Shown here piece after piece: positions 1 to 64,000 of a stretch of 64,000 bases of DNA; the stretch's first letter is position 1; the number at the start of each line of letters is the position of its first letter. Under the pieces are notes generated by a model, which saw only the letters and a program-made list of their open reading frames with translations, had not been told where the DNA came from and made no database searches. The stretch is taken from positions 62,001 to 126,000 of IMG/VR virus record IMGVR_UViG_3300043418_000072. One strand, given 5' to 3'. The translations under genes were made by a program, and so were the position numbers.

Positions 1-725
1 ACCCACACCTTGTGGAACATCCTCGCCTACGTAATATGCGGGCAGTGAAGGACTTGGACATTGTGTTTATCAGCAATGGCGAGCCAGACGAACAAAAATG
101 GTTTGAGCATACTGAGTACATGAGTAACCGCGATGTAAAATGGATTCGTGGGGTTAATGGGCGTGTTGCTGCATATCAAGCCGCAGCTAATGCCAGCACA
201 ACAGATTGGTTTCTAGCAGTGTTTGCCAAGCTAGAAGTAGTTGGCAATAGAGATATCTGGGAGTTCCGCCCGGACTATTGGCAAGGTCCCAAGCATTACA
301 TCTTTAACGCACAGAATCCTGTCAATGGACTAGTATACGGACACCAAGGAATGATTGCCTACAATAAGAGCCTTGTTTTAGCAAATAACGACCCTGGAAT
401 TGACTTTACCCTGTCACAACCGCACGAATCGGTGCCTATTCTTAGCGGGGTAGCACACTATAACCAAGACGCTTGGACCACATGGCGCACAGCCTTTAGA
501 GAGGTGTTAAAGCTGCGATTGTTTATGGACACACAGCCTACACTGGAAACTGAGCATAGACTGGAAATATGGCGCACAGTTGCGGCAGGCAACTACAGCA
601 ACTACAGCATCGATGGTGCTAACGATGCCGTTGCGTACTATGAAGAAGTACAGGGTGATTTAGCAAAGCTACAGTTGAGCTTTGAATGGGCGTGGCTACG
701 TGCCCGTTACGATGCTAAATACTGA
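1..725 (+). CDS. Glycosyltransferase-like protein, C-terminal part (5' truncated by window)
   Basis: Frame is open from the window start. DIVFIS..E, GVNGRVAAYQAAA and WRTAFRE motifs resemble phage GT2-like proteins. Confidence 0.5.
   Translation, partial: PHLVEHPRLRNMRAVKDLDIVFISNGEPDEQKWFEHTEYMSNRDVKWIRGVNGRVAAYQAAANASTTDWFLAVFAKLEVVGNRDIWEFRPDYWQGPKHYIFNAQNPVNGLVYGHQGMIAYNKSLVLANNDPGIDFTLSQPHESVPILSGVAHYNQDAWTTWRTAFREVLKLRLFMDTQPTLETEHRLEIWRTVAAGNYSNYSIDGANDAVAYYEEVQGDLAKLQLSFEWAWLRARYDAKY
716..721 (+). promoter_or_regulatory. Putative T4-type late promoter core TAAATA
   Basis: GCTAAATA lies 4 nt before the ATG at 726. The same hexamer precedes several other genes in short intergenic gaps. 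Confidence 0.5.
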
Positions 726-1565
726 ATGCGAATTAATGAAATTATAACCGAAGCAACTAACCCCGATATTCATCACTCAGAGTTCAAGCACGAGCAAGAG
801 ATTGGGGGACTACTGTATAAGGCCGAAGCAGATAACAACTCAGGCTACGGTACTACACTAGTCATTACAGTATACAATGGTAGAAAACAAATTGCGTCGA
901 CTGAATTCATTATAGACGAAGACCACAATTCACTAGTTAGTGCAAACACCTGGGTTTTGCCCAAGTACCAAGATCGGGGTGTAGCTACCACAATGTATGC
1001 TTATGCTAAGATGTTGGGCAACGACATTGTTCCGAGCAGGATACAAACAGATCAGGGCAACAGCATGTGGCGCTCATGGAATCAATCCAAACAAAGCAAA
1101 CACATTCTGCCCCGTGGTCACAAAGGCTACAACGAAGATACAGTGGGCCAATCTCTTGCTGAACTATTTGAGCCTGGTAAAGACTACAAATGGAGTTTCA
1201 CTGGCAGTGAAGAAGCAGTAGCAGTATTCCACATTGGCGAAGTGCCCTATCAATTCCATGCCTATACCTATCCCGGAGAGAATGGTACGTGGGAAGTGGA
1301 GTTTAAAAATGCCGAACGTGGACGCGGCCGCACTACTAAATTTGGATTAACTGGGACTGGTAATTCAGCTGAAGTAATGTCCACTATCACTGATATTATG
1401 CGTGAGTTCTTGCAGCGTTATCAAGGTAAAGTAACAGCACTCACATTCACAGCAGACGAACAGTCACGTCAATCGTTGTATGCTAGAATGGCCAAACGTT
1501 TATTACCAACGTGGCAGTTAACACAAACCGATAAGCAGTTTATATTAACTGCGCCTGCTAACTAA
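726..1565 (+). CDS. Two-module protein: MRINEIITE leader, GNAT-like acetyltransferase, unknown C-terminal module
   Basis: WVLPKYQDRGVATTMY matches GNAT motif A. The N-terminus is nearly identical to that of 58894..59274 (MKINEIITEA). Confidence 0.55.
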   Translation: MRINEIITEATNPDIHHSEFKHEQEIGGLLYKAEADNNSGYGTTLVITVYNGRKQIASTEFIIDEDHNSLVSANTWVLPKYQDRGVATTMYAYAKMLGNDIVPSRIQTDQGNSMWRSWNQSKQSKHILPRGHKGYNEDTVGQSLAELFEPGKDYKWSFTGSEEAVAVFHIGEVPYQFHAYTYPGENGTWEVEFKNAERGRGRTTKFGLTGTGNSAEVMSTITDIMREFLQRYQGKVTALTFTADEQSRQSLYARMAKRLLPTWQLTQTDKQFILTAPAN

Positions 1566-2667
1566 AGAACTTTTTGATTGTGCGAACCACATGTTCGACT
1601 TCGCTATCAGTCATTTCGGGGTAGATAGGCAAGCTCATACATTCGCGTGTATATGCACTTGATTCTCTAAAGAATTCATTCATATAGTCGGTGTATTCGT
1701 AACCAACTGGCAATTCAAACAATGGCTTGTCGTAGTGTATCTTTGTTTCGATGCCTGCGTCACGCATATACTGCATCAATGCGTGTCGGTTACTTAGGCG
1801 AATAACAAACTTGTGCCATGCGTGTACAACATCGTCATTGGGCAGTAGCACATCTACGTAAGACACAAGGTTCTCAATATAGTACTCAGCAATGGCTGTT
1901 CTACGCTTTTGCCAATCATCAAAGTGCTTGAGCTTCACTAACATTTGAGCACAATCACTTTCACTCATTCTACTGTTAGTCCCGGGGATTTGATGCCCGC
2001 TTGTTTTACCATTGTCCCGTAAGTCTACTATGTTGCAGAAGAACTCGTAATCGTCTGTGAGAATCATTCCGCCACTGCCATAGTTGGGAAGATTTTTAGT
2101 AGGATCAAAACTCAGCACACCTGCAGTACCCAGCTTGCCACTGGGGATACCTTTGTAGCTAGCACCAAAGCTCTGTGCAGCATCCTCTAGGATAAACAAG
2201 TCTTGATTAAAGAACTCTGTCATGACTCTAAAGCGATCGTAGTCGATTGTATTGCCAAACAAGTTGGCGTACATAATGGCACCAACTCCTGCACCTTTGA
2301 GTGCATAGTCACTGCTTTCAAGATCGATCAGTGCTTTATAATCGGTGTCGCAAAATACAGGTTCGTGCCCACTTAGTAGCACACTGTTGATTGTGGCAGC
2401 AAAGCTGATAGTGGGTATCATTACTTTGTCTCCGGCTGCAACGCCTGCCATCAAGGAGAAGATAAGTCCCTGCGTACATGACCCAACTGCAACAGCATAG
2501 CGTCTTTGGCAACGTGCAGCAATGGCTTGTTCAAACGTGTATGTTTGATGTCCATTAAGTACCTGACCAGTCTGGTAGACTGCATCGCTTGCATTAAGCA
2601 ATTCTTCACGCAGACTGGCGTACTGACGGGGTAATCCGAAGAACGGTATTAGATTTGGGTTTTCCAA
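1558..2667 (-). CDS. DegT/DnrJ/EryC1/StrS PLP-dependent sugar aminotransferase
   Basis: EDAAQSFGA, SFDPTKNL (PLP lysine), GGMILTDD and SLPIYPEM motifs. Confidence 0.92.
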   Translation of the reverse strand: MENPNLIPFFGLPRQYASLREELLNASDAVYQTGQVLNGHQTYTFEQAIAARCQRRYAVAVGSCTQGLIFSLMAGVAAGDKVMIPTISFAATINSVLLSGHEPVFCDTDYKALIDLESSDYALKGAGVGAIMYANLFGNTIDYDRFRVMTEFFNQDLFILEDAAQSFGASYKGIPSGKLGTAGVLSFDPTKNLPNYGSGGMILTDDYEFFCNIVDLRDNGKTSGHQIPGTNSRMSESDCAQMLVKLKHFDDWQKRRTAIAEYYIENLVSYVDVLLPNDDVVHAWHKFVIRLSNRHALMQYMRDAGIETKIHYDKPLFELPVGYEYTDYMNEFFRESSAYTRECMSLPIYPEMTDSEVEHVVRTIKKFFS

Positions 2668-3617
2668 AACGGGCTCGATTTAAACCAGTCGTGATACTTT
2701 TGGAAGCCTTCTTCAACATCGACCTTAGGATTAAAGTCAAAGTCTCTACGGGCAGCATCAATGTTTAATGCACCTCGACTAGGAAAGTCTGCGTCTTTGT
2801 CACGTACTTCTACTTTGCCTTTGCCTGCAATCTTAATAGCAAGGCTAGCAGCTTGTAATAAACTACAGCTATGGCTCTTGGTGATGTTGTATGTTCCGTT
2901 AACCGCTTGCTTGCTTAGGGTAGCAGCAACGATTCCGGCAGCAGCATCTTCTACGTATGTAAAGTCCAACGTTTCGTTTGCGCCGTTTACCTTAAGAGTT
3001 TCTCCGCGCATAGCTGAGAGCATAAACTTGGAAACGACTCGGTCTTCCACGTCGTATTCACCATAGACAGCAGAGGGGCGTATAATAACGTGATCAAAAA
3101 TGCCACGACGAGTATAGTCTTTAACAAGGTGTTCTCCCATATATTTCATAATGCCATATTGGCCTTGTGGATTGCAGACAGCCGACTCAGTAACATCGTC
3201 CTTAAAGTCACCGTACACCATGCTAGAGCTGATGTAAACAAACTTGGGAATCCGATTAAGTTTAGTCTGTTCTAGTAAGTTAACTAGAGCAGTAGACATC
3301 ACTTCGCTGCCCCATACAGGGTTAGCTCCTACAACCTTTTGTCTTGGAAAGCTAGCAAGGTGAATCACTGCATCGCAGTTTGCAGAGAATGTTCTAAAGA
3401 AATCCTCCACAGCCTTTCGGTCGCACAAGTCAAAGTGATGAACACTTGCCTTCATTCGACTTCTACGTGATTTGTACAAGTAGTCAAGCTCTTCTCGGTT
3501 AACAAACCCATAGTCAGTTACACTGTCAATCACGAAACATTCGTGTCCTTGTGCTTCTAACTGTCTAACTACGTTGTGGCCAATAAAGCCGGCGCCACCT
3601 GTTACAATGAATTTCAT
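2649..3617 (-). CDS. NAD-dependent nucleotide-sugar epimerase/dehydratase
   Basis: TGGAGFIG Rossmann motif, SSSMVYG and YGIMK (YxxxK). Confidence 0.92.
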   Translation of the reverse strand: MKFIVTGGAGFIGHNVVRQLEAQGHECFVIDSVTDYGFVNREELDYLYKSRRSRMKASVHHFDLCDRKAVEDFFRTFSANCDAVIHLASFPRQKVVGANPVWGSEVMSTALVNLLEQTKLNRIPKFVYISSSMVYGDFKDDVTESAVCNPQGQYGIMKYMGEHLVKDYTRRGIFDHVIIRPSAVYGEYDVEDRVVSKFMLSAMRGETLKVNGANETLDFTYVEDAAAGIVAATLSKQAVNGTYNITKSHSCSLLQAASLAIKIAGKGKVEVRDKDADFPSRGALNIDAARRDFDFNPKVDVEEGFQKYHDWFKSSPFWKTQI

Positions 3618-4525
3618 ACTGCCATCTCCGCTTTAATTGCTGCATGGCTTTCGTAACCGATCAACTTGATATCGTCCATTGTGAACTTAGTGATATCTTT
3701 GATGTCTGGGTTGATCCATAGTTGTGGCGCAGGTAAGGGTTCACGCTTCAATTGTTCTTTTACCTGCTCTACGTGATTTAGGTATATGTGTGCATCGCCT
3801 AGCACGTGAACGAACTCGCCGACCTGTAAATCGCACACTTTGGCTATCAGATGCGTAAGCAAACTATAGCTGGCGACATTGAACGGTACGCCTAAAAACA
3901 TATCACAACTTCGTTGGTACATCTGGCAACTTAGTTTGCCATCTGATACATAAAACTGAGCTAAGATATGGCACGGTGGCAGGGCCATAGCTTCTAACTC
4001 GCCTGGGTTCCATGCTGATATAATATGTCTTCGTCCGTGCGGATCTCGCTTAATACCGTCGATCAGTTGCATAAGTTGATCGACTTCTTGAAAATGGACA
4101 CTACCCTGTCTATTATATGTAGTGCCAAAGTCATCTCTAAATGTCTCTTGTGTGTGCTCTACTGGCGTGCGCCATTTGCGCCATTGCACTCCGTAAACTC
4201 GTCCGAGGTCTCCTGCGAACTTTGCGTTAGGAGTCCAATAATCAGCTCCAGCGTTACCGGACCAGATAGTTGTCTTGCTAGGGTCACGAGTTCCATGTAA
4301 TATCTCAGCGAGTCGTCTTTCATCGCCCGATCCTTCAATGAACCACAGTAACTCAGATACTACGCTGCGCCAAGCTAGCTTCTTTGTTGTTACTGCGGGA
4401 AATGATTCTGCTAGGTTATAGCGTTGCTGCATACCAAATTGGCTAATAGTGCCAGTTCCGGTACGATCTGTTTTCTCAGTCCCTTTATTCAGGACTTCCT
4501 GTAGTGCGGCCAAATAGGTGTTCAT
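3614..4525 (-). CDS. thyA: Thymidylate synthase
   Basis: DRTGTGT, LPPCH and YQRSCDMFLGVPFN motifs. The Asn indicates dUMP specificity. Confidence 0.97.
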   Translation of the reverse strand: MNTYLAALQEVLNKGTEKTDRTGTGTISQFGMQQRYNLAESFPAVTTKKLAWRSVVSELLWFIEGSGDERRLAEILHGTRDPSKTTIWSGNAGADYWTPNAKFAGDLGRVYGVQWRKWRTPVEHTQETFRDDFGTTYNRQGSVHFQEVDQLMQLIDGIKRDPHGRRHIISAWNPGELEAMALPPCHILAQFYVSDGKLSCQMYQRSCDMFLGVPFNVASYSLLTHLIAKVCDLQVGEFVHVLGDAHIYLNHVEQVKEQLKREPLPAPQLWINPDIKDITKFTMDDIKLIGYESHAAIKAEMAV

Positions 4526-4994
4526 AAATTACGTAAGTGAAATTGTTTGCTGCGTCTGATGTAGCACGTACTGGGCTCCACCCTGTTAGCAGAGATTTTA
4601 AGTTTATCTTAGTATCTATTTTATATGAACCCTTGATGTGAGTCAAGTACATTCTGTCAAAGATACCATCGCATTGTTCCAATACGTTTGGCCCGCCTAC
4701 TACCCAAATGATTTTGTCTGGGTGACGTTTTTCTAATGCAAGGATTTCTTCTTTAAGATCGCCTTTGATCTGTGCTGCATGAAATACAGGCTTAGTGGTT
4801 GCAACATATACCGTACGACCGGTTAAGGGTTTAGGTAACTTAGGATCGTCCCATGAGGTTCGCCCCATTACAACTACATGACCATCTGTAAGTCGTTTAA
4901 AGTGTTTCATATCTTCGGAGTTGTGGGGCCATGGCAGTGTGCCATTAAACCCCATTCCGCCGTATTGGTCTACGGCAAAAAGGGCGTTTATCAT
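4485..4994 (-). CDS. folA: Dihydrofolate reductase
   Basis: LPWP..EDMKHFK, VVMGRTSW, PL.GR and VVGG motifs; adjacent to thyA. Confidence 0.93.
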   Translation of the reverse strand: MINALFAVDQYGGMGFNGTLPWPHNSEDMKHFKRLTDGHVVVMGRTSWDDPKLPKPLTGRTVYVATTKPVFHAAQIKGDLKEEILALEKRHPDKIIWVVGGPNVLEQCDGIFDRMYLTHIKGSYKIDTKINLKSLLTGWSPVRATSDAANNFTYVIYEHLFGRTTGSPE

Positions 4995-5335
4995 AAGTTC
5001 TTTAGTAGATTATCTGTTGCTGGTTGCACCGCAAGGCGCACTTGCTCGATGTTAATGTAAAAATCAACATCATCGATGATGTCGTCTAAGGTCTCCAATC
5101 GCTCTTCGAGGTGAATTCTAAGAGCGTCGGGATCGGCCCCTTCGGCAAGCATTTCCTGGATATCAATAACAACTTGTGTTCCATCGGTTAGGTTCACTAC
5201 TATTGACTCCAACATCTCAATGGGCACATCCTCTTTCTCAACGTCTTTGAGGATGGCCTCCCATTGTTTTTTGCTGCTTAGATTAAGCCGCTTGCTTTTT
5301 GGTCGCTTTGGCTTTTGTGGTTTTTCTTGTGCCAT
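4991..5335 (-). CDS. Hypothetical protein (acidic C-terminus)
   Basis: Tightly packed ORF within the operon. Confidence 0.6.
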   Translation of the reverse strand: MAQEKPQKPKRPKSKRLNLSSKKQWEAILKDVEKEDVPIEMLESIVVNLTDGTQVVIDIQEMLAEGADPDALRIHLEERLETLDDIIDDVDFYINIEQVRLAVQPATDNLLKNL

Positions 5336-5981
5336 CTGTAGTAGGTGCAGTAGGGTTTAGTGTGCTTGCTTCTGTTTCAAGACGAGCAGCTTCGGCTAAC
5401 ATAGCTTCGGCTTGGCGCTTCATATCGGCTGCTTGAGTTAGACGTTGTTGTGCTAGATCTGAATCAGATAGTACACCTGCTACATATTGTTCTGCACTCA
5501 TCGAACCTTCGACACCTGCATTTGCTCTGCTATTAGCAGGCATACCTACTTCACGGGCATCAGCAGCTTGCCCACGCTTGCCGGTCATACCCTTGTTTGC
5601 ATCAATTTCTGCTAGACGCTTAACAGCACCTTCGCCCATTGCCATTTCATTTAAAATCTTGTTTAGTTCATCTAAACGCACACTTGACTTTGCGTTAGGA
5701 GTAACTAGAACTTGGTTACACGGAACCTTCTTGATCATGCCTTCTTGATGCAATACTGACAATAAGATTCGTCCATCTTGCATATATGTTCTGTGTAATA
5801 CATCTGCAATCTCTTTAGCAGATTGTCCAGCATCACCTTCGACAGCTCGCATCAAGTCATCGTGGATCATGCGTGGTAGCAAGTCACTATAAATTACAAG
5901 ACACATGTGTCCTTCGTCTGGAACTTCACGGAATAGAATAACTACTTTCCGATCGTTATGTTTACCTACGTGCTTAGCCAT
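5283..5981 (-). CDS. Hypothetical phage protein with C-terminal coiled coil and basic tail
   Basis: 232 aa ORF with GAGGAG RBS upstream. Confidence 0.7.
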   Translation of the reverse strand: MAKHVGKHNDRKVVILFREVPDEGHMCLVIYSDLLPRMIHDDLMRAVEGDAGQSAKEIADVLHRTYMQDGRILLSVLHQEGMIKKVPCNQVLVTPNAKSSVRLDELNKILNEMAMGEGAVKRLAEIDANKGMTGKRGQAADAREVGMPANSRANAGVEGSMSAEQYVAGVLSDSDLAQQRLTQAADMKRQAEAMLAEAARLETEASTLNPTAPTTDGTRKTTKAKATKKQAA

Positions 5982-6216
5982 TTTGATTCTCCTCAGTGGG
6001 TTGTGGTTGTGGTGCAGGCTGTAGTGCTCCGGTAGCAGTTAAGAACTTAACTAGCTTATCGTGCAATGCACCAACTTCGGCCATTTCTTCGGCGCGAATT
6101 GCACCGCGTTGTGCAGTGGCTTGAATAACCTTCAGCATTAAAACCATGTCTGCTAGTTGCAGGCTTGGCGCTTCTGGTTGTACTTGTTCGGGGGTTTGGG
6201 TTTGCTCTGTACTCAT
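5974..6216 (-). CDS. Hypothetical protein
   Basis: 80 aa ORF with AGGA RBS and a TAAATA motif upstream. Confidence 0.7.
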   Translation of the reverse strand: MSTEQTQTPEQVQPEAPSLQLADMVLMLKVIQATAQRGAIRAEEMAEVGALHDKLVKFLTATGALQPAPQPQPTEENQNG

Positions 6217-6221
6217 TGTGT

Positions 6222-6259
6222 ATCCTATGCGTAATAACTATAGTTATTTACGATAGGAT
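6222..6259 (-). promoter_or_regulatory. Late-type promoter (TAAATA, 6245-6250) inside an RBS-sequestering hairpin
   Basis: Minus strand ATCCTATCGTAAATAAC-TATA-GTTATTACGCATAGGAT is an imperfect inverted repeat whose 3' arm carries the AGGA RBS. Confidence 0.55.
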
Positions 6260-6278
6260 CACAGAGACGAAAAATTTC

Positions 6279-6569
6279 TTAGAAGTCTGATTGATACTGG
6301 TTAATGGTGTCCAGTATTAGACTGAAATAGCTGGCTTCTCCGGGAGTTTCAAATGCAACCATTTTTTGCATGTTAACTCCGCTACCAGTGGATTCGATGT
6401 AGAAGTCGCCTATGTAAAAGCGTCCATCCAAGTGTTCCCAAATCCAATCAGTAACTGTTTTCTCTTGGGTTGCAAGATCAAACGTTACCTTAGTGAAATG
6501 CGGAGGGCAGTGATCTACCCTTCGCAATCCAAAAACAGCAAGCGGATTGACTTCGTTATGCTTTAGCAT
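6279..6569 (-). CDS. Hypothetical protein (small FxxxxxAxxFxL family)
   Basis: C-terminal VAFETPGEASYFSL motif. Confidence 0.65.
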   Translation of the reverse strand: MLKHNEVNPLAVFGLRRVDHCPPHFTKVTFDLATQEKTVTDWIWEHLDGRFYIGDFYIESTGSGVNMQKMVAFETPGEASYFSLILDTINQYQSDF

Positions 6570-7261
6570 TAGTCATCGTTGCCCGGGGCAACACCAATCA
6601 GTTGCAGCAAGTTAACAAACAAGTTAATGAAATCTAGATACAGGTTCAGTGCTCCGAGTACTTCTACTGCGGTAGTATCTTCGCCTTCGACACTAACTGC
6701 TTCGCGGATTTGTTGAGTGTCGTATGCGGTGAATCCCAAAAAGATCACAATCGCAATAGCACTAATAACCATCTGCATTACAGTGCTGCCAATGAACAAG
6801 TTAATCAAGCTAGCAATGATAATAGCAATTAGCGCAATGAACAGCATCTGTCCCATGCCACTTAGATCCTTCTTAGTAAAGTATCCGTAAATGCTCATCA
6901 CTCCGAACAGCACAGCAGCGCCCATGAACGCAGTAAAGATACTGCCCATTGAGTAGACTACAAAGATGGCTGACATGCTCAATCCCATTAGTGCAGCAAA
7001 TACATGCAGCAGTCCAACAGATACTGATGCAGGTGGGTCAGCAGCAATCGCAGGAGTGATAAAGAAAATCGCCACTAAGGGTGCAAACAGCACAACCCAT
7101 TTCATTACACCGGTAAAAAAGAATTGCATCAGTTCATGATTGTGTCCCACTAGGAAACTAACAATCATACTGTTAAGTACAGCAGTCATCATGTAAAAAT
7201 ACACGCGACCCATTGCTTGATTGATGCCTGTTGCATCTCGATAAATTCCAGTTACAAACAT
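6569..7261 (-). CDS. Bax inhibitor-1/YccA-family membrane protein
   Basis: About 7 hydrophobic segments; YGYFTKKDLS, TAYDTQQI and ALNLYLDFINLF are family motifs. Confidence 0.9.
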   Translation of the reverse strand: MFVTGIYRDATGINQAMGRVYFYMMTAVLNSMIVSFLVGHNHELMQFFFTGVMKWVVLFAPLVAIFFITPAIAADPPASVSVGLLHVFAALMGLSMSAIFVVYSMGSIFTAFMGAAVLFGVMSIYGYFTKKDLSGMGQMLFIALIAIIIASLINLFIGSTVMQMVISAIAIVIFLGFTAYDTQQIREAVSVEGEDTTAVEVLGALNLYLDFINLFVNLLQLIGVAPGNDD

Positions 7262-7623
7262 TATGCTTTCTCCTTTGTGTCAGCTTCGTCGTTGGTGACA
7301 ATGGTAATCTTCATTTTCTCTGTTGGGATAGGACGGTCGATTGTGATCTTCTTCTCTAGTGCAGCTTCCGCTTCGCGTCGGAAGCCTTCGAACAATTCAA
7401 ACTGTCGAGTAATCTCAACAATCTCACTTGCACGGGCTAGGTCCTCGAGACGCATCTCAAGTTCCATAATGCGATCGATTGCATCTTGCATGTCAGTAGG
7501 AGCGTTGAGATAATTCTCTTGGCTACGGGCATACTTGGCCTTCTCTGCGTCAGTCATGCCCTCCCACTTTTCGGCAGACATACCGTCTTCGCTTACTTCA
7601 GTTGTGTTAGTTGCTTGTGTCAT
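7261..7623 (-). CDS. Hypothetical protein (start moved to ATG at 7623)
   Basis: MTQATNTTE follows directly on the stop of the vWA gene. The longer ORF-track start overlaps that gene. Confidence 0.6.
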   Translation of the reverse strand: MTQATNTTEVSEDGMSAEKWEGMTDAEKAKYARSQENYLNAPTDMQDAIDRIMELEMRLEDLARASEIVEITRQFELFEGFRREAEAALEKKITIDRPIPTEKMKITIVTNDEADTKEKA

Positions 7624-7624
7624 C

Positions 7625-8893
7625 TCATTTGCCTTTCGTAGCGTTTTCGTAGTGTGCCCACACACCAAACTCGGGTTCGGCACTTGGGTTACCTTTGATA
7701 ATCCACACTGTGTCGCAGTAGTTAGCAACCTTGTCTGGAGTCCAACCAAAGAAGCAGTAGTCAGTAAACATAATCAGCTTCTTAGGCTCAATGCCTTCTT
7801 CGATCAAGCGTTCCCACACGCACATTGGGTCAGTACCGCCGCCGCCGCCTGGCACAAAGCCTGCAATGTCTTCCAAGTTTTCACTTGTAAAGTCTGCGTG
7901 GTTGTGAACTTGGGTATCCCAGCCCATTACGTGGATCTTGTACTCATCGTACGATTCCATAATGCCCTTGATCTCGCTCAAGAAGATCTTCAAGTCGTGG
8001 TCGGTAATAGAACCAGAAGTGTCAATGCCAATCACAACGTCAATGGTCTCGCCGGGCTTTTGTGCAGGCAAGATAGCATCCATGTGCCAGCTCTTACGTC
8101 CGGGACGTGCAAATGTGTAGTCACTCTTGATAGTGCTTTGGATTTGTTGCTCCAACAGCTCTTTCCAAGAAATTTGTGGCTCCAGCATGTCCTTAACAAG
8201 ACGCTTAACACCTGCGGGCAAGTTACCTGCGCCAACAGCCTGTGCAGCAGCAATCATAGCTTCTTTCAGCTCATCTTTGATTGCTTTCTTTTCTGCGGCA
8301 CTCAGCTTAGGGCGGCCCTTGCCATCTTTGTCGCCATCACCATCTTCGTCGTCATCACCGTCGCCATCCAAATGCTCGTCTAACACTTGGCTCAGCAACT
8401 TGCTGATATCCATTTTATTAGCGTTTTGCATCAAGTCGTCGTAGACTTCTTCCATGCTCATGCCTTTGTACTTGGGATCGTACAGCATACCCACTACAGT
8501 GATCTTCTCGCCAACCTTCTGGTCGATCAAGTCTGCGTTAACACAGAAGTCAGCAGCAATGTTAGAGATCTTAGGATCACGGTCGCCTCGGCGTCCCATG
8601 TGGTCGTAAACCGCGTGAAGCACTTCGTGACCTACCAAGAACTCAACTTGCTTGAGTGGCATTTTGTTCACGAATTCGCTATTGTAATAGAACTTGCGAC
8701 CGTCAGTAGCGGCAGTACCGCACCACTCATCTGCATTAGTGAGTGTCATGCGTGTAGCTAAGTTGCCAAAGAAGGGAGCCTTTAACAGCAAGCCAATACG
8801 GGCAGTAATCAGTTTTTCGCGGGCAGCAGCATCCACTTTGGGATCTGTAACTGTTTTAACTTTTGGCTTTTCTGCTTGTGTAGATTCAGACAT
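7625..8893 (-). CDS. DUF2201-type metallopeptidase with vWA domain
   Basis: TAATDG, HEVLH (HExxH), acidic linker, IDTSGS MIDAS motif, GGGGTD and FTD. Confidence 0.88.
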   Translation of the reverse strand: MSESTQAEKPKVKTVTDPKVDAAAREKLITARIGLLLKAPFFGNLATRMTLTNADEWCGTAATDGRKFYYNSEFVNKMPLKQVEFLVGHEVLHAVYDHMGRRGDRDPKISNIAADFCVNADLIDQKVGEKITVVGMLYDPKYKGMSMEEVYDDLMQNANKMDISKLLSQVLDEHLDGDGDDDEDGDGDKDGKGRPKLSAAEKKAIKDELKEAMIAAAQAVGAGNLPAGVKRLVKDMLEPQISWKELLEQQIQSTIKSDYTFARPGRKSWHMDAILPAQKPGETIDVVIGIDTSGSITDHDLKIFLSEIKGIMESYDEYKIHVMGWDTQVHNHADFTSENLEDIAGFVPGGGGGTDPMCVWERLIEEGIEPKKLIMFTDYCFFGWTPDKVANYCDTVWIIKGNPSAEPEFGVWAHYENATKGK

Positions 8894-8918
8894 TTGTGTT
8901 CCTTTTTAAACTAAGTGT

Positions 8919-8947
8919 ATTATAACACTGTTTTCTTTATTGGTCAA
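8919..8947 (-). promoter_or_regulatory. Sigma70-type early promoter
   Basis: TTGACC-17 nt-TATAAT upstream of the vWA gene. Confidence 0.8.
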
Positions 8948-8957
8948 GTTGACCATT

Positions 8958-9254
8958 TTAGTCCCAATACAGTAGATATGCACTTAAACTGGCATCTGCG
9001 AAGTAAAGTTGCATGTGACTGGTATCACGCCACCATGCCCAACTTGCATCTGTGCCCCATGTAGTGTAATCCAACTCTAGACCTGGACCAAAGTTCTCCC
9101 AGCACCACACTCGACGGGCATTGAAATCCTGCATCATCACACTTGGATTTCTCAGGTGTTCTTTTGTTTTCCAGAAATCAACATAATAGGTAAACACGCC
9201 AAACCCTTTATGGCGCTTGTCCATCTTAACTATACTGTATTGTGTATGTGACAT
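8958..9254 (-). CDS. Hypothetical protein (small FxxxxxAxxFxL-like family)
   Basis: WCWENFGP and LYFADASLSAYLLYW motifs. Confidence 0.6.
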   Translation of the reverse strand: MSHTQYSIVKMDKRHKGFGVFTYYVDFWKTKEHLRNPSVMMQDFNARRVWCWENFGPGLELDYTTWGTDASWAWWRDTSHMQLYFADASLSAYLLYWD

Positions 9255-9258
9255 AGTG

Positions 9259-9281
9259 AAAAAGGGGCCTAAGCCCCTTTT
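9259..9281. terminator. Intrinsic terminator, possibly bidirectional
   Basis: AAAAA-GGGGC-CTAA-GCCCC-TTTT just downstream of the AAA ATPase gene. Confidence 0.8.
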
Positions 9282-9292
9282 GTTAACAGCAA

Positions 9293-10393
9293 TTACTTGC
9301 CAGAAGCTGCGATGATGTACTTGCCAAAACGCTTGTGGAACTCGTCAAAGTTCGGCATCTTGCCTGGCACCATTGGCAGGTTGTAAGTTGTTAGCGCAAC
9401 TCGGGCACCCATAACAACCAACTCAGTAGTGAAGTTAGCCATCATAAAGCTCAGGAAGTTGTCAGCCTGGGCATGCCAGTCAGCCATCTTGTCCTTGCCC
9501 AACTTCTTGTACGAGTCTTGCAACTCGTAGCACATGCTAATGGTCAGGGAGTACATAGCACTCACTTCCTTAACCTTCAACTCCTTGACCTTGCCGGCCA
9601 AGATGTCAGTTGGGTTAGGCATTTGTCCAGCAACCTTGCGGTGAGCCATGAACTGCACAGCAACGCCTTCGCCAACAGTACCTGCGATCAAGTCCATCAA
9701 CTCTGCGTCAGTTGCTTCTTCGTCATACAAGAAGTCTGACACGAAGCTCCATGTACGTGGAGTAGCAAACGCACGGCTTGAAGACTTTGGATCAAAGTCA
9801 AACAAGAATTGCTTGGCGTAACTCAAGTAACCCACAACGTCCTTGTGAACTTTCTTGCCCACAGCCCAAGTCTGCCAAGACTCGAAGTCTGGACGCACTT
9901 CCAAGTGGACGAAACGGTTAGCCAATGGGCTTGGCATACGGTAGCTCACACCCTTGTCGCTTTCGCGGTTACCAGCAGCCACGATAACAACGTTATCAGG
10001 CAACACATACTTGCCCACTCGACGGTTCAAAATCAGCTGGTAGCCAGCAGCTTGAACAGCAGGAGCAGCAGTGTTCATTTCGTCCAAGAACAGCACAACC
10101 ACAGGGAATTGGCTAGCCAACTCGTCGTCTGGCAGGTCAATTGGGGGAGCCCAATCCATCTTGCCGTTGTCCTTGTTGAAGAAAGGAATACCACGAATGT
10201 CAGTGGGTTCCATCTGGCCCAAACGCAAGTCAATCATGTGACCACCAAGTTCGTCAGTCAGCTCTTGCACGAGCTCGGACTTACCGATACCAGGAGGGCC
10301 CCACATAAACACGGGACGTTTGTTTTTAAATGCTCGCAACACACGGCTACGGGCTTCACCTGGGGTGACTGAACGGGACTCGGTAACTGCCAT
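9293..10393 (-). CDS. MoxR-like AAA+ ATPase
   Basis: Walker A GPPGIGKS, Walker B LFLDE, AAGN, NRF and TPRTW motifs; neighbours a vWA gene. Confidence 0.88.
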   Translation of the reverse strand: MAVTESRSVTPGEARSRVLRAFKNKRPVFMWGPPGIGKSELVQELTDELGGHMIDLRLGQMEPTDIRGIPFFNKDNGKMDWAPPIDLPDDELASQFPVVVLFLDEMNTAAPAVQAAGYQLILNRRVGKYVLPDNVVIVAAGNRESDKGVSYRMPSPLANRFVHLEVRPDFESWQTWAVGKKVHKDVVGYLSYAKQFLFDFDPKSSSRAFATPRTWSFVSDFLYDEEATDAELMDLIAGTVGEGVAVQFMAHRKVAGQMPNPTDILAGKVKELKVKEVSAMYSLTISMCYELQDSYKKLGKDKMADWHAQADNFLSFMMANFTTELVVMGARVALTTYNLPMVPGKMPNFDEFHKRFGKYIIAASGK

Positions 10394-10436
10394 TTTTAAC
10401 TCCTTTGAAATGGACTAACTAACACATTAAAAACTT

Positions 10437-10465
10437 ATTATACAACAAGAGTCTTTTCTTGTCAT
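10437..10465 (-). promoter_or_regulatory. Sigma70-type promoter
   Basis: ATGACA-17 nt-TATAAT upstream of the AAA ATPase. Confidence 0.65.
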
Positions 10466-10471
10466 ATAGTG

Positions 10472-10489
10472 TGTTGCTTTTACACAACA
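10472..10489. promoter_or_regulatory. Palindromic operator-like site TGTTG-N8-CAACA (copy 1)
   Basis: TGTTGCTTTTACACAACA; the same pattern occurs at 10576 and 11409. Confidence 0.5.
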
Positions 10490-10531
10490 CCCTTGAACTT
10501 TGCTAGCAAGTTGTTTTCTTGCTATGAGTGT

Positions 10532-10560
10532 ATTGTAACACTCTTTTCTTTATTGGCAAA
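10532..10560 (-). promoter_or_regulatory. Sigma70-type promoter
   Basis: TTGCCA-16 nt-TACAAT; the spacer closely resembles that of the 8919-8947 promoter. Confidence 0.6.
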
Positions 10561-10575
10561 ACTCTTTTTGCATTG

Positions 10576-10593
10576 TGTTGCAATTAAGCAACA
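10576..10593. promoter_or_regulatory. Palindromic operator-like site TGTTG-N8-CAACA (copy 2)
   Basis: TGTTGCAATTAAGCAACA. Confidence 0.5.
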
Positions 10594-10787
10594 AAGTCAA
10601 ACGCAAACTCTGCAGGAGTCTTGCTAACAATCACACCACCGTTAGTGACGTCGATCAATGCAGTCTCTAGCATGACTGCATCACGTGGTGTGCAAACAAC
10701 AAACAACGTACCGCTAGTGAACGCTGCCGGTGTATCGGTGCCCAGGATGTCAGACACTTTGTTAAGAACACGTTTTTCGAAACTCAT
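10584..10787 (-). CDS. Hypothetical early protein
   Basis: Has its own promoter and a CAGGAG RBS. Confidence 0.7.
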   Translation of the reverse strand: MSFEKRVLNKVSDILGTDTPAAFTSGTLFVVCTPRDAVMLETALIDVTNGGVIVSKTPAEFAFDFVA

Positions 10788-10819
10788 TTAAAACTCCTGT
10801 TTTGCTTTGCTATGTAGTT

Positions 10820-10848
10820 ATTATACCCGATCTTTCATTTCGGGTCAA
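10820..10848 (-). promoter_or_regulatory. Sigma70-type early promoter
   Basis: TTGACC-17 nt-TATAAT followed by a CATAGCAA box. Confidence 0.8.
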
Positions 10849-10861
10849 CCAAAATCTGCAA

Positions 10862-11335
10862 TTATTTGCGGGGTTTTTCGCTGCCAGTGATAATCATGTA
10901 GCCGTAACGCTGGTGGAATTCGTTAAACGTAGTCAAACGGTCCGGGATAATTGCCAACTTCTGATCACGTAAGAGATGCCGTGCAATGTACACTGGAAAA
11001 GCCACCTCTGCAATTACAGGAGGAATCTTGCGCAATTCTGTTTCTAAGGTCTCTCGATCCTTGCCAAACATCGCAACCATTTCATTAACGTCCGACACAT
11101 ACTTTTCTTTGTCTGGATCGGCATAAGGAGAATTTCCGAAGCTAACTGGAGCAGGGAAATTGTTGTGTACAAAAGTATACAGATTGTCCCATGCAGCGCA
11201 AATAGGAGCATTAATCTCAGTACCACGCTCACTGTAGTACCATGTACCAAAGTCACCGTTTGCTGCAATTACTGCATCGTTGACTGCGATGGTGGTGTCC
11301 ATTAATGCCAGTGCGTCTGTGTACTTTTGAAACAT
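10862..11335 (-). CDS. Hypothetical protein whose C-terminus resembles the C-terminus of the AAA ATPase
   Basis: PDRLTTFNEFHQRYGYMII versus PGKMPNFDEFHKRFGKYII in the ATPase. Confidence 0.6.
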   Translation of the reverse strand: MFQKYTDALALMDTTIAVNDAVIAANGDFGTWYYSERGTEINAPICAAWDNLYTFVHNNFPAPVSFGNSPYADPDKEKYVSDVNEMVAMFGKDRETLETELRKIPPVIAEVAFPVYIARHLLRDQKLAIIPDRLTTFNEFHQRYGYMIITGSEKPRK

Positions 11336-11364
11336 GCCAACCTCTGTTTGTTTGCTATGTATCT

Positions 11365-11393
11365 ATTATACCATAATTTGTCATTTCGGACAA
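11365..11393 (-). promoter_or_regulatory. Sigma70-type early promoter
   Basis: TTGTCC-17 nt-TATAAT followed by a CATAGCAA box. Confidence 0.75.
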
Positions 11394-11408
11394 ATCAAGA
11401 CGATAGGC

Positions 11409-11426
11409 TGTTGCAATTACGCAACA
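11409..11426. promoter_or_regulatory. Palindromic operator-like site TGTTG-N8-CAACA (copy 3)
   Basis: GGCTGTTGCAATTACGCAACAGCC. Confidence 0.5.
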
Positions 11427-11448
11427 GCCCAAAACTAATACTTCTGTT

Positions 11449-11904
11449 TTAGAAGTTTAGTTGTAACAGTCCTTCATGATAGTCCATTAGCAAGTTGTAA
11501 CGCTCGCGCAAGTCATACAGCACACCACGGCCCCATTCGTAGTAGTCACTGTTATGTCTAATAGACACTTTGGTCCGAGGGTTGGTAACCTTCCAGCCTG
11601 TGTAGTGCTGTTCAAAGTAGTAAGCGCCAGTGGCAGTTTCCAATTTGAATCGACGGTTGACTGCACGGGCTTGTTCAGCTTTGGTTTTGTTAGCATCATT
11701 CCCAATGGGTTTGACTTGATAACCTTGGACAATCGCGATACGCTGTTTTCGTTCACGGCTAGCTTTAATGCGATCCAGCTTGCCACCAATGCTAACAAGA
11801 TCCTTACCTGACAGCCCCATCAGCGTGGCATAGTTTACCAATGCCCGCACTTGATCCTGCTTGTCTGCTGAGAATCGTTTAAAAATTAGTTCTTCGTCTT
11901 CCAT
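11449..11904 (-). CDS. Hypothetical protein
   Basis: 151 aa ORF abutting the upstream gene. Confidence 0.65.
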   Translation of the reverse strand: MEDEELIFKRFSADKQDQVRALVNYATLMGLSGKDLVSIGGKLDRIKASRERKQRIAIVQGYQVKPIGNDANKTKAEQARAVNRRFKLETATGAYYFEQHYTGWKVTNPRTKVSIRHNSDYYEWGRGVLYDLRERYNLLMDYHEGLLQLNF

Positions 11905-12264
11905 TTAGATCACCTTGGTAATTCCGATGTAGCTGTTTTCGATTTCCCACATAACCCAGTCATGCACGGATTGGTGCTCGATGCGCTCATCAATCCATTC
12001 GTAACGATAGTTATCGGTGCCCACAAACAAGTAGCTGTGGAAATCGCTTTTGATTTTAGTTTCAATTTCGCGGATCAATCGTTCTGGCCCAGACCACAAT
12101 CCTGTAAATTTTACAGGGTGTCCCACATGTCCTTCATATCCGTGAATTCGATTTGACGGGTTGCTTGTAATACCAAGACAGGTCCTAGTGACAATTTGCT
12201 CAGTGACGTCATCAACATAACGATGACGCCAAAGATAGAAGTAATATACCTTTGGCGCTGTCAT
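11905..12264 (-). CDS. GIY-YIG-like nuclease domain protein (tentative)
   Basis: YYFYL...CLGITSNPSNRI..Y followed by a conserved Glu helix (REIE). Confidence 0.4.
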   Translation of the reverse strand: MTAPKVYYFYLWRHRYVDDVTEQIVTRTCLGITSNPSNRIHGYEGHVGHPVKFTGLWSGPERLIREIETKIKSDFHSYLFVGTDNYRYEWIDERIEHQSVHDWVMWEIENSYIGITKVI

Positions 12265-12265
12265 T

Positions 12266-13459
12266 TTAGTACCCTGCGTATTTTTGGCTGTCGGGCACTT
12301 GTGGCAAGCTCAGTTTACCAGCAAACTTAGCAGGATTGTAGTAATCCATTACCAGGATCGGGGTCAAGCAACCGTCGCTCCATGAACGTACCAAGCCGTT
12401 GTCGTCTTGGAACTTTTCCAAGCGTGACTTACAGTCCTTGTGAAAGGATTTGGGAGATCCATACACAGAGCGGAACAGATTGTACAAATCTTGCTCAACC
12501 GCAGGGGTCAATGTCGCTGGTGTCTTGGCAGTTCGAGAAGCGTGATGCAATCGACCAAATGCAAGAATAAAACCACCATCTACGCCCTTTTCAGCAGGGT
12601 AGTACTTGTTGTGCCACGCAAGTGCCCACTCCAGGTCCTGGATAGACTTTTTAAACAACTTCATGTCGGTACCATGTCCTGCAATGGTGTTTAAACCATG
12701 AATGTAAGTTACCATGCCTGGTGTTGCAAGTTGCCCTCGAGCATCACTAGCCTTTGCTGGGAACATGTTGTTCTTTTCCATTGCACACTGGATTGCTTCG
12801 CTTTGTACGTCTTCGTCAAAGTTGCTGGCATATAAACGTACACCGTTAACTCGACTACGATGCAAGTGATACGCATCAATGCCCTTGCGGCCACCACCGT
12901 TAATTTGGCGGAAACCATAGTTACCAACAGCTTCGCCCTGCAAGTCTGTGCCCGGTACTTCCATGTCTTCGTCGAACGCTTTTACTTGCACAAGGAAGTC
13001 GCCGTCGATCAAACCGGCAGTATACAAATGGTAGTACAAGCAGGAAGTTTGTTGACCTTCCCACACACTATAACGACCGTTTGCAAGTTTGGTTGCCATC
13101 ACAGGCATTGCAATACGTGGATCAAATCGTTCAAGCACGTTAGCCTGATGTTCCGCATCCTCGTCGCGCTGAATCTCGATATTGATGTCCAGGTCGCTAA
13201 TTTTAGCCCAGATCAGTTCACCGAAATGTTTGTGGGTGTATTTTTCTCCGCCAAGTCGAATGCGAAGATTGTTTAGTGCTTGCTGCACATGAGAATTGGT
13301 ATGAGCTCGTGCCCCACGTACTGTGAGCGGCTCGTAAATATTTGCTGCGCCTTGAGGCGTCATATTTACATTTTGTTGAATGACCATTGGTGCAAACGGA
13401 TTCGCTCCACGGTTGATTGTGCGTTGCACAGGAGTAGAGACTGGTGCGGCGGTTGCCAT
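12266..13459 (-). CDS. ParB/DGQHR-like domain protein (tentative)
   Basis: IQRD...FDP...YSVWEGQQT resembles the ParB-like (V/I)xDGQH motif. Confidence 0.45.
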   Translation of the reverse strand: MATAAPVSTPVQRTINRGANPFAPMVIQQNVNMTPQGAANIYEPLTVRGARAHTNSHVQQALNNLRIRLGGEKYTHKHFGELIWAKISDLDINIEIQRDEDAEHQANVLERFDPRIAMPVMATKLANGRYSVWEGQQTSCLYYHLYTAGLIDGDFLVQVKAFDEDMEVPGTDLQGEAVGNYGFRQINGGGRKGIDAYHLHRSRVNGVRLYASNFDEDVQSEAIQCAMEKNNMFPAKASDARGQLATPGMVTYIHGLNTIAGHGTDMKLFKKSIQDLEWALAWHNKYYPAEKGVDGGFILAFGRLHHASRTAKTPATLTPAVEQDLYNLFRSVYGSPKSFHKDCKSRLEKFQDDNGLVRSWSDGCLTPILVMDYYNPAKFAGKLSLPQVPDSQKYAGY

Positions 13460-13513
13460 AAGATTTTCCTTTGTATAGAGATTGAATTACCTGTAACTTA
13501 AACAGGTAGTCGA

Positions 13514-13542
13514 ATTATAACGGGAATTTCTTATTGTGTCAA
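13514..13542 (-). promoter_or_regulatory. Consensus sigma70 promoter
   Basis: TTGACA-17 nt-TATAAT, a perfect consensus. An inverted repeat TTACCTGT..ACAGGTAG lies in the leader at 13487-13509. Confidence 0.85.
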
Positions 13543-13555
13543 TTACACTAAAGTA

Positions 13556-13924
13556 TTACATTTGCAGGTTATCTAAATATTGACCCAAATTGCCTGCGTG
13601 TAGCTGCAACATTATAGCATCGCTTTCACCATACAGGAAGATGCTTTTATTGGATTTGATAAAGTAAGGCTCTTTAAACAAGCGCTCTAACTGTAGCATC
13701 TGCTTGCCAGTTACTCCTGTTAGAAGATCAATTTGGTGGGAAGGAAACTTGGAACGCTTAGTGAACCAGGTATGACCAATTGAAGTTAGTCGTAGGCTAC
13801 TGTGGTTCAATGGGTTACGCCACCATAGCTTAGTGACATCCCCGACCATGCTAACCTCAAGGCCGGCAGCAACAACGGCCTTGACGAACCAATCGTGCTG
13901 TGGATTACGGGTAGACTTGGTCAC
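13556..13924 (-). CDS. Hypothetical protein
   Basis: SLRLT..G and FLYGESDAIMLQL motifs. Confidence 0.65.
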   Translation of the reverse strand: MTKSTRNPQHDWFVKAVVAAGLEVSMVGDVTKLWWRNPLNHSSLRLTSIGHTWFTKRSKFPSHQIDLLTGVTGKQMLQLERLFKEPYFIKSNKSIFLYGESDAIMLQLHAGNLGQYLDNLQM

Positions 13925-14192
13925 CGGCTTTTAATAGAACTACTGTAAATTTGTCTGTCTTAAAAAGGGTGTTTAGTTTCTTGGCCAAGTTAATTGCATG
14001 GCCCGGATTGCTAAAAGAATTTTTCCGATACTTCGGCCCTGGGTACGAGATCAAAACATTGCTAGTCTTTAAGTTAATCGGCTGGTTATCATAGAAGACC
14101 GCCCAGATGCCTTCGCTGGCTAATACTTGATCGCTTTTGTAGTTGGTTTTGTTAACGTGTTCTAACAGTACTGTTGGCTTAGGTCTCGACAT
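13905..14192 (-). CDS. Hypothetical phage protein (MSRPKP N-terminus)
   Basis: AAGGA RBS and TAAATA upstream. Confidence 0.75.
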   Translation of the reverse strand: MSRPKPTVLLEHVNKTNYKSDQVLASEGIWAVFYDNQPINLKTSNVLISYPGPKYRKNSFSNPGHAINLAKKLNTLFKTDKFTVVLLKAGDQVYP

Positions 14193-14238
14193 TTCATAGT
14201 TCCTTGATAATAATATTTATCTCAGTAATCTACGTATA

Positions 14239-14457
14239 TTATTTAAAACCACCGCCATCAACACTAATTTGGATAACTTCGTCTGTCACTGCGCCACCTT
14301 GTGCAGATAACTCTGCAACGTTGGCAAGTAATGCGTAGATGTCGTTATGTAAGCTACGTGCTTCCTGTGCAGACAAGACCACTTGCTTGCCATTGGTTTG
14401 GTTTAGTTGCTTTACCCGATCATTGAATGTACGGATAGCCAAGGATAGTTGTTCCAT
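14239..14457 (-). CDS. Hypothetical protein
   Basis: Operon-packed ORF. Confidence 0.65.
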   Translation of the reverse strand: MEQLSLAIRTFNDRVKQLNQTNGKQVVLSAQEARSLHNDIYALLANVAELSAQGGAVTDEVIQISVDGGGFK

Positions 14458-14927
14458 TATGCTTTTAATTCTTTAATTTTATTAGTGGCTTCTGTTTTGG
14501 TTATAAATGGCCCGTGGTGCTCATAGCGACTAACTGTAATGTTCTTGGGGCAAAACTCTGTGATCCAAGTGTTGTTGAATTTAATTGCATAGTGCCCTGC
14601 GCAATATAAACTCTTGCTCTTAGGCTCCTTGCTATAGATAGGCAGCTTGCGCTGAACATCCCATACTTGATTATATGGTTTGCTGGAGCAAGGGAATCCA
14701 TACGCTTCGTGTGTAATCTTTGTTTTAGTTGGCTTAGTGGTATCAAATACAATATTGTACTTTTTGCTAATTAGCTTGATACTTGCAAATTGCTCGCGAG
14801 TATCGTCATGCACGTATGCGTATCCGCCACCCTCTTCAATTGCTTGGATTGTGGCAATTTTAGTACCATCTGATTCCACAATCCAGTACTTGTTTTTAAT
14901 AACTGGCTTTGCTACGATTGTCATCAT
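14457..14927 (-). CDS. Hypothetical protein
   Basis: Operon-packed ORF. Confidence 0.7.
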   Translation of the reverse strand: MMTIVAKPVIKNKYWIVESDGTKIATIQAIEEGGGYAYVHDDTREQFASIKLISKKYNIVFDTTKPTKTKITHEAYGFPCSSKPYNQVWDVQRKLPIYSKEPKSKSLYCAGHYAIKFNNTWITEFCPKNITVSRYEHHGPFITKTEATNKIKELKA

Positions 14928-14929
14928 TC

Positions 14930-15226
14930 TTAATCTTTCTTAAGGCAAGTTAGTGTAATAATCTTACCAATTTCTGAGCCTAAATCTTGGTCATTGGATA
15001 CAATGTGTAGATCCGGAACACGATTGTAACTTGATCTAGGGTTAATGCTAACAATATACCCACCGGTAGCAGGAGTTACACGAATATCAATGCCCTGATC
15101 AAACTCATGCCTTGTACCAGTATCGACACCAGCCATCAGACCTGACCCAGCAATAGCGTAGGGACCACCTGCACCTAATGCACCTAATGTAACGTGATTT
15201 GCAGTGGCCATATTAGCTTGTGACAT
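14930..15226 (-). CDS. Hypothetical protein, paralogue of 15228..15506
   Basis: Shared V..A.GG.IV and (H)I...D.D....(I/V)..I patterns. Confidence 0.6.
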   Translation of the reverse strand: MSQANMATANHVTLGALGAGGPYAIAGSGLMAGVDTGTRHEFDQGIDIRVTPATGGYIVSINPRSSYNRVPDLHIVSNDQDLGSEIGKIITLTCLKKD

Positions 15227-15227
15227 A

Positions 15228-15506
15228 TTAGGCCTTCATCAATTCTACAGACACAATGTCTGCAACATTTTTGGATACATCTTCATCGTCGTGGATAATG
15301 TGATTAACGTAATCGTGACGGTCACGTTGCTTATCGTAAGTGCGGACACACACAATCAACCCACCACGTGCTGCTGATACTGTGAACTGTATTTCACTTG
15401 CTGTCTCAACTCGATTTGCATACTTTGCAGTTGATGCACTAATTGACACAGCCTCGTCGGCTGGGTACAAGAATTGATGTAGTCGATTTCTTAGCCATCT
15501 TTTCAT
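15228..15506 (-). CDS. Hypothetical protein, paralogue of 14930..15226
   Basis: FTVSAARGGLIV...HIIHDDEDVSKNVADIV. Confidence 0.65.
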   Translation of the reverse strand: MKRWLRNRLHQFLYPADEAVSISASTAKYANRVETASEIQFTVSAARGGLIVCVRTYDKQRDRHDYVNHIIHDDEDVSKNVADIVSVELMKA

Positions 15507-15868
15507 TTATTTTCTTCCTCTGTTAGAGCAACAATAACTTTAAGTTTTTCGTATGCTTCGTTGATTGTGTTTACTGCATCCGCTACAGCAGGATGCTTTT
15601 CGGCTAGCCGCTTGATGCTTTCTTCTTCGGCCATCTTTTCTTGTACCCAGTGGATAGCAGATTGTGCTGTCCCAGTTAGCGAAATACTCGGAAAGGCCCC
15701 GCCTACGTGTATCCACGTCGACCCGTCAAATACTTGGAGATCGTTGCCTGTGATGCGCAACATTCCCTGCATTGGGTTGTTTGAATTTTGGCTGATATAC
15801 GGCATAGTAGAATACCCACTATCAACTACAATGCCAGTGCCCCCAGTAACACTCTTAATCATGCACAC
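15503..15868 (-). CDS. Hypothetical protein
   Basis: GMLR...LQVFDGSTW motif and a PAVADA C-terminal helix. Confidence 0.65.
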   Translation of the reverse strand: MCMIKSVTGGTGIVVDSGYSTMPYISQNSNNPMQGMLRITGNDLQVFDGSTWIHVGGAFPSISLTGTAQSAIHWVQEKMAEEESIKRLAEKHPAVADAVNTINEAYEKLKVIVALTEEENK

Positions 15869-16227
15869 ACCATATAAGCTAACAGGATGTAGGTAACTTG
15901 ATGCACCATTTGATCAAGTCCCAAGTGCGCCCAAAACGCAGGAGTTTGAATATCTCTATTGCCCCAGTTCATTTTAGCCCAGTCGGTGTGATAGTGAATC
16001 ACAAAGTCAACTAGTGCGATAACTAGAGCAAAGATCCAATACTCTGCACCAACTACTAGTGCCACTGCAATGTAGGTACCGAGTCCGTGTTTAAGGCTGT
16101 GGCGAATACCTAGCCATTGTCCGTAATGACCTTTGCTGTTAACTTCGTCCATGTCTTGGTTAACAAAGTCGATGTACCAGTGTTTAAGTTGGAACAAGAC
16201 CAGTAGTAATAGTGCAGCTTCAATCAT
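15859..16227 (-). CDS. DUF3307-like membrane protein
   Basis: KH..D, HSLKH, HYHTDWAK and GLDQMVH motifs. Confidence 0.75.
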   Translation of the reverse strand: MIEAALLLLVLFQLKHWYIDFVNQDMDEVNSKGHYGQWLGIRHSLKHGLGTYIAVALVVGAEYWIFALVIALVDFVIHYHTDWAKMNWGNRDIQTPAFWAHLGLDQMVHQVTYILLAYMVCA

Positions 16228-16450
16228 GATTTAGTTTCTCCCACATTAATTCGTTGTCGTGTACGTGTGATACCAATTGCAGGTAACCTTTTGCTAGTGC
16301 AAAATTAACCATGTCTCGAACGTCAGGCGGACATTGGGGCAGGATATGCGCCATTGCGCGGGGGTATATAGAAAACCCGTCTACTAGTGTAAAGTCTGCT
16401 TCGCCTTGCCTAATGGCACGGATAGTGGATTTGTGTTTAGCAAACGTCAT
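16220..16450 (-). CDS. Hypothetical protein
   Basis: Operon-packed ORF. Confidence 0.6.
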   Translation of the reverse strand: MTFAKHKSTIRAIRQGEADFTLVDGFSIYPRAMAHILPQCPPDVRDMVNFALAKGYLQLVSHVHDNELMWEKLNHD

Positions 16451-16677
16451 AGTCCAAATCTCCGATTAATAGCAGACTCTGCGCCTGCGAGAGTGGCTTC
16501 GTATTGGCCTTGATCAAAGTTTGTGCAAATGTGACCACGCTCGCCTTCAGTCAGGGCAGAGATACATTCAGCAATTACTAACCTGGTATACGACTCCATT
16601 TGCGAACGATTCACGCTCGGGTAATGACTGCCACCTGCTTGCAGTGCTAACTCAGTTACTTTAGCCTTGAAATCCAT
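16447..16677 (-). CDS. Hypothetical protein
   Basis: Operon-packed ORF. Confidence 0.6.
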   Translation of the reverse strand: MDFKAKVTELALQAGGSHYPSVNRSQMESYTRLVIAECISALTEGERGHICTNFDQGQYEATLAGAESAINRRFGL

Positions 16678-17203
16678 CTGCGCCCTCTACAACTTCTTCT
16701 GCATGATCGATGGCCAGTTGCAATATTTCTGCAACCATTTCGTTCAATGTAATGTTCTTTGCATGTGCTCGCAACATCAAGTCGTGCAATGTGTCTCGGT
16801 CAAGGTCCAGTGGAATACTAACCATTGTGTCGTATTCTTGCTCTGACATAATAGCAGTCATTTTTTCCACAAAGTCTTCTTCAACTTCGAGATCAACGTA
16901 GTTAACATCATCCCATGCTTGCTTATGTCCTACGTTGCGTACCAATGCTTCTGCGGTGTGCATACGACGAAGATCATCACTGCCAAATAGTCGATAAGCG
17001 CGGTTGTTTTTGTAATCGTAACAAGCAGCTTGATAGACTTCTTGCGTTACTCGATCAAAAATAATTGATGCGCTGTTGCTATCCCATCCACTGATCTGCA
17101 CGTCTAATGCGTAGGCATTTGGACCAAAGCATTGCCATTGGAAATCGCTACCTTCGGTAACACGGTACTGGCCTGCTTCAAGGAATTGTTTTAATGTAAT
17201 CAT
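16661..17203 (-). CDS. Hypothetical protein with possible C-terminal ribbon-helix-helix (start moved to 17203)
   Basis: ATGA overlap with the RNase H stop; C-terminal LM.RAH..NITLNEMV. Confidence 0.6.
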   Translation of the reverse strand: MITLKQFLEAGQYRVTEGSDFQWQCFGPNAYALDVQISGWDSNSASIIFDRVTQEVYQAACYDYKNNRAYRLFGSDDLRRMHTAEALVRNVGHKQAWDDVNYVDLEVEEDFVEKMTAIMSEQEYDTMVSIPLDLDRDTLHDLMLRAHAKNITLNEMVAEILQLAIDHAEEVVEGADGFQG

Positions 17204-18189
17204 TCTGGATATGCCTTTGAAAGAAAGTCTACGTAGTTTTGCAAGTTGTCGCTGATGCGTTTCAATTCGTACTTGCCGCAAAATTTAAGAAACTTTGTAC
17301 CAATTTGTGCTACATCTTTTGGAACACTGTTAGTTGCAATAGTTTCTGCAATTTGCAGTTTAACATCGTCGGGTTGGGCAGTCAAGTCAATGAGTGTGAC
17401 GTTTCGGTTGTAGTCATCCAACACCTTGTGCTCGACCCCATTATGGTCGACCCAACGTTGCAACATTAGATTGTTCCACGCGAACCCTTTAGCCTCACGA
17501 TCCCCGAACGCCTCCTCGAGTCCAACCTTATTTTTTGTACCCTTGGTCCGTACTCCCGGGTAGGCCGAGAAGACGTTATCGCTAGTGTCGCCGCGCATAC
17601 ACTTTTCGAAGAGAATCCACTTAGGGTCCGGTATCTTTTTGGGTTCTTTAGTTTTCTTATCTTTGACTGGGGCACCTTTCGCATCGAAGATACCTTTGAT
17701 TGTGTGGAGCTCATCGCTAATCCCGTTATATTGTTGGACATTTTCTGACAGTAACTGGTAGAAGTCGCTGTCACTACTAACGATTGTGTGTTGATCTTCT
17801 GGGTGGGCTTGGATGAAGCCGGCAATCAAATCATCGGCTTCCAAGTTAGGGTGTTGCAGGATTGTGCAGTTGCTTTTCTCAATAAAGAAAGTTTTAAGTT
17901 CGTCGAAACTTTCCCAGAACAGCTTTTCTTCTTCTTGCTCGGCTTCGGTAAGTGCAGCACGAGCCACAGTACGATTGGCCTTGTACGGAGTATAGTAACC
18001 TTTGCGCCAGCTCTTGCCTTCTAAGCAGATGATAACGTGGTCTGCTTTTTGTTCACGGAACGCTTTGCCGATGCTAGCCAGGGTAACGTGGATAGCAAAA
18101 CCCAATCGGTCCCATGTATCAGCTTGTCGATGTGCCGCATGTCGTGCGCGGAAGAAAGTGTTTGCAGTGTCTACGATTAAATATTTCAT
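17200..18189 (-). CDS. rnh: T4-type RNase H / 5'-3' flap exonuclease
   Basis: YLIVD, YKANR, EADDLI, SSDSDFYQL and RGDTSDNV acidic motifs. Start moved to MKYLIVD. Confidence 0.85.
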   Translation of the reverse strand: MKYLIVDTANTFFRARHAAHRQADTWDRLGFAIHVTLASIGKAFREQKADHVIICLEGKSWRKGYYTPYKANRTVARAALTEAEQEEEKLFWESFDELKTFFIEKSNCTILQHPNLEADDLIAGFIQAHPEDQHTIVSSDSDFYQLLSENVQQYNGISDELHTIKGIFDAKGAPVKDKKTKEPKKIPDPKWILFEKCMRGDTSDNVFSAYPGVRTKGTKNKVGLEEAFGDREAKGFAWNNLMLQRWVDHNGVEHKVLDDYNRNVTLIDLTAQPDDVKLQIAETIATNSVPKDVAQIGTKFLKFCGKYELKRISDNLQNYVDFLSKAYPE

Positions 18190-18194
18190 GTGTA

Positions 18195-18223
18195 ATAATA
18201 GCACATTGTGCCAATAACGTCAA
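18195..18223 (-). promoter_or_regulatory. Sigma70-type promoter
   Basis: TTGACG-17 nt-TATTAT ending 5 nt before the ATG, so possibly leaderless. Confidence 0.6.
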
Positions 18224-18229
18224 TGTGTG

Positions 18230-19324
18230 TTACGCCCAATTATTGAGCATAAAGTACCATTCTTCAGTATAACCCCTACGCAACCAAAATAGACTGCGCT
18301 CAGTTAAGCTCATTTGGTATTCTTTTGCTAGCTTATGTACTGAGTGCTGTCCTCCAGTTTCGGTTTCTTGATTGACACTAAAGAAAGTCTTGGACCTAGA
18401 ATTGATAATGTCTAGATAGTTACGCACATGCTCAATTGCCATTTCGGGCATACTGTCAGTGTTAACTACACAATCAAAATGGGCAGTATCTGTTGCAATT
18501 TGATCTGGGGTCAGCCAACGAATCGCTGCGGTACCAGATTCATTTGGTAACAACAAATGCTCTTTACCTAAGTTTGCAGATAACTGATATGCTTGGCAAA
18601 TGATAATAGTGGGTAGATCTACCATAGTAATATTGCGATGCCCCATTAGGTGCAGCCAATAGGGAATATATCCACCACCGCCACCGATTTCCATAATAGC
18701 TGCATCAGCAGTAGGGAATCGTGCATGTATCTTATGTGCTAGATAGAGTGAAGTAAGGTCTCGCTCGCCCATGATACCAATATTAGTGTTTAACCCATAC
18801 AGACCTCCTTGCCACTTTAGTGGACGGTAGCCCGGTACATTACTTGATAGTAGATATGCGAGGGTGTCAATTGGCACAGATAATGCAACTGGACCTTGTT
18901 CGGGATTTTGCACAGGAACGATAGCCAGGTACTCGCATACTCCAAGTAATACGTCCCAGATGCGATTGCAAATCTGTTGTGCAATAATTTGGTCACTGCG
19001 GATATTGTTTGCTGACCAATCACCTTGTGTAATGCCGTGCATTAACGGAGTATCATGAAAGTGATTGAGGTAGTTGTGTGCATCGCGTAACTGATCGTTA
19101 AGCAAGTAATTCATTAGAACTGCGTGATTAGCAGAATGTCCGTTCCACATCGCACCATAGTTATGCAATGTAGATTGGGATTTGGCAAAGGCTGCAAGCC
19201 TTGACATAAACTCTTCATCGTATTCACATGTGGTTTTGCCCCATGCACCAGTTGGTGTAACTGGCATTCCGCTACGAGCAATTTCTAAGTTTCTAGTTGG
19301 TAATAATGCAAATTGTTCTCTCAC
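18230..19324 (-). CDS. Putative sugar O-methyltransferase (SAM-dependent)
   Basis: MEIGGGGG, VDLP and VNTDSMPEM motifs. The GTG start overlaps the upstream TGA. Confidence 0.65.
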   Translation of the reverse strand: MREQFALLPTRNLEIARSGMPVTPTGAWGKTTCEYDEEFMSRLAAFAKSQSTLHNYGAMWNGHSANHAVLMNYLLNDQLRDAHNYLNHFHDTPLMHGITQGDWSANNIRSDQIIAQQICNRIWDVLLGVCEYLAIVPVQNPEQGPVALSVPIDTLAYLLSSNVPGYRPLKWQGGLYGLNTNIGIMGERDLTSLYLAHKIHARFPTADAAIMEIGGGGGYIPYWLHLMGHRNITMVDLPTIIICQAYQLSANLGKEHLLLPNESGTAAIRWLTPDQIATDTAHFDCVVNTDSMPEMAIEHVRNYLDIINSRSKTFFSVNQETETGGQHSVHKLAKEYQMSLTERSLFWLRRGYTEEWYFMLNNWA

Positions 19325-20034
19325 TGCAATCCTTGAATATGTGGTATTAGGTAGTTGGCCCAAGCGGCATGTGCGTCCTTACCATAATGGTACGAGTGTT
19401 CACTAACTGTTTTGTATCCATTGTCCCTTAACCAATGGAAGTATGTACTGTTTTCGTCATATGGGTTGATGTAATTGTTACCCCAGTTGTATCTAGGCAA
19501 ACTGTTTAGTTTTACATGTCCAAAGTAACTGTAGGTGTTGAAGAACAGGTGCTTAATACCTAAGCTGTTGAGCTTTTGATGGTAGTCCCATATACGCTTA
19601 TGCCACGTTAGCTCATTGTTTGCGTATTGCTGCTCCCTGGATATCACCCACTGTTTGTATTTGTTGCGTAACTCGAGCGGTACGTGGTCAGTTCCGCTTG
19701 CGCTAATTTGATAGTATACACTGTTGTGCAGCCACTCTTCACGCTCCCACGTCGTCCATCCAATTAATAATACTAGATCCTTGATATCGCTGGTTTCAAG
19801 GAAGATATCTGTTGTGCGAATGATACGGTCGTTACTACCGCCGCTTTCGCCTTGGTTGATCCAACTGCAATCGAGCTGATCTGCAATCTTCTTACTGTAG
19901 CTAACTGCAATATTGTCTCGATGGCCGTGTCGGTTGGGGGTGTCCCAATACGCATGGCCATCGTTAGCAAACGCTGCCGGATTTACAGCCTCTGCCGCAA
20001 CACTGTGGCTGTCGCCATTAACATATAGAATCAT
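19321..20034 (-). CDS. SGNH/GDSL-like hydrolase
   Basis: NGDSHS, G.SNDRI and C-terminal H.G..AH motifs. Confidence 0.6.
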   Translation of the reverse strand: MILYVNGDSHSVAAEAVNPAAFANDGHAYWDTPNRHGHRDNIAVSYSKKIADQLDCSWINQGESGGSNDRIIRTTDIFLETSDIKDLVLLIGWTTWEREEWLHNSVYYQISASGTDHVPLELRNKYKQWVISREQQYANNELTWHKRIWDYHQKLNSLGIKHLFFNTYSYFGHVKLNSLPRYNWGNNYINPYDENSTYFHWLRDNGYKTVSEHSYHYGKDAHAAWANYLIPHIQGLQ

Positions 20035-20234
20035 AATTTCAATTGTATAAATGTAGCCATCTTGGGATCATCAAACCTTGCTACGGACCTTCCCTTGTTT
20101 GACGGATCACCGGGCCTAACGTCCCATCCATCGCCACCTATGCGATTGTGTAGGACAAACTTCCGTGGACCAACGTGCTTTTCTAACTGGTCAGCTAACC
20201 ACAAGTATCCGCAATCGATTTCTATTTCAACCAT
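20031..20234 (-). CDS. Hypothetical protein (small FxDxxxAxF family)
   Basis: C-terminal ARFDDPKMATFIQLKL. Confidence 0.6.
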   Translation of the reverse strand: MVEIEIDCGYLWLADQLEKHVGPRKFVLHNRIGGDGWDVRPGDPSNKGRSVARFDDPKMATFIQLKL

Positions 20235-20538
20235 TTGCTCTTACCAATTCAACAACCACTCGTAGTCGTTCTAACTCATCTGCCACTGCTGGGTTGTCAT
20301 AATAAAATGCGGCATCGTTTAACAGATTCATGATACTGTCGTGCCTCTCAATATCAGTTATCATTTGGTAAAGATACGTAGTCCCATCGGCCATGATATT
20401 AGCAATGGTGCCGCGTGGGCCACTAACGTGAATAAGGTCTCCTGCTCCCGGGGGACTAGAGAAGCTCACTGTGTTTTTAGCAGTAACATAGTCTATACCG
20501 GGTACTTGGAGCACTCCGTTTATGTGGACTGATATCAT
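20227..20538 (-). CDS. Hypothetical protein
   Basis: INGVLQVPGIDY...FSSPP resembles repeats of phage tail/baseplate proteins. Confidence 0.55.
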   Translation of the reverse strand: MISVHINGVLQVPGIDYVTAKNTVSFSSPPGAGDLIHVSGPRGTIANIMADGTTYLYQMITDIERHDSIMNLLNDAAFYYDNPAVADELERLRVVVELVRANG

Positions 20539-20786
20539 TCTGTGTACGCCGGATTAGGAAACTCTAGTTCAAAGATATGCCACGTTGGTTTTGTTATTCC
20601 GGCAGCAGTTGTATCTTTAAGAATTTCGAGTGTACGCATGTGTTCGGCTTCTTGTAGTGAGAGATAAAACCCAATGCCCATCGAAAGTGAGTTTGGCGTA
20701 GATGACGATACTCCGCTGATGTATGCGCCAGTCATTTTAAGAAGCTGGTATACCTTTATAGTTTTAGGGATCGGTAGGGATTCCAT
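20535..20786 (-). CDS. Hypothetical protein
   Basis: Operon-packed ORF. Confidence 0.55.
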   Translation of the reverse strand: MESLPIPKTIKVYQLLKMTGAYISGVSSSTPNSLSMGIGFYLSLQEAEHMRTLEILKDTTAAGITKPTWHIFELEFPNPAYTE

Positions 20787-21325
20787 TAGCTTACTTCTGT
20801 TTTTCCGCCACCTAAGTCACGACGGTCGATAACACGTGGCCGCATTTCTTCTGGTTGGTTAGCTTCCCATTGCTCATACTCTTCTGTGAGAATATTACGG
20901 CAAATGGTCTTGAACCAATTGTCGACAACATCGGCATCGGTTTTGCCTTGGTAGCCTGCACGTACTAATTTAGCAACAAAGATGTCGTTCCAATCTAGTT
21001 CAAATGCTCCGTTGCCAATATTATCAGTATCTAGCTCTACGCTAGTAATAGTCACATACGGGTCTCCTTTTGCTGTTGCTACATCCTTGGGACTCTTGCC
21101 TTTAACTGTTAGTTTAGCTTTTGCTGGGGTAGCAGGCTTCTTAGCAGGTGCCTTCTTAGGAGACATAGCACTAGTCATTTTATTGATTGTTGCATCGCTT
21201 AGTTTACGCTTTGCCGTCTTTGGTGTAGGTTCGGCTACTGTCTTTTTAGCGACTGTCTTTTTAGCAGTCACTGGTTTCTTAGCTGGTACTGTCTTTTTAG
21301 CAGTCACTGGTTTCTTTGTTGCCAT
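20786..21325 (-). CDS. Phage protein with histone-H1-like Lys/Ala-rich N-terminal repeats
   Basis: KKPVTAKKTV repeats; globular-looking C-terminus FELDWN..F...L...GY.G. Confidence 0.7.
   Translation of the reverse strand: MATKKPVTAKKTVPAKKPVTAKKTVAKKTVAEPTPKTAKRKLSDATINKMTSAMSPKKAPAKKPATPAKAKLTVKGKSPKDVATAKGDPYVTITSVELDTDNIGNGAFELDWNDIFVAKLVRAGYQGKTDADVVDNWFKTICRNILTEEYEQWEANQPEEMRPRVIDRRDLGGGKTEVS
21252..21316. repeat. Direct repeat: 29 nt identical, 36 nt period (coding)
   Basis: ACTGTCTTTTTAGCAGTCACTGGTTTCTT at 21252-21280 and 21288-21316. Confidence 0.85.
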
Positions 21326-21326
21326 A

Positions 21327-21557
21327 TTAAATTCCTTTTATCATCATTATAATCGCTTCGTGTCTGTGGTACCAACGATCTTCAATCACAGGCGTTCCCG
21401 GTCCTGTGATAATCCTACGCCCGCGAATGGACACTTCCATAAACATCCAGCGCCCTGTATTATAACACTTACGTGGCCAAGCACAGAACACGTATTTAAA
21501 ATGTGCCCTGTTATTGAACGGATCGTACATTTGCACACCCGGATCAAATCCCGACAT
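21327..21557 (-). CDS. Hypothetical protein
   Basis: Operon-packed ORF. Confidence 0.6.
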   Translation of the reverse strand: MSGFDPGVQMYDPFNNRAHFKYVFCAWPRKCYNTGRWMFMEVSIRGRRIITGPGTPVIEDRWYHRHEAIIMMIKGI

Positions 21558-21757
21558 TATCTCTTACCCCATTTAATTCGTAGCCATGCTCGTTCCATTG
21601 TGTATTGCACAATAGCCAATATAAAATGGATAGCTACTGCATCACCTAGCCCTGTCCATAGGGCAGTTATCAGTAATGCTACTAATCGATAAGTAACAGT
21701 CCGTGCAATAGTTCTAATGTGTGTTTCGCTCATTTCGTCTTTCGAATATTTCATCAA
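21557..21757 (-). CDS. DUF2061-like small membrane protein
   Basis: ETH.RT..RT.TYR...ER.W..I.WG pattern. Confidence 0.65.
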   Translation of the reverse strand: MMKYSKDEMSETHIRTIARTVTYRLVALLITALWTGLGDAVAIHFILAIVQYTMERAWLRIKWGKR

Positions 21758-21911
21758 AAACCGCTCTTAGCTCTGCATTGACTCGAGCAATAGCTTCGGG
21801 GCTGTTCTGCGCTTGCCACTCTGCGCTACGTTCCAGTCCTTGACCTTCCATAACGCAGGGGCAATGTGCTTCACCACATTGTGGTCCTAAACATGCACAT
21901 GGATTGGTCAT
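21714..21911 (-). CDS. Small Cys-rich hypothetical protein
   Basis: CACLGPQCGEAHCPC. Confidence 0.55.
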   Translation of the reverse strand: MTNPCACLGPQCGEAHCPCVMEGQGLERSAEWQAQNSPEAIARVNAELRAVFDEIFERRNERNTH

Positions 21912-22780
21912 GCTAGGCTCGCATATAAGTGCATTTGCAGGTTGAGTTTGAACCCATGCTCAATGCAATAGTGTGCAGCGTATTCATGGTTGGCCTGGTT
22001 GGCCTTCAAGTCTAACAAGCCCGGTTCCCAGAAGCTGATAACTTCATCAACTGTGCTGCGTTCAGCCATTGTGATGTTGCCTTTTTCTGCACGAAGCAAT
22101 TTGATCTTCTGTGGGAAACTGTTGTACACGTTCATTGGGCTGCAATAGATCTCTTTGCCTGTTGCTACTTTCCAGTCATGTGCCCACTGCGGTACGCTGT
22201 TATACGGACTGTCTGCATCTGCACTCATAACAAACTTCAAACAGTCTGCACGTTGCAAGATAGTTGCCGACGGCGCAAAGTATTTGGTAGCTTTACCATC
22301 TTTCTCGGCACACTTAGGGCTACACACTAGCGTTACACCAACAGGAACATCAGTAACAGGAATGCCGTTACTTTCGACTTGAACTGCCTTGAAATGTGCA
22401 AGTTGACGTGCCATAAATGCACTAATGTTCTCCTGCAGGAGCGGTTCGCCGCCAGTCATTACTAACACAACACCGGGATAGTTATTTAAACCATTGTTTG
22501 CCCATGTTGGTGTTGCTTTACCTTGCTTGTTCCAATAGTCGTTGATAGCTGCATACATTTTGCCTTCGATTTGATCGTAAGTCATCCAATCGCCGTCATC
22601 AAAAAATGTATCACAAAAACTGCATACTAGATTACATTTAGCCAATCGAATAAACAATGCGGGCATACCTGCATAAGGGCCTTCGCCTTGCAGTGTAAAG
22701 AACATGCTAGTTACAAACAAGCTGTCTGCCGGAGCATCCTTAAAATACTTCTTACCAATAATTTCATTTGTTCCAAACAT
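21908..22780 (-). CDS. queE: 7-carboxy-7-deazaguanine synthase (radical SAM)
   Basis: F.TLQGEG...G.PA.FIRL..CNL.CSFCDT, TGGEPLLQ, ESNG, SPK and Q.H motifs. Confidence 0.9.
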   Translation of the reverse strand: MFGTNEIIGKKYFKDAPADSLFVTSMFFTLQGEGPYAGMPALFIRLAKCNLVCSFCDTFFDDGDWMTYDQIEGKMYAAINDYWNKQGKATPTWANNGLNNYPGVVLVMTGGEPLLQENISAFMARQLAHFKAVQVESNGIPVTDVPVGVTLVCSPKCAEKDGKATKYFAPSATILQRADCLKFVMSADADSPYNSVPQWAHDWKVATGKEIYCSPMNVYNSFPQKIKLLRAEKGNITMAERSTVDEVISFWEPGLLDLKANQANHEYAAHYCIEHGFKLNLQMHLYASLA

Positions 22781-22781
22781 A

Positions 22782-23000
22782 TTATTTCATCAATCCTTGT
22801 GCTAGTGTTTTTAGTTCTTCGTCTGTCATTAGAAAATTGTATGTGCTAGTGAAGTCAACTTCTCCGTCGCGCATACATTCTTGAATAATCTCTAAGCTAT
22901 TTAGGTCAGTGGGACTAGTGCATTTCCACATACGCACTCGCATACGGAACGCAGTTTCGTCCTTAACTGTAAATTCTTTTACTTCGATGTTGGGGTGCAT
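22782..23000 (-). CDS. Hypothetical protein
   Basis: Operon-packed ORF. Confidence 0.6.
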   Translation of the reverse strand: MHPNIEVKEFTVKDETAFRMRVRMWKCTSPTDLNSLEIIQECMRDGEVDFTSTYNFLMTDEELKTLAQGLMK

Positions 23001-23272
23001 GAGTCGTCCTTAAAAATATTTGACCAGTGGTGTAGCTTTTCTCGCTTGGCAAGGATAGCAGCTTGTACGCTAGCAGCGTCAATCACTCCGCGCTCGTTTA
23101 GCAGTTCAATCATGCAAAGCACATCACCTATCTCTGTTTCTAGATTCTCTCGCTGTGTCTTACCAGACTTGTGAGAGTTATCTAGGCCAAATCGACGGGC
23201 TTTACTAACTGCTTGGATTACTTCTGCACATTCTTCTTGCAGGATGTCCATAATTTCTTGTTGTTTATTCAT
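22979..23272 (-). CDS. MazG-like nucleotide pyrophosphohydrolase
   Basis: LQEECAEVIQA...LETEIGDVL (EExxE...ExxD). Confidence 0.8.
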   Translation of the reverse strand: MNKQQEIMDILQEECAEVIQAVSKARRFGLDNSHKSGKTQRENLETEIGDVLCMIELLNERGVIDAASVQAAILAKREKLHHWSNIFKDDSCTPTSK

Positions 23273-24113
23273 CTTTAATCTTGTTATCCCTTACCCATTT
23301 GCCAAAGTGTACGCAATGGTCTTCGTATCGGTTCATGGCTTTCATTAATGGAAAGTAATTGCCTTTTTGTAATTCAGCAGTAGCAACATCTTCTTTGAAC
23401 ACTGTTTCTAGTGTCTCAAAGATAAACCGTCTGTCGGCACTTGCATTGCTATTGTAATAGAATTGTGTGATCCAGTCAAACCCGTATTCGCTCTTAATGT
23501 CATGTGGAATAACAGTATTAACCATAACCATTCCGTCACGCCCGTATTCAACAAACGTAAACGGGAAAATATACAACCACCAACCAGTAGGATGTGTTTG
23601 CAAGATCCAGCCATCACCTTGGTCCATCTGGATGTCACCTAAGTCCACTTGCTTTGACAAGAATGGATGGATACCATTTTGATGTACGTGCAACAGGTCT
23701 GCTTCTGCGTCCATTAACCAAAGCCAGCTACCCTTGCTCGTACCCTTGCAACTGTGGCTATATTCCAGCGCATCTTCAGCAGCTAGGTCTTGTACCCATG
23801 AATGATCGGGTTCCACAAAGTCCTTGAACACTAACCCACTACGCCCAACTTGTGCAGTTCCGCAGGTTAGTTTCTTGGGATTGTTTAATGGTGTACCGTC
23901 TACTGCCCATTTAAAGTCATGAAACTTACAATAGACTTCTTGTACTACTTCTCCGGGTGAGTGCATTGGGTACATGCGATGCGGACAAAATCTATGAAAC
24001 AAATTAGCAACTGTGTCTGTGCCTTGATTGAGAATAACTTCGGGCGTAACAAAGTTGCCTGCGCTCATCGCAGACTTATGCGCATAGATTTTTGGTATAT
24101 TTTTAAACATCAT
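23265..24113 (-). CDS. Rieske [2Fe-2S] non-heme iron oxygenase (copy 1)
   Basis: CPHR...CKFH Rieske ligands, DLLHV....IH and EDV mononuclear iron ligands. Start moved to MMFKN. Confidence 0.75.
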   Translation of the reverse strand: MMFKNIPKIYAHKSAMSAGNFVTPEVILNQGTDTVANLFHRFCPHRMYPMHSPGEVVQEVYCKFHDFKWAVDGTPLNNPKKLTCGTAQVGRSGLVFKDFVEPDHSWVQDLAAEDALEYSHSCKGTSKGSWLWLMDAEADLLHVHQNGIHPFLSKQVDLGDIQMDQGDGWILQTHPTGWWLYIFPFTFVEYGRDGMVMVNTVIPHDIKSEYGFDWITQFYYNSNASADRRFIFETLETVFKEDVATAELQKGNYFPLMKAMNRYEDHCVHFGKWVRDNKIKDE

Positions 24114-24286
24114 TGATTCCAATGCTTTATCACGCCCGCTACAATAAAGCAGTTGGTTATGACGTAGCACATTACGATGGCAGTTCGAATGCAGGCAATA
24201 CGGTCTGCTTCTGCATCCGAGCTGCCTGCTTTTTCTCCTAGGGCCTTAGCCCATAGATGCCAAAATTTACGCAAATAGGTCTTCAT
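24110..24286 (-). CDS. Small phage membrane protein
   Basis: W.LWAKALGEKAG..D.EAD.IA.IRT plus one transmembrane segment. Start moved to MKTYLRK. Confidence 0.6.
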   Translation of the reverse strand: MKTYLRKFWHLWAKALGEKAGSSDAEADRIACIRTAIVMCYVITNCFIVAGVIKHWNQ

Positions 24287-24767
24287 TCCATTCACGGTGG
24301 CCGTCACGGTATGCCATGTTGCTTTGTGTTTCACGAACTTCCACGCGGTAACACCACAAACGAGCTGCTTCATGTGGGCCCCACATTTCTGGAATGTAAA
24401 CACCATTCACATACTTGTACAGCATGTCACTTAGTGCTTCGCATCCTAGTGCAGGCAACACAACAATCTTGGCCATGCCCTTCTCTTGTAGCAGTTTGAA
24501 TGTCTCCATTTCTGGATCATCTTGTGCAACGATAAGAGTGTGGTCAAATTGATCTTCGAGTGTCTTCTTTAGTTCTTTAAGTCCACCGTAATCAGCGGCC
24601 CAGTTACGAACGTCTAGGTCATTAGTTCCAAAATAGAACTTCATGCTAAATGCGTAGCCGTGAATCTTATTGCAGTGCGAGTCAGCACGCCATTGTCTGT
24701 ATGCAACAGGAAATGCGTTATGGTACTCTTTAGTACTTGTATATTTGTATTGAACGGGTGTCGTCAT
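24267..24767 (-). CDS. queD: 6-carboxytetrahydropterin synthase
   Basis: HC.KIHGY, DYG.LK....DQFDH and VEVRET motifs. Confidence 0.88.
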   Translation of the reverse strand: MTTPVQYKYTSTKEYHNAFPVAYRQWRADSHCNKIHGYAFSMKFYFGTNDLDVRNWAADYGGLKELKKTLEDQFDHTLIVAQDDPEMETFKLLQEKGMAKIVVLPALGCEALSDMLYKYVNGVYIPEMWGPHEAARLWCYRVEVRETQSNMAYRDGHREWNEDLFA

Positions 24768-24769
24768 GC

Positions 24770-24840
24770 TTATTCTCCTATGTTAAATTTTAGCATAGGC
24801 AGCAGAATTTGTATAGCGGGATGATGCTCTAAAGGCCGCT
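24770..24840 (-). promoter_or_regulatory. Candidate preQ1-I-like pseudoknot/riboswitch and RBS-sequestering hairpin upstream of queD
   Basis: P1 AGCGG/CCGCT, loop AGCA pairing with tail TGCT, A-rich linker; a CCTATG/CATAGG hairpin covers part of AGGAG. Confidence 0.45.
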
Positions 24841-25677
24841 GAACTTATTGAGTAGTGTATCTCTATTTATAAAGAACGCTTGGTGCTCTGGGTTTTTACC
24901 TAACTTACTCAAACTCTTTTTAATAATAAATTCAAGTTCGGGCAATTGGTAAAAGTTGAAAAAGGATGATTGTATTTTTGATCTGCAGAGAATACCATAC
25001 AAGTCAGCTTTTGCTATTTGGGTGTTCTTAGTTGTGTCAAGCTCCCTAACCAGTGCAGCAAATAATTCGGGAGTGTATGAGAAAAATGCACCGGGATGCT
25101 TAGATCCGTGTACCACATCTAAAAAATAATCGTGGTCAGTTAACTCAACTAGGTCGCCAATGGGTTCGTAAAAAGTAGATGAAACATGAACCGGATCGCC
25201 GTACCCTGTTAATACACAGGCGTTGGGCAGTAAGTCTGCAACAATGTTTACAATCAAAGAACGGTCAAATGGCAAACAATGTTTATGGGCATGTGCAATA
25301 AGCATTTTAACTAATTCAGTATGCTTTTCTTTCCCGCTAAAATCTAATACTAGCGGGGTTAGGTTATTATCTTGGCAGAATTTATAAGCATACCAATTCT
25401 CTGATTCAACATAGTCAGCAGCCACTATCACCGGAGTGAACGCGATACTGTTTCTAACTAACACTTTAGCCACAAACTCGCTATCAAGGCCGCCACTTAA
25501 ACACAGGTGCAGGTTGGCGTACTTGTCTGCAACCAACTGTGCAGTATAATCAGCAGCATCATCAAATGACATTACCGCCGGGGTCGCAGTTGTTTCAAAT
25601 GCAAACGGTGATGTTATATTCCCGGGGCTATTATTTTCTAAGTTAATAGATGCCCACTCATTGTGTCCAATTTTCAT
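24829..25677 (-). CDS. PP-loop (SGGxDS) adenine nucleotide alpha-hydrolase-like protein 1
   Basis: LSGGLDSE motif; C-terminal HPGAFFSYTPEL. Confidence 0.7.
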   Translation of the reverse strand: MKIGHNEWASINLENNSPGNITSPFAFETTATPAVMSFDDAADYTAQLVADKYANLHLCLSGGLDSEFVAKVLVRNSIAFTPVIVAADYVESENWYAYKFCQDNNLTPLVLDFSGKEKHTELVKMLIAHAHKHCLPFDRSLIVNIVADLLPNACVLTGYGDPVHVSSTFYEPIGDLVELTDHDYFLDVVHGSKHPGAFFSYTPELFAALVRELDTTKNTQIAKADLYGILCRSKIQSSFFNFYQLPELEFIIKKSLSKLGKNPEHQAFFINRDTLLNKFSGL

Positions 25678-26528
25678 CTCAACAGTAACTTAATCAATTG
25701 GTCTTTGTGCCACGTGAGTGCAGGGAAGAAACTATACATACCTACGCCTGCAAATTCCGCTAACTGTTTCCTAACTGCTAACGAAATTGGTAGTGTTGGA
25801 TTCGTGTCCTTGGGTTTGTACGGAAGACTATACAATTCAGCCTTGCCTGCAGATTCGCTTACGTTGACATTAAGCGACTTTGCTATTGCAAGGAACAGCT
25901 CTGGTGTATATTGGAAAAATGCGCCAGGATGTACGCCGGGCTGCATAAACTCGGTAATAAACGAAAACCACTCAATGTCGAATATCTCCCCAGCTGGCTG
26001 ATAGTAGTCATCAGTGTGAGCCCCGATTGGACTATCGCCCACTAACAGTTGGCCGCCTTTGTTGCTAACGTATTCAGCTAAGTAGGATACTATGTTAGTT
26101 AGCCCCGACACTTGCTTCAGGTCTTTTGCAATTAATCTAAACTGGCGTACCAGCCTTGGATCATTCTCAATAAAGGTGAGTATAACTGGTTCTATGTTGT
26201 GTAGTTTGCACCAATGTAATGCGCAATGAGTTTCAACGTTGTCTGGCGTTATTGCAATTATTGGAGTAAACGAGATACCGTTTCGGAATAATACTTCAGC
26301 AACATAGTCACTATCAAGGCCTCCGCTCATTGCTAAGTAGAGATTGCTACATCGATCATTAATTAACTTAGCAGTATAATCGGCGGCCTCATGGAATGTT
26401 AATGTATCGATGACCTCTGTGTGATTAAAGCTCATACTAACTGTTGACAACCTAGGGTGCTCGACTGCTATTAATGTAACTGAATACCAGTTACTGTGTC
26501 CAGCATTGATCGTTACTGAGTGCGACAT
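25674..26528 (-). CDS. PP-loop (SGGxDS) protein 2
   Basis: MSGGLDSD and HPGAFFQYTPEL. Confidence 0.7.
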   Translation of the reverse strand: MSHSVTINAGHSNWYSVTLIAVEHPRLSTVSMSFNHTEVIDTLTFHEAADYTAKLINDRCSNLYLAMSGGLDSDYVAEVLFRNGISFTPIIAITPDNVETHCALHWCKLHNIEPVILTFIENDPRLVRQFRLIAKDLKQVSGLTNIVSYLAEYVSNKGGQLLVGDSPIGAHTDDYYQPAGEIFDIEWFSFITEFMQPGVHPGAFFQYTPELFLAIAKSLNVNVSESAGKAELYSLPYKPKDTNPTLPISLAVRKQLAEFAGVGMYSFFPALTWHKDQLIKLLLR

Positions 26529-27406
26529 AGTATTTTTAAAAATTCTTCTCTATCAGGGCATGGAGCAAAATCTCTGGCACCCCAATTCAATGGTACATGT
26601 GCGTGTGCCCATTTAAACAAATCGTTATACTCGGGGATAGTCTTGGCTATATAGTTATGAGTAAAGAACTCGCACCCGGTTAGCTTAGGACGAGGCAGCA
26701 AATCAAACAGACGCCATTTGTTATCCTCAACAGGCTGAGAAGTGTCCCAATGATAAATTACGCTTGCAAGCATTTCCGGAGACCAATAAAAGAAAGCCCA
26801 CGGGTGCTTGTTTGGGTTTACTATCTCTATATAGAAATCGCTCTCGTCAAACATAAACCCACGAAAAGTTTCCGCAAATTCACGATCTGCTTTAACAAGT
26901 CGCAATTTTGGATCAGGGTAATATGATGGTAATGCGCCAGTTACTAAGTATCCACCTAGACGTTCAACTTCATTGGCTACTAAGTTAACAGTTGCGCCGA
27001 ACCAACTGATACCTTTAATTCTTCCTACTGTGCGCTTACCGTAATCTATAAATTCAAACGGGTCTACTTCAAACTTAATAAGTTCAACATCATTTTCAGC
27101 ACACCACTTATCGGCGTACCATTCGCCAATCATGAGATAACCTTTACAAGTCATCATAATGGCTTTGAACGGGACTCCAGCAGCTTTAAAGCTCTTTGCT
27201 ACATATTCGCTATCGCAACCACCACTAAGTGCAACGTAGATATTTGGGTACATTGCATAGATTTCCTTGGCAGTTGAAATAGCTATTTCTTCCAGTGGCA
27301 GTATCTTATCTGCTTGCTCTGTGAATTGTACAGTTAAATCCTCATCACGAATACGGCGAGGATTTCCGCCAAACGAATAAGTGAGCCAGTTGTTTCTACA
27401 GTACAT
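26513..27406 (-). CDS. PP-loop (SGGxDS) protein 3
   Basis: LSGGCDSE and HPWAFFYWSPEM. Confidence 0.7.
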   Translation of the reverse strand: MYCRNNWLTYSFGGNPRRIRDEDLTVQFTEQADKILPLEEIAISTAKEIYAMYPNIYVALSGGCDSEYVAKSFKAAGVPFKAIMMTCKGYLMIGEWYADKWCAENDVELIKFEVDPFEFIDYGKRTVGRIKGISWFGATVNLVANEVERLGGYLVTGALPSYYPDPKLRLVKADREFAETFRGFMFDESDFYIEIVNPNKHPWAFFYWSPEMLASVIYHWDTSQPVEDNKWRLFDLLPRPKLTGCEFFTHNYIAKTIPEYNDLFKWAHAHVPLNWGARDFAPCPDREEFLKILCRTQ

Positions 27407-28227
27407 TAGGTGTTTGCTTTATACCAATCATAGAAGTGCTTGATGTCTACTTCTAGTGGGTCGAGAGTTTTTGATGGTGTTCTGTATTTATTGTTTAGCG
27501 ATAGCCGATTAACTGCATCTACGTCTTCGTCAAATGTGACTTCTGCTACCTTAATAAAGTTTTCTCGCACATGCTGCGGAGTAGACTCATTAAACAAGTA
27601 ATGGATGTATACTTCATACCCATAGTCGGTTTGTACCATTTCGCTAAAGTACAAGCATCCTGGTTCCCACTCGATATGAGTGAATGGGTAAATGAATAGC
27701 CACCATCCGTGTTCATGGTGCTGACAAACCCAATCACTACCGTATTCAGTTTGCAACTTGTGTATGTCTACGTAACTAGTTAGCAATGGGTGAATCTTGT
27801 CAACGTGTAGCAGATCCACGTGCATTTCCATTTGCCACTTCCAGTCACCGGTTCCTGTTCTGCGTGTACTGTGACTATAGGTAAACGAATCGTTAGCCAA
27901 GTCATTGACCCATTTTGCGTCAGAGGGTTCCTGCCAGTCCATAAACATCAGCCCACTTTTGCCAACTGTAAGATTACGGGGCTTTAAACATGCCGAGTTA
28001 TTAGTAGGCGTTCCGTCATCGTTCCATTGCCAGCCATGTAGCTCGCAACGCATATTATCTGCAACGCCAGCTGGCTGCAAAATAGGAAATCCGCGATGCG
28101 GACAGATGTTAGTAAATGCTTCGAACTGTTGGTTAATAACAAACTTGTTAGATGCAAAAAACTTATTATCTTTTAAACTATCCTTGTGCCCAAAAAGTCT
28201 TGGCACCGGTCCTTTAAACAAATCCAT
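27406..28227 (-). CDS. Rieske [2Fe-2S] non-heme iron oxygenase (copy 2)
   Basis: NICPHRG...CELHGW, DLLHVDKIH and EDV motifs. Confidence 0.8.
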   Translation of the reverse strand: MDLFKGPVPRLFGHKDSLKDNKFFASNKFVINQQFEAFTNICPHRGFPILQPAGVADNMRCELHGWQWNDDGTPTNNSACLKPRNLTVGKSGLMFMDWQEPSDAKWVNDLANDSFTYSHSTRRTGTGDWKWQMEMHVDLLHVDKIHPLLTSYVDIHKLQTEYGSDWVCQHHEHGWWLFIYPFTHIEWEPGCLYFSEMVQTDYGYEVYIHYLFNESTPQHVRENFIKVAEVTFDEDVDAVNRLSLNNKYRTPSKTLDPLEVDIKHFYDWYKANT

Positions 28228-28552
28228 GTTCTACTCTATCTTGTACTTCTTTTAAATTATGTGCAGTTACATTATCCATGAACTTGAGCAAGAACATGCT
28301 TGCTGTTGAAGCATCATCTCCGTGAAAGTGTATGCGGATACCACCGGTGCCGTTTTGATGATAGTGGCACCACTTGGCTTTACCAAATGCAATGTACTCT
28401 TTATCTATTTTGTTGCCACGGTGATTGTAATAGCTGTCAACTTTCTTACGGCCGCCAACTAGCTCGCACCACTCAATGAGTTCAGTAGTCATTTCCTTAA
28501 CGTCAATCCATACTGCATAGGTTACAGTGCATCCTGGTGGTAGTGCAATCAT
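28214..28552 (-). CDS. Hypothetical protein (small FxxDxxxAxxFxL family)
   Basis: IHFHGDDASTASMFLLKF. Confidence 0.65.
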   Translation of the reverse strand: MIALPPGCTVTYAVWIDVKEMTTELIEWCELVGGRKKVDSYYNHRGNKIDKEYIAFGKAKWCHYHQNGTGGIRIHFHGDDASTASMFLLKFMDNVTAHNLKEVQDRVEHGFV

Positions 28553-28896
28553 TGTTTAAGTATCCGTTCGTTAATGATCATGTCCATGATAGACTCAATT
28601 CTACAATTCTGTATTAGGTGCCCGTATACTATGCTAAACATCAGGATAGTGTCTTCGTCTGGAAAGAATACTCTAGTACCTGTATTGCCACCGGCGCGGT
28701 TGCTATAACTAGGCTTGCACCCAGGGAACTGCACTAGATAGGATACAGTGCCCCACGACGTTGTGCTACTCGGGATAACTGCTCCACGAGCACGTAGGTA
28801 CTCAGCTGCCTCTTCTGTAAGCTCAAACAAGTCTACAGGATAGGATCCGTTCATTATTGTGATCTGCTTGCTAGATATTTTTGCCATTGTATCCAT
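28549..28896 (-). CDS. Hypothetical protein, tandem paralogue of 28214..28552
   Basis: RVFFPDEDTILMFSIVY. Confidence 0.55.
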   Translation of the reverse strand: MDTMAKISSKQITIMNGSYPVDLFELTEEAAEYLRARGAVIPSSTTSWGTVSYLVQFPGCKPSYSNRAGGNTGTRVFFPDEDTILMFSIVYGHLIQNCRIESIMDMIINERILKQ

Positions 28897-29312
28897 GTGC
28901 CTTTACTAAGGAATCCCCATTCGCGACGCTTACGACCTGGCATAAACAGTGTCCAACATTCAATACTGGGATCAAGCTCAATGCGATGATAGCTATTGGC
29001 TTTTGCACTACGGAATGATCCAGCACCACGCCATGTTGCAATCTCGCCAATCTTGTGACCCTTGCTGTTAAACTGAGGTTGCCATTCCCAGTACCCGCCC
29101 TTTAAGATAAGAGTTCGGTAATTCCAAGGATGATCATGCACGTCATCGGGATCTGACTTAAGAAACTTGTGCAGAAAAATGTTAAAGGGGAAATTCTCAC
29201 GGTCTTTAAGAAATACATAGTAACGCTCTAAATAGGGTTCGTTGTTTACACGGTCCATAACAATACGTTTGCGACCGTGTGCTTCAAGCCAGTTGAGAAT
29301 CCACTGCTTCAT
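28854..29312 (-). CDS. Cupin-fold protein (HDHPW family)
   Basis: FLH.F..SD....HDHPW..GGYWE..HRIEL..WTLF motifs. Start moved to MKQWIL. Confidence 0.7.
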   Translation of the reverse strand: MKQWILNWLEAHGRKRIVMDRVNNEPYLERYYVFLKDRENFPFNIFLHKFLKSDPDDVHDHPWNYRTLILKGGYWEWQPQFNSKGHKIGEIATWRGAGSFRSAKANSYHRIELDPSIECWTLFMPGRKRREWGFLSKGTWIQWQKYLASRSQ

Positions 29313-29320
29313 AGTTGGCT

Positions 29321-29536
29321 TTACTTGCAGGTGTCTAAAAATTGATCTAAACGCATACACGCTTCGTCAAAGTCTACGCCCCAGACATGTGCGTAAATAA
29401 TACCATCTTTAATTTGCATATCAAATGGTACCATACCGTTAAATCTAAAGTCACTAGGCATTTCAGTTGTGACCATAAACTCGTTTAATACCTTTGCACG
29501 ATTGATCAGTGCTGTTGTCATGTCTGCGGCGTTCAT
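29321..29536 (-). CDS. Hypothetical protein
   Basis: AAGGA RBS; operon-packed. Confidence 0.6.
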   Translation of the reverse strand: MNAADMTTALINRAKVLNEFMVTTEMPSDFRFNGMVPFDMQIKDGIIYAHVWGVDFDEACMRLDQFLDTCK

Positions 29537-29545
29537 GTTGTTTCC

Positions 29546-30247
29546 TTAGCGTGGTGCAAACTCTTGTTGCAATTTGATGTTGTCAAAGAACTCTTTCTTT
29601 ACGCTTGCGTCTTCTTTAAAGGCTCCGCGTAGTACTGTGGTCTGAGTAAGGCTAGAGTGAGCCATGATACCACGATTCTCACAACACCCGTGGGTAGCTT
29701 GAATATAAACTGCAACGTCCTGTGATCCAGTTGCAAGTTCAATCTCACGAGCGATGTCCATACACAGTTCTTCTTGTAGTGTTCCACGTCTTGCGCACCA
29801 CTGCGCAATCCTGGTATACTTCGATAATCCGATGAGTTTCTGTCCAGCAATAATACCAATGTAAGCCACACCTGTAACAGGTTGGTGATGATGGCTACAC
29901 ATGCTCTTAAGCTCACTGCGCACAACCAACATTCCGTCGTATGCGCCATCGCTATCATTGGGAAACGCAGTTGCGCTAGGGCTCGCATCGTACCGCCCAG
30001 CCATAATTTCGTTGTAGTACATTTTTGCAAGACGCCTTGCTGTGCCTTTTGAGTTCGGATCATTTTCACGGTCAATCAATAGTGTGTCAAGTACTTTTTC
30101 AAATGCTTCTGCTGCTTCGCTAATCAATGATTCTTTTTCTTCTTCGCCAACATACTCACTAATGTTGTCGCCTGCCCAAAAGCGTTTATTGTCTGCTCGC
30201 ATCTTGTCGCGAATAACTTGTGATAAGTTTTTACTTGTATCTGTCAT
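29546..30247 (-). CDS. folE: GTP cyclohydrolase I
   Basis: SMCSHH, GLSK..R, LQE, H.C...RG and T....G.F motifs. Confidence 0.95.
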   Translation of the reverse strand: MTDTSKNLSQVIRDKMRADNKRFWAGDNISEYVGEEEKESLISEAAEAFEKVLDTLLIDRENDPNSKGTARRLAKMYYNEIMAGRYDASPSATAFPNDSDGAYDGMLVVRSELKSMCSHHHQPVTGVAYIGIIAGQKLIGLSKYTRIAQWCARRGTLQEELCMDIAREIELATGSQDVAVYIQATHGCCENRGIMAHSSLTQTTVLRGAFKEDASVKKEFFDNIKLQQEFAPR

Positions 30248-30248
30248 T

Positions 30249-30845
30249 TTAGTCCTTGATAGTGATTGTTCTTAGGTCTGGGTACTCAACGGTTACTGGT
30301 TTGGGTTTATTAACCTTAACTCCTTCAAGCAATGCAAGTCCTTGTACTGCTTCTTCAGGTGTAGGCTTATAATGATACCCAACTCTAAACTCTTTCTGAG
30401 ATTCCCATGGTTTAATATTTAGGTCGCGTCCATCATAGCGCATTAAAATTAACGCATCATAGGCCGCCTTGTCATCTAGTAGTATAGCACCTCCGCGACC
30501 AATATGTAAAGGCTTTGTGTGCCCAAAACTCAAACATTGAATTTGCCCCGGATGATACATGTTTTCTTCCAATCGTCTAGCACTATCCCAGATTCTAGTT
30601 TTTCGAAACTTGTATTCGCCTACCCATTGTGCAGGTGACCCAACTTCGTAGTAATATTGAATATTGAGTTTGTGCATCAACATCGGAATACTCAAGTATG
30701 TAAATGGGGTAAATGCGCAAAACTCTACCTTGTCATATCTCATACAAAGTTCAATTGCATGTGTGCAGCAATCGGTCATGATTGCATAGGGTGCGCCGGT
30801 AAATTCTGCTAACGCAATTTCAAATTTCTTAATTTTATCAAACAC
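30249..30845 (-). CDS. Short DegT-like PLP-dependent aminotransferase
   Basis: FE..LA...GA.YA, WDSA and LSFGHTKP...GRGGAIL motifs; only about 200 aa. Probable GTG start at 30845. Confidence 0.7.
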   Translation of the reverse strand: MFDKIKKFEIALAEFTGAPYAIMTDCCTHAIELCMRYDKVEFCAFTPFTYLSIPMLMHKLNIQYYYEVGSPAQWVGEYKFRKTRIWDSARRLEENMYHPGQIQCLSFGHTKPLHIGRGGAILLDDKAAYDALILMRYDGRDLNIKPWESQKEFRVGYHYKPTPEEAVQGLALLEGVKVNKPKPVTVEYPDLRTITIKD

Positions 30846-31821
30846 GATTCTTGTACCAGTTATATGCTGTGTCAATGATGTTTTTTATACTGCTGTTAAT
30901 TGGATACCATCCCAATACTGAGTTAGCCACAGATGGATCTGCTACTAACAGGTCTGGATCACCCTGTCTACGTGGACCATACTTGACTGTAGTTAATCCG
31001 TATGTTTCGTAAACGTAGTCAACGATTTCTTTGTTACTGTACCCGCTACCGGTACCTAAGTTAAACACATGATGGCCAGCAATAGTGTCTGGGCCATAAT
31101 GGATAGCAAAGAACTCTGCTGCCTTAGTGTGTGCCACAGCAATATCCCAAACGTGTACGTAGTCGCGAACGCAGGTACCATCTAATGTGTCAAAGTCGTC
31201 GCCATTGATAGTAACTAATCTGCCGCTTAGGCTTGCTTCAATTGCTCGTGCAACTAGATGTGTTGCATCGGGCTCTTGCCCTAAGTCACCAGTTACTGCC
31301 GCGCCAGCAGCATTAAAATATCTAAAGCAAATGGTGTTAAATCCATATGCGGAACCGTAATCCTTTAGCACTTGTTCAACGATCATTTTAGTTGAACCGT
31401 AAGGGCTAATTGGCTGTAAGGGGCTGTTTATTGTTATTGGTGATTCTTTGGGAACCCCATATACGCTGGCGCTACTACTAAACATAATAGTAGGCCGCTT
31501 TGGTAAATCCTTTAACACATCCAGCATCTTAATAGTCTTACTAACGTTGTTATCGTAATACTCTGCTGGATTTGTCATGCTTGGGCCAACTAGACTAGTG
31601 CCTGCACAATGCACAATAATGTCTGGTTGCAGCATGATGTACATGCTGAGTGCAGCTTTGCTAGCAAAGCAATTGATCAAATGACCGTCAATGTCCTTGA
31701 CAGTGTGTTCACGGTAAACAGTGTCAACAATGTGTACAGTGTAGCCTTCTTGTTTGAAAGCTCGAGCAACGTGACTACCAATGTACCCACATCCGCCAGT
31801 GACAATAACGGTCTTTGACAT
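30838..31821 (-). CDS. galE: UDP-glucose 4-epimerase-like protein
   Basis: TGGCGYIGSH, SSSASVYG, YGSTK, RYFNAAGA and DGTCVRDYVHV motifs. Confidence 0.9.
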   Translation of the reverse strand: MSKTVIVTGGCGYIGSHVARAFKQEGYTVHIVDTVYREHTVKDIDGHLINCFASKAALSMYIMLQPDIIVHCAGTSLVGPSMTNPAEYYDNNVSKTIKMLDVLKDLPKRPTIMFSSSASVYGVPKESPITINSPLQPISPYGSTKMIVEQVLKDYGSAYGFNTICFRYFNAAGAAVTGDLGQEPDATHLVARAIEASLSGRLVTINGDDFDTLDGTCVRDYVHVWDIAVAHTKAAEFFAIHYGPDTIAGHHVFNLGTGSGYSNKEIVDYVYETYGLTTVKYGPRRQGDPDLLVADPSVANSVLGWYPINSSIKNIIDTAYNWYKNRV

Positions 31822-32004
31822 TTAGGCCTTTTTAGCTTCTGCTCGTGCGTTCTTGGTTTCAGTGATTTCGTTGCGACGAGCTTTTACGCCCTTAGCAAGT
31901 TCTTGCAATGCTTTACGAGCACGGGTGCCGGCTGCATTGTTGCCTGATTCAAACTTTTCATTCTCTGCCAAATATGCGTCGAATAGTGGTTGTAGATTTG
32001 TCAT
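31822..32004 (-). CDS. Histone H1-like (Hc1-type) small protein
   Basis: ENEKF..GN.AAGTRARKAL.EL.K...RR.EI pattern. Confidence 0.75.
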   Translation of the reverse strand: MTNLQPLFDAYLAENEKFESGNNAAGTRARKALQELAKGVKARRNEITETKNARAEAKKA

Positions 32005-32027
32005 TTTATTTTCCTTTTGTTAAATGA

Positions 32028-32693
32028 TTATTTAGATTGGTTAGCGAGGCCACGCCATTGCTTAACGGTTTCTTTGATGGACTTACCATCATCTTTCCAT
32101 GCTTTACCAGTCCAAGTCAACATTAGTTGTTTTGGATAAGGCCAAGCATCAACTTCAGACATCTCACATTCGTAGATGCCTTTGTGTACGGGGTTAATTT
32201 TAGCAGGGAACCAATCGGTTAGCAATGGTTCTGGTGTCACAGTAGGTAACTCAATGGTATGCACAACAGTGGCGGGGTCGGTTGATCCTAACCATTCTTC
32301 GCCAGTGTCTACGTTAGTTAGTCGCAATGGGCCATTTAAATAGTATTCGCATTCGTTTTGGCTCCATCCTTCGCCTTCAAGCCCTTCGTACCATAGTTCG
32401 TTCCATAGTGCTCGTAGACGGTCTTGCTCTTCCTCGGGCATATCGTCAGGGAATTCCCAATCAGTCCAACACCCATCATTAAGACTATCTAGTTCCCAGT
32501 CATTGCCATCGTCGTCAATGCGGTAATCGCTACCTTCGTTAGCTAAGTCAATGTCGGGTTGATCATCACTTTCGCAAACAAACGTGCCCCAACGGTAGCC
32601 TTCTGTTTTACGAATGATTTGGCCGTCTTTGAACCATAGTTGAACTTCTAGTGCGCTTTTCTTTTGTTCTGCTTCGATGCTCCATTTAGCCAT
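32028..32693 (-). CDS. Hypothetical acidic, Trp-rich protein
   Basis: 221 aa ORF; C-terminal TDWFP..INPVH.G.YE...WRGL. Confidence 0.7.
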   Translation of the reverse strand: MAKWSIEAEQKKSALEVQLWFKDGQIIRKTEGYRWGTFVCESDDQPDIDLANEGSDYRIDDDGNDWELDSLNDGCWTDWEFPDDMPEEEQDRLRALWNELWYEGLEGEGWSQNECEYYLNGPLRLTNVDTGEEWLGSTDPATVVHTIELPTVTPEPLLTDWFPAKINPVHKGIYECEMSEVDAWPYPKQLMLTWTGKAWKDDGKSIKETVKQWRGLANQSK

Positions 32694-32695
32694 TA

Positions 32696-32881
32696 TTAAA
32701 TTCCTTTGAGAGTTTTTAGCATTATGTATTGTTCAAATACTTCAACTATCTCGGGATCTCCCCCGAGATAGTATTCACTAGCAGCCCTCATGCTTAACGC
32801 TAAAGCAGCCGCTTCTGATAATGTAGGCCAACGTGCTTGACAGCACTCGACCCAAATTTCTTGTTTAGTATTTAGACTCAT
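32696..32881 (-). CDS. Hypothetical protein (start moved to MSLNTK)
   Basis: Fills the gap after the glycosyltransferase gene. Confidence 0.5.
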   Translation of the reverse strand: MSLNTKQEIWVECCQARWPTLSEAAALALSMRAASEYYLGGDPEIVEVFEQYIMLKTLKGI

Positions 32882-34043
32882 GTGTATGCTTGCGATAGTC
32901 AGTCGACATACGCAACCACTGTTCGCCTTTGCCTTCAATAATGTCAACAATGCGATCAGCAGTACCGCTAGTCCATGCGCTAATCTTGCCCATGTTTTCG
33001 CTTGGCTTTTGTAGCAACTTCTCTAGCTTGTCTAATGCGTCATCAATGCTCCACGGTACATACATACGAGTATGATCATTTCCAAAAGTTTCAGGGAAAG
33101 AGCGATATGCAGGATACAGTACATTACATCCCAACGCGTCAGCTTCGGAGACAGTGTTGGAGACCCAATCTTGTAAAGCACAATTAAATACAACACGAGA
33201 GTTATTAACAATGTCATAGTACTGATTCTTTTCTAGGTCTTCGTAAATGGTTAACAATCCTGCAGTCTGCATGCCACGTGTACGTTCCATGTAGCTATCG
33301 TTATTGCTTTTAAGAACAGCACCCGAGCAAACAGCAAACTCTACTCCCGAACCAGGATGACGTTCGTGCCATGCTTTGATAACATCCATGTAAAAATCTG
33401 GTTGCTTTTCTTGGTCCCAACGTGCAGAGAATACCACGCGATGCTTACGCTCATTCCATGGAGTAATCTTATTGCCCACACGCTCTTGAACTTCTTCGGT
33501 GTTAAACACCAATCCTGAAATATTGTAGATTGGTGATTTCCAACCTGCAATCTTCATGTGCATTACCATTTCTTCATTAGTGGCCAACACGCCATCGACA
33601 AAGCTGTCCACCATGCGTTCATAGTGACCCATAAATTCACCCATTCCCCAAACATGTACGAAATCGTCAGGGTCAATAGACTGAGCGAGACAACGAACAA
33701 AGATTCTTGGGCGCGAAGCCTCTGGGATTTGTTTAAGGATGTAGGGTAGGCTTTCAATCCCTGGTTGGAACATGTCTTCGAAATATACAACATCATCTTT
33801 AGTTACTGCTCCTTGTTGCATCAACCGAACCAAATTCATAATCTGGCTCATACCAAAGTAGCTGCGACCGTGTGCGTCCAGTACTTGTCCTGTAACAATC
33901 TTTTGACTGTTATCTAGTGTTAGGCCCGGAACATACACTGCTTCAACACCGCGACGATCAAACACACGTTTGTTCCATTCTGTAAGTTGTAGGGTATAGC
34001 GAGCTTTGTAACTCTCTAGTCCCATGTAATATAGCTTGCCCAT
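32865..34043 (-). CDS. GT-B (family 4-like) glycosyltransferase
   Basis: FSARWDQEKQP, then QD.VSNTVSEA...GC..L.P...SFPE, typical of the GT-B C-terminal domain. Confidence 0.8.
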   Translation of the reverse strand: MGKLYYMGLESYKARYTLQLTEWNKRVFDRRGVEAVYVPGLTLDNSQKIVTGQVLDAHGRSYFGMSQIMNLVRLMQQGAVTKDDVVYFEDMFQPGIESLPYILKQIPEASRPRIFVRCLAQSIDPDDFVHVWGMGEFMGHYERMVDSFVDGVLATNEEMVMHMKIAGWKSPIYNISGLVFNTEEVQERVGNKITPWNERKHRVVFSARWDQEKQPDFYMDVIKAWHERHPGSGVEFAVCSGAVLKSNNDSYMERTRGMQTAGLLTIYEDLEKNQYYDIVNNSRVVFNCALQDWVSNTVSEADALGCNVLYPAYRSFPETFGNDHTRMYVPWSIDDALDKLEKLLQKPSENMGKISAWTSGTADRIVDIIEGKGEQWLRMSTDYRKHTHESKY

Positions 34044-34450
34044 TAAATAGGACCTCCGTTAATTTTTGTTAAGTAATCGCGCATGGTGATATCGCTCATA
34101 TTCTGACGCCATTTATCAGCGTATGGGTCAACTGCGTGTTGCCAGTTGTATGAGTTATACGAGCGAGTAGCAGTTTCATTGCGAGATAGTGCATCGGTGA
34201 TGTGGCGTACTTGGTCTTCTAGACCGCGAATGCGACTGTGTACGGCATCCAAATCACGCTCCATTGCACGTAGCGGACCGATATCACCTTTAGCATCAGC
34301 GTCTTCGGGGTTAGTAAGCGCCACAATCATCAACAGATTGCGAAGGGCGTTTACTACACGCTCATCTTTACTGATTAGGGCAGTATCAAACAGATCCATG
34401 ACCCGTTGTAGATCAAATTCTGCTTGGCCCATGTCGTTTGTGGCGCTCAT
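34043..34450 (-). CDS. Hypothetical coiled-coil protein
   Basis: Operon-packed ORF. Confidence 0.6.
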   Translation of the reverse strand: MSATNDMGQAEFDLQRVMDLFDTALISKDERVVNALRNLLMIVALTNPEDADAKGDIGPLRAMERDLDAVHSRIRGLEDQVRHITDALSRNETATRSYNSYNWQHAVDPYADKWRQNMSDITMRDYLTKINGGPI

Positions 34451-34452
34451 AA

Positions 34453-34716
34453 TCAGCGGTACTTCCAGTTGCTGTTTTTGTCACGAGGTTTAAATTCGCG
34501 ACGCTCTTTTGGATACGGACTCCAATTGTCCTTGGGGAACTTGCCAGCTTTAACTCGCTGCATTTCGCCCCACGGTGTTTTCTCGTTGTAGAGATGGCTT
34601 TCGTCGTAGACGTAGCCCTGCTTCTTACAGAACGCCAAGTACTCTTCGAGGTCATTGAATAGACGCGAAACTTCGGGTTTCATCTTCAAGTACTTTTGCA
34701 GGTGTTCGTTTGCCAT
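34453..34716 (-). CDS. Hypothetical protein
   Basis: AAGGA RBS; F.DLE.Y..FC...GY.YDE..LY pattern. Confidence 0.7.
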   Translation of the reverse strand: MANEHLQKYLKMKPEVSRLFNDLEEYLAFCKKQGYVYDESHLYNEKTPWGEMQRVKAGKFPKDNWSPYPKERREFKPRDKNSNWKYR

Positions 34717-34727
34717 TTTATATTTCC

Positions 34728-35177
34728 TTAGATACTAATCAGTTGTGGGCGGTGAGATTCATATTTAATTAAAGCGCCGTTCTCACCATCTTCGGCAACT
34801 TCAATCCAGACACTGCGGTCAGGATACTTTGTGTTGATTTGTGTGTACAAATCATCTGCAATCATTTCGCAACTCTTAAAGTTGAGCTCTAGCGTACCGC
34901 CTGCATACAAGTTTTCGAGCCAACGTTTAAATTGGATAAACTCAATGTCGCGGTCGTTGTGAAACACGTCAATCCATACACGGAAGTGAAAGATATGACG
35001 ATGTGGTAGGCCGAGGAACGAAACGTCGTACTCGTCGCCTGTTGCTAGTGCTGGATCAGTTGCTGCTGCTGGGTATTTGTGAATGCCTTCTTTCTTGAAG
35101 GTTACCCAAATTTGTCGGTCTGCACGTTGCATGATACGCTCACGCTTATCTGCTAGTGCTTGGTCTCGTTGGCTCAT
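34728..35177 (-). CDS. QueD-like T-fold protein with LxxxHRHxF motif (DpdL-like CDG decarboxylase candidate)
   Basis: EGIH.YP, FLGLPHRHIFHF, DRDIEFI, SCEMIA and EDGENG motifs; lacks the QueD CxxxHGH/Y motif. Confidence 0.65.
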   Translation of the reverse strand: MSQRDQALADKRERIMQRADRQIWVTFKKEGIHKYPAAATDPALATGDEYDVSFLGLPHRHIFHFRVWIDVFHNDRDIEFIQFKRWLENLYAGGTLELNFKSCEMIADDLYTQINTKYPDRSVWIEVAEDGENGALIKYESHRPQLISI

Positions 35178-35359
35178 CTAATAATTCCTTGTGAGTCGGT
35201 TGTGGTATGTAAGTCAATGACTTCGTTTGCTACGTCTGAATAGTGAGTAGTACATGCAGTTTGCATTTCGTCCCACATAGCTTCAAAATCGCTATCTGAA
35301 ATGTCTGGGCGCATTTCTGCAATCACAAGACGTAACTGCTCTTTACGGAGGTTGTTCAT
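35174..35359 (-). CDS. Hypothetical protein (start moved to MNNLRK)
   Basis: ATGA overlap with the upstream stop. Confidence 0.5.
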   Translation of the reverse strand: MNNLRKEQLRLVIAEMRPDISDSDFEAMWDEMQTACTTHYSDVANEVIDLHTTTDSQGIIR

Positions 35360-35859
35360 AAAGTTTCGTCTTTCGTATAGCTGGACCAATCAGTAAATAC
35401 TTTTCGATCCATAAGGTTGTGAACACTGTGGCACCAAACACCTGGGTTAGTTGCTGCAAAGTCTTTGTCGTCTAGCTTAATTGTAGCATTATAACCTAGC
35501 TGTTGTAAATACGGCAGTTTCACCGAAATCATCGGAATAAAGTTATGATGTTCGCATAGACATCCTTCTAGTAGGCCTTCAACACATTTAGCATCAATGT
35601 CTAGCGTACAAGTATATCCTTTTTCCAAAAACGGACGAATCATGTTTTCCCAATCGTTCCAAACCGGATCGTTAATTGCAGGATTCGGAAAGCTCATATT
35701 GGCACCAAAGTAGATATGGTCCGCACCGTGTAGGTTAAGTGCAATATCTGCCAATGGCTGTATGCCCACTACAAACAGGGTTTGTTTTCCAAATGCGGGA
35801 GTATGTTCTACTTCCTTGCCTTGGAAGAACTTGACTTCTTCGTGGCCTTCTCTGATCAT
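35356..35859 (-). CDS. Hypothetical protein coupled to the TGT-like gene
   Basis: G.EVEHTPA.G..TLFV, HIYFGAN and KLDD.DF.ATNPGVW motifs; ATGA-coupled. Confidence 0.7.
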   Translation of the reverse strand: MIREGHEEVKFFQGKEVEHTPAFGKQTLFVVGIQPLADIALNLHGADHIYFGANMSFPNPAINDPVWNDWENMIRPFLEKGYTCTLDIDAKCVEGLLEGCLCEHHNFIPMISVKLPYLQQLGYNATIKLDDKDFAATNPGVWCHSVHNLMDRKVFTDWSSYTKDETL

Positions 35860-37550
35860 TGTGTGTCCTCTAAGTTGTCTAATGCTGTTTCGTCAAATTC
35901 AGTGTCGTCGTCGCTGCTTGGATCTTCTACAATAAACAGCTTGCCAAACATTGGTCGAGCACTTACTGCCTTCTTGCCCTTAAATCCGCGAGTACCAATA
36001 ATCTCAGTCCAGTAACCATTTGGGCCACCGTACATTTCGATAATCTCTTCTGCTGTTTCGCGATCAGGTGCTGCAAAAATAGCTTCAACAATGTCTTCAA
36101 AGAAAGGCGCAAGCGGCTTTTCTGATCGCATCATTGCTGGATGCTCACCTGCATCAAATCGTCTATTAGCTTCTTGTACCGCAGTCAAGTGCATCCATAC
36201 GTTATGTCCCATAAGCAATGCGTAACTAAAACTATCCCATGATGTTTTGCCCTCCTTGCTAATCTTATTTAGATCGCCGGGTTTATAGATGCAAATATCT
36301 TTCATTTTAAACAAGTCACTTAGTGGACTGTCTTCCCAGTTATCGTAGATACCATCTGCAACTACACCGGCACTCCACTTACGTGTATCGGTTGCGTACT
36401 TCTTATCATCTGCGCTCGGCGCCATACGATAAGACCATTTACCATCCTGTGGGAATACATTTTCAAAATATACTTGTCCATTAGCAGTGGCCAGAAACGG
36501 GCTTGCACAGTCGAAGCTAATAGTAAACGCAGGATTAACATACTTACGAATTGCACGTTGGATGACTGTGAGCAATACTGCCCATTCTAGTTTACTTGTG
36601 CCCAAGAAGTGCATCCAATCATGTTTGCCCTCTTGTAGTAAGTTGTCGTAACGTAGGGCCACTAGGCGTTTTAAGATCAAGTGTACGTCACACATGTTCT
36701 GACCTCCCATTGCCCAGCCATCAAAGTGCGTATCGGGATACTTAACAGGATCGCAATACTCTTTCATTACTTGATACCAATCTTCTGCGCTGTCATGATT
36801 GTCACCCTGGAGCACGTTTAAGAACTTAGTACCGCCGTTGTTCTTACCTTTACGCTGCGCCATAAAGTATTCGTTGTTATACTTTGTGGCCGCTACTGCT
36901 TCGTTGAGGGTTTTGATACCGCAGGCATCGCTGGCCTTCTTGTCATGGATAACCCAAGTTGGAATATCTAATCCCATACCGTAGTTACTGATACTATCTA
37001 GCCAGGTTAGAATCGCACTGCGCTTCTTTTGTGCTGCATCAATTAAATTTTGATAGTTTTTAGCATGATCAATAGTAACAGTCTTAGGGCCTTTTTTACC
37101 AATAACTGGCTTACCAGCTTTGTCTAACACCGGCTTAACTTCTACACCTAGTGCTACCATTGCAGCCATTTTGTCTTTGACTTCTTGGCTGTTAGGATCA
37201 CGCCATTCGCCTTCCCACAAGCCTTTGGCAATCTGGAATCCACCCGAGTCACCTAGCAGGATAGTGTTTGGGTCACGTTTGCGAACCATGTCCTCACTTG
37301 GGTCTTCTTTAGTGAGATCTAAGTTAGCATGTCCACCTGAATAGAGACTCCACTTATACGGGAACAAGCCCTTTTGATCGTTAAGCCAGTTCATCTGCTC
37401 CATGTCAGTTAGTCCTTGCGGGAAACGTGCTGGATCAACATAGTCGTTGTTAACACGCTGTTTGCCCACAAACGTACCGTAGAAGCCGCTAATAGCTGGC
37501 AAGAATACTGCGTAATCTTTTTGTTTGCTTGTTAAATTATCTTGGCTCAT
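35856..37550 (-). CDS. tRNA-guanine transglycosylase-fold protein (DpdA-like deazaguanine transferase)
   Basis: GDSGGFQI, LDIP, NVLQG, AMGG, HFLG and SFDCASP match the TGT catalytic motifs in order. No C-terminal Zn-binding CxCxxC. Sits in a folE/queD/queE context. Confidence 0.75.
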   Translation of the reverse strand: MSQDNLTSKQKDYAVFLPAISGFYGTFVGKQRVNNDYVDPARFPQGLTDMEQMNWLNDQKGLFPYKWSLYSGGHANLDLTKEDPSEDMVRKRDPNTILLGDSGGFQIAKGLWEGEWRDPNSQEVKDKMAAMVALGVEVKPVLDKAGKPVIGKKGPKTVTIDHAKNYQNLIDAAQKKRSAILTWLDSISNYGMGLDIPTWVIHDKKASDACGIKTLNEAVAATKYNNEYFMAQRKGKNNGGTKFLNVLQGDNHDSAEDWYQVMKEYCDPVKYPDTHFDGWAMGGQNMCDVHLILKRLVALRYDNLLQEGKHDWMHFLGTSKLEWAVLLTVIQRAIRKYVNPAFTISFDCASPFLATANGQVYFENVFPQDGKWSYRMAPSADDKKYATDTRKWSAGVVADGIYDNWEDSPLSDLFKMKDICIYKPGDLNKISKEGKTSWDSFSYALLMGHNVWMHLTAVQEANRRFDAGEHPAMMRSEKPLAPFFEDIVEAIFAAPDRETAEEIIEMYGGPNGYWTEIIGTRGFKGKKAVSARPMFGKLFIVEDPSSDDDTEFDETALDNLEDTQ

Positions 37551-38163
37551 TGTAATAGTTTGCTGTTTTAATTAGTTCGTAGTCGGCAGCATATCGCGCA
37601 ATAATCTTAGCACGTAGAACGGGATCTTGTTCTACTCTGAATCTCATGTGCTTGGCAATCATTTTAGTATCGTAATTGTCTTCGCCTGCGTTATCTGCTA
37701 TAGGGTTATTTAGACCTAGCTTGCAATCTAAAAAACTTTCTAAGTTCATTCCCAACTCGTAATTGAGTTTAAAGAATGTAATCTTATGGTCACCTAGTTG
37801 CTCTACGTATTTTACTTGTTCAGTGGTGTGGTCGTCAAATACAATTTGATCAAAGATGATTCGCTGTGTGAGATCATTATAGTCTTCCCTGAAATGATCG
37901 CTACCATATCCTTCCCCGAGCAACCAGCTAGCTGCATACGTTGCAAAGCCACTGAGCCAACGATCAACTGGATCACGTAGAACAACTATACATTCCTTAA
38001 TATCGGGACTGTATACGTCATTGTGACACCAATCATTGGCAACCAGCAAATTGCTCATATATGTGCTGGCGTTCTTGGGGATACTTAAATAGAAAATCCC
38101 AGTAGGGGATATTAACCCACTACCGGGACGGTATCCTCTAGGTATCAGATGACCTAAAGACAT
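37537..38163 (-). CDS. Sulfotransferase family 2-like protein
   Basis: IPKNAST (5'-PSB), LRDPVDRWLSG (3'-PB) and Y..DY.L motifs. Confidence 0.7.
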   Translation of the reverse strand: MSLGHLIPRGYRPGSGLISPTGIFYLSIPKNASTYMSNLLVANDWCHNDVYSPDIKECIVVLRDPVDRWLSGFATYAASWLLGEGYGSDHFREDYNDLTQRIIFDQIVFDDHTTEQVKYVEQLGDHKITFFKLNYELGMNLESFLDCKLGLNNPIADNAGEDNYDTKMIAKHMRFRVEQDPVLRAKIIARYAADYELIKTANYYNEPR

Positions 38164-38897
38164 TACTTCTGTTGAGCAGGAATAATGTAGCTGTAATCAG
38201 CAATGCCGCTGTCAACGGTAATCATTGCAGCACCTTCATCGCTGATCTTGAAGGTCTTGTCACCCGGCAATCCGAGGATGCTAATAACTGCGTCTACTGG
38301 CCAAGACCAGCTCTTAGTTAATGTGCCACTAACGTTGTTATCAAAAACAAAGTTACCTGCGTGACTTGACGAATCACCGAAGAAGAACTTGAGTGCTCCG
38401 TTTTCTGTTTTAGCAGTAAACGTAGTTTCTTCGCTGTTAGCACTAGCCATGAAGCGCATACGCTGGATGCTGGCAATAGTAGGAACTACATCAACACCCC
38501 AACGAACGCCTTTGAACTTAACTGCTTTGAGTTTGTCGTTAACAACTTCTGCACTCATGAAGCGATAATCGTTCTTAAAGTCACCATCTTTGTTTTCAAA
38601 GTGGATACCAGCTGGAACAGTTTCGCCTGCAGAGTTTTGCTGTGTGTTAATGCTCAACTTAGCATCGTCGCGATATACTTCGATGTTAAGGATTGTTTTT
38701 AGTTTGCCCAAGTTAGGCATACCAAACGTACCAACAAATTCTGGTACTGGGTTTTTAAATTTAGCCTCAACAATAACCGAACGATCTTCGGCGATTGTGT
38801 TTAGGACTGTTTCGCTTGCAGTGCCGGTCACTTTAACCAACTCAATTGAACCTAGTCCAAATGTGTGCTGTACGATGTCTTTTAGATTGTCTTGCAT
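38163..38897 (-). CDS. Probable sliding clamp (gp45-like processivity factor)
   Basis: 244 aa, two-repeat beta-rich pattern ending in Y.YIIPA, near the DNA polymerase; GGAG RBS and TAAATA upstream. Confidence 0.55.
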   Translation of the reverse strand: MQDNLKDIVQHTFGLGSIELVKVTGTASETVLNTIAEDRSVIVEAKFKNPVPEFVGTFGMPNLGKLKTILNIEVYRDDAKLSINTQQNSAGETVPAGIHFENKDGDFKNDYRFMSAEVVNDKLKAVKFKGVRWGVDVVPTIASIQRMRFMASANSEETTFTAKTENGALKFFFGDSSSHAGNFVFDNNVSGTLTKSWSWPVDAVISILGLPGDKTFKISDEGAAMITVDSGIADYSYIIPAQQK

Positions 38898-38943
38898 GTG
38901 TTCTCCAATGTAATGTGTAGTATATAGATATATTTAGAAAATA

Positions 38944-39879
38944 TCAAGGGTTAACGTATTTTATTTCACCTAAAACTTGATGAGCTTTAATCATTTTAAG
39001 TGTTCCGGGTTTTCTGATCTCTAACCAGCTTACTGCGGGTTCGATATCAGTTGTGCCAATCACTTCATACCCAAGTTCTTCGCAAATGGGAACTAGAAGA
39101 TGCTTGGGCGCATAGCTCATAAAGTAGCTGTCGGCATACGCTGCGCCTGCTGCTAAGTCTGCGTTGTTGTAACTGAACATGAATGTTCCGCCTGGGCGAA
39201 GCAGAGTGAATACCTGTGTTAGATAATGTTTAATGTTAGCCAATGTCAAGTAGTTAAAGAAGTTCCAACTAAACACAAAACCATATTGATTCTGAGGTAG
39301 CATGGATAGATTTTGATTTTCAATCAAGTATGGGCGCAGGCGTTGTTGGTACTCTTCAGGATAGTTACTGGATGTGCTATCTAAAAACTCCTGGAATACA
39401 TCTGTAATGTACAATGGGTCGCAACTTACTAGATACTTGGTCCAGTGTCCATCACGGCAACCGATTTCCAATCCAGGGTATCGCCAATCAACATATAAGT
39501 CAATGGCCCTAGTAACGATTTCGTCTGCACCGTTTGGTACATACAGTTGACGCACTTGACGTATACGTTCTGCATTAGCATACCGCAATTCATCTTGATA
39601 ATCGACTGCATCAAACTTAGCAGTGGCATCAGTTAGGTCTTGTCCAACAATATCTTTAATGTCATCAACTAGCGCCAATGGCTTATGCAAGCTAGCCTTG
39701 ATTTCTCGTAAGCTAGTTTGCAATTGATCTAATCTGTAGGCATAGTCTTCTGTGTACTTTCCCTTGATTAGATCAATATTGCCTACTATAGCATCAATCT
39801 CGTGCTCAATGCCTTTAGTAGGCACCAAGTCCACAAGAGCTTGCTGTAGCTCTACAACATCGTGTAGTTTCATAGTCAT
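38944..39879 (-). CDS. Class I SAM-dependent methyltransferase with coiled-coil N-terminus
   Basis: GLEIG, FVFSWNFFNY and LLRPGGTFMF motifs. Confidence 0.75.
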   Translation of the reverse strand: MTMKLHDVVELQQALVDLVPTKGIEHEIDAIVGNIDLIKGKYTEDYAYRLDQLQTSLREIKASLHKPLALVDDIKDIVGQDLTDATAKFDAVDYQDELRYANAERIRQVRQLYVPNGADEIVTRAIDLYVDWRYPGLEIGCRDGHWTKYLVSCDPLYITDVFQEFLDSTSSNYPEEYQQRLRPYLIENQNLSMLPQNQYGFVFSWNFFNYLTLANIKHYLTQVFTLLRPGGTFMFSYNNADLAAGAAYADSYFMSYAPKHLLVPICEELGYEVIGTTDIEPAVSWLEIRKPGTLKMIKAHQVLGEIKYVNP

Positions 39880-39882
39880 GGA

Positions 39883-42552
39883 TTATTCCCAACTAAACAA
39901 ACTATCAAACGTTGTTTTAATGTCAGTGCTCTCAGAGATCTTCCACTCCAATACTCCCAACAAGTTCTCAACCTTTTGGTCCACGATAGTGGTTTCCATT
40001 AAGTCTTGGTCAAACGGCAAATCCTTGAACCATTGCGGGATGTGTGCTTCGTCGGTTGGATAACCAACGCTGGTATAACCCAATGGATTATCCTTTAGCT
40101 TACATACGATAGTCTTCATACCGTCAACAATACCTGTTGAGTAGTTGTCACTGTGCATACGCTTTAGGCTGTTCCAGTTCATAGCGGCGCGAACGTGTCC
40201 GGGCATGTTGGCTTTACCTTGTGCAACTTCTGCCGCAGTGTACTTGGTTAAGTTGTTTACACGTTTGGGTGTGCCCTTTTCCCAAGCTGGCTTTGCAGCA
40301 AACTCTAGTTTGAAGTTACGCACCTTGTCAATTACAACTTGGCGTACATCGTCGCCTTCGCTAGTTAACACATCAAGCAAAATCTCACTCAGGAAGTCTT
40401 GTACAATCTTAGGTGTATCACTACGCTTCAAGTCAAGGCCCATGGCTTTAACTTTGCCTGGCTTACCATCTGTATCCAATCGCTTGTTTTCCAAATCGTA
40501 AATTAGCACTGCGTAACGTTTCTTCTTGATAAACAAACCTTTGTAAGCAACTAGTTCACGTCCACCTTTAATGATAGCACCCATTTCTCGCGGACAGTGA
40601 CATGCACGTTCCATGAATTCCGGAAAGCTATCGTTGACTCCGTCAGCAATGGTATCGTAGAGTTGAACGCAGATGTCTTTGTTCCACTCCATCGTACCTG
40701 CTTCTACTTCCGCTTTAATGGCAGGCCACGCACTAAAGTATACCGAGTCTGTGTCACCGTAGATAACCGAGTCACCAACGTGGTCATATTTGCCAGTAAT
40801 CGCTTCGTTGACTGTTGCGTCCATGTGCTTGGCGATGATGCGGCCAGTGAGCGTTGTGCTCTGACCAATGCGTTGATCGAAGAAGCGACAACCTGCATTG
40901 AGGATGGCGCCGTATAAGCTGTTGAGGTTAATTTTTTTAACGAGCTGTCGCTTGTCCCAGAACGCTGTGTCCTCAGGAGTTGTTGCGGTCTTCTTTTTGG
41001 CTTGCATTTCTTTTCGTTCGGCATACCATCTTTCTAGCAGTCCGGGAATAATACCCTTCATGTCATATTTAAAAATTGTACCATTGGCACTGATAGTCCA
41101 AGGCTGATTACCTTCAAAGATAATCTTCCACACATCGGCTGCACTGTGTACAGTTTCGCCGCCACCTTCCCAATCAATGGTGATTTCTGTACCGGGCTTG
41201 CCTTCCATTACCGCTTGATACTCTAGTGTACCAAACATGTTTTCCCAAGCATCTGCAAAACTAGACCCTGCGGCCATTTTGTCTGCAATATACTTGTCAG
41301 TCATTGTGGTTCGCAGTTGTCCGACGATTGTTTCTGGGCCCATGTTAAGGGCTCGAATAGCCGAGGGGTAGAGCGAGTTAATGTCAATCGCTCCGATGTA
41401 GTTGTGTACTCCCTTTTTGGGGTAAGCAACGTAGGCACCTGCCGCTTGTGTTTCACCTTGATCATCTCGACTCTTTCTATTAGGAACAATCATACCTCTT
41501 GCGTGAGCTTCGTTGATAATCGCCTGCTCCGTTACAGCTACCGCACCCATTGTGGTCTGTAACAACACGGTGTTGTCGTGTGCAAGTTCGTTAGCAAGAT
41601 CTAGGAAACGTAGTTTCTTGTCTAGCTTTGCTAACAACATGGTATCTTGTCGGTTATATTCAATAAACGTAGGAAAGTCTTTGTTGTACAATTGGTCCAA
41701 CGTGCCTTCGTAGGCTGTCTTACGCTCATCTAGTTCATATTCGCCAATGGCGTCCAAACTATAACTGTGTCGTTCTTCATATGTGTACTTGCGGTACAGT
41801 TGCATATAGTCCAAATGCACACGACCCAACAAGTCGAATGTCAATTGTTCTGCACCAAAACGTTCAAACATACGCTGCTTCGGCATTTGTCCCCACAAGC
41901 ATAATCGTCTAGTGTCGTCTTTACTCAACACCTTAGTAATACGCATTGTGGTATAGGGAATATCAAAGCCTTCACTGTTCCAACCACTTAGGATGTCTGC
42001 GTCTTCAATCAAGTCAAGGAACGTGTCTAGCATGTCCTTTTCTTTTTCAAACAGATAGCAGTTTTCAAAGCGATTACAAATCTCTTGTGCAGTTTCCCAG
42101 CTATAGGTCTTAGGTGGTACTACTAGAGTAACCATCTTGTCTAGCCAGTCTAGGTACACAGAGATAGCAGTAATTGGGTTAAAGGGATCTTCAGGTCGAC
42201 TGTAACCACGTACTGGATCAAAGTCGACCTCAATGTCGAAAAAGGCTGTTTGTAGCTTAGGTGAGCTAGCGCCTAAGTAGTTACTTTCAAGGCAACGAAA
42301 GATTGGGTTAATATCACTTTCCCAAAGTCTCTTGTCGCTGTTGATGCGTAGCTCTTTCTGGTACTCTTTGTTGTTACGAGTACTAAATCTAGACACAGGT
42401 GTGTCGTAGATGGTGCGGAACTTGCCGCGTGGATCGTCATAATAAAACATGTATTCGGCTGGGTATTCACGAAAAACACGTTCGCCGTTAACTCGTTCTA
42501 CTACATGGATCTTGTCTTTTGCTCTGTCAAAGATTGCGTCAACGTAACTCAT
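39883..42552 (-). CDS. Family B DNA polymerase (gp43-like)
   Basis: Exo I FDIEV, Exo II WNSEGFDIPY, DINSLYPS, K.NLNSLYG, YGDTDS and KKRY motifs. Confidence 0.97.
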   Translation of the reverse strand: MSYVDAIFDRAKDKIHVVERVNGERVFREYPAEYMFYYDDPRGKFRTIYDTPVSRFSTRNNKEYQKELRINSDKRLWESDINPIFRCLESNYLGASSPKLQTAFFDIEVDFDPVRGYSRPEDPFNPITAISVYLDWLDKMVTLVVPPKTYSWETAQEICNRFENCYLFEKEKDMLDTFLDLIEDADILSGWNSEGFDIPYTTMRITKVLSKDDTRRLCLWGQMPKQRMFERFGAEQLTFDLLGRVHLDYMQLYRKYTYEERHSYSLDAIGEYELDERKTAYEGTLDQLYNKDFPTFIEYNRQDTMLLAKLDKKLRFLDLANELAHDNTVLLQTTMGAVAVTEQAIINEAHARGMIVPNRKSRDDQGETQAAGAYVAYPKKGVHNYIGAIDINSLYPSAIRALNMGPETIVGQLRTTMTDKYIADKMAAGSSFADAWENMFGTLEYQAVMEGKPGTEITIDWEGGGETVHSAADVWKIIFEGNQPWTISANGTIFKYDMKGIIPGLLERWYAERKEMQAKKKTATTPEDTAFWDKRQLVKKINLNSLYGAILNAGCRFFDQRIGQSTTLTGRIIAKHMDATVNEAITGKYDHVGDSVIYGDTDSVYFSAWPAIKAEVEAGTMEWNKDICVQLYDTIADGVNDSFPEFMERACHCPREMGAIIKGGRELVAYKGLFIKKKRYAVLIYDLENKRLDTDGKPGKVKAMGLDLKRSDTPKIVQDFLSEILLDVLTSEGDDVRQVVIDKVRNFKLEFAAKPAWEKGTPKRVNNLTKYTAAEVAQGKANMPGHVRAAMNWNSLKRMHSDNYSTGIVDGMKTIVCKLKDNPLGYTSVGYPTDEAHIPQWFKDLPFDQDLMETTIVDQKVENLLGVLEWKISESTDIKTTFDSLFSWE

Positions 42553-42701
42553 TTGTTTTCGCCTCTGATCATTGCTACGTCTTCTAGCACAAAGCTGTCA
42601 ATGGCGCACTGTCTAATGCAGCCATTTGGGTGAAAGCAGTTTTCGCACTGCTCGCAAATTTCGATGAGGTCCTCATCTTCGAAGTAATTTCGATTACTCA
42701 T
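42549..42701 (-). CDS. Small Cys-rich hypothetical protein
   Basis: AGGAG RBS; CEQCENC.H...C...C; ATGA-coupled to the polymerase gene. Confidence 0.5.
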   Translation of the reverse strand: MSNRNYFEDEDLIEICEQCENCFHPNGCIRQCAIDSFVLEDVAMIRGENK

Positions 42702-42766
42702 ATTTTCTCCTAAGTGTAATTTTGAGCTCACACATACTCTACATGCCCGTAAGGTGGGCGATTCCG

Positions 42767-43054
42767 TTACATTGTGACTAACCTAAACAATGCAACACTG
42801 TCAATACTTACCAATAACACATAGTTAGCTAACATTCCAAAGCTACCTCTAGACCACGCACTCCACCCAAAAATAGCACACTGACTAATAAACAGTGGGT
42901 ACAGTATAAGGAAGGGTGGGGTAGGAACAGTCAGCATCATAGTGACAGAACACCCGATACTAGCTATCCACGCCGCTACTTCTAAACAGAAACGGAAGGG
43001 CCAGGCCTTAAAGTCGGCCTTAATCCATTTCCAAATGTCAATAACAACGTTCAA
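42767..43054 (-). CDS. Small membrane protein (3 transmembrane segments)
   Basis: Three hydrophobic segments. Confidence 0.7.
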   Translation of the reverse strand: MNVVIDIWKWIKADFKAWPFRFCLEVAAWIASIGCSVTMMLTVPTPPFLILYPLFISQCAIFGWSAWSRGSFGMLANYVLLVSIDSVALFRLVTM

Positions 43055-43326
43055 AGGGTTTTGCCCACAGTTTCGAGGATTGTGTTAAGCTCGTCGTGAT
43101 CGCGATTGGTCTCACCTAACTTAGCCTTGTATGCAATGCGTACTGCTTTCTTAAGGATAGCTGGTTTGATTTCCAGTTCTTCTGCGATAGCTTTGATTGT
43201 GTCGTTAAGGCCTTCGTTCAAAGTCTCAACTTCATTCATGACTTGCATGCCTTCGTTAACCAATTGAAGCAATTTGATTTTTGCATCACCGTTGAAGCTG
43301 CGGTTGTATCCGTTGTCGTTATCCAT
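43051..43326 (-). CDS. DsbA/GapR-like small dsDNA-binding protein (tentative)
   Basis: L.EGL.DTIKAIAEELEIKP..LKKA.RIA helical pattern; AGGAG RBS before the ATG at 43326. Confidence 0.5.
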   Translation of the reverse strand: MDNDNGYNRSFNGDAKIKLLQLVNEGMQVMNEVETLNEGLNDTIKAIAEELEIKPAILKKAVRIAYKAKLGETNRDHDELNTILETVGKTL

Positions 43327-43348
43327 ATAATCTCCTGTTGAAAAACAT

Positions 43349-43377
43349 ATTGTACAGTTACTTATTTGCAAAAGCAA
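43349..43377 (-). promoter_or_regulatory. Sigma70-type promoter
   Basis: TTGCTT-17 nt-TACAAT with an extended TG. Confidence 0.6.
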
Positions 43378-43387
43378 CGGATATCGG

Positions 43388-43505
43388 AAAAAGTGCTCAC
43401 TTTAGCAAGAGCCTGGCGTAGCCGATTGCTGGGGCAGCAGCCGCCCCTGTGACGCCTGGAGCAGAGCTCCTAACCGTTGACATCAACGGACCTAAGGTAG
43501 GTTTG
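43388..43505 (-). ncRNA. Candidate structured non-coding RNA (multi-stem, two possible pseudoknots)
   Basis: GC-rich intergenic segment with stems CCGTTGA/TCAACGG, GGAGC/GCTCC, GGGGC/GCCCC and AGCAA/TTGCT, plus long-range GGCGT/ACGCC. Strand inferred from the operon. Confidence 0.5.
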
Positions 43506-43511
43506 GTTTCT

Positions 43512-44612
43512 TCACAAGCTCAATTCGTCATCTTGCTTGTGAAGGTGTGCTTTTATTAATTTATCAATATATCCAAGGTTGCGTAAAACTTTGTAGGCCA
43601 AGTTTTCTACACCAAACTCACCGTATTGGTCTAGTCCACTTCTGCGCATCTTGCGGATCTTATCTGTAATGCGTTGTATGTCTGCTGAATCATCTGCGGT
43701 AGCTAATGCGGTATCGATTTGTTTAATTAGGTCGTGTACTTTGTGGTTAACCGCAGAATCATCAATGCTTGGTGGTTCAAACTTGGGTTCGTTAATCCAA
43801 CGATCGTTCAGGATACTGTAGACACCTGCACTAACTGGTGGTTCTTCAGAATCCTCTACATATAGTTCTACATCGTATCCACGAATGGTTACATCGTGTG
43901 CGTCATTCCATATTTGTTTTTTAGCACGATAAAACGCCGCAGCAATATCGTCGCATTGTAGGTCAGAGTAGCGAGTGACAATATGAAGGTCAAAATCGCT
44001 GTATTTCGTGTAGTTATAGTTACACATACTACCGGTTAAGACGATATCTAGCACCTTAAAGTCAGGTATTTCCAAGTAGTCTACAAACACCTTGGCGATC
44101 TGCATTAGCTTTAATTTAACTTCTGGACGTAAGCGATCGTTTTTCCATGCAGCAGAATTTAGGGTGTCGTGGTAAGCAATGTTGTTTTGTACGTATTCAA
44201 AGTCTTCTTTGATAATAGCAGGCTCGTTAAAGAACTTAGGGTACTTCTTGCCAAACTCACGCAAAACAACCCCAGCCATTGCGTTTGCTTCATTTTCTTC
44301 TGGACTACCTGTTGCGCCTGCGCCGGGTGGTAAACGATCTTCTTCGCGCTGCCGCCAATGCACTAGCTCGTGTGCTAGTGTACGTAGAATATCAATCGGG
44401 TGACGGTGTTCGATTGCAATGTAAATGGTTTCCGTTGCATCGTTATATGCACCAAAGCTACCTTGTTCATCATTGCCCGGCATTACTAGTACCGGGACAA
44501 TTTTAGGTAGCTTTTCAATCTCAAGGATGCGAACAGCGATAGGCAAAAACTTTGCTATCGCATGTACGAATCCCGAAGTTGATTTATCTGTGCTTCTTGG
44601 CATCGTTGGCAA
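43512..44612 (-). CDS. HExxH metallopeptidase-like domain fused to a Pol-beta-type nucleotidyltransferase
   Basis: LAHELVH...ENEANA, then GS..NYNY...SDFDLH...DVELY. Confidence 0.7.
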   Translation of the reverse strand: MPTMPRSTDKSTSGFVHAIAKFLPIAVRILEIEKLPKIVPVLVMPGNDEQGSFGAYNDATETIYIAIEHRHPIDILRTLAHELVHWRQREEDRLPPGAGATGSPEENEANAMAGVVLREFGKKYPKFFNEPAIIKEDFEYVQNNIAYHDTLNSAAWKNDRLRPEVKLKLMQIAKVFVDYLEIPDFKVLDIVLTGSMCNYNYTKYSDFDLHIVTRYSDLQCDDIAAAFYRAKKQIWNDAHDVTIRGYDVELYVEDSEEPPVSAGVYSILNDRWINEPKFEPPSIDDSAVNHKVHDLIKQIDTALATADDSADIQRITDKIRKMRRSGLDQYGEFGVENLAYKVLRNLGYIDKLIKAHLHKQDDELSL

Positions 44613-45753
44613 ATTGTTTGTTAGTTGCTTTAACTATGCCACTAAATCGTTTGTTACCACGATCATACTCGCCACGCTTGTCGGATGCACTTGCATCGGC
44701 GGCAGCGGTTGTTTTGTATTGTGCTAACTTCTCATTAGACAATTCATTAATTGGATTGTCGCTAGTTGGCAATTTAGCACGTAGCTGATCTGCCATTTGT
44801 TTGAAGTGCTGTGCTTGGGTATCACGGCCATAGCGTTCTGCTTTAGCTTGACGCTTTTCGTAGTCAGTGATCTGTGCCCATAGTGCATTGTGCTTGCGCT
44901 CGTCTGCACCTTCTGCTACTTTATTAGTGTAATCGTCGCTCGGGCCGCTTGGATACTTCTCGTACTCAGTATAACGCTGTCTTGCCAACTTCTTGGCTTC
45001 TGGGTTAGCGTCACGTAATTGTTTGTATGTGCCCATGTGTTGAGCCATAATCTGTTCGGATGTGCCCACACGCACTCTTACAGGTAGATAATCTTTATAG
45101 CTTGGGCAGAACAATTTAAACAATGATTCGGGGTGTTTGACTTTATAGTACTCAACAGTGTCTGTCATCCACTGGTCAATGTCTGCTCTACCACGTGGGT
45201 AGTTCCCTGGATCGGCCATCTCCGGTTCTGGTGCTTTCTTCTTGAAGCGATCGAGGATACCTTCTTTAACTTCAGCAGGTGCAGCTAGTGTCATCTTGCT
45301 CATGCCCTTGCCCGATTGCTGCCAAACACGATACATTTTACCATCTGCACCTTTTAACACCATAGCATTGCCAGGAATACGACTAGAATCATATTGTACA
45401 ACCATGGCATTTTGTCCACCAACTCGAACGTGTGGTTTTTGGTCATCAAAATGTTGAGCTCCGACTGCTAGTGCGCCAGCAACAACCGGGGCGCCAAGTA
45501 ATGTAGCAGTATCTTTCCAGCTTTCTGGTAATTCGTGCCCTGTAACTTCCTCAACTTCGCCACCTGTGCTGTATACAATCTCTTCAATTTGATTAAAGAT
45601 TGAACGGGGAGCAGTCATGTAATCACCGGCCCAATCAATGTAGTTCCCAAACTTCTGCATTACATGTTCATATGAACGTTCACCGTCAATGACAAAAGTT
45701 ACGGTACTTTCTGTACCCTTGTTGAGCCCCTCAAATATCTGATTTAAAAACAT
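44584..45753 (-). CDS. Mosaic polyprotein (putative virion-internal cargo)
   Basis: MFLNQIFE leader; modules separated by VKEG, KVAEG and INE. Confidence 0.6.
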   Translation of the reverse strand: MFLNQIFEGLNKGTESTVTFVIDGERSYEHVMQKFGNYIDWAGDYMTAPRSIFNQIEEIVYSTGGEVEEVTGHELPESWKDTATLLGAPVVAGALAVGAQHFDDQKPHVRVGGQNAMVVQYDSSRIPGNAMVLKGADGKMYRVWQQSGKGMSKMTLAAPAEVKEGILDRFKKKAPEPEMADPGNYPRGRADIDQWMTDTVEYYKVKHPESLFKLFCPSYKDYLPVRVRVGTSEQIMAQHMGTYKQLRDANPEAKKLARQRYTEYEKYPSGPSDDYTNKVAEGADERKHNALWAQITDYEKRQAKAERYGRDTQAQHFKQMADQLRAKLPTSDNPINELSNEKLAQYKTTAAADASASDKRGEYDRGNKRFSGIVKATNKQFANDAKKHR

Positions 45754-45754
45754 G

Positions 45755-48109
45755 TTATACTCCGCCGCCGGCCTTCTTTATTAGTGTATTTAGTTGGGTA
45801 GCAGTTGACGGGTTTGACATAACATTACCAATGGCAGGAGCCATTGCAGCAATGGTATCTTTATCCATTGAATTCATTGGTGCACCGGTGTCAGTCTTTT
45901 GCAATGTCTGTGCTGCCTTAGCAGGGTCAATTTGCACCCCAGCGGTCTTTAAGTTAGCTAGATTTTGTTGTAGCTTGGCTTGATTTTGTTTAGCTGCCGC
46001 AGCTTGTGCTGGATTAGGTGCAGCGCCCGGGGCGGTTGCTTGTGTAGATGGTTGAGTTGCACCAGCTACGCCACCTGCGGTAGCAACAGGAGCAGGAACT
46101 GCTTCGTCAACTGTTTCTTGACCGGGGCAAATATCGTTGTAGTTGTCCATAGTCAATGTTTGACCACCTGCGCTTAATTTAATTAAACGTTCAGCAACGT
46201 CATGTAGATCCATATCTGTTTTGGCATCTTCGCGAGCATATTCAAACAAGCGAATCATTAATGGAATATCCATTGTAACTGTGTCAGTTGGGTTTGTCCC
46301 TTCTTCCATTGATTGCGCTGCTGCACGAATACCTATTACTGTAGCGTTCTTGCTGTCAGCCCACTTGTATGCTGCTTCTTGACTGCTGAATTCCTTGCGC
46401 CACATTACACGCTGATCGCGCTTGTTGTAAGCATAACCATATGCTTCAACGGCTGTGTCGTTTTGAATAGGCTGTGCTTCGTCGCTGTAGTTTTCTTGTA
46501 CCTGTGGTTCAACTAATTCGCCAATCTTGTTACGAATAAGACCAATTAGCTTGCGATGTGTACCAGTTAACACACGGTTCTTTTCAATGAAGTTAAGAAT
46601 GTGCTCTGTTTCTGCTTTATACTTTGCTCTCCACTGCGGAGTTCTAGCGGTAGTAATGTCCTTGACGTTGTCTAATCTATCGGCAAGTTTAATTACAAGA
46701 CCGTAGCTGCTCATTGCAGCCATCTTGTGTGCTAAGTACTGAGCCTTGCCCATCTGTTTAATTTGTTCAGGATCACTTGTTAGTTCTTGGACCAGGCTAG
46801 CAACTAGACCACCAAACAAGTCATGCAAAATCTCATGTGTAGTATCGGTATCTTCAACTGTGTCGTGCAAATATGCAGCACTAATTAGTGCTTCAAGGTT
46901 GTGAGATTGTTTATATTGTCTAATATGATCAGCAACACGCATCGGGTGAGTGATGTATGGATCACCACCGGCTCTAGTTTGACCAGCGTGAGCTTGAGTT
47001 GCGTACTGTAACGCTTCTTCCTCGCCTTCAGCCATTGGTCTATCTGCGCCGTTGATAGTAATCATTGGGTTACGAACACCCTTCTTCTTGCACCATGCTT
47101 CAACTTTAGCTTCTGCTTCTTCTGTTGATGTTGCTGTTACTGTGACAAAATGTGCGTCTGCCGCAGTAGGTCCGTACTCAACTGTTGCACGGTACTTGAC
47201 TGGTTGAGATTGTTCTTCCGCCACACCTTGCCTTGGTAATAACTTGTTAATAGTAGTTTTAACTTTCAATCCCTTTTGTGGATGGTCAAATATAACGCCA
47301 ACATCATTGATGTCTTTGATGAATGCAATTTTGCCTGAACCCTGATAGCCACGCACACAAACAGTATCGCCTACTTTATATTTGGGAGTTGCTGCGAATC
47401 CACCTCCGCCACCTAAGCCTTCCGCCACACCTTGCTGTTGTGGGTTGAACTCTAAGGCACCTTGTGTATTACCCATGATGATATTGGCAATCTTGTAGAT
47501 GTTGTCAAAGGTCAAATCAAAGTGACGCTCAAACGGATGACCTTTTAACAAACTAAATGTAGTGAGTAGTTTGCCTTTTATTTGTCCAGTAAAGCCGCCG
47601 CCAGTGTACTTACCAATTTGGATAGCTCCGCGAGTGCTATGCGCACCCTTACGACCTGCTCTAGTCTCGTAGTATGAGTAAAGCATTGTTGGACCAAACT
47701 CCATTGGGTCATGTGGAACAAAGCGGGCTTTGATTGTTGTCTTAACAACGTTTTCTACACAGTCAAAGTCTTTAGCTACGATTTGTTTTACTTGTTCGAT
47801 GAATTCTGCCCATGGAATAAACTTACGTGAGCCTCCACCTTCGTCTGGGGCAAATTCGTCTACTTGTTGTTTGTACTGCGCGAACTCTTCTGCAAGTGAA
47901 TGTTTAACTGCATTCTCGGTTAGTTCTTTTTCTAGATCAGCAAGCATGTTCTTGCTTTCTGCTGCGCCCACTAAACGACCAGCAAAAGGATGTTTACCAT
48001 CTTTACGCTTAGTGGCTTTTTCAGTACCGCGAACTTGATCGCCGGGTTTTTGTTCTGGCTCTCCAGCGAACTTGTTCATTGACTCTAGTAGTTTACGCAT
48101 ATCGCTCAT
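45755..48109 (-). CDS. Mosaic polyprotein containing a Mesh1/SpoT-type HD hydrolase module (about 46500-47025)
   Basis: A..AH.GQ.R..G.PYI.HP..VA, AAYLHDTVEDT, V.ELT and KLADRLDN motifs; QGVAE linkers. Confidence 0.8.
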   Translation of the reverse strand: MSDMRKLLESMNKFAGEPEQKPGDQVRGTEKATKRKDGKHPFAGRLVGAAESKNMLADLEKELTENAVKHSLAEEFAQYKQQVDEFAPDEGGGSRKFIPWAEFIEQVKQIVAKDFDCVENVVKTTIKARFVPHDPMEFGPTMLYSYYETRAGRKGAHSTRGAIQIGKYTGGGFTGQIKGKLLTTFSLLKGHPFERHFDLTFDNIYKIANIIMGNTQGALEFNPQQQGVAEGLGGGGGFAATPKYKVGDTVCVRGYQGSGKIAFIKDINDVGVIFDHPQKGLKVKTTINKLLPRQGVAEEQSQPVKYRATVEYGPTAADAHFVTVTATSTEEAEAKVEAWCKKKGVRNPMITINGADRPMAEGEEEALQYATQAHAGQTRAGGDPYITHPMRVADHIRQYKQSHNLEALISAAYLHDTVEDTDTTHEILHDLFGGLVASLVQELTSDPEQIKQMGKAQYLAHKMAAMSSYGLVIKLADRLDNVKDITTARTPQWRAKYKAETEHILNFIEKNRVLTGTHRKLIGLIRNKIGELVEPQVQENYSDEAQPIQNDTAVEAYGYAYNKRDQRVMWRKEFSSQEAAYKWADSKNATVIGIRAAAQSMEEGTNPTDTVTMDIPLMIRLFEYAREDAKTDMDLHDVAERLIKLSAGGQTLTMDNYNDICPGQETVDEAVPAPVATAGGVAGATQPSTQATAPGAAPNPAQAAAAKQNQAKLQQNLANLKTAGVQIDPAKAAQTLQKTDTGAPMNSMDKDTIAAMAPAIGNVMSNPSTATQLNTLIKKAGGGV
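47215..47231 (-). repeat. QGVAE linker repeat, copy A
   Basis: GCAAGGTGTGGCGGAAG, identical to copies B and E. Confidence 0.85.
47419..47435 (-). repeat. QGVAE linker repeat, copy B
   Basis: GCAAGGTGTGGCGGAAG; 20 nt identity with copy E. Confidence 0.85.
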
Positions 48110-49569
48110 TTGTAGATTCCTGTACCGATCTTAGGGGTTAAACGTTTTGCAACATTCTTTACACGCTTAGGAACACCTGTCCCTGGCTTGCCTGTTCCGC
48201 CTGCTGGGCCAGTAGCAAATCCACCTGCGCCTGTGCCGCCAGCAGTCATCTCGCTAACTGTTTGCTTGCCTTCAGCAACACCTTGACCTTTTAAGCTACG
48301 AGTAGCTGCATTCAATTGACTAATACTTACACTGCGAGTTGTATCGCTGTTCCAGATTAAGTCAACACGTAAAGGTCTGCCATTTTTATAAAAATGCAAT
48401 TCGTTGCTGGTAGTTTTGAAATTATCTGCACCATACTGACGTAACACTTTTACAGCGTCATTCAATGGCATTGTTTCTGCAACGCCCTCAGCAACACCTT
48501 GCTCCAAAAACTCTTCGTCGGTTAAATTACCGGCTAGCAATGCTTCTAGGGTGTCAATCTGTTGATTATAGATGTCGATTAGATATTCAATTTCCATGTC
48601 GTCGTAAGCATCTGAACCGTCATACCATGTTTCGTCAACTGCTTCTGCTTCGGCATCTGTCAGTCGACGCTTTTGTGCCAATAGCTTTTTCTCTAGCATG
48701 TTGGCAATAGGTGCATACTTACGCACAACCTGTTGCCACATAGGCTCTTGTGCAAACTCTGGAAACTGTGCAGCGGCACCTTCCACCGGATCAAAGTCCT
48801 GGAATAGGTTTAGTGCTAGCACATCCTTAACTGGCATGCCAGCTTTTACTAAGTATTCGTTTAGTTGGCCTTCCGCCACACCTTGCTCACCATCTTGTTG
48901 TGCTTTGGCAGCGGCCGCACGCTTCTTGCGGAAGATTTCACGGAAGTATGCTTCATCATCTGGGTTTACACCAGGTGTTTGTTGACCACGGTGTCTCTGC
49001 TTTGCAGGAGCATTACGAGCTGCGTAATAATCTTCGTCGCTGTCAAAGTTGCGTGGATCCACTTCGTTTACTTGTCCAGTGAAGCCTTTATATGCGCCTT
49101 TAACTGCGCCAGTTACGCCGCCAACAATCTTCTTGCCCACTTGCGCCATAAACGGAGTCTTCTCCTGTGGAGCAGTCATTCTGTCCACTGACTTACGTGC
49201 ATTAGCTTCTGCGTCACGCTGTACATCAGCCATTGAATAACCTTCTTCCAATGCAGCTTGCAATTGAGCTTCGGCTGATTCAAATGCAAATGTAGGCATC
49301 GCATGTAAGTCAACTTCTTTGTCTTCGTAGCTTAGGTATTCGTATACTGTACGTAGGTAATCGTTTGCAAGAGTAATCTTCTCGCTTACCCATCCCTCGA
49401 TGTTACCATTGTCGTTAGCTTGGGCTAGAATCTTGTGTAGCTTGATAGCGTAGTCTGCTGCGTGGTAGCAGTCGGCACGAGCCATTTGTACTTCGTGGTC
49501 TGAGTGCATTTCACCTGCATCTTGGGCGATAAATGCGTTGTGTTCTGTGATAAAATCTGTTGTCTTCAT
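48106..49569 (-). CDS. Mosaic polyprotein (putative virion-internal cargo)
   Basis: MKTTDFITE leader, three QGVAEG linkers, TAAATA upstream. Confidence 0.65.
   Translation of the reverse strand: MKTTDFITEHNAFIAQDAGEMHSDHEVQMARADCYHAADYAIKLHKILAQANDNGNIEGWVSEKITLANDYLRTVYEYLSYEDKEVDLHAMPTFAFESAEAQLQAALEEGYSMADVQRDAEANARKSVDRMTAPQEKTPFMAQVGKKIVGGVTGAVKGAYKGFTGQVNEVDPRNFDSDEDYYAARNAPAKQRHRGQQTPGVNPDDEAYFREIFRKKRAAAAKAQQDGEQGVAEGQLNEYLVKAGMPVKDVLALNLFQDFDPVEGAAAQFPEFAQEPMWQQVVRKYAPIANMLEKKLLAQKRRLTDAEAEAVDETWYDGSDAYDDMEIEYLIDIYNQQIDTLEALLAGNLTDEEFLEQGVAEGVAETMPLNDAVKVLRQYGADNFKTTSNELHFYKNGRPLRVDLIWNSDTTRSVSISQLNAATRSLKGQGVAEGKQTVSEMTAGGTGAGGFATGPAGGTGKPGTGVPKRVKNVAKRLTPKIGTGIYK
48271..48285 (-). 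repeat. QGVAE linker repeat, copy C (synonymous variant)
   Basis: CAAGGTGTTGCTGAA. Confidence 0.75.
48475..48501 (-). repeat. QGVAEGVAE linker, copy D (variant, doubled)
   Basis: CAAGGTGTTGCTGAGGGCGTTGCAGAA. Confidence 0.75.
48870..48886 (-). repeat. QGVAE linker repeat, copy E
   Basis: GCAAGGTGTGGCGGAAG. Confidence 0.85.
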
Positions 49570-49595
49570 GCGAATTTCCTGTATATTATATTTAG

Positions 49596-49865
49596 TTACA
49601 CAATAAACTTGAGGCCTGCACCTTGTCCGTTTACTGCAACATTGTTAGTGATAAATTGTGCATCAGTGTTGCTGCATTTTTCAATACGTAATTCATGCCA
49701 GCCATTGTCTAAATAAACTTCAATGTGCTCACGGATATAGTGTCTACTGGTTTCCCAAATAAACGTGCGCTCCGTTAGCAGTTGGTCATCAATATAGACT
49801 CTGTATGCTGGCGGTGTTGTGTCCCACTTGCACCAAACGTCTACGTCAATGCAAGTGTGGTTCAT
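49596..49865 (-). CDS. Small beta-rich hypothetical protein
   Basis: PPAYRVYIDD.LLTER...G.HELRIE. Confidence 0.65.
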   Translation of the reverse strand: MNHTCIDVDVWCKWDTTPPAYRVYIDDQLLTERTFIWETSRHYIREHIEVYLDNGWHELRIEKCSNTDAQFITNNVAVNGQGAGLKFIV

Positions 49866-51577
49866 TTTCTAGCCTTTAGGGTCGCTAACTGTTCTTGTAA
49901 CTGTGTTAAACGGCTTAATAACTGCTCTGCTTCTTTGATCTTGTGTTTAGGTAACTTACGGGTTAAGCCGTATGCTTTCATCATTTTAGGTAATGTGCTA
50001 GCGTCAACATCATTTTGATCGCCCATGGTGGCCATTACGTATCGTGGATCTTTGCTGTTGCTAACAACACCTACACCTGCTGCATCTTCGCCTAGTGGGT
50101 TATGCAATGCGCCCCACCCGGGATGACGTGGATCGTTAATGTCCAACGAGCTATCGTCTGCTGGTTTGCGTTTAGCTAACCGGTCTTTTTCATGTTCTTT
50201 GTCAATCAAGTCACCAACTAATGCTTTCATCGGATCAGTCTTGCGCAATTCTTCACGTGCTCTTAGCTGCGCCATGTGACGATTGAAGTCTGCCGCATTA
50301 AATGGGGCATTGTGGTCGTAGGCTTCATCAATGGCAGCATCTGGCAATTCTACATTAAATTTTATTGCAATTTCGGCTCTAAAATTGTCATATGCTTTGC
50401 TATTATCGAATATAAACGTGTGTGACATTCCGTGTTTGCTTGTTTGATTGCTCGGAAATTTAATAGTCTCGCCTGCATCGTTTACAAATAAGTATTGATT
50501 TCCACTTTTTCCAACTAGCGTTGCATGTATAAGATCGGAGTTGAGTGGTATGATTCTATTCTGAATCAGCATCAATGGAGTCACAATGTATTTTTTATTT
50601 TTTACTGGCGTACTAGAAAATCTATCTAGCCCGGTAAAATATTCAGCGGTGTGGTTATCTGATTCTAGCAATGTTCCATCAATGTAGTATGCTTCGAAGA
50701 TAGCCATCTTGTCTTCTATTGACAGCTCCTCACCCAACTCTGTCCACTGCGGGACTGCATTTTCATTGGCATGCTTAAAGTACTGCACTTCGCGCTCGTG
50801 CTTTTGTGCAGCGGCTTTAGTTGGGAAAGTACCTAGATTTTTGTTACCATGCTTACTAAGCAAACGGTACTGACTACCGTGTTTAACAATATGCTCGCTA
50901 ATACCAGGAATAGCACTTGCACTGTCTGTAGCATGTGGACTGATAGAGTCCTCATTCATTGGGATTTTGTCTAGGATACGGCCCACTTCTGGGTCATTGC
51001 GACCGTACATTTGCAATAGGTATTCGCCACGTGCTTTAGCATCGTTACGGATACTGTTCCACAATGCGCGATTTTCAGTGCCGTGGCTAGCATCGTATTG
51101 CTGACCATTGATTGTGATGACTTTCTTGCGTTCTGCTGCAATAATAACGTAGCCATGCTTATCGGCAGTTTGACACTTGTTTAGATCTTCAAACTTTTGG
51201 TAGTAACTAGGCTGGCCATCTTTCTTGTATGTGCCAGGCTTTAGGCGATCTGCGTCAGGGGCGCCAACTGCAACTACAAACACAGTAGATGCAGGGTCAA
51301 ATTGTGGAGGAAGGATGTAAGGGCTTTTAACTTCTAAGATGCGATCGTTAGGCACACCAGCGGCGTGCATTAACACTGTCTTGTCTGTGAAGTTAAAGGG
51401 ACTTTTAGGCAGCTCTGTCTTGTTGCTAGTTGCAATGTAGACGTTATCGCGACCGTATTTGGCTTGTAGGCTTTCAAATACGTCGCGATGTCCTAGATGG
51501 AAGGGCTGGAAACGCCCTGGGTAAATTACAACTACTTGCGGCTGTGCCGCTTCAGTAAACATTTCAGCAATAAACAT
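49862..51577 (-). CDS. HIGH-motif cytidylyltransferase-like domain followed by mosaic modules
   Basis: MFIAEMFTE leader; YPGRFQPFHLGH, SPF.F..K and VG..D..R motifs; later modules bounded by MNE, ISE, LLE, IDE and LGE. Confidence 0.75.
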   Translation of the reverse strand: MFIAEMFTEAAQPQVVVIYPGRFQPFHLGHRDVFESLQAKYGRDNVYIATSNKTELPKSPFNFTDKTVLMHAAGVPNDRILEVKSPYILPPQFDPASTVFVVAVGAPDADRLKPGTYKKDGQPSYYQKFEDLNKCQTADKHGYVIIAAERKKVITINGQQYDASHGTENRALWNSIRNDAKARGEYLLQMYGRNDPEVGRILDKIPMNEDSISPHATDSASAIPGISEHIVKHGSQYRLLSKHGNKNLGTFPTKAAAQKHEREVQYFKHANENAVPQWTELGEELSIEDKMAIFEAYYIDGTLLESDNHTAEYFTGLDRFSSTPVKNKKYIVTPLMLIQNRIIPLNSDLIHATLVGKSGNQYLFVNDAGETIKFPSNQTSKHGMSHTFIFDNSKAYDNFRAEIAIKFNVELPDAAIDEAYDHNAPFNAADFNRHMAQLRAREELRKTDPMKALVGDLIDKEHEKDRLAKRKPADDSSLDINDPRHPGWGALHNPLGEDAAGVGVVSNSKDPRYVMATMGDQNDVDASTLPKMMKAYGLTRKLPKHKIKEAEQLLSRLTQLQEQLATLKARK

Positions 51578-51614
51578 AAAAATTCCGTTATTGCTGTATT
51601 TAGTCTAAAACGGC

Positions 51615-52085
51615 TTATAGGTTTTCCAATAGCCAGAGGTAGAAAGGACTGCTAAATTCGAGAATGTACGTACCAGTCCACCCCATGTTTACACACTGAT
51701 CAATGCGATCAACAATAGCACCGTTATATACTTGCTTTTTAACTGGAGCGTAATGGCTCTTTGAGTGTCTCAAGTGCCCAATGTCAATGTCGTCGATTTC
51801 AATGTGATCAACGTTAAGTAACATATCCTTTACGATAGTAAAGTTTTCGCCAGAGTTGTCCTTAACAGTGTCTGAGCTTTCTTTGTTTAACAAGGAAATC
51901 TCCAATTGATGATCGCCGTCAACTAAGTCAACTAAGAATTCGTGGTATTCTGTTTCACCAGATGCAGCGGCAATATATCCCGCTGCATATTCTTTACCAG
52001 AAATAGCAATGCTGTACTGGGGTTTCTTGTCCCAGTACGTACCACTAATGCCGATTCGAAACTTGATCTTTTCAATTTCTTGCAT
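51615..52085 (-). CDS. Beta-rich hypothetical protein
   Basis: P.Y.I...G.HQLEI..NK...D.LLN..IEID...F.SPFY.WLLE pattern. Confidence 0.7.
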   Translation of the reverse strand: MQEIEKIKFRIGISGTYWDKKPQYSIAISGKEYAAGYIAAASGETEYHEFLVDLVDGDHQLEISLLNKESSDTVKDNSGENFTIVKDMLLNVDHIEIDDIDIGHLRHSKSHYAPVKKQVYNGAIVDRIDQCVNMGWTGTYILEFSSPFYLWLLENL

Positions 52086-52975
52086 TATGCGTCCTTTTTA
52101 ACAGCCATATTCATAGCATCGGTTAATGCCTGTGGTAACTGTTGGCCTTCTGGCTGTGCAACTGGTGCACCAAACTGTGGCATCTTACTCAAGTCACCTT
52201 GGAACTCGTAGTGCCCAATGTGGTTCAACAACACTTTACCGTGTGCCCAAATCTCGCCACCTAGTTTTTGCCATCGACGGCAGAACAACCAGTCTTCACT
52301 CAAGTAATGCCCGCGCTCATCAATTTCACAATCAAAGATGCTGTACATCATTGGCTCGTATTGCTTACCTAATCCCACGTCATCAACATACTTGGTCTCT
52401 GGGTGTGCTGCAATCAACTGCTCGTACACTGTCTTTTTAAACATCAAGAAGCCTGTGCCCATTGTATCTACTGTAAAGATATCGCCTTGTACCTTTGTTT
52501 GTGGGTTCAAGTTAATAACGTAGTTGACTGGTAATGCTTTCTTGGGATACAGGCCACCAATAACTTCCTTGTCACATGCCATCATCTTTAATGGAGCGTC
52601 GGGTTCAAAACGGATGTCTGCATCGATGAAGAAAAAGTGTGTGGCTTGAGGATTAGTCATCATCTTAGCCATTAAGTTATTGCGAGCACGGGTAACTAAT
52701 GATTCATTGACCATTGTATCCAGGCTCCAGTTTAGTCCCACTTGTTGTGCAAGCAAAATAAAACGCAACAAACTGGTAACAGTTGGCTCGCTCATCATGC
52801 CGCCATAGCAAGGAATACCGATGTGCAAATGGCACTTAGAGAAATCAAACGGCGTACCTTGTGGCTTTGGAGCAGGTGCTGCTGTTTGTTGTGCTGCTTC
52901 TGATGCTGCTTTGATTGCAGCAATAGCGTCAGAGGTGGATTGCCCAGAGGCGGGTGTAGTTACTTTTTTAACCAT
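52085..52975 (-). CDS. GT-A (family 2-like) glycosyltransferase
   Basis: IPCYGG, ESLVTRARN, FIDAD (DxD), GTGFLM and LSEDW.FC motifs. Start moved to MVKKV. Confidence 0.75.
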   Translation of the reverse strand: MVKKVTTPASGQSTSDAIAAIKAASEAAQQTAAPAPKPQGTPFDFSKCHLHIGIPCYGGMMSEPTVTSLLRFILLAQQVGLNWSLDTMVNESLVTRARNNLMAKMMTNPQATHFFFIDADIRFEPDAPLKMMACDKEVIGGLYPKKALPVNYVINLNPQTKVQGDIFTVDTMGTGFLMFKKTVYEQLIAAHPETKYVDDVGLGKQYEPMMYSIFDCEIDERGHYLSEDWLFCRRWQKLGGEIWAHGKVLLNHIGHYEFQGDLSKMPQFGAPVAQPEGQQLPQALTDAMNMAVKKDA

Positions 52976-52994
52976 GTTTACTTTCTTGTGTGAG

Positions 52995-53162
52995 TTATCC
53001 AGCTGCAACTTCGACTACTACGCCGGCTGCAACCAATTCTTGTGTTACTTGTTCTAAGCTAGCAACAACTTCTTCAGTTGCTAGGTCTGGGTAGTGATCG
53101 TCGGAATCTTTAACCAATTTGCTAAGTCTGATTACGATTACTTGTTCTTGAATTTTTGCCAT
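52995..53162 (-). CDS. Small hypothetical protein (55 aa, not in the ORF track)
   Basis: MAKIQEQVIVIRLSKLVKD...VVVEVAAG*, with AAGGAG RBS and TAAATA upstream. Confidence 0.7.
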   Translation of the reverse strand: MAKIQEQVIVIRLSKLVKDSDDHYPDLATEEVVASLEQVTQELVAAGVVVEVAAG

Positions 53163-53195
53163 CTCGGGCTCCTTGATATTATAGTAGTATTTATT

Positions 53196-53951
53196 TCACG
53201 GTTTCACGATCTCGTGAATTTTTCCGACCATCCCCGGAGCAATCAATCCGATCATTGTTGTAATAGATGGGTCGTTGGTATAAACAAAACAACCCCATAT
53301 GTATTTCAATGGGCCCGATAACATGTTCATATTAGCTTTAGAAACTTTAACTTCGCTGCCCATTGTTTTTAAATAATTAACAATTGACTGCTTGGTTTCC
53401 ATGCTGTAGGATCCGTCTCTGAGCACTATCTTGTATTTGTATTCTTGCTTAGAATTAGGTGCTGCAATAATATGACCCGCTTCTAGCAATGCCTGCTGTT
53501 CCGGGCTAGCTGGTGTACTAATACTTAATAGTCTGCTAGCAATAGTTCGATCGTAGTTTAGTCTTGTGGCAATGTCTCTAAGAGTCTGCTCGTCTTTAGT
53601 ATAAACCTGTAGCCAGGGCTCCTCAATGCGCATTCGTATACGATTACCATATCCATTTTTGATACTGCGCAATTCTTCAAGGAATACAGGGTCTGATTTT
53701 TTTAGTTCATCTGCTTGCCGCAGTGCCCAATTGGATTGTGATGCCCAACTTCCGCCATAGTTAAAATGCTTTTGCTTAGATAGTCTGTCGGCTAAGTGAT
53801 TTGCAATGTAATCATTGGGCCTCGTGTCGGTGATAGACCTACTACCGTGAGCCTCTATGACCAGCTTATAACAAAACTGGCCATAGAACTGCTTACGTGT
53901 ATCTTCGCAAACGATCTTAGGATTTAGTTTGGTCCAGAACAATGAAACCAT
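53196..53951 (-). CDS. Hypothetical protein
   Basis: 251 aa, two similar halves ending VYTKDE and VYTNDP. Confidence 0.65.
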   Translation of the reverse strand: MVSLFWTKLNPKIVCEDTRKQFYGQFCYKLVIEAHGSRSITDTRPNDYIANHLADRLSKQKHFNYGGSWASQSNWALRQADELKKSDPVFLEELRSIKNGYGNRIRMRIEEPWLQVYTKDEQTLRDIATRLNYDRTIASRLLSISTPASPEQQALLEAGHIIAAPNSKQEYKYKIVLRDGSYSMETKQSIVNYLKTMGSEVKVSKANMNMLSGPLKYIWGCFVYTNDPSITTMIGLIAPGMVGKIHEIVKP

Positions 53952-56208
53952 CTTCGTTTACTGTAGGTTGTGGTGCGATGTCAAACGCTGATTGTGCTTC
54001 GAATGTAAACTCTTTATTAACATAGTCTACTACCATGATGGTGTTAGGACCAATGTTATCAAACAAGATTTTCTTACTCAATGGTACTTTAATCAAGTCG
54101 TTAATCTTACGTTGCACAGGGCGAGCACCCATCTTAGCATCAAAGCCTGTAGCAATGATTTCATCAATAGCCGACTCGCTCAAGCGCACTTTGATCTGAC
54201 GTTCTGCAAGCAACACGTTGATTTCGTTAACAAACTTGCTGACAATCTTGCGCATACTCAATTGGTCCAGCTTGTTGAACTTAACAATGCCGTCTAAGCG
54301 ATTGCGGAACTCTGGCTTAAAGAAGTCCTTAACTGCTTTGTCATCCTCGTCAGTCTTTTGCATACTGCGACCAAAACCAATGTTGTTACGCTCGTTTGCT
54401 GCTGCACCCAAGTTACTTGTAAGGATCACAATACAGTTACGGCAGTCAGCTTTCTTGCCGTTGCTGCTAGTAACCATACCTTCATCCATTAAGCTCAACA
54501 AGATGTTAGATACGTCGGGGTGAGCTTTTTCAATCTCATCCATTAAGATGATACTGTTAGGGCTTTTCTCAACGTCACTAATCAACATTCCGCCGCCCAA
54601 GTTGCCATCGTCGTAACCAACATAGCCAGGAGGCGCACCAATCAGTTTAGCCACGCTGTGCTTCTCTTGGTACTCGCTCATATCGTAACGCAACAGTTTC
54701 ATGCCCAAGTTCTCTGCAAGTAACTTAGCCAGTTCAGTTTTACCTGTACCAGTTGGGCCAAGGAACAAGAAGTTACCAACGGGTTTGTTCAAGCTCTTCA
54801 AGCCAGCTCGTGCCACGTAGATCTTTTCCAATACAGAATCAACCGCTTGGTCTTGTCCATACAATTTAACTTTAATGTTGCTTTCAAGGTTAGTGATTGC
54901 ACCACCATTGTTGGTATTACCAATTTGTTCAACCGGGATCTTAGTAAACTTGCTGATTGCATCCACAATATGGCTACGTGTAACAACAAAGTCCACAGTC
55001 TTAATCTTAAGACGAGCACATGTGCTGTCAATCAAGTCAATTGCTTTGTCAGGCAGCTTCTTGTCAGTTTGGTAACGAACGCTAAGATCAACTGCTGCGT
55101 CAATAGCTTCGTCTGTAATAACGCCACCATGGAATGATTCGAACTTCTCTTTGAGACCTTTAAGAATATCCTTAGCAACTGCTGGAGTTGGCTCATCAAC
55201 AGTAATACGCTGGAAACGGCGCATCAATGCACGATCCTTCTCAAAGCTCTGGCTGTATTCTTCCCAAGTTGTGCTTGCTAACACTTTGATTTGGCCTTTA
55301 GTCAATGCAGGCTTGATCATATTACCAAAGTCGACGCTGCTGTTGCTACCAGAACCTGCCCCACGCATCTGGTGCGCTTCGTCAATAAACAAAATTGCCT
55401 TGCCTTTTGCTTTGAGACCTTTAATAACGTCTTGGAACTTTTCTTCAAACTCGCCGCGGTACTTAGATCCAGCAAGCAAGCTACCAATGTCCAAGTTGTA
55501 GACAGTGTGGTCTTTCAAGTACTCAGGTACAGTGCCGTTGACAATGTTAAGGGCAAGACCTTCTGCAATGGCAGTTTTACCTACACCGGGATCGCCAATC
55601 AACAACACGTTGCTCTTGTTACGCTTAGCCAACACTTCTGCAATTTCGTCCAGCTCGTATTCGCGACCAATTACTGGATCGATGGTGCCTTCGATTGCCT
55701 GCTTGTTTAGATTAGCACAGTACTGCTCAATGAACTCGTCTGCTTTCTCTTTGCCAGCTTCTTTGCGATGTGCTTCTTCTGTATAGTGCTTGTTGTAGTA
55801 GTCGACAAGTTTTGCACGATCCATGCCGTACTTGACCATGAAGTAGTGTGCATAGGTGCTGTTCTCAGAGTGCAAGCTCAGGAACAAGTCAATGACTTGA
55901 ACGTGTGTACGTGCAGAAAATAACACTTGCGTAAATGCTCGATTAAACACACGCTCCAGCGCATGAGTCTTCTTTGGCTCAGTAACATCGGGGTTAACCA
56001 AGTCTGTTAGGCCTGCAATGTATGTTTCGAGGTCTTTGACCAAGCCATCAGTATCGATGCCGTAGCCGTAAATCAATTCATTGAATGGCTTGTATTTAAC
56101 AAGACAGAGCAACATGTGTTCTGCAACCACGTACTCGTGTTTGTGTTCTTTTGCAAGGTTTGTTGCTTCTGCAACGATGTGGTCAATTTCTGGATTAGTT
56201 TGTAGCAT
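53917..56208 (-). CDS. clpA: ClpA-like Hsp100 AAA+ ATPase
   Basis: Clp N-domain, two Walker A motifs (GDPGVGKT, GPTGTGKT), GAPPGYVG and an IGF loop (NIGFG); no ClpB middle domain. Confidence 0.88.
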   Translation of the reverse strand: MLQTNPEIDHIVAEATNLAKEHKHEYVVAEHMLLCLVKYKPFNELIYGYGIDTDGLVKDLETYIAGLTDLVNPDVTEPKKTHALERVFNRAFTQVLFSARTHVQVIDLFLSLHSENSTYAHYFMVKYGMDRAKLVDYYNKHYTEEAHRKEAGKEKADEFIEQYCANLNKQAIEGTIDPVIGREYELDEIAEVLAKRNKSNVLLIGDPGVGKTAIAEGLALNIVNGTVPEYLKDHTVYNLDIGSLLAGSKYRGEFEEKFQDVIKGLKAKGKAILFIDEAHQMRGAGSGSNSSVDFGNMIKPALTKGQIKVLASTTWEEYSQSFEKDRALMRRFQRITVDEPTPAVAKDILKGLKEKFESFHGGVITDEAIDAAVDLSVRYQTDKKLPDKAIDLIDSTCARLKIKTVDFVVTRSHIVDAISKFTKIPVEQIGNTNNGGAITNLESNIKVKLYGQDQAVDSVLEKIYVARAGLKSLNKPVGNFLFLGPTGTGKTELAKLLAENLGMKLLRYDMSEYQEKHSVAKLIGAPPGYVGYDDGNLGGGMLISDVEKSPNSIILMDEIEKAHPDVSNILLSLMDEGMVTSSNGKKADCRNCIVILTSNLGAAANERNNIGFGRSMQKTDEDDKAVKDFFKPEFRNRLDGIVKFNKLDQLSMRKIVSKFVNEINVLLAERQIKVRLSESAIDEIIATGFDAKMGARPVQRKINDLIKVPLSKKILFDNIGPNTIMVVDYVNKEFTFEAQSAFDIAPQPTVNEDGFIVLDQTKS

Positions 56209-57040
56209 CTTGATTTTTAGTTAGTTGACGAATGGCTTCTACCTGAGTTTCTGTTAAATTTGTTGGAACAGTGATATTTGCAATCAAATACAAATTACCC
56301 CTGTTGGATTGATTTAGCGCATAAAGACCCTGTCCTCCAATTTTAAATTTAGTCCCGGGCTGCGTACCTTGTGGTACTGTGAGACTAAAAGTTCGGTTGT
56401 CTAAAGTGGTAAACTCTTTGCTACATCCAATTATAGCATCAAGGCAATCAATGTCAATGGATGTGAACAAATCAATTCCGTTAATTTGGAATCTCGGGTG
56501 CGGCATAACAACAATATTAACATACAAATCGCCACGCGGCAATGTGGTAAAAAGGTTGTCGCCGAGACCCGGATACTTAATGCTGCTGTCTGAGTATACA
56601 CCACGCGGGATTTCGATATCAACTACTTGGTCTGATGTTGACCGGTTTGTATTGATATTCAGTGTGCGCTTTTGAACTTCCAATGTTTCTGCTAAGTTTA
56701 TTTGCACAGTAACTCGAATGTCTCGGTTACGCTGTTGGCGCTGTTGGAATCCGGCACCATTAAATGCAAACCCAAAATTACGCATTAGGTCATTGATATC
56801 CATATTGCCGGTATTAAAGCCGTGCTGTCTATTGCCAAATGGGTTACTGCGTTCAGCATCGTATTGCTCACGCTTTTCGGGAGTTTCAATCGCTGCGTAT
56901 GCTGCTTGGATTTCTTGGAACTTAGCTGTGTTGCCACCTTTGTCGGGATGGTTCTTGCTGGCAAGACTGCGATATGCCTTTTTGATATCGTCTTGTGTTG
57001 CCGACTCGGTTAAGCCAAGCGTTTCATAGTGAGTTGACAT
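56195..57040 (-). CDS. DnaJ-class (type II, CbpA-like) chaperone
   Basis: J-domain with HPD, G/F region, C-terminal GDLY/GNLY domain, no Zn finger. Confidence 0.9.
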   Translation of the reverse strand: MSTHYETLGLTESATQDDIKKAYRSLASKNHPDKGGNTAKFQEIQAAYAAIETPEKREQYDAERSNPFGNRQHGFNTGNMDINDLMRNFGFAFNGAGFQQRQQRNRDIRVTVQINLAETLEVQKRTLNINTNRSTSDQVVDIEIPRGVYSDSSIKYPGLGDNLFTTLPRGDLYVNIVVMPHPRFQINGIDLFTSIDIDCLDAIIGCSKEFTTLDNRTFSLTVPQGTQPGTKFKIGGQGLYALNQSNRGNLYLIANITVPTNLTETQVEAIRQLTKNQDATN

Positions 57041-57239
57041 ATTTTAATTGATACCAAGTATAGTCTTGTTCGGGTGCAAACACTGGCGTCACCTTCGCTT
57101 CTGACCTTTTAAGGTTAAACTGTACATCTACTAGACCCGGGATTCCTAAAGCTAGAATTTCATTCCTGATTTGAAACTGCGTAGGAACATCCCATACATC
57201 ATATTGATGATTAGATAATAGTTCATAAATTGGGTTCAT
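57024..57239 (-). CDS. Hypothetical protein (start moved to MNPIY)
   Basis: AGGA RBS; C-terminal VFAPEQDYTWYQLKY. Confidence 0.55.
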   Translation of the reverse strand: MNPIYELLSNHQYDVWDVPTQFQIRNEILALGIPGLVDVQFNLKRSEAKVTPVFAPEQDYTWYQLKYVNSL

Positions 57240-57240
57240 A

Positions 57241-57287
57241 AAAAAGTCCTGTATGTATATTATACAGGACTTTCCATTTGGTGTCAA
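57241..57287 (-). promoter_or_regulatory. Consensus sigma70 promoter overlapping a 12-bp hairpin/terminator
   Basis: TTGACA-17 nt-TATAAT; AAAGTCCTGTAT/ATACAGGACTTT inverted repeat at 57243-57273 followed by a T run. Confidence 0.75.
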
Positions 57288-57290
57288 GTG

Positions 57291-57488
57291 TTACTTAGTT
57301 GGTACTTTTTCGCCTTCGACCTTCTTGTGGACCTTAATAGTCTTACAAGATTGCTTTGTGCTACCATCTTTGTTCTTAACCACTTTGCCTGCTTTGTCTT
57401 TTACTTCAGTGCAGACTTCTTTCTTTTCGCCACCAGCATGTGCGGTTAATGCACACACTGCGATTACGATTGCTAATAGATCTTTCAT
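57291..57488 (-). CDS. Small secreted Lys-rich protein with two Cys
   Basis: Signal peptide ending AHA; C...C pair. Confidence 0.65.
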   Translation of the reverse strand: MKDLLAIVIAVCALTAHAGGEKKEVCTEVKDKAGKVVKNKDGSTKQSCKTIKVHKKVEGEKVPTK

Positions 57489-57497
57489 ATTATTTCC

Positions 57498-57995
57498 TTA
57501 TAGTAATGGTTGTTCAGCTTCTGGGACAATCTTCTTGCCACTTGCTGTTGTTGCTACCACAGTCGGTGCAGCAAAGGTTGGAGTAAACGCTGCTGGTGCA
57601 GGAGTTGCAGTTGGTGCCACTGCTGGAGTCGCTGTAGATAATGTTGGGCTAGGCAAACCTGCTGCATCGGGTACTGCTGATTGTCCAGCTAACTTCTCTT
57701 GTGTACGACCATATGCACTTACGCCTAATACTGCACACATACTCACATGGAACAAGCCACCGCCTTGTAGTGTAATTGGTACCCATTGACGGAATGCATC
57801 ATTGGCCGCTTGTGTTTCCCAAAACTGCACAACGGTGAACATAATTGGGAAGATGGCAAAGTCGCATAAACAGCATGCCATGTACATAAAGGCCGCACAT
57901 GGACGCCAGTATTTCTGCATCCATTCGCCTTTGCCTACTACTTCTGTTTCGACTACTTCTACTTCTACTTCTGGTTTAGTTGATTTCTTAAACAT
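57498..57995 (-). CDS. Putative holin (3TM/GTA-holin-like)
   Basis: WRP...Y...C..DF and LG...YGRT.EK motifs; in the lysis cluster. Confidence 0.6.
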   Translation of the reverse strand: MFKKSTKPEVEVEVVETEVVGKGEWMQKYWRPCAAFMYMACCLCDFAIFPIMFTVVQFWETQAANDAFRQWVPITLQGGGLFHVSMCAVLGVSAYGRTQEKLAGQSAVPDAAGLPSPTLSTATPAVAPTATPAPAAFTPTFAAPTVVATTASGKKIVPEAEQPLL

Positions 57996-58005
57996 TGTTT
58001 ACTCC

Positions 58006-58551
58006 TTAGAACCAAAGCCAAATGCCTTGACTTAGTAAAACAATGCCAATAACAGCAACCACTTCACTAAACTTATACATCTTATTGTTAACTGACAAGA
58101 TACTTGCACTCAACAACACAATAGCCAATTGGAACGCCATGCTAGCAAACGTTAACCATGGGCTGTGCTTACTTGCTTGGTCGCGGGCAGCTTCGTATGC
58201 TTGCGCTTTTGCTAGCAATTCTTTTTTACCTTCGCCCTTGACTGGATCGCTTTCGTAACGGTCAATTTTTGCTTGCAATGATTCGGCTTTAGCCTTATCC
58301 CCGCGAGCTAGATAGTCATCACGTTGACCTTCGGCGATAGTTTGCTTGATACTCTTAGACTGGAAGAAAGCGTATGTGTCAGTTGCCTTTAACATATTCT
58401 TCAATGCTGCGCCACTGTGTATGTTTGCAAAGTATGTAGTTACCGCCATGAACAATGCCATGATAACAATCACCAAGCCTGCTTTGTCTTTAATTTGTGC
58501 TTCACGCTCCGAGCGTGATAGGGGTTTTGCTTCCTTGATTTCTTCTGCCAT
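58006..58551 (-). CDS. DUF4337-like membrane protein
   Basis: N-terminal transmembrane segment, FQSKSIKQ, FQLAIVL.S and two C-terminal transmembrane segments. Confidence 0.7.
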   Translation of the reverse strand: MAEEIKEAKPLSRSEREAQIKDKAGLVIVIMALFMAVTTYFANIHSGAALKNMLKATDTYAFFQSKSIKQTIAEGQRDDYLARGDKAKAESLQAKIDRYESDPVKGEGKKELLAKAQAYEAARDQASKHSPWLTFASMAFQLAIVLLSASILSVNNKMYKFSEVVAVIGIVLLSQGIWLWF

Positions 58552-58624
58552 CTTTGATCTCCTTTATAGTTTTAGTTCTTTGGATGCTTGTGTCCACAAT
58601 GTGGACATTCTTCTTTACGGTCGC

Positions 58625-58894
58625 TCATTTAGATACTCCCTCAAAAATTTGTTTTTGTACTCGATACCATTCCTGCCAGGTATCAACCTTTACTGCACAC
58701 TCGTAGTAGGTGCTGTAATTCTGCGTCACCGTCGCAGTCAACTCACTCAACTTCACCCCGTTCTCTACTGTCGTCAGCTGTGGACATGACTCCATAGCGG
58801 CTTTGCCCGGTTCGTCGGGGAACTTAGCCACAACCGGTGCAGTTGTGCTACATCCTGATAATAATAGTGCAAACGCGATTAACGTATATTTCAT
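58625..58894 (-). CDS. Putative o-spanin (Rz1-like lipoprotein)
   Basis: Lipobox LLSGC, Pro-rich, C...NY..Y..C; lysis cluster. Confidence 0.7.
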   Translation of the reverse strand: MKYTLIAFALLLSGCSTTAPVVAKFPDEPGKAAMESCPQLTTVENGVKLSELTATVTQNYSTYYECAVKVDTWQEWYRVQKQIFEGVSK

Positions 58895-59274
58895 TAGCAA
58901 TTCCATTTACGCAAAGCCAGTGCCTTGCGAGTTGGCTTACCGTTTTCGTCCTTCATTGGGCCTTCCATGCCACTCATTCGAGCACAGAAACTCTTACGGC
59001 GCTTGGCATCTTTGCTGTCCGGCTTTAGTTCACTAGGCTTTTTAGTGACTGCGGTTTGTAGTTTGCTGCCTGGATGCTCTCTACGATAGCTGTCAACACC
59101 CTTTTGATTTAGGCCGCCATTTTTATTCTTACCTGACTTCTTTTGCCAAGCTGCGGTTTCGTCAACGGCACTTTCTTCTGCCTTTTCACAACTACCCGGA
59201 GAATACTCCTTTGTACCAGGAACACGCTTATAACCGTCCCAACATGCTTCTGTAATAATTTCGTTAATTTTCAT
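58894..59274 (-). CDS. MKINEII-leader protein with CWDGY module and basic AAWQ..GKN..GGLN module
   Basis: Two modules joined at AVDE; RRKSFCARM...WNC C-terminus. Confidence 0.7.
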   Translation of the reverse strand: MKINEIITEACWDGYKRVPGTKEYSPGSCEKAEESAVDETAAWQKKSGKNKNGGLNQKGVDSYRREHPGSKLQTAVTKKPSELKPDSKDAKRRKSFCARMSGMEGPMKDENGKPTRKALALRKWNC

Positions 59275-59732
59275 TTAATGGCCTCGTTCTTTGCTGCGGC
59301 GTTGTGTGCTTTAACTACCGGCTCGGGGATCTTGCAGGTAGCATCATATTTGGTAACTTCACGAGTGATGTATTGTTTAACCACTACAGCCTTCTCACGA
59401 ATTACTCGAACTTTTTCCTTACTCTTCTTTGCTAGCTTATCATTGGCAGTTTTAGCTTCAGCTTCTGCTGCTGCTACTTTAACTTCCATTTCAGCAACCC
59501 GGGCACGCCATTGCGTTTCCGCTGCATACCCACCTTCGAAGTAAACACCTGCAGCCAAGGTAATTGCACTAACAAGCTGTGCTATATTAACGTAACTAGA
59601 CAACATTGGCAGAGACATAAGAATCCTGTTAACAACAAAGAAACTTAGGAATGTACCGATGATACCCGCAATTAAGATAGCGTGAACTACAAATTGCAGG
59701 AAGCTGTCGGGTAGGAAATGTAGCAACCACAT
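59271..59732 (-). CDS. Putative i-spanin (Rz-like)
   Basis: N-terminal transmembrane segments, coiled coil and C-terminal Cys; follows the endolysin. Confidence 0.65.
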   Translation of the reverse strand: MWLLHFLPDSFLQFVVHAILIAGIIGTFLSFFVVNRILMSLPMLSSYVNIAQLVSAITLAAGVYFEGGYAAETQWRARVAEMEVKVAAAEAEAKTANDKLAKKSKEKVRVIREKAVVVKQYITREVTKYDATCKIPEPVVKAHNAAAKNEAIK

Positions 59733-59733
59733 A

Positions 59734-60360
59734 TCAAGCGCCTAGTACGTGCAATGCGTGTTGGTAATGCTTAATGCGATCCTCAAGTCCAATGGTACCG
59801 CCATTAATGCGTTTAGTCAACATTAGAATGTCGCCTTTATCAGCAAATTGGTTCAAGTTGTTAGATTCCCAGAACCAAGCTGCACTTTGTACACAACCCT
59901 CAAATGTAGTTAAATGCTCGCTAGCTTCTTCTACATCAATTTCAAGACTTTGTGCATAGCGGGTGTAATTGTCTTTACCAGTTAGCTGGATTAAGCCACG
60001 CCCGCAATAGCGATATCCGTCACCCGATTCTTCTGGGCCGTTGCCCATACGGTTGGCGTAAATTCTGTTAGCAATCGCAGCTTGCTTATCTGGCATAGCG
60101 CAATAGCGAGTAGCAGTTTCGAGGTCAAAGTACTTCTTAAACAATGTCACTAGGGTAGCAGGACGATAGTTTAAGTTTTCTTTAATAGCAGTAAATCCGC
60201 CGCTTTCGTGGGCGCATTGTGCAAGGAACGCTGCAAGGCGTTGGGGTGTGTCAATATCGTAGTCCGGAAGGATTTCGCACAAGGCTTCGTGCCAATGCTC
60301 TACGTGTTTGTTACCGGGGATGATTTGTTTTAATTGGTCGAGCGACAGGTTTAAACTCAT
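59734..60360 (-). CDS. Glycoside hydrolase family 19 endolysin
   Basis: AAFLAQCAHESGG, ENLNY, GRGLIQLTGK.NY, SAAWFW and INGG..GL.DR motifs. Confidence 0.92.
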   Translation of the reverse strand: MSLNLSLDQLKQIIPGNKHVEHWHEALCEILPDYDIDTPQRLAAFLAQCAHESGGFTAIKENLNYRPATLVTLFKKYFDLETATRYCAMPDKQAAIANRIYANRMGNGPEESGDGYRYCGRGLIQLTGKDNYTRYAQSLEIDVEEASEHLTTFEGCVQSAAWFWESNNLNQFADKGDILMLTKRINGGTIGLEDRIKHYQHALHVLGA

Positions 60361-60366
60361 TGAAAA

Positions 60367-60402
60367 GCTCCTAAATAGCTACAGTATTTAGCTAGTAGGA
60401 GC
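60367..60402 (-). promoter_or_regulatory. Late-type promoter (TAAATA, 60385-60390) inside a hairpin that sequesters the endolysin RBS
   Basis: GCTCCTA-C-TAGCTA-AATACTG-TAGCTA-TT-TAGGAGC then TTTT and the ATG. Confidence 0.65.
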
Positions 60403-60411
60403 CAAAATGGA

Positions 60412-60972
60412 TTAGCGGATTCCTGCTGCGATTCTTAGAGATTCAGTGAAATCGTTCTTAGGAGCTTTAGTAGTTACTTCTACTCCTGCTGCTGCTTTCA
60501 TTTTATCAATGTCTTCTTTGCCGTATCGCTCATTGTATGATTTAGCAGATAACGGAACTAGGTCAGCGATGCTATTAACAGTTGCTTCGTGATCGGTTTC
60601 GTCTGAGCGGTAACGTACACGCCAATCTTCGATGCTCTGCTCTGTCAAGTTCATCATGTCTTGTAACAGTTTGTGTACATTCTTTGGGAGATCGTAATCG
60701 CGTTCTAATTCGACAAACACCAGGTATGCGCCGTCATCTAATTCGCCGCTACTAACATCAGCATCGATTACCCACTCGTACCCTTTTTCGCAAAAACTAA
60801 CTAGGTCTTCTGCTGGTTCTTTTGTGGCAAGTTTAAAACTTAGTACTGCAACATCTTCGTCGCGCCCTAGCTTGCTCTTGTATTCATCAATATGCAACTC
60901 AGGGTGGATAAGGCGCTTTAAGTCGCCGTACTCTAGCCCTTCTTTAAGCTGCTGGTGCTGGTGCTGGTTCAT
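60412..60972 (-). CDS. Hypothetical phage protein
   Basis: IDEYKSKLG.D.D..V.SF and DADVS.GE...YLVFVE motifs. Confidence 0.7.
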   Translation of the reverse strand: MNQHQHQQLKEGLEYGDLKRLIHPELHIDEYKSKLGRDEDVAVLSFKLATKEPAEDLVSFCEKGYEWVIDADVSSGELDDGAYLVFVELERDYDLPKNVHKLLQDMMNLTEQSIEDWRVRYRSDETDHEATVNSIADLVPLSAKSYNERYGKEDIDKMKAAAGVEVTTKAPKNDFTESLRIAAGIR

Positions 60973-61510
60973 TACCTGGTCCTTGTTGTGGATTTACTTG
61001 TTCTGCGTTGCCGGTCTTGTACATCTTATCGTCTTGACCAGTTTCATATGCTTGCTCAATGTCTTCCATATCGATACTACCAGACTCAAGTTCCAAGCTA
61101 CCTTGGTGGATTTCTTGCATAAGCGTCTTAGGCATTACAATCTTAACTAACCAAACCGGGCTCTCGCCTTTCTTAGGCACCTTCGTTCCGGGCTTAAAGT
61201 CGTTGGGGTTTTTAACTTTAATCGGATATTCTAGAGTGTCTCGCTTGTAATAGACTTCGCAGTTATATTCTACTAGGCGCTCTGCTGCACGTGGGTCGGG
61301 CATAAATTTGTGCGGCCACATAAACGTGCAAGTAACAAAGTACTTCTCGTAGATTGGGCCTTCTACTAACTCCCCGTTCTTCCAGTTTTTAAACGCATAC
61401 AAGTCTAACTCGTCAATTACACGTTCAAAGTCCATAAGGGTAGCTAATGCACTGTCTGTCATAGTCAGTGTTTTTGTATTGTTAATTACATCTTTAATGC
61501 TCTGAGCCAT
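60944..61510 (-). CDS. Hypothetical phage protein
   Basis: DFERV.D..DLY.FKNW..GELV.GP and MPDP motifs; TAAATA upstream. Confidence 0.75.
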   Translation of the reverse strand: MAQSIKDVINNTKTLTMTDSALATLMDFERVIDELDLYAFKNWKNGELVEGPIYEKYFVTCTFMWPHKFMPDPRAAERLVEYNCEVYYKRDTLEYPIKVKNPNDFKPGTKVPKKGESPVWLVKIVMPKTLMQEIHQGSLELESGSIDMEDIEQAYETGQDDKMYKTGNAEQVNPQQGPGNEPAPAPAA

Positions 61511-61514
61511 TGTT

Positions 61515-62150
61515 TTATTCCGCTTTTGTATTATTTAGCCCGCTTGCTGTTCTAACTACAAGGTCTAATGGCTGATCCCCTACTGCGGAAAAATACTTAG
61601 CATTGGGATCTTGTGACAATATTTCATCTAGCTTAACTGGATCGACATGCACCGGAAACTCTAGCTGTTTAGCAATACTCTTAATATAATTTGCTTTATA
61701 CAAATACAATAACTCAGTGCTTAGGTATACTGGATTGTGTCCCATTAAATATGGAATAGCTTTTTCAAAGTGCGGTAAAGTAATCTGTCCGCGCAATCTA
61801 GTCTGCTGATGCTCTAAGATGTTTTTGTCTCTACCAATTATTGCAAATTTTAAGTTATACCCTATGTCTTTTGCTGCGTTAACAAAACCTTTATAATCCG
61901 GGATTGATACGCTTCCTTTATACATATAGGGGCAGCTTATGCTAGTAAACGCAAACTTATCAAACTGTATGTCTTTAAGTGAGAGAGGCCGACGCCAAGC
62001 TTCGGCAAATGGTTCTTGATCGTGTGGCGCCCAGTAATTATTTGTTAGATAGTCCCACCCAAACACATTTGCATTGGCTGCAAATATTTTTGAAAATAAA
62101 TGATTCCCGGACCCCTGGGGGCCGGTTATCACCAATAAGGTTTTTGACAT
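61515..62150 (-). CDS. P-loop/sulfotransferase-like protein
   Basis: ITGPQGSGNH and IIGRD motifs. Confidence 0.5.
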   Translation of the reverse strand: MSKTLLVITGPQGSGNHLFSKIFAANANVFGWDYLTNNYWAPHDQEPFAEAWRRPLSLKDIQFDKFAFTSISCPYMYKGSVSIPDYKGFVNAAKDIGYNLKFAIIGRDKNILEHQQTRLRGQITLPHFEKAIPYLMGHNPVYLSTELLYLYKANYIKSIAKQLEFPVHVDPVKLDEILSQDPNAKYFSAVGDQPLDLVVRTASGLNNTKAE

Positions 62151-63109
62151 CAGTCTAGTAAGTTAATTTGTTGACTTAACGGAATGAACACGCTGCGCAA
62201 CTGCTCAATGTGTCGATTAAACCCCGAAGGAGTAAGTTCACGCTCGTCAATGAATATTAGATTGGTATCGTAATACTGCTTGATCTCTGCGCTACGCAAT
62301 GCAGGGATGAAATTTTTAGCATACCAGTCCACAATCTCTTTAGGGGTGTTTGGCGGCAATGCAAGTGCCCATGCTGCAAATACGTTAATGTAGCTGCCGC
62401 CCACTCGAATAGGTTCTGCTGCGGGCAAATTAGCAAGGCGCTTTTCACCAGTGATGCCAATTACTTTAACGTGCCCGCTTTGTACTAGTGGCAGCGCAAT
62501 AGCAATGGGCATGATTCCAAACTCAATTCCTGCATCGCTAGCCACGGCTGTAACTGCCTGCAACGGGCCAGGGAACTGTGTAAACTTAACTTGAGTTTTG
62601 TTTCCACCAGCTTTCATCATAAAGAACTCGTATGCCATTCTGTGAGCTCCTCCACCAATTGCAAAAGTAATTGGCTTGTCTGTTTCTTTAACTAACTTAG
62701 CAAGTTCTGCAGGAGTAGTAATCTTGCTCTTGGGATTGGCAACGATCGCCAACGGACTCTTGCCCATACCAAATGCAGTTGTAAAACTGTTGTATTGGAA
62801 CTGCTTAATGTCCTTTTGCCAAATGTCATTTGTTACGTAGGTACTCATGTAACTGGGGATAGCAATAGTGTGGCCATCAGGTTTGGCGTTATATAGCAAG
62901 TTCATTGATACTACGCTGTCTGCGCCGGGCTTGAGGTCAATTACAAACACAGCAGGATTGGTTTTGTTAACCACTGCACTAATGGCGCGAAATCCAACTT
63001 CGTTGCCTGAGCCGGGTTGGTTACCAATTAAGACTGTAATGGGTTTAGTGGGTTCCCATGCAAACGCTAGCACAGGGATTAGTAGTAAGGTGATTAAAAA
63101 CTTTTTCAT
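62150..63109 (-). CDS. Tripartite tricarboxylate transporter substrate-binding protein (TctC/Bug family)
   Basis: Signal peptide; P.KPIT..I...PG.G, KPGA, KPDGHT and W.L..P.NTP.EIV motifs. Confidence 0.85.
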   Translation of the reverse strand: MKKFLITLLLIPVLAFAWEPTKPITVLIGNQPGSGNEVGFRAISAVVNKTNPAVFVIDLKPGADSVVSMNLLYNAKPDGHTIAIPSYMSTYVTNDIWQKDIKQFQYNSFTTAFGMGKSPLAIVANPKSKITTPAELAKLVKETDKPITFAIGGGAHRMAYEFFMMKAGGNKTQVKFTQFPGPLQAVTAVASDAGIEFGIMPIAIALPLVQSGHVKVIGITGEKRLANLPAAEPIRVGGSYINVFAAWALALPPNTPKEIVDWYAKNFIPALRSAEIKQYYDTNLIFIDERELTPSGFNRHIEQLRSVFIPLSQQINLLD

Positions 63110-63792
63110 ATTGTTCTCCGATTTAAATTAGTTTTAGATAGCAACCGGACTGGGTGCAAGTTAATCCAGTTATCTATGTGAGTTTGTTGAGGTTCGTTAA
63201 TTGAAAGGTCAAAATTGTTAAGTAATGCAGTACCAGGATCGTTAACTAGGTCTTTTAAAGAAACTTTAACATCAGCTTGGTCCATTGCCTGCTGCACCCC
63301 TTTTGTATAAATCTCACCGTCGATTACTTCTGCATTTCGTATAGCAAGTTTTGTACGCCTAATAGCTTCAGTTGTAGTTACAATTTCGTCTTTATACCAT
63401 TTTTTATAATATGCAAATGCTTTCTTATACCATGCCAATCTAAGCTCAGTGCGTAAGTCAGTATAGAGAAAAACTTTCTTCCCTGGTAAAGATTCCCACT
63501 GTTCAATATGATTGCAAGTGAAATATATTTTGTGTTTCCCAAGGTCCATTGTTTGAGTAACAGAATTTATAGGCCACGATTCAGTATTCTTCCATTCCGT
63601 CCCAACGGTCCACTGATTCTTGTATACTACTTTTTTAAAAAATAAAAACCATGACCGGTAAGAGTTGAGGGTGATATTTTCATGATGGAAATGGCATGTA
63701 TAGTTGCCACTTAACAATAACAAGTGCAAGAATAAAAAGCCGCCACTGCCACCGTAGTAGAATATATTTAGATCGCTAGAGTCTTTGCTCAT
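63106..63792 (-). CDS. Hypothetical protein (sulfotransferase-like N-terminus)
   Basis: YYGGSGGF.F.HLL motif. Confidence 0.55.
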   Translation of the reverse strand: MSKDSSDLNIFYYGGSGGFLFLHLLLLSGNYTCHFHHENITLNSYRSWFLFFKKVVYKNQWTVGTEWKNTESWPINSVTQTMDLGKHKIYFTCNHIEQWESLPGKKVFLYTDLRTELRLAWYKKAFAYYKKWYKDEIVTTTEAIRRTKLAIRNAEVIDGEIYTKGVQQAMDQADVKVSLKDLVNDPGTALLNNFDLSINEPQQTHIDNWINLHPVRLLSKTNLNRRTI

Positions 63793-64000
63793 TTAATAAT
63801 TGTGACTAGTATATCACTATGCTGTTTAGTTAATCGCACGTCGTGACCAAAGTTATTTTTAATCCATGCATCAGTGAAGTGGTTCCAGGTTGCATCGTGT
63901 TGGTATGCAAACTCCAGTATCCTTTTGTTCTGTACGCTGATCTCATGTAACATAGTTGGACTGTCTTGGTACCAACTGTAGTCAGGGTACTCAATATCAA
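63789..64000 (-). CDS. Hypothetical protein, C-terminal part (5' truncated)
   Basis: Open frame DIEYPDYSWYQD...VTIIK* with an ATGA overlap. Confidence 0.6.
   Translation of the reverse strand, partial: DIEYPDYSWYQDSPTMLHEISVQNKRILEFAYQHDATWNHFTDAWIKNNFGHDVRLTKQHSDILVTIIK

Follow-up and report, generated by a model that had tools for sequence, protein, structure and literature searches.

In phage 7-deazaguanine pathways, FolE, QueD and QueE convert GTP into 7-carboxy-7-deazaguanine (CDG), and the QueD paralogue DpdL, recognized by the motif LxxxHRHxF, has been proposed to act as a CDG decarboxylase giving 7-deazaguanine, although this activity has never been shown biochemically (PMC10516641). 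Phage phiST, which has DpdL, DpdA3, FolE, QueD, QueE and MazG, carries dDG by mass spectrometry, but DpdA plus DpdL of phiST and ACP17 gave no dDG in E. coli, and the authors suggested that other enzymes may be needed (PMC10516641). The DpdA3-type phages reach 100% replacement, and the authors who defined these systems conclude that all known cases are post-replicative. In PA5oct, the DNA resists cleavage at G-containing restriction sites and is attacked by nucleases that sense modified G (PMC12191111).

We analyzed a window of 64 kb from the genome of about 354 kb of an uncultivated jumbo phage from the environment, in which a gene cluster of the DpdL type lies just downstream of the replicative family-B DNA polymerase. 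The cluster, at 21908-37550, is entirely on the minus strand, and with its flanking gene it includes the following features:

21908..22780 (-), QueE-like radical SAM CDG synthase, 290 aa
22979..23272 (-), MazG-like nucleoside triphosphate pyrophosphohydrolase, 97 aa
23265..24170 (-), Rieske [2Fe-2S] protein A, 301 aa, accessory and lineage-specific
24267..24767 (-), QueD-like 6-carboxytetrahydropterin synthase, 166 aa
24829..27406 (-), three tandem paralogous PP-loop ATP pyrophosphatases (24829-25677, 25674-26528 and 26513-27406; 282, 284 and 297 aa)
27406..28227 (-), Rieske non-haem iron oxygenase alpha-subunit-like protein B, 273 aa, accessory
28854..29360 (-), cupin protein, 168 aa, accessory
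29546..30247 (-), GTP cyclohydrolase I (FolE), 233 aa
30249..30875 (-), short DegT/DnrJ/EryC1-like protein, 208 aa
30838..31821 (-), UDP-glucose 4-epimerase (GalE), 327 aa
32865..34043 (-), GT-B (GT4-like, from the predicted fold) glycosyltransferase, 392 aa
34453..34716 (-), conserved small protein of unknown function, 87 aa
34728..35177 (-), DpdL homologue (QueD paralogue, proposed CDG decarboxylase), 149 aa
35356..35859 (-), conserved protein of unknown function between dpdA and dpdL, 167 aa
35856..37550 (-), large DpdA-superfamily transglycosylase with a predicted TGT fold, 564 aa, without the Zn cysteine triad
37537..38163 (-), variable protein, weakly sulfotransferase-like, 208 aa

An earlier note, made from the sequence alone, had described this region as a 7-deazaguanine cluster with a DpdL-like protein, a large TGT-like protein and sugar enzymes, and this observation is confirmed, as every gene that it listed is present at the position given. 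It had however overlooked six genes in the middle of the cluster, namely the three PP-loop proteins, the two Rieske oxygenases and the cupin. Its interpretation is only partly supported: the assignment to a DpdL-type phage 7-deazaguanine cluster with a TGT/DpdA-superfamily enzyme holds, and so does its account of the DpdL motif and proposed role, whereas its absence of queC holds by HMM only, its linkage of GalE and the short aminotransferase-like protein is restricted to this clade, and its proposals for the nature of the base (dDG, dCDG or a glycoside), for DNA rather than tRNA as the target, and for MazG biasing the nucleotide pool against dGTP remain untested.

The genes for CDG synthesis are readily identified. 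QueE matches phrog_2076 at 7.8e-47 and several NCBIfam QueE models at 7e-20 to 3e-16, all below their equivalog cut-offs, and carries the CxxxCxxC radical-SAM motif as CNLVCSFC. QueD matches PF01242 at 2.5e-15 and phrog_2389 at 1.5e-35, and has a CNKIHGY motif that aligns with the QueD proteins of phiST and ACP17. FolE matches PF01227 at 4.9e-40 and NCBIfam FolE models at 2e-40, again below their equivalog cut-offs. No canonical QueC, QueF or Gat-QueC was detected by HMM, though only the 64 kb window was examined and a queC elsewhere in the genome is not excluded. MazG matches PF03819 at 2.4e-8, above cut-off; it is a common companion of such clusters, as in phiST, and we assign it no role.

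The DpdL homologue carries the motif LGLPHRHIFHF and matches phrog_17812 at 5.7e-37. By tblastn and alignment it reaches the founding members of the family in phiST (gp040, 37% identity) and ACP17 (58%), and tblastn also gives 66% in Phosso and 58% in PA5oct.

The 564-aa protein has no Pfam, PHROG or NCBIfam hit, and gives no significant sequence-HMM match to TGT. However, its AF2 model is confident (pLDDT 89.9), and the only PDB hits at E<=1e-3 are bacterial TGT (4.8e-6) and archaeosine TGT (5.1e-4), although TM-scores to solved TGTs are low (0.27-0.39) because of large insertions. Hits in BFVD include phage proteins annotated as TGT and an uncharacterised Vibrio phage nt-1 protein. Comparison by hhalign gives a probability of 96.3% (1.5e-9) against the 424-aa DSGG protein of ACP17, and 82.6% over 83 columns against phiST DpdA3. 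In an alignment of 52 relatives, D101 (of the DSGG motif), S102, G104 and D347 are invariant and D195 is conserved in 51, while CxCxxC is found in 0 of 52. Its PA5oct homologue (32% identity) sits in the same DpdA-GT-DpdL-QueE arrangement.

These data bear on two alternatives. The first is that the TGT-like protein modifies host or phage tRNA, or that FolE, the T-fold proteins and the glycosyltransferase make a glycosylated pterin, DNA not being the target. TGT enzymes are tRNA enzymes in cells, and FolE plus a PTPS-type T-fold enzyme plus a glycosyltransferase is the logic of cyanobacterial pterin glycoside synthesis, a possibility that we did not test. We consider this very unlikely, since QueE commits the pathway to 7-deazapurines, the module sits among replication genes next to PolB in all relatives, PA5oct with the homologous module has restriction-resistant DNA that points to modified G, and phiST has dDG in its DNA. 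The second is that the deazapurine enters DNA before replication through the nucleotide pool, a phosphoribosyltransferase and kinases making the deaza-dGTP analogue, MazG depleting dGTP, and the TGT-like protein having another role. In favour of this are the presence of MazG, a xanthine-guanine phosphoribosyltransferase gene next to queE in BUCT-ZZ01, a Pribosyltran gene at the edge of one related locus (L007), and the complete replacement in DpdA3-type phages. This also appears unlikely, because no phosphoribosyltransferase was found in the cluster of the window, known cases are concluded to be post-replicative, and a DpdA-superfamily gene is present in every related locus that reaches its position (74 hits, 73 loci).

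The glycosyltransferase has only weak Pfam GT1 hits, but its AF2 model (pLDDT 76.7) has a GT-B fold, and Foldseek against PDB gives MshA, BshA, PimB' and SenB at about 1e-10 with TM about 0.6, among 288 hits at E<=1e-3. Whether this family co-occurs with dpdA/dpdL across phages was the test that the earlier note had set for its own reading, and the outcome is strongly positive. Among related IMG/VR loci the glycosyltransferase was found in 71 where 69 reach its expected position, and it lies next to DpdL in all 69. Homologues also lie beside DpdL in PA5oct-like phages (3e-11 to that of PA5oct), ACP17, Phosso, X1/BUDD, BCSR5 and BUCT-ZZ01 (64% identity). In the phage database, 18 of 28 DpdL-bearing records carry this family and 18 of 23 records with this family carry DpdL, always within about 3 kb, where about 0.01 shared records would be expected by chance; the only five records with this family away from dpdL/dpdA are partial matches that begin at residue 83. 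When the search was seeded with the glycosyltransferase alone, 10 of 10 full-length loci carried DpdL or a DpdA-like gene beside it. Moreover, gene order differs between lineages, being DpdA-GT-DpdL in PA5oct and ACP17, GT-DpdA-DpdL in X1, and DpdL-GT in Phosso and BUCT-ZZ01. Our literature searches found no report of this link, which is present in at least seven phage lineages and points to an undescribed sugar-bearing DNA base.

The other sugar-related genes have a narrower distribution. GalE passes its equivalog cut-off (TIGR01179 at 1.5e-86, 290 bits against a cut-off of 262) and is present in 49 of 57 related loci. The short DegT-like protein matches PF01041 at 6.1e-14 in two stretches, and its SFGHTK...GRGG sequence keeps the position of the PLP lysine; its short length (192-202 aa) is conserved in relatives, and it is present in 40 of 54 loci. 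Both are conserved only within this clade, and are absent from the PA5oct, ACP17 and Phosso clusters.

Taken together, the reading that we favour, with a confidence only somewhat better than even, is a phage 7-deazaguanine DNA-modification module of the DpdL type whose base is probably glycosylated. In this view, FolE, QueD and QueE would make CDG, as follows from established pathway knowledge and from the gene identities shown here, and DpdL would remove the carboxyl group, a step that rests on the published proposal alone. The 564-aa protein would then exchange guanine in phage DNA for the deazapurine, its predicted fold and catalytic motifs being shown by our analysis and its substrate inferred, and the glycosyltransferase would add a hexose to the deazaguanine, either in DNA or on the free base before insertion; here the genetic linkage is what we show, while the chemistry is inferred and was not measured. 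Neither a glycosylated deazaguanine nor a suitable acceptor atom is known, as 7-deazaguanine has no hydroxyl and the sugar would need a C-, N- or acyl-glycosidic bond. In this clade GalE, and perhaps the short DegT-like protein, would supply or tailor the UDP-sugar.

Alternatively, the DNA may carry plain dDG (or dCDG) only, with the glycosyltransferase, GalE and the short DegT serving another target, such as another base, a phage or host protein, or a host surface glycan, and being linked to dpdL for regulatory or historical reasons. We regard this as possible but less likely. phiST makes plain dDG with DpdL and no such glycosyltransferase, so the enzyme is not needed for dDG, the base lacks an ordinary hydroxyl acceptor, and ten of the 28 DpdL-bearing phage records lack this family. 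A second, full-length DegT plus SDR pair lies elsewhere in the window, so sugar metabolism in this phage is not confined to the cluster. Against this alternative, the linkage persists through rearranged gene orders, was recovered from the glycosyltransferase alone, and the family is almost never found away from dpdL/dpdA.

Concerning the genes that had been overlooked, the three PP-loop paralogues lie between queD and folE and each carry SGGxDSE, with S61, G62, G63, D65 and S66 invariant in their alignment. A profile search against PDB gives NH3-dependent NAD synthetase at 0.0035, then TtuA, GMP synthase and TilS, and the nearest Atlas clusters are viral and partly carry QueC or Asn_synthase. 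Rieske protein A matches PF00355 at 1.3e-5, above cut-off, with a CPH...CKFH motif, and is found in 1 of the 80 related loci. Rieske protein B matches PF00355 at 2.8e-9, with CPH...CELH and E-x3-D-x2-H-x4-H motifs, and its Atlas neighbours carry Rieske and Ring_hydroxyl_A. The cupin matches phrog_4786 'cysteine dioxygenase' at 8e-41 and is present in 5 of 51 related loci.

These genes form a lineage-specific accessory block that could change the end product in this lineage, for example by forming an amide at the CDG carboxyl, or they may be unrelated cargo. A further alternative is that the PP-loop paralogues act like QueC*, a proposed ADG synthase (PMC10516641), or like the asparagine-synthetase-like CmoY, which amidates a carboxylated base in DNA (PMC12783734), adenylating the CDG carboxyl on the free base or in DNA and ligating ammonia or other amines, while the Rieske oxygenases and cupin add further oxidative tailoring; the final base would then be an amide-type or hydroxylated deazaguanine rather than, or besides, dDG. 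We hold this to be doubtful. The nearest relatives of the PP-loop proteins are among carboxyl-amidating enzymes (NAD synthetase, and QueC or Asn_synthase in Atlas clusters), all eight related loci with such a gene have it directly upstream of queD, three times with a Rieske gene in front (a Rieske gene precedes the PP-loop gene in related loci L026 and L092, for instance), and the X1 cluster also holds a PP-loop (PAPS-reductase family) gene after folE. However, there is no QueC HMM hit, hhalign against E. coli QueC gives only 6% probability, the alignment has no conserved Zn cysteines, and no match was found in cultured phages. The block is present in only about 10% of related loci, and the folE-queD gap is an insertion hot spot that in relatives also holds plainly unrelated cargo (peptidases, FG-GAP proteins, GH113), so that position alone does not tie the PP-loop/Rieske genes to the pathway. 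The presence of DpdL also argues for decarboxylation.

Finally, three further proteins are encoded here. The 87-aa protein is present in 62 of 77 related loci at the same position and has no family hit. The 167-aa protein is present in 60 of 74 related loci, also without a family hit, the only lead being a weak Atlas match to Endonuclease_NS, and no homologue was found among the PA5oct, ACP17 and Phosso cluster proteins compared. The variable 208-aa protein matches PF03567 at 7e-4, below cut-off, and is present in 10 of 71 related loci.

All genes between 18 and 43 kb of the window lie on the minus strand. In the direction of transcription, and with families assigned from Pfam, PHROGs and NCBIfam, the order is as follows:

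39883-42552 (minus), family-B DNA polymerase
38944-39879 (minus), class-I methyltransferase
then (minus), a conserved 244-aa protein
then (minus), a variable 208-aa protein with a weak sulfotransferase hit
35856-37550 (minus), the 564-aa protein
then (minus), a conserved 167-aa protein
34728-35177 (minus), DpdL
then (minus), an 87-aa and a 135-aa protein
32865-34043 (minus), the glycosyltransferase
then (minus), three small or acidic ORFs
30838-31821 (minus), GalE
30249-30875 (minus), the short DegT-like protein
29546-30247 (minus), FolE
then (minus), a block of a cupin, two small ORFs, Rieske B, three PP-loop paralogues (24829-27406), QueD (24267-24767), Rieske A and MazG
21908-22780 (minus), QueE

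The observation made in the earlier note holds, as each item that it named is present. However, it overlooked three tandem PP-loop paralogues, two Rieske proteins and a cupin within the same interval. Its interpretation is partly supported. In particular, its statement on DpdL is correct: DpdL is defined as a QueD paralogue whose CxxxHGH motif is replaced by LxxxHRHxF, is found in phages with DpdA, FolE, QueD and QueE but no QueC, and is proposed, not shown, to decarboxylate CDG (PMC10516641). The window protein is a QueD-like T-fold protein that reads LGLPHRHIFHF, and by tblastn it reaches the two DpdL genes used in that paper, phiST gp040 (37%) and ACP17 (58%), as well as PA5oct-like phages, Phosso and others. 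It aligns with the DpdL of phiST, ACP17, Phosso and PA5oct, and more distantly with QueD. It also has the expected company, since DpdA, FolE, QueD and QueE are all present in the window and no QueC HMM hit was found there, although the search for queC did not extend to the rest of the genome of about 354 kb. Decarboxylation of CDG to 7-deazaguanine was not assayed here, and has not been shown in the literature either.

The 564-aa protein is not seen by sequence models: there is no hit at E<=0.01 in Pfam (including the TGT model PF01702) or NCBIfam, or at E<=0.001 in PHROGs. Single-sequence and profile searches against PDB sequences were not significant, with the family profile reaching TGT only at E=1.4, and BLASTP against phiST DpdA3 and the ACP17 424-aa DSGG protein was not significant, so that profile and fold methods were needed. 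It belongs to a very large family without annotation, for which we found more than 6,800 clusters at 90% identity, on contigs up to 329 kb, and 882 clusters at 50% identity. The AlphaFold model is confident (pLDDT 89.9, pTM 0.89) and has a TGT-type TIM-barrel fold. Its only PDB matches at E<=1e-3 are bacterial tRNA-guanine transglycosylase (5lpt_A) and archaeosine TGT (1iq8_A), both at probability 1.00, while the TM-score is only 0.27-0.39 because of insertions. Among predicted viral structures (BFVD), it matches phage proteins annotated as TGT or queuine tRNA-ribosyltransferase, and an uncharacterised protein of Vibrio phage nt-1.

In an alignment of 52 sequences, the catalytic aspartates occur in order (DSGG..., ...D-x-P..., ...FDC/S..P): D101, S102, G104, H314 and D347 are invariant, D195 is found in 51 of 52, and QG and HxLG are also conserved. 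The equivalence of the three aspartates to TGT D102, D156 and D280 is inferred from motif order and from partial HMM and hhalign alignments. The zinc site is lacking, as none of the 52 family members has CxCxxC and only the His of the HN motif (H449, N450) is kept. We therefore assign the protein to the TGT/DpdA superfamily by fold and catalytic motifs, as a large-format clade outside the reach of current HMMs. The earlier note had suggested placing it among the DpdA subfamilies as a check. Profile comparison by hhalign gives 96.3% probability against the ACP17 DSGG protein and 82.6%, over only 83 columns, against phiST DpdA3, which does not settle whether it belongs to any of DpdA1-4. Base exchange in DNA was not measured, and only context bears on it: the gene lies next to PolB, is conserved with FolE, QueD, QueE and DpdL, and has a homologue in PA5oct, a phage with G-modified DNA. 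The alternative that the cluster makes a pterin glycoside was rejected as the main explanation, because QueE and the DpdA-like gene are always present.

Concerning the phage itself, the polymerase is closest to those of Sinorhizobium phage Phosso (52%) and Agrobacterium phage Atu_ph07 (48%), then to GAP32/CBB-like jumbo phages at about 42%. An identical glycosyltransferase is recorded on a 354,098-bp contig, and a 320,767-bp IMG/VR contig (IMGVR_UViG_3300046092_000062) carries an identical DpdL. A nucleotide search of the whole cluster against cultured phages found no match.

The main new result is the genetic linkage of the glycosyltransferase. Whether it co-occurs with dpdA/dpdL across phages had been put forward in the earlier note as a test, and absence of linkage in relatives as grounds for rejection; the linkage was found. 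In 80 IMG/VR loci fetched through DpdL (68-100% identity), tblastn gave the counts listed here.

Occurrence of module genes in the 80 related loci (gene: loci with a hit; loci that reach the expected position)
564-aa protein: 74; 73
Glycosyltransferase: 71; 69
FolE: 58; 52
GalE: 49; 57
Short DegT: 40; 54

Outside the clade, the same glycosyltransferase family lies beside DpdL in Pseudomonas phage PA5oct (Wroclawvirus; pairwise 3e-11 to the window protein and 1e-83 to the Phosso one), Acidovorax phage ACP17, Phosso (where it is annotated as a glycosyltransferase), Xanthomonas phages X1 and BUDD, Burkholderia phage BCSR5, and the cyanophage BUCT-ZZ01 (Synechococcus; 64% identity to the window protein). 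In these phages the two genes occur with QueE and FolE, and the large DpdA-like protein is adjacent in all but Phosso, where it lies about 170 kb away. However, these genes are mostly annotated as hypothetical, the modification has not been identified chemically, and GalE, the short DegT and the PP-loop/Rieske block are lacking. The window's glycosyltransferase is a divergent subtype, with 20-25% identity to the PA5oct type. Within the window's own clade, two loci (L048 10764-11720 and L073 10671-11723) carry the PA5oct-type glycosyltransferase (23% identity to the window's) at the same position, and the two subtypes have evidently replaced each other.

Of 50,697 phage records, 28 have DpdL and 23 have this glycosyltransferase family. 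Eighteen have both, always within about 3 kb, and gene order differs between lineages. The five records with the family but no DpdL are partial matches that start at residue 83. In a reciprocal search of bacterial and archaeal genomes seeded with the glycosyltransferase alone, all ten full-length loci carry DpdL and/or a DpdA-like gene next to it. Most are evidently phage contigs binned into MAGs: contigs of up to 183 kb assigned to MAGs of Haliscomenobacter, Chitinophagales, Phycisphaerae, Rickettsiales MED657 and others (L096-L101, L103) carry the full PolB-DpdA-DpdL-GT-GalE-FolE module and look like jumbo-phage contigs, and two of them fall in one Haliscomenobacter MAG, which may hint at a host. 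One locus, in the isolate Pelagibacterium mangrovi WS-203 (NZ_JBAFXA010000002.1 192531-205391, locus 1036-7029), is a small island with a resolvase (serine recombinase), two unknown genes, a DpdA-like gene (424 aa, 26% identity to the window protein), an ORF with a weak hit to Vut_1/YhhQ, a deazapurine precursor transporter, and a glycosyltransferase of the Phosso type (50%). No DpdL was found there, and the island may represent a salvage-based cellular version of the same pair.

The model of the window glycosyltransferase (pLDDT 76.7), obtained from an alignment without three rows from annotated records, has a two-Rossmann-domain GT-B fold. Foldseek places it nearest to retaining GT4 enzymes, giving MshA, BshA, PimB', sucrose-phosphate synthase and SenB at about 1e-10 with TM about 0.6, and 288 hits at E<=1e-3. 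At the sequence level the evidence points both ways: PF13524 (2.7e-4) and PF00534 (3.8e-3) are both below cut-off, although some close homologues carry these families in precomputed hits, and the profile hits WlaC at 0.0017 over the R-x3-EK motif. R208, E212, K213, E300 and E318 are invariant, and the first four sit where GT4 enzymes bind the nucleotide sugar, but assigning them to donor binding is inference. GalE passes its equivalog cut-off (TIGR01179, 290.2 bits against 262.3). For the DegT-like protein, PF01041 matches at 6e-14, but in two pieces of a protein of only 208 aa with no C-terminal domain, against a full PLP fold of about 360 aa. The lysine position is kept and the short form is conserved in relatives, and we leave undecided whether it is a true sugar aminotransferase. 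A second sugar-nucleotide pair, a full-length DegT aminotransferase (369 aa) and an SDR epimerase/dehydratase (322 aa), lies at 1558-4994 (minus strand), directly upstream of thymidylate synthase and dihydrofolate reductase, and might feed the cluster's glycosyltransferase or serve another glycan.

Among the closest known systems is the dDG system of Cellulophaga phage phiST (Cui, Hutinet et al., NAR 2023, PMC10516641), which shares FolE, QueD, QueE, DpdL with the HRHxF motif and MazG, the lack of a canonical QueC, and a highly divergent transglycosylase missed by Pfam searches. However, the transglycosylase here has 564 aa against 259 aa and is only marginally similar to DpdA3, a GT4-like glycosyltransferase is part of the module here and absent in phiST, and GalE, the short DegT, and the PP-loop, Rieske and cupin genes are extra. 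phiST, which has DpdL and DpdA3 but no such glycosyltransferase, has dDG replacing G, while DpdA plus DpdL from phiST and from ACP17 gave no dDG in E. coli, and the authors note that other enzymes may be needed (PMC10516641). PA5oct DNA behaves as G-modified, but the base has not been identified (PMC12191111). The T4 alpha- and beta-glucosyltransferases, acting on 5-hydroxymethylcytosine DNA, offer a parallel for a phage GT-B enzyme that would decorate a non-canonical base after replication using a host UDP-sugar. They belong, however, to a different glycosyltransferase family, and the target base would here be a purine analogue with no hydroxymethyl handle. The main text of PMC10516641 does not contain the word stem 'glycosyl', and full-text literature searches found no report of a glycosylated deazaguanine.

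The PP-loop proteins form a small viral family (45 word-index hits), and neither they nor the Rieske proteins gave a tblastn match in cultured phages. The three paralogues carry SGGLDSE, SGGLDSD and SGGCDSE, and S61, G62, G63, D65 and S66 are invariant in their alignment. Their profile hits NH3-dependent NAD synthetase (0.0035), TtuA, GMP synthase and TilS, and neighbouring Atlas clusters partly carry QueC or Asn_synthase domains, PF06508 being present in only a minority of members. However, they fail every specific QueC test and are not classified as queC: there is no PF06508 or NCBIfam QueC hit, hhalign against E. coli QueC gives 6%, and the only invariant Cys is C102, with no conserved C-terminal Zn-binding cluster.

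In eight related loci a single copy (three copies in loci L004 and L009) lies directly upstream of queD, and three times a Rieske gene precedes it. The block is nevertheless present in only roughly one related locus in ten. Moreover, the folE-queD gap varies from 270 to 3,642 bp in 43 loci and elsewhere holds a subtilase, an S11 peptidase, FG-GAP proteins, GH113 and a kinase. It is thus an insertion hot spot, which weakens the idea that position between folE and queD proves a pathway role. The CmoA/CmoX/CmoY system of Synechococcus phage S-B43 (PMC12783734) and QueC* of Campylobacter phages, where a carboxyl group on a DNA base serves as a handle for an ATP-dependent amide ligase of the asparagine-synthetase or QueC kind, provide a possible model. 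CmoY in particular, an asparagine-synthetase-like ligase that amidates a carboxylated base in DNA, makes a tailoring role on the CDG carboxyl plausible, but we regard this role as unlikely. The link to CDG rests on position only, and no CmoA or CmoX was detected among the window proteins scanned. In the deazaguanine cluster of Xanthomonas phage X1 (L095 2927-3460), a PAPS-reductase-family PP-loop protein lies directly after folE, and a PP-loop enzyme of a different family thus occupies a position like that of the window's paralogues.

Taken together, our data directly establish the gene identities, the fold and motifs of the transglycosylase, the homology of DpdL, the GT-B fold and the genetic linkage, while the conversion of GTP to CDG by FolE, QueD and QueE and base exchange by DpdA-type enzymes are established knowledge. 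Decarboxylation by DpdL, DNA as the target, glycosylation of the deazapurine and UDP-galactose supply by GalE are inferences, and for the acceptor in particular only the linkage to dpdL/dpdA is informative, and no glycosyltransferase activity was assayed. We consider a deazaguanine DNA modification very likely and a sugar attached to it possible but at best an even matter, whereas the composite reading as a whole appears slightly more likely than not. The cluster belongs to a known kind, phage 7-deazaguanine DNA modification of the DpdL branch, and carries a conserved additional enzyme that we could not find described, and an unannotated large DpdA clade.

A bolder hypothesis, compatible with the data but in our view somewhat less likely than not, is that of a widespread but undescribed class of phage DNA hypermodification, in which 7-deazaguanine, or its 7-carboxy precursor, is inserted by a large Zn-less DpdA and then glycosylated by a dedicated GT4-like enzyme. 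As far as our searches showed, this would be the first sugar-bearing purine analogue in DNA. Because 7-deazaguanine has no hydroxyl, the sugar might be joined through a C-glycosidic bond at C7 or C8, and some lineages, including this one, would add a second layer through PP-loop amide ligases and Rieske oxygenases. Known 7-deazaguanine DNA bases number eight, none of them glycosylated, and all known sugar-bearing phage bases are hydroxymethyl-pyrimidines. A glycosyltransferase belonging to the dpdA-dpdL module would predict a new base chemistry in a very abundant group of environmental jumbo phages (at least 592 viral contigs with DpdL were found). The module also occurs in cultured phages, among them the well-studied P. 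aeruginosa jumbo phage PA5oct. It may also explain why DpdA plus DpdL alone gave no dDG in E. coli. Such a modification bears on phage resistance to restriction and CRISPR, on type IV and END-type defences, and on sequencing artefacts at G.

Other genes vary around the module. A xanthine-guanine phosphoribosyltransferase gene lies next to queE in BUCT-ZZ01 (L089 5093-5554), and a Pribosyltran gene lies near the module in a 329-kb relative (L007 21469-21695), which could mean a nucleotide-level route for the deazapurine. Relatives (L092 2489-3661 and 10681-12687; L091 8391-9665) carry other enzymes inside the module, namely a radical SAM protein between dpdL and the glycosyltransferase, a B12-binding radical SAM protein after queD, a HIT protein and FG-GAP proteins, suggesting lineage-to-lineage diversification around a fixed core. 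The 167-aa protein has no homologue among the PA5oct, ACP17 or Phosso cluster proteins compared and only a weak Endonuclease_NS lead, and is left without assigned function. Elsewhere, the window encodes a ClpB-like double AAA+ chaperone (763 aa) followed by a DnaJ homologue (281 aa) at 53917-57040, and, at 6569-10393, 45755-48109 and 62150-63109, a Bax1-I family membrane protein, a DUF2201 metallopeptidase/VWA protein with a MoxR-type AAA ATPase, a 784-aa HD_4 domain protein, and a TctC-like periplasmic receptor homologue.

What the first reader, a model, noticed from the sequence alone, without database searches (positions are those of the whole stretch)
23265..28227. Two Rieske oxygenases bracket queD and three tandem SGGxDS PP-loop paralogues
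Seen, in transcription order: Rieske-2, PP3, PP2, PP1, queD, small membrane protein, Rieske-1, mazG, small ORF, queE. Both Rieske proteins keep CxH..CxxH and a DxxH..H/D iron site and share WWL(Y/F)I(F/Y)PFT. The three PP-loop proteins share SGGxDS and HP(G/W)AFFx(Y/W)xPE. Established: QueC, asparagine synthetase and tRNA thiolases use SGGxDS to adenylate carboxyl or carbonyl groups. Inference: these could stand in for or diversify the missing QueC step, for example ATP-dependent amidation of CDG with oxidative tailoring. Alternatively they form an independent small-molecule pathway inserted into the operon. They lack the QueC Zn-binding Cys cluster, so they are not canonical QueC.
Basis: partly seen in the sequence, partly recalled or inferred. 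Interest (0 to 1): 0.7.

Follow-up and report, generated by a model that had tools for sequence, protein, structure and literature searches.

The report
Phage oxygenase plus amide-ligase tailoring cassette
A giant phage carries three asparagine-synthetase-like ATP-dependent amide ligases and two Rieske oxygenases inside its 7-deazaguanine DNA-modification operon; the oxygenase-ligase gene pair is an uncharacterised, phage-only cassette that most likely decorates a carboxyl group (here probably on the modified guanine), and it does not replace the missing QueC.

Summary
All the genes sit on the minus strand of a 354-kb jumbo phage, in the stated order and with the stated motifs. The interpretation needs revision.

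1. The three PP-loop proteins are not QueC-like. A high-confidence model (pLDDT 96.5) is closest to asparagine-synthetase-B-type synthetase domains (Z 14.3, against 7.4 for QueC). This points to stand-alone ATP-dependent carboxylate-amine ligases, the mechanistic class of the phage DNA ligase CmoY.

2. They are three old paralogues, each with orthologues in other phages. All are under purifying selection.

3. The conserved unit is a Rieske-ligase gene pair. Of 73 Rieske-anchored viral loci, 71 have a ligase gene within 8 kb and 64 have one directly adjacent. Only 17 have que genes nearby.

4. In this phage lineage the pair sits in a hypervariable slot between folE and queD. The surrounding operon is of the ACP17/PA5oct type (DpdA3-like transglycosylase candidate, DpdL, FolE, QueD, QueE, MazG). 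Only 5 of 44 sister loci carry a ligase, so it is an optional add-on and not a QueC substitute.

Best guess (0.42): amidation and oxidative tailoring of the 7-carboxy-7-deazaguanine handle. Main rival (0.36): an unrelated accessory pathway lodged in a recombination hot spot.

The parts
27406..28227 (-). Rieske-2: compact (273 aa) Rieske non-heme iron oxygenase alpha subunit. First gene of the conserved Rieske->ligase pair.
   Evidence: Pfam Rieske 2.8e-9. AF2 pLDDT 96.8. VIA Z 21.8 to 3n0q, 21.2 NagG, 20.3 TPADO, 20.1 CntA. Invariant C42 H44 C61 H64 D138 H141 H146.
26513..27406 (-). PP3: stand-alone AsnB-type PP-loop ligase (297 aa). Its start overlaps the Rieske-2 stop by 1 nt.
   Evidence: SGGCDSE motif. 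Family HMM 3e-80. Own clade with orthologues in L006-L008, L034-L040. dN/dS 0.04.
25674..26528 (-). PP2: stand-alone AsnB-type PP-loop ligase (284 aa).
   Evidence: AF2 pLDDT 96.5. VIA Z 14.3 to human ASNS and E. coli AsnB, 13.4 beta-lactam synthetase, 7.4 QueC. 908 representative homologues.
24829..25677 (-). PP1: stand-alone AsnB-type PP-loop ligase (282 aa), immediately upstream of queD.
   Evidence: PP->QueD adjacency in 30 of 40 loci.
24267..24767 (-). QueD (6-carboxytetrahydropterin synthase).
   Evidence: PF01242 2.5e-15, phrog_2389 1.5e-35.
24110..24406 (-). Small ORF with a hydrophobic C-terminus (phrog_1679). Overlaps the queD 3' end, so the real start is probably internal.
   Evidence: translation.
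23265..24170 (-). Rieske-1: second Rieske oxygenase paralogue (37% identical to Rieske-2). Likely start at about 24113.
   Evidence: Pfam Rieske 1.3e-5. Alignment. dN/dS 0.15 against the L008 orthologue.
22979..23272 (-). MazG-type nucleoside triphosphate pyrophosphohydrolase.
   Evidence: PF03819 2.4e-8, phrog_4856.
21908..22780 (-). QueE (7-carboxy-7-deazaguanine synthase).
   Evidence: phrog_2076 7.8e-47; TIGR03963 7e-20.
28214..28552 (-). 112-aa ORF (cluster c27). A lineage-specific companion found in the same slot in other que phages.
   Evidence: no family hit.
28854..29360 (-). 168-aa ORF matching phrog_4786, named 'cysteine dioxygenase' in PHROGs (cupin is my reading of that name). Another variable-slot gene.
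   Evidence: phrog_4786 8e-41.
29546..30247 (-). FolE (GTP cyclohydrolase I), upstream anchor of the variable slot.
   Evidence: PF01227 4.9e-40.
32865..34043 (-). GT4-type glycosyltransferase, homologue of Acidovorax phage ACP17 gp124. Conserved core of the operon.
   Evidence: jackhmmer. Weak Pfam GT1 hits. Atlas neighbours include the tRNA-queuosine mannosyltransferase family, a lead only.
34728..35177 (-). DpdL homologue (QueD paralogue, proposed CDG decarboxylase).
   Evidence: LGLPHRHIF matches the published LxxxHRHxF signature (PMC10516641). Homologous to ACP17 gp125, 7e-72.
35856..37550 (-). 564-aa candidate DpdA3-type DNA guanine transglycosylase.
   Evidence: DSGGFQ, VLQG, LGTS and FDCA motifs. 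Homologues lie beside que genes in PA5oct, Vibrio phage 2.275.O and Sinorhizobium phage Phosso. No PF01702 hit, and the fold was not tested.

Best explanation
PP1, PP2 and PP3 are stand-alone asparagine-synthetase-B-type ATP-dependent carboxylate-amine ligases. They would adenylate a carboxyl group through the SGGxDS PP-loop and then let an amine attack to form an amide. They have no glutaminase domain, so the amine is not glutamine-derived ammonia made on the enzyme.

Together with a Rieske non-heme-iron oxygenase they form a phage-specific two-gene tailoring cassette (Rieske -> ligase). In this phage the cassette is expanded to two oxygenases and three anciently diverged ligases.

The cassette occupies the hypervariable accessory slot of a 7-deazaguanine DNA-modification operon of the ACP17/phiST/PA5oct type. 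That operon holds a DpdA3-like transglycosylase candidate, DpdL, a GT4 glycosyltransferase, FolE, QueD, QueE and MazG, and has no QueC.

Most likely role: an optional extra tailoring layer. The carboxyl of 7-carboxy-7-deazaguanine (the QueE product, free or already in DNA) serves as a handle and is converted to one or more N-substituted 7-amido-7-deazaguanines. This is analogous to CmoY ligating glycine to 5-carboxymethylcytosine in DNA. The Rieske enzymes would hydroxylate the appended group, the amine donor or the base.

Shown: the fold class, the motifs, the paralogue history, the gene-pair conservation, the operon context and the optional distribution. Inferred: the ligase chemistry, the identity of the carboxyl substrate, the amine, the role of the oxygenase, and whether the reaction happens on DNA.
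For: - Fold: PP2 model pLDDT 96.5. Best matches are AsnB-class synthetase domains over about 255 of 284 residues (Z 14.3-10.7), well above QueC at 7.4. The PDB profile search hits only PP-loop enzymes. The nearest Atlas and BFVD neighbours are virus-only unnamed clusters, then Asn synthases.
- Precedent: CmoY is a 271-aa phage AsnB homologue that ligates glycine to a carboxylated DNA base (PMC12783734; gene located). hhalign of PP against CmoY gives 93% probability over the PP-loop half.
- Operon: the genes overlap by 1-16 nt from the 112-aa ORF (28214-28552) through PP1, and PP1 lies 61 nt from queD.
- Position: PP is on the queD strand in 40/40 loci and immediately upstream in 30/40, across four PP clades.
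- Carboxyl source: the genome makes CDG (FolE, QueD, QueE) but has no QueC.
- DNA-modification context: DpdL signature, a TGT-motif protein that is syntenic with que genes in three cultured jumbo phages, and PA5oct DNA resisting restriction enzymes in a pattern read as a modified G (PMC12191111).
- Other genes in the same slot in sister phages are nucleotide- or deazapurine-themed: HIT, phosphoribosyltransferase, YhhQ-like Vut_1, MazG.
- The closest non-que relatives of PP3 (the L056/L057/L059 group) sit one gene from a methyltransferase-CmoA (Cx-SAM synthase) fusion, which would install another kind of carboxyl handle.
- All five genes are under purifying selection.
Against: - The Rieske-ligase pair lies without que genes nearby in 55 of 73 Rieske-anchored loci.
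- Three near-complete phage genomes with a PP gene lack QueD.
- In those loci the neighbours are fatty-acid-desaturase-like, Asp/Asn-hydroxylase-like, radical SAM and TctC-like genes and tail fibres, not nucleotide enzymes.
- Only 5 of 44 sister que loci carry a PP gene.
- The que-linked and non-que clades interleave on the tree, which suggests a function that does not depend on context.
- The phage encodes DpdL, proposed to decarboxylate CDG, which would remove the handle.
- The slot also holds plainly unrelated genes: FG-GAP proteins and an isocitrate-lyase-like gene.
- FolE and QueD are highly conserved (83-100% identity) and could simply act as recombination anchors for a hot spot.
- No biochemical data exist for any family member.
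Confidence: 0.42

Rival explanations
1. The cassette is an independent accessory pathway. The Rieske-ligase pair, with its extra ligase copies, would make or modify something unrelated to deazaguanine, such as an N-acyl or amidated small molecule, a lipid, a peptide/protein, or another nucleobase. It would lie between folE and queD only because that interval is a recombination hot spot flanked by highly conserved genes.
For: - 71 of 73 Rieske-anchored loci have a PP gene within 8 kb, and 64 have one directly adjacent, but only 17 have que genes.
- Near-complete genomes G003, G006 and G007 have a PP gene and no QueD.
- Neighbours elsewhere are FA_desaturase (42 loci, multi-copy), AspH-like, radical SAM, TctC-like binders, FA_hydroxylase, 2OG oxygenases and SAM decarboxylase.
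- The FolE-QueD gap ranges from 70 bp to 4.8 kb with changing content, and only 5 of 44 loci hold a PP gene.
- The slot also contains FG-GAP and isocitrate-lyase-like genes.
- Que and non-que clades interleave on the tree.
Against: - PP is always on the queD strand and is usually the gene immediately upstream, in four different PP clades. A random hot spot would scatter position and orientation.
- The genes are translationally coupled inside the operon.
- This genome keeps its other PP-loop/TctC modules elsewhere, so the que slot is not the only place such genes can sit.
- A ligase of this type needs a carboxyl substrate, and the operon makes one that has no QueC to consume it.
Confidence: 0.36
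2. QueC replacement. One or more PP proteins would convert CDG to the primary amide ADG, or on to preQ0, restoring the canonical pathway. The amide nitrogen would come from free ammonia, or from ligation of glycine followed by Rieske-catalysed alpha-hydroxylation and dealkylation.
For: - QueC is absent.
- The chemistry is PP-loop adenylation.
- The structural neighbours of the Rieske protein include C-N and C-O cleaving monooxygenases such as CntA, and at lower Z the demethylases dicamba monooxygenase, a guaiacol O-demethylase and NdmA.
- A DAO-type FAD amine oxidase accompanies PP in L010.
- ADG-containing phage DNA is known (PMC10516641).
Against: - 39 of 44 sister loci with the same core lack a PP gene, and searched relatives have no canonical QueC.
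- The cultured analogues ACP17 and phiST work without QueC, through DpdL and DpdA3 (PMC10516641).
- The fold is AsnB-like, not QueC-like, with no Zn-Cys cluster.
- Three diverged paralogues are hard to explain by a single amidation step.
- There is no QueF or other preQ0-consuming enzyme in the block.
Confidence: 0.08
3. The ligases act on proteins or peptides, for example by forming an isopeptide or lactam or by amidating Asp/Glu side chains, as lasso-peptide cyclases and other AsnB homologues do. The oxygenases would hydroxylate residues.
For: - The AsnB-like superfamily includes lactam-forming enzymes; beta-lactam synthetase and carbapenam synthetase are top structural hits.
- Non-que homologues sit beside tail-fibre genes and Asp/Asn-hydroxylase-like and radical SAM genes.
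Against: - No precursor peptide or structural gene lies in the window block.
- The block sits among replication and nucleotide genes.
- The proteins are half the size of lasso cyclases and lack their N-terminal domain.
Confidence: 0.06

Closest known systems
CmoY (Synechococcus phage S-B43), the ATP-dependent amide ligase of the 5-carboxymethylcytosine hypermodification pathway (PMC12783734)
   Same: Phage-encoded, about 270-aa stand-alone asparagine-synthetase-like PP-loop protein without a glutaminase domain. Sits in a DNA-modification operon next to a pyrophosphatase. Uses a carboxylated base as a handle. A few PP-family members lie beside CmoA-like genes.
   Different: Only the N-terminal PP-loop half aligns (hhalign 93%, E 3e-7 over 107 columns). 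CmoY matches Pfam PF00733, whereas the PP family mostly does not. There is no CmoA or CmoX in this genome. CmoY has no Rieske partner.
Asparagine synthetase B class synthetase domains (AsnB, beta-lactam synthetase, carbapenam synthetase, TsnB9)
   Same: Best structural matches, aligned over about 90% of the model (Z 14.3-10.7). SGGxDS PP-loop. By inference, carboxylate adenylation followed by N-attack.
   Different: No N-terminal Ntn glutaminase domain. 9-15% identity to these four matches. About 280 aa against more than 470 aa. Virus-only family.
QueC (7-cyano-7-deazaguanine synthase, PF06508)
   Same: PP-loop ATP pyrophosphatase. Would act on the same operon's product, CDG. Lies in a que gene cluster.
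   Different: No PF06508 match above threshold. No C-terminal Zn-binding Cys cluster. Structural Z is only 7.4.
Rieske non-heme iron oxygenase alpha subunits (3n0q, NagG, TPADO, CntA, naphthalene dioxygenase)
   Same: Complete Rieske domain plus catalytic domain. Conserved 2Fe-2S and mononuclear iron ligands. Z 18.5-21.8 over the whole protein.
   Different: Unusually compact at 273 aa. 13-19% identity to the top eight matches. No beta subunit in the block and no plant-type ferredoxin (PF00111) in the genome; reductase families were not searched. Obligately paired with a PP-loop ligase gene.
phiST/ACP17-type 7-deazaguanine DNA modification system (FolE, QueD, QueE, DpdL, DpdA3, MazG; Hutinet et al. 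2023, PMC10516641)
   Same: The window has homologues of ACP17 gp122, gp124 and gp125 (DpdL) plus FolE, QueD, QueE and MazG, has no QueC, and lies next to replication genes.
   Different: ACP17 has no tblastn-detectable PP-ligase or Rieske genes; phiST itself was not examined. The transglycosylase candidate here is a 564-aa protein that is only motif-similar to ACP17 gp123.

Membership tests
QueC (PF06508) | Significant match to the QueC profile | tested here: not met
   No PF06508 hit for PP1-3 at E<=0.1. Whole-genome search found none. Only 1 of 60 family members gives a weak hit.
QueC (PF06508) | C-terminal Zn-binding cysteine cluster | tested here: not met
   Only one Cys column is invariant among PP1-3 and across 60 members (C107, PP2 numbering); there is no CxxC cluster. 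The motif definition is recalled from knowledge of QueC structures.
QueC (PF06508) | QueC as nearest structural relative | tested here: not met
   B. subtilis QueC 3bl5 scores Z 7.4 at rank 22, against Z 14.3 for AsnB-type enzymes.
PP-loop ATP pyrophosphatase superfamily | SGGxDS P-loop motif in a Rossmann-like alpha/beta core | tested here: met
   S68 G69 G70 x D72 S73 is invariant or near-invariant in 60 members. The profile hits NAD synthetase and tRNA thiolases. All fold hits are PP-loop enzymes.
Asparagine synthetase B-type synthetase domain (PF00733) | Fold match covering the synthetase domain | tested here: met
   Human ASNS and E. coli AsnB at Z 14.3 with 254-255 residues aligned. Beta-lactam synthetase 13.4, carbapenam synthetase 12.6, TsnB9 10.7.
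Asparagine synthetase B-type synthetase domain (PF00733) | Sequence match to PF00733 | tested here: inconclusive
   Only 5 of 60 members give weak hits (best E 2.4e-4), and none of the window's three does.
Asparagine synthetase B-type synthetase domain (PF00733) | N-terminal Ntn glutamine amidotransferase domain | tested here: not met
   The proteins are 282-297 aa. Only about 40 N-terminal residues of beta strands precede the PP-loop domain.
CmoY-type DNA carboxyl-amine ligase | Full-length homology to SpCmoY | tested here: not met
   hhalign A3 against A6 gives 93% probability, but only columns 61-170 align. tblastn of PP2 against cultured phages finds nothing.
CmoY-type DNA carboxyl-amine ligase | Neighbouring Cx-SAM synthase (CmoA) and carboxymethyltransferase (CmoX) | tested here: not met
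   The window genome has no C5-MTase or CmoA-like gene. A CmoA-like gene lies near PP only in L056/L057/L059 and L190.
CmoY-type DNA carboxyl-amine ligase | ATP-dependent amide formation on a carboxylated DNA base | not testable with these tools
   Needs an enzyme assay.
Rieske non-heme iron oxygenase alpha subunit | CxH...CxxH 2Fe-2S ligands | tested here: met
   C42 H44 C61 H64 are invariant in 40 sequences. Pfam Rieske hits both copies.
Rieske non-heme iron oxygenase alpha subunit | Mononuclear iron 2-His-1-carboxylate site in a START-like catalytic domain | tested here: met
   D138, H141 and H146 are invariant, and E234/D235 are near-invariant. Whole-length fold match at Z 18.5-21.8. Assigning D235 as the carboxylate ligand is an inference.
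Rieske non-heme iron oxygenase alpha subunit | Dedicated reductase or ferredoxin partner | tested here: not met
   No PF00111 ferredoxin in the genome. Reductase families were not searched. Electrons would have to come from the host.
DpdA/TGT transglycosylase (context gene 35856-37550) | Match to PF01702 or the TGT fold | tested here: inconclusive
   No PF01702 hit, no PDB sequence hit, and only a weak hhalign match to ACP17 gp123 (E 0.0033). However, the DSGGFQ, VLQG, LGTS and FDCA motifs line up, and homologues flank que genes in three cultured jumbo phages. The TGT motifs are recalled from knowledge.
DpdL (context gene 34728-35177) | LxxxHRHxF signature and homology to phage DpdL | tested here: met
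   LGLPHRHIF. jackhmmer to ACP17 gp125 at 7e-72. The signature is taken from PMC10516641.

The most novel reading that the evidence does not exclude
The Rieske-oxygenase/AsnB-like-ligase gene pair is a new, widespread, modular phage DNA-hypermodification cassette. It would amidate carboxyl handles on bases. In this jumbo phage, three specialised ligases and two oxygenases would convert 7-carboxy-7-deazaguanine in DNA into previously unseen N-substituted (possibly hydroxylated) 7-amido-7-deazaguanines. This would be a second generation of deazaguanine hypermodification, layered on the DpdA3/DpdL system.
Probability: 0.25. Interest if true: 0.85.

Novelty: new variant of a known kind. Interest (0 to 1): 0.62.

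Why it matters
Eight 7-deazaguanine derivatives are known in phage DNA, and none carries an amide-linked substituent larger than NH2. If these ligases use the CDG carboxyl as a handle, as CmoY uses carboxymethylcytosine, the chemical space of guanine hypermodification would expand. That would bear on restriction and CRISPR evasion, on the modification-dependent nucleases that hunt such DNA, and on sequencing artefacts.

Whatever the substrate turns out to be, the work defines two things:
- a large, virus-only family of stand-alone asparagine-synthetase-like ligases (more than 900 representative clusters);
- its near-obligate pairing with a compact Rieske oxygenase, an enzyme combination with no described function.

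It also shows that the folE-queD interval of this jumbo-phage lineage is a tailoring or accessory slot whose contents differ from phage to phage. That gives natural plus/minus comparisons for experiments.

Tried and rejected
- Megablast and tblastn of the block, of PP2, of Rieske-2 and of a c1-type PP-loop protein against 50,697 cultured phage records found no match. The families are known only from metagenomic phages.
- PHROGs and NCBIfam gave nothing for the PP proteins, and only weak sub-threshold NCBIfam oxygenase hits for Rieske-2.
- The promoter and terminator scan was at chance level.
- Complex prediction of Rieske-2 with PP3 returned no answer (score 0.00). It counts neither for nor against binding.
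- The profile of the 564-aa TGT-motif protein against PDB sequences gave no hit, and hhalign to Iggy DpdA gave no relation. DpdA identity therefore rests on motifs and synteny only.
- I first took the GT4-like gene (32865-34043) for DpdA3 because it is homologous to ACP17 gp124. I rejected this because its profile and Atlas neighbours are GT-B glycosyltransferases.
- The idea that the 98-aa ORF is a remnant of the 284-aa c9 protein was rejected; the cluster link was a single-linkage artefact.
- A search for clade-specific specificity residues among the four que-linked PP clades found none at the thresholds used.
- The supplement of PMC10516641 is not held, so published DpdA3 and DpdL accession lists could not be checked.
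- Literature searches for Rieske + deazaguanine, and for Rieske + asparagine synthase + desaturase + TctC in phages, found nothing.

Full report
**What is there.** The window is bases 62,001-126,000 of a 354,098-bp virus record rated complete by CheckV. Its family-B DNA polymerase is closest, among cultured phages, to the giant myoviruses Sinorhizobium phage Phosso (52%) and Agrobacterium phage Atu_ph07 (48%).

All genes of the region are on the minus strand. In transcription order:

| Gene | Coordinates |
|---|---|
| FolE | 29546-30247 |
| 168-aa ORF (phrog_4786, 'cysteine dioxygenase') | 28854-29360 |
| small ORF | 28549-28896 |
| small ORF | 28214-28552 |
| Rieske-2 | 27406-28227 |
| PP3 | 26513-27406 |
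| PP2 | 25674-26528 |
| PP1 | 24829-25677 |
| QueD | 24267-24767 |
| small hydrophobic ORF | 24110-24406 |
| Rieske-1 | 23265-24170 |
| MazG | 22979-23272 |
| 72-aa ORF | 22782-23000 |
| QueE | 21908-22780 |

Profile searches confirm FolE, QueD, QueE, MazG and both Rieske domains. Genes from the 112-aa ORF (28214-28552) through PP1 overlap by 1-16 nt, and PP1 ends 61 nt before queD. The sequence therefore shows one tightly packed transcription unit.

SGGxDS and HP(G/W)AFFx(Y/W)xPE occur in the three PP proteins, which are 24-33% identical. CxH..CxxH, DxxHx4H and WWL(Y/F)I(F/Y)PFT occur in the two Rieske proteins, which are 37% identical.

**What the PP-loop proteins are.** Pfam, PHROGs and NCBIfam give essentially nothing. 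A profile of the three paralogues nevertheless finds 908 representative clusters at E<=1e-3 in 1.84 billion proteins, nearly all 260-300 aa long.

An AlphaFold2 model of PP2 built on 60 homologues is very confident (pLDDT 96.5, pTM 0.93). An exhaustive structural comparison puts asparagine-synthetase-B-type synthetase domains clearly first:

| Structure | Z |
|---|---|
| human ASNS | 14.3 |
| E. coli AsnB | 14.3 |
| beta-lactam synthetase | 13.4 |
| carbapenam synthetase | 12.6 |
| hydroxyamidotransferase TsnB9 | 10.7 |
| LarE, NAD synthetase, TilS (generic PP-loop enzymes) | about 8-10 |
| QueC | 7.4 |

The AsnB-type matches cover about 255 of 284 residues. Foldseek against PDB, Swiss-Prot models and AFDB clusters agrees. 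The closest models anywhere are virus-only, unnamed clusters (TM 0.74-0.78).

The proteins lack the N-terminal glutaminase domain of AsnB and the Zn-cysteine cluster of QueC. They are therefore a virus-specific family of stand-alone AsnB-like enzymes. By established knowledge of that class, such enzymes adenylate a carboxylate and let a nitrogen nucleophile attack it. This chemistry is inferred, not shown.

**A precedent.** In Synechococcus phage S-B43, the 271-aa asparagine-synthetase homologue CmoY ligates glycine, ATP-dependently, to the carboxyl of 5-carboxymethylcytosine in DNA (PMC12783734). I located that gene between cmoA and cmoX. A profile-profile comparison shows homology to the PP family only over the PP-loop half (93% probability, E 3e-7, 107 columns). 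The PP family works like CmoY in class but is not a member of the CmoY family.

**History of the three copies.** A tree of 103 family members places PP1, PP2 and PP3 in three separate, well-supported clades. Each clade has orthologues in other phages, and a fourth que-linked clade exists. Phages carry one to three of these in different combinations. dN/dS against orthologues is 0.04-0.10 for the PP genes and 0.02-0.15 for the Rieske genes (dS is near saturation). These are old, maintained paralogues, which suggests different specificities rather than gene dosage.

**The Rieske proteins.** The Rieske-2 model (pLDDT 96.8) matches complete Rieske oxygenase alpha subunits over its whole length: 3n0q Z 21.8, salicylate 5-hydroxylase NagG 21.2, TPADO 20.3, carnitine monooxygenase CntA 20.1, naphthalene dioxygenase 19.7. 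The metal ligands are invariant in 40 homologues. No plant-type ferredoxin gene (PF00111) is found in the genome, and reductase families were not searched. The host would have to supply electrons.

**The operon around the block.** The best cultured match to the window's QueD is Acidovorax phage ACP17. This is one of the phages in which Hutinet et al. (PMC10516641) describe FolE, QueD and QueE without QueC, plus DpdL (a proposed CDG decarboxylase with signature LxxxHRHxF) and the distant transglycosylase DpdA3, which allows complete guanine replacement.

Three of the ACP17 genes lying between folE and queE have homologues just upstream of the window's block:
- gp125 corresponds to window 34728-35177, which carries LGLPHRHIF and is therefore DpdL.
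- gp124 corresponds to 32865-34043, a GT4-type glycosyltransferase.
- gp122 corresponds to 35356-35859.

The adjacent 564-aa ORF (35856-37550) has no Pfam TGT hit. It does carry DSGGFQ, VLQG, LGTS and FDCA, which line up with the corresponding motifs of ACP17 gp123. From my own knowledge, these resemble the catalytic motifs of tRNA-guanine transglycosylases.

Its homologues in cultured jumbo phages lie beside deazaguanine genes: PA5oct gp168 near QueE, and Vibrio phage 2.275.O next to QueF, a queuosine-biosynthesis gene and FolE. Sinorhizobium phage Phosso carries both this gene and QueD. PA5oct DNA resists restriction enzymes in a pattern that suggests a modified G (PMC12191111).

I conclude, by inference, that the window encodes a DpdA3-type 7-deazaguanine DNA-modification system, and that the finding lies inside it.

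**Is the block tied to que genes? Three anchored scans of IMG/VR.**

(i) Anchored on the PP family (80 loci). Including the four loci fetched earlier by protein look-up, 36 of the 82 loci with a PP gene have FolE, QueD or QueE within 10 kb, and all of those belong to the window's syntenic lineage. The other 46 do not. In those 46 loci the PP gene sits with:
- a distantly related ~400-aa PP-loop family and a TctC-like binding protein;
- FA_hydroxylase, 2OG-Fe(II) oxygenases, SAM decarboxylase and tail-fibre genes.

Three 90-100% complete genomes of this kind have no QueD.

(ii) Anchored on QueD. Of 44 loci of this lineage that contain both FolE and QueD, only 5 have a PP gene. Only 3 have a Rieske gene, and all three are PP-positive. 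The FolE-QueD interval varies from 70 bp to 4.8 kb. Across sister phages the two slots variously hold:
- a HIT-family gene (in 20 loci), a phosphoribosyltransferase and an ORF matching PHROGs 'cysteine dioxygenase';
- a YhhQ-like transporter, B12-radical SAM enzymes, epimerases and a DAO-type oxidase;
- an isocitrate-lyase-like gene and FG-GAP proteins.

The PP genes are therefore an optional accessory in a hypervariable slot. Searched relatives lack canonical QueC, which rules out an essential QueC-replacing role.

(iii) Anchored on the Rieske family. Of 73 loci, 71 have a PP-family gene within 8 kb. In 64 it is directly adjacent (<150 nt), and in 38 the order is Rieske -> PP on one strand, as in the window. 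Only 17 loci have que genes. Common neighbours elsewhere are multi-copy fatty-acid-desaturase-like genes (42 loci), the ~400-aa PP-loop family (27), TctC-like proteins (23), Asp/Asn-hydroxylase-like genes (15) and radical SAM genes (14).

The conserved functional unit is thus the Rieske-ligase pair. I found no description of this combination in the literature searches.

**Weighing the explanations.**

For a deazaguanine role:
- Whenever a PP gene is present in this lineage it is on the queD strand (40/40). It is the gene immediately upstream in 30 of 40 loci, across all four clades.
- It is translationally coupled inside the operon.
- The operon makes a carboxylated base (CDG) that has no QueC to consume it.
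- Many other occupants of the slot are nucleotide- or deazapurine-related.
- The genome keeps its other PP-loop/TctC modules elsewhere.
- The nearest non-que relatives of PP3 lie one gene from a methyltransferase-CmoA fusion (E. coli CmoA 4GEK, E 5e-13). That is another carboxyl-handle installer, and it fits a general picture of ligases that amidate installed carboxyl handles.

Against a deazaguanine role:
- The pair is mostly found without que genes, among lipid-type and protein-type oxygenases.
- Que and non-que clades interleave on the tree.
- DpdL, if it really decarboxylates CDG, would remove the handle.
- The highly conserved FolE and QueD genes are ideal recombination anchors for a hot spot.

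I put optional amide or oxidative tailoring of CDG at 0.42, an unrelated accessory pathway at 0.36, a QueC bypass at 0.08 and protein/peptide modification at 0.06. The rest is unassigned.

**Verdict.** It reveals a large, virus-only family of AsnB-like ligases, near-obligately paired with a compact Rieske oxygenase. In this phage the pair is amplified and embedded in a DpdA3/DpdL-type deazaguanine operon. The specific claim that the proteins stand in for QueC is not supported. The substrate remains unproven. Mass spectrometry of the DNA and simple ATP/amine assays would settle it.

Noticed in passing
window 35856-37550 (-): 564-aa ORF with the TGT-like motifs DSGGFQ, VLQG, LGTS and FDCA. Homologues sit next to que genes in PA5oct (gp168) and Vibrio phage 2.275.O, and Sinorhizobium phage Phosso carries both genes. 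It is probably the DpdA3-type DNA transglycosylase, yet Pfam PF01702 does not detect it.
   Followed up: partly
window 34728-35177 (-) and 35356-35859 (-): A DpdL homologue with the published LxxxHRHxF signature (LGLPHRHIF), and a homologue of ACP17 gp122 of unknown function. Both are conserved in the lineage.
   Followed up: partly
window 32865-34043 (-): GT4-type glycosyltransferase homologous to ACP17 gp124, conserved next to the que genes. Language-model neighbours include the tRNA-queuosine mannosyltransferase family, which hints at glycosylation of a deazaguanine derivative. With the adjacent epimerase (30838-31821) and DegT-like gene (30249-30875) it could form a sugar branch of the pathway.
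   Followed up: partly
window 62150-63109 (-); own genome G000 207530-209549 and 285042-288878: TctC-like solute-binding proteins encoded by the phage, paired elsewhere in the genome with ~400-aa distant PP-loop (AsnB-like) genes. The same ligase/TctC pairs recur, often in several copies, beside tail-fibre genes in many phage contigs. Their function is unknown.
   Followed up: partly
L059 11451-12905 (G006, complete 162-kb phage): 485-aa fusion of a class-I SAM methyltransferase domain with a CmoA-type Cx-SAM synthase, one gene from a PP-family ligase. It may be a self-contained carboxymethyl-handle installer plus ligase, different from CmoA/CmoX/CmoY.
   Followed up: partly
Sister loci L010, L015, L022, L028 (FolE-QueD and QueD-QueE intervals): The slots hold a HIT-family protein, a phosphoribosyltransferase, a YhhQ-like Vut_1 transporter, a DAO-type FAD oxidase, a B12-binding radical SAM enzyme, an isocitrate-lyase-like protein and FG-GAP proteins. 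This gives a menu of candidate deazapurine tailoring or salvage genes that differs from phage to phage.
   Followed up: partly
L099, L102-L104, L106, L107 and others: QueD genes 83-91% identical to the window's occur on many viral contigs with no FolE or QueE within 10 kb. Either a lone queD is common in these phages or the pathway genes are dispersed.
   Followed up: no
L003 15869-17491 and 5653-6732: A syntenic relative carries a tryptophan-halogenase-like flavoenzyme and an AMP-binding (adenylate-forming) enzyme in the same neighbourhood, and has no Rieske gene in the locus fetched.
   Followed up: no
P0136 (metagenomic protein, 688 aa): Two PP-family modules fused in one polypeptide, which suggests that tandem ligases can act together.
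   Followed up: no
window 45755-48109 (-), 7625-8893 (-) and 9293-10393 (-), 38944-39879 (-): A 784-aa HD-domain protein, a MoxR-type AAA ATPase next to a DUF2201 VWA/metallopeptidase protein, and a class-I methyltransferase beside the polymerase. All are unstudied here.
   Followed up: no
window 20786-21325 (-): Lysine/alanine-rich 179-aa protein with a conserved C-terminal domain, present in 29 of the 36 que-lineage loci just downstream of queE. It may be a DNA-binding protein.
   Followed up: no

Follow-up and report, generated by a model that had tools for sequence, protein, structure and literature searches.

Phage T4 encodes two small stable RNAs, species 1 and 2 (rnaC and rnaD), which are structured, about 120–140 nt in size and of unknown function, and which lie immediately after the last tRNA of its tRNA operon. 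They are still annotated only as small stable RNAs with no stated function, and very few conserved, pseudoknotted RNA families from phages have a known role. HDV-like "theta" ribozymes and hammerheads are compact RNAs which are reported to occupy a similar position in phage tRNA arrays (PMC10879173), while the T4 gene 32 pseudoknot and gene 43 hairpin are translational operators located in the 5'UTR, overlapping the ribosome-binding site of the gene they control. Outside of phages, bacterial 3'UTR-derived small RNAs sit directly after a stop codon at the end of a transcription unit, end in a canonical terminator hairpin and act through a single-stranded seed.

The element described here is a GC-rich spacer of about 110 nt in a jumbo phage (IMG/VR record IMGVR_UViG_3300043418_000072, 354,098 bp, rated complete) with T4-like replication genes. 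The window analyzed is a 64,000-nt stretch of this record (positions 62,001 to 126,000), and coordinates below refer to it unless stated otherwise. The spacer was found to be a conserved, pseudoknotted non-coding RNA on the minus strand, which matches none of 4227 Rfam families and recurs in at least about 190 distinct copies on uncultured phage contigs. The original prediction, of a compact intergenic RNA with about five stems and two possible pseudoknots, held as an observation, although its second crossing pairing is better placed one register over.

Structure and location of the element

All genes around the element run on the minus strand and, read on that strand, the features are as follows.

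43512..44612 (-): upstream ORF (366 aa) with an N-terminal zincin-like HExxH domain and a C-terminal Pol-beta-type nucleotidyltransferase; its TGA stop is at 43514-43512
43388..43503 (-): whole RNA element as inferred, with a core fold at 43502-43394 plus a short U-run at 43392-43388
43490..43502 (-): P1, short hairpin (ACC...GGU) closing the loop that holds the near-invariant ACCUUA / CCUUAGG motif
43474..43489 (-): P2, hairpin CCGUUGA / UCAACGG
43458..43470 (-): P3, variable, optional hairpin GGAGC-UCU-GCUCC
43452..43456 (-): PK1 5' strand, GGCGU (part of the conserved AGGCGUC), pairing with ACGCC at 43415-43419 inside the P5 loop
43431..43447 (-): P4, 5-bp hairpin (GGGGC/GCCCC) with a 7-nt loop, GGCUGCU (43442-43436)
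43404..43430 (-): P5, two-part stem (AGCAA/UUGCU outer, GGC/GCU inner) capped by the loop UACGCCAG (43420-43413), which supplies the PK1 3' strand
43394..43403 (-): 3' tail AAAGUGAGCA, with the invariant core AAGUGAGC; A43397-G43396-C43395 can pair with U43439-C43440-G43441 of the P4 loop (PK2)
43388..43393 (-): C followed by a run of five U
43349..43377 (-): promoter of the DsbA-like gene, with -35 TTGCTT (43377-43372), a 17-nt spacer and -10 TACAAT (43354-43349)
43051..43336 (-): Shine-Dalgarno (SD) sequence AGGAGA (43336-43331) and the gene of a DsbA-like dsDNA-binding protein (ATG 43326, 91 aa), followed by a 95-aa ORF and a family-B DNA polymerase (39883-42552)

The GC-rich stretch begins 9 nt after the TGA stop (the RNA itself starts 9–12 nt after it) and has a G+C content of 57.5% against about 40% in the flanks. 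A second local G+C peak (53–55%) lies at 44240-44420, inside the N-terminal zincin-coding part of the upstream ORF, near its overlap with the preceding ORF. The upstream ORF matches phrog_36119 (E = 5e-51), with a weak PF01909 hit, a minimal HExxH...ENEAN zincin domain and a GS-x10-DFD (GS...DxD) nucleotidyltransferase motif. In relatives these two domains are separate genes. The DsbA-like assignment rests on phrog_12534 and phrog_639 and on tblastn hits to phage proteins, one of which is annotated as T4-type DsbA, and the polymerase was called by phrog_262 and PF00136.

Every complementary segment originally listed was confirmed by direct reading, namely ACCT/AGGT, CCGTTGA/TCAACGG, GGAGC/GCTCC, GGGGC/GCCCC, AGCAA/TTGCT and the crossing pair GGCGT/ACGCC. 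However, folding energy alone would not single the region out, with an MFE of -45.3 kcal/mol and z = -1.78 on the minus strand (z = -0.93 on the plus strand). The case rests instead on relatives. A blastn search of the element against loci fetched through the flanking proteins gave copies of about 78% identity lying next to quite different coding sequence, and a motif taken from these (ACCTTAGG..C..GTTG..GGCGTC) matched at least 119 viral contigs. Twenty distinct sequences of the window's own class (class A) were aligned and scored against the proposed structure. In this alignment 92.9% of cells pair compared with 82.7% after shuffling, 16 of 34 pairs change on both sides, and the covariation score is 0.362 against 0.151, a score reached by 0 of 500 shuffles. 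Sliding the 3' partners by 1–3 columns drops pairing to 30–41%. With 33 distinct sequences aligned to a covariance model, an alignment which leans towards the model, 24 pairs show double changes.

P3, the outer half of P4 and all eight pairs of P5 are proven by compensation. In P3 all four alignable pairs show double changes with 100% of cells paired, although the hairpin is absent or of different length in many relatives. The P4 stem pairs covary (C-G/U-A/G-C and A-U/G-C/C-G, 97.5% of cells paired) and its loop is invariant apart from three contigs. For P1, across 81 distinct 5' domains the outer pair is C-G in 50, U-A in 7 and A-U in 3, with the other two pairs being C-G or U.G. For P2, 97.8% of cells pair in 81 sequences; its 5' strand was fixed by the search pattern, but the 3' strand stays complementary, with one G.U and one double change. 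An alternative helix predicted by RNAalifold (CCUACC:GGUUAGG) was rejected, as relatives with CCCACC do not keep it.

PK1 never varies in the 20 class-A sequences, so that this class says nothing either way. In more distant members the 5' strand reads GGUGU opposite the same ACGCC, giving six U.G cells, one double change and 96.3% of cells paired, which is what an RNA helix on this strand would allow. PK2 was originally written as TGCT/AGCA (UGCU with AGCA), which is probably one register off. Two related contigs (L171 and L471) carry the loop GGCCGCU together with the tail GUGGGC, a compensatory U>C / A>G change for G43441-C43440-U43439 pairing with A43397-G43396-C43395. A further contig (L479) changes loop position 5, the G which the original register would need, without any change in the tail. 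In the revised register 100% of cells pair but, with one independent compensatory event, PK2 should be regarded as likely and not proven. Both PK1 and PK2 stay compatible in all variants.

The original prediction did not state the strand. In the scored helices 28 cells are G.U on the minus-strand reading, which would be A.C mismatches on the other strand, while only 10 go the other way. The element also has the orientation of its neighboring genes and, in relatives, of adjacent tRNAs, which together place the RNA on the minus strand. Only ORFs of 27–36 aa overlap the element and the compensatory pattern argues for RNA.

The interpretation originally offered was partly supported. The element is an unannotated structured non-coding RNA, as had been inferred. 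It is not a tRNA or tmRNA, with ARAGORN finding nothing in the window and no tRNA or tmRNA hit in Rfam. The genome's 48 tRNAs, its tmRNA (tag ANDSQFLMVA) and a tRNA with anticodon CUA, an amber suppressor labeled "Pyl" by ARAGORN, lie elsewhere, all on one strand (174391-174465, 179583-179981 and 280156-302664 of the whole record, outside the window). The Rfam comparison that had been proposed as a check gave no hit at gathering thresholds (Rfam 15) in the whole window, and at E ≤ 10 only noise on the 261-nt region 43300-43560 (E > 3, about 10–15 bits). There was likewise no real match on the copy in Limnohabitans phage DC31. Rfam hits in 14 related loci are tRNAs, a group I intron, a permuted tmRNA and an int-alpA RNA, none of which lies on the element; related contigs carry a permuted (two-piece) tmRNA about 300 nt upstream of the element and another contig carries a group I intron and an int-alpA RNA (L168:936-1237 (-) and L145:602-906 (-), 2367-2432 (-)). 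The element is also not a simple terminator on the coding strand, as a scan found no intrinsic terminator on the minus strand in 43000-44000 and the U5 run is preceded by the 10-nt unpaired tail and not by a GC-rich stem. Relatives are U-rich here, with a median of 5–6 U in 12 nt.

The prediction that the element lies at the end of a transcription unit, just before a sigma70 promoter, was also supported. This promoter was missed by a threshold-based scan, but the same -35/-10/SD layout (TTGACA/TTGCTT/TTGCAA - N17 - TATAAT-like, then AGGAG) is conserved within the 55–74 nt between the tail and the ATG in all 24 relatives where the DsbA-like gene follows the RNA directly. The -35 often reads TTGCTTTT, which resembles a T4 MotA box as much as TTGACA. 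However, the "polyprotein operon" at whose end the element had been placed was not supported, as the upstream genes are ordinary separate ORFs (zincin + Pol-beta nucleotidyltransferase, a 389-aa ORF and an HD-domain protein). The suggestion of a small ribozyme or RNA-processing element remains hypothetical, with nothing here showing cleavage.

Distribution and genomic context

The class-A covariance model hits 43376-43510 on the minus strand (132 bits, E = 1.7e-32), the only hit in the window and in the whole 354-kb genome, and a model of the 5' domain scores 58.7 bits. A second scan of viral contigs, anchored on CCTTAGG, the P4 loop and the tail, gave at least 120 stretches and 116 distinct sequences. 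Together with the first scan about 190 distinct copies were obtained, 119 of the window's class and 71 of other classes, both scans being lower bounds. These fall into several structural classes which share the CCUUAGG motif and the P2 hairpin (CCGUUG...), and most have AGGCGUC pairing with the loop of a downstream hairpin, while their 3' domains differ. The GGCUGCU loop and AAGUGAGC tail are further features of the window's class, and all motifs of the proposed family (CCUUAGG-pseudoknot RNA) are present in the window. In a large sister type, the strand which forms local P1 in the window instead pairs long-range with the segment just before P4 (for example ACACC:GGUGU, AUACACUA:UAGUGUAU and ACCCU:AGGGU), with an observed mean helix of 4.38 bp against 3.95 ± 0.065 with permuted partners.

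Two complete relatives have one copy each, while one 97%-complete relative has none detectable. The only multi-copy case seen was a viral contig carrying two copies of the 5' domain about 500 nt apart (L148:3552-3609 and L148:4091-4135). A blastn search of the window element against 50,697 phage records found nothing and, of three further queries from other classes, only one short hit was on the element. This was the copy in DC31, the only cultured carrier found, where an unannotated copy of about 190 nt (PQ492658, about 12510-12705; L217:2496-2690) lies directly after tRNA-Tyr and before a DUF5681 / large-terminase gene pair. A motif scan of bacterial and archaeal genomes gave 120 hits, nearly all of which were GC-rich coding sequence on inspection, as expected by chance for 18 fixed bases in 596 Gb (estimated at about 1000). 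Two looked like possible real copies (L250 and L260), with L260 scoring only 21.8 bits, and this uninformative scan gives no evidence for host homologs. Literature searches by motif strings and for phage RNA classes found nothing matching, although a published catalog of more than 10,000 unnamed candidate structured RNAs from IMG/VR viral contigs may already contain the motif (PMC10690425). On this basis it is considered a new RNA family of unknown function.

The flanking genes are diverse and fall into many unrelated clusters. Those upstream include non-specific endonuclease, RegA, SNase-like nuclease, Dps-like protein, zincin, tRNAs and many unknowns, and those downstream include zincin, Hsp20, DsbA-like protein, small-terminase-like protein and many unknowns. 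A functional tie to the upstream nucleotidyltransferase was rejected, as it lies directly upstream in only 3 of 116 contexts; the zincin domain alone is the commonest neighbor of the RNA in other classes, but its position is not fixed. In the window's class the DsbA-like gene is within two genes downstream in 42 of 116 copies, so that a link to that gene is not excluded.

The 5' edge is tight against the end of the preceding unit, with an upstream long ORF stopping 2–14 nt before the motif in 65 of 107 copies. In five distinct loci, the cultured phage DC31 being one of them, the RNA starts 1–5 nt after a tRNA 3' end in the same orientation; in this genome it lies 175 kb from the tRNA cluster, inside the replication module. 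A promoter usually follows. Apart from the 24 DsbA-like cases, a T4-late-like TAAATA occurs within 40 nt after the tail in 30 of 116 copies and within about 50 nt upstream in 16 of 116, with none in a control window. In the other classes (e.g., L007:520-560, L151, L207, L191, and L199) the RNA is followed by ACUAAAUAC, like a T4 late promoter, and an AUG follows only 3–7 nt later with no SD. Non-homologous downstream proteins (zincin, a 94-aa protein and a protein with an HAD-like DxDDT motif) all begin MRAKEF here, which suggests a shared start cassette or leaderless late mRNAs. The RNA therefore marks the end of one transcription unit and the start of the next, and is not part of the promoter-proximal DsbA-like mRNA.

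Evidence for expression is weak and comes from assembled contigs of public runs. One metatranscriptome contains the whole region in a 4.6-kb contig, which is uninformative. Two other, independent RNA-type runs each contain an isolated 191-nt contig over the element (43313-43503 at word depth 2.6 and 43326-43516 at depth 6), while the last 200 nt of the upstream ORF are uncovered. These low-depth contigs could include DNA, and both run on through the promoter to the DsbA-like start codon, which fits read-through rather than a released 115-nt RNA. The DsbA-like gene is far deeper in the same runs (16–22), so the RNA is not obviously abundant. The contigs carry A43430>G (A-U becomes G.U) and CG>GA at 43424/43423 (creating GAGC:GCUC in P5), both of which preserve or improve pairing.

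Possible roles

The combination of single copy, strong sequence invariance in loops, two pseudoknots, independence from any one neighbor and end-of-unit position is best explained, at a tentative probability of about 0.4, by the single-copy gene of a compact structured small RNA of about 110–115 nt (minus strand, 43503 to about 43388) of a previously uncatalogued, phage-restricted family. The fold, the family and the position are established by the analysis, with PK2 as a possible contact between the P4 loop and the tail, whereas release, stability and action in trans are inferences. In this view the RNA, having no recognizable promoter of its own in this phage, would be transcribed as the last element of the upstream unit and its knotted, GC-rich fold would let it persist as a discrete 3'-terminal RNA, in a manner comparable to T4's stable RNAs and to bacterial 3'UTR-derived sRNAs. 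It would act by presenting its invariant unpaired nucleotides to a conserved partner, more likely a protein than an mRNA. The 10-nt complement of the tail occurs in the genome only at the element's own locus, with the 9-nt core occurring at two further sites. The nucleotidyltransferase is not proposed as the partner. Against this model, no canonical terminator defines the 3' end, and the contig evidence and the relative without a detectable copy must also be weighed.

None of the rival explanations is excluded on present evidence. The one which survives best, though still unlikely, is a purely cis-acting 3'-end element without trans function, in which the fold terminates or insulates transcription in front of the next promoter or blocks 3'-to-5' exonucleases to stabilize the upstream mRNA or tRNA transcript. 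Its location directly after stop codons or tRNA 3' ends and directly before promoters, the U-rich stretch after the tail and the constant orientation with its neighbors would fit. However, a generic terminator or stabilizer should recur and there is only one copy in this 350-kb genome, ten unpaired, sequence-invariant nucleotides lie between the last helix and the U-run, the invariant loops and two pseudoknots are more than a 3' block needs, and RNA-library contigs cross from the element into the DsbA-like gene start. If the RNA is only a 3'-end module, it still defines transcription-unit boundaries which annotation pipelines currently miss.

Somewhat less likely is a long-range 5' leader (a protein-binding operator, riboswitch or antitermination RNA) acting on read-through transcripts to control the DsbA-like / DNA polymerase operon here and the zincin gene in other classes. 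The frequent proximity of the DsbA-like gene, the contigs bridging the element and its start, and the riboswitch-like invariant junction bases are in its favor, as is the finding that in other classes the RNA ends 10–20 nt before the start codon of the zincin gene with no visible SD. However, in all 24 direct cases a complete promoter and SD lie between the RNA and the DsbA-like ATG, so the main mRNA lacks the element; downstream genes are otherwise unrelated (Hsp20, small-terminase-like, many unknowns), which makes a gene-specific leader unlikely. In the RegA-Hsp20 class a GC-rich hairpin with a U-run separates the RNA from the gene, and no known riboswitch model matches.

It is also possible, but unlikely, that the RNA is a new functional class rather than a passive structure, either a previously unknown self-cleaving ribozyme trimming tRNA and mRNA 3' ends in large phages, or a new ligand- or protein-sensing RNA whose invariant CCUUAGG, GGCUGCU and AAGUGAGC elements would form the active site. 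The weakest of the rivals, a self-cleaving ribozyme or other RNA-processing signal which would cut at or near its own 5' edge to release the upstream mRNA or tRNA and give the downstream RNA a new 5' end, could draw on the proximity of that edge to encoded tRNA CCA ends and stop codons, the compact double-pseudoknot fold with many invariant unpaired bases and the RNA-library contig ending at 43503, one nt before P1, but is doubtful as no Rfam ribozyme model matches even at E ≤ 10, the helix order does not fit the HDV-like topology, the second contig runs uncut to 43516 (contig ends being arbitrary at this depth) and the 3' domains differ completely between classes, which is unusual for a catalytic core.

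The family is abundant in freshwater and wastewater phage contigs, is single-copy, has clear covariation and several invariant loops, and has a cultured carrier. It is therefore a tractable entry point to a possibly new RNA function in large phages.

Comparison with known systems

The T4 stable RNAs sit in a place comparable to that of class-D relatives of this RNA, which lie directly after the last tRNA of a phage tRNA array, whereas the RNA in this window does not, and T4 rnaD shares a 12-nt string (GUCGCUACCGGU) with the P2 hairpin of some relatives. However, rnaD lacks the CCUUAGG hairpin and the pseudoknot domain, and the 5'-domain covariance model, run with filters off at E ≤ 10, gave no hit on rnaD and only a 3.9-bit noise match (E = 8) overlapping rnaC (positions 4909-5172 of the T4 region, L216). 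Homology is not claimed. HDV-like theta ribozymes and hammerheads are likewise compact, pseudoknotted RNAs placed a few nt after tRNA 3' ends or between cistrons. In the HDV-like nested double pseudoknot the first nucleotides form P1 with a strand 3' of P3, whereas here the 5' end forms a local 3–4 bp hairpin supported by covariation, or a helix closed before P4.

The T4 gene 32 and gene 43 operators are also structured RNAs in the replication-gene region, close to the DNA polymerase gene, one with a pseudoknot. Here, a promoter, the DsbA-like gene and another ORF lie between the RNA and the polymerase gene, and the neighbors vary across the family. Bacterial 3'UTR-derived small RNAs share the position directly after a stop codon at the end of a transcription unit and are proposed to persist as the stable 3' fragment, but in contrast to these the present RNA is almost fully folded, has no canonical terminator and shows no complementary target for its 10-nt tail elsewhere in its own genome.
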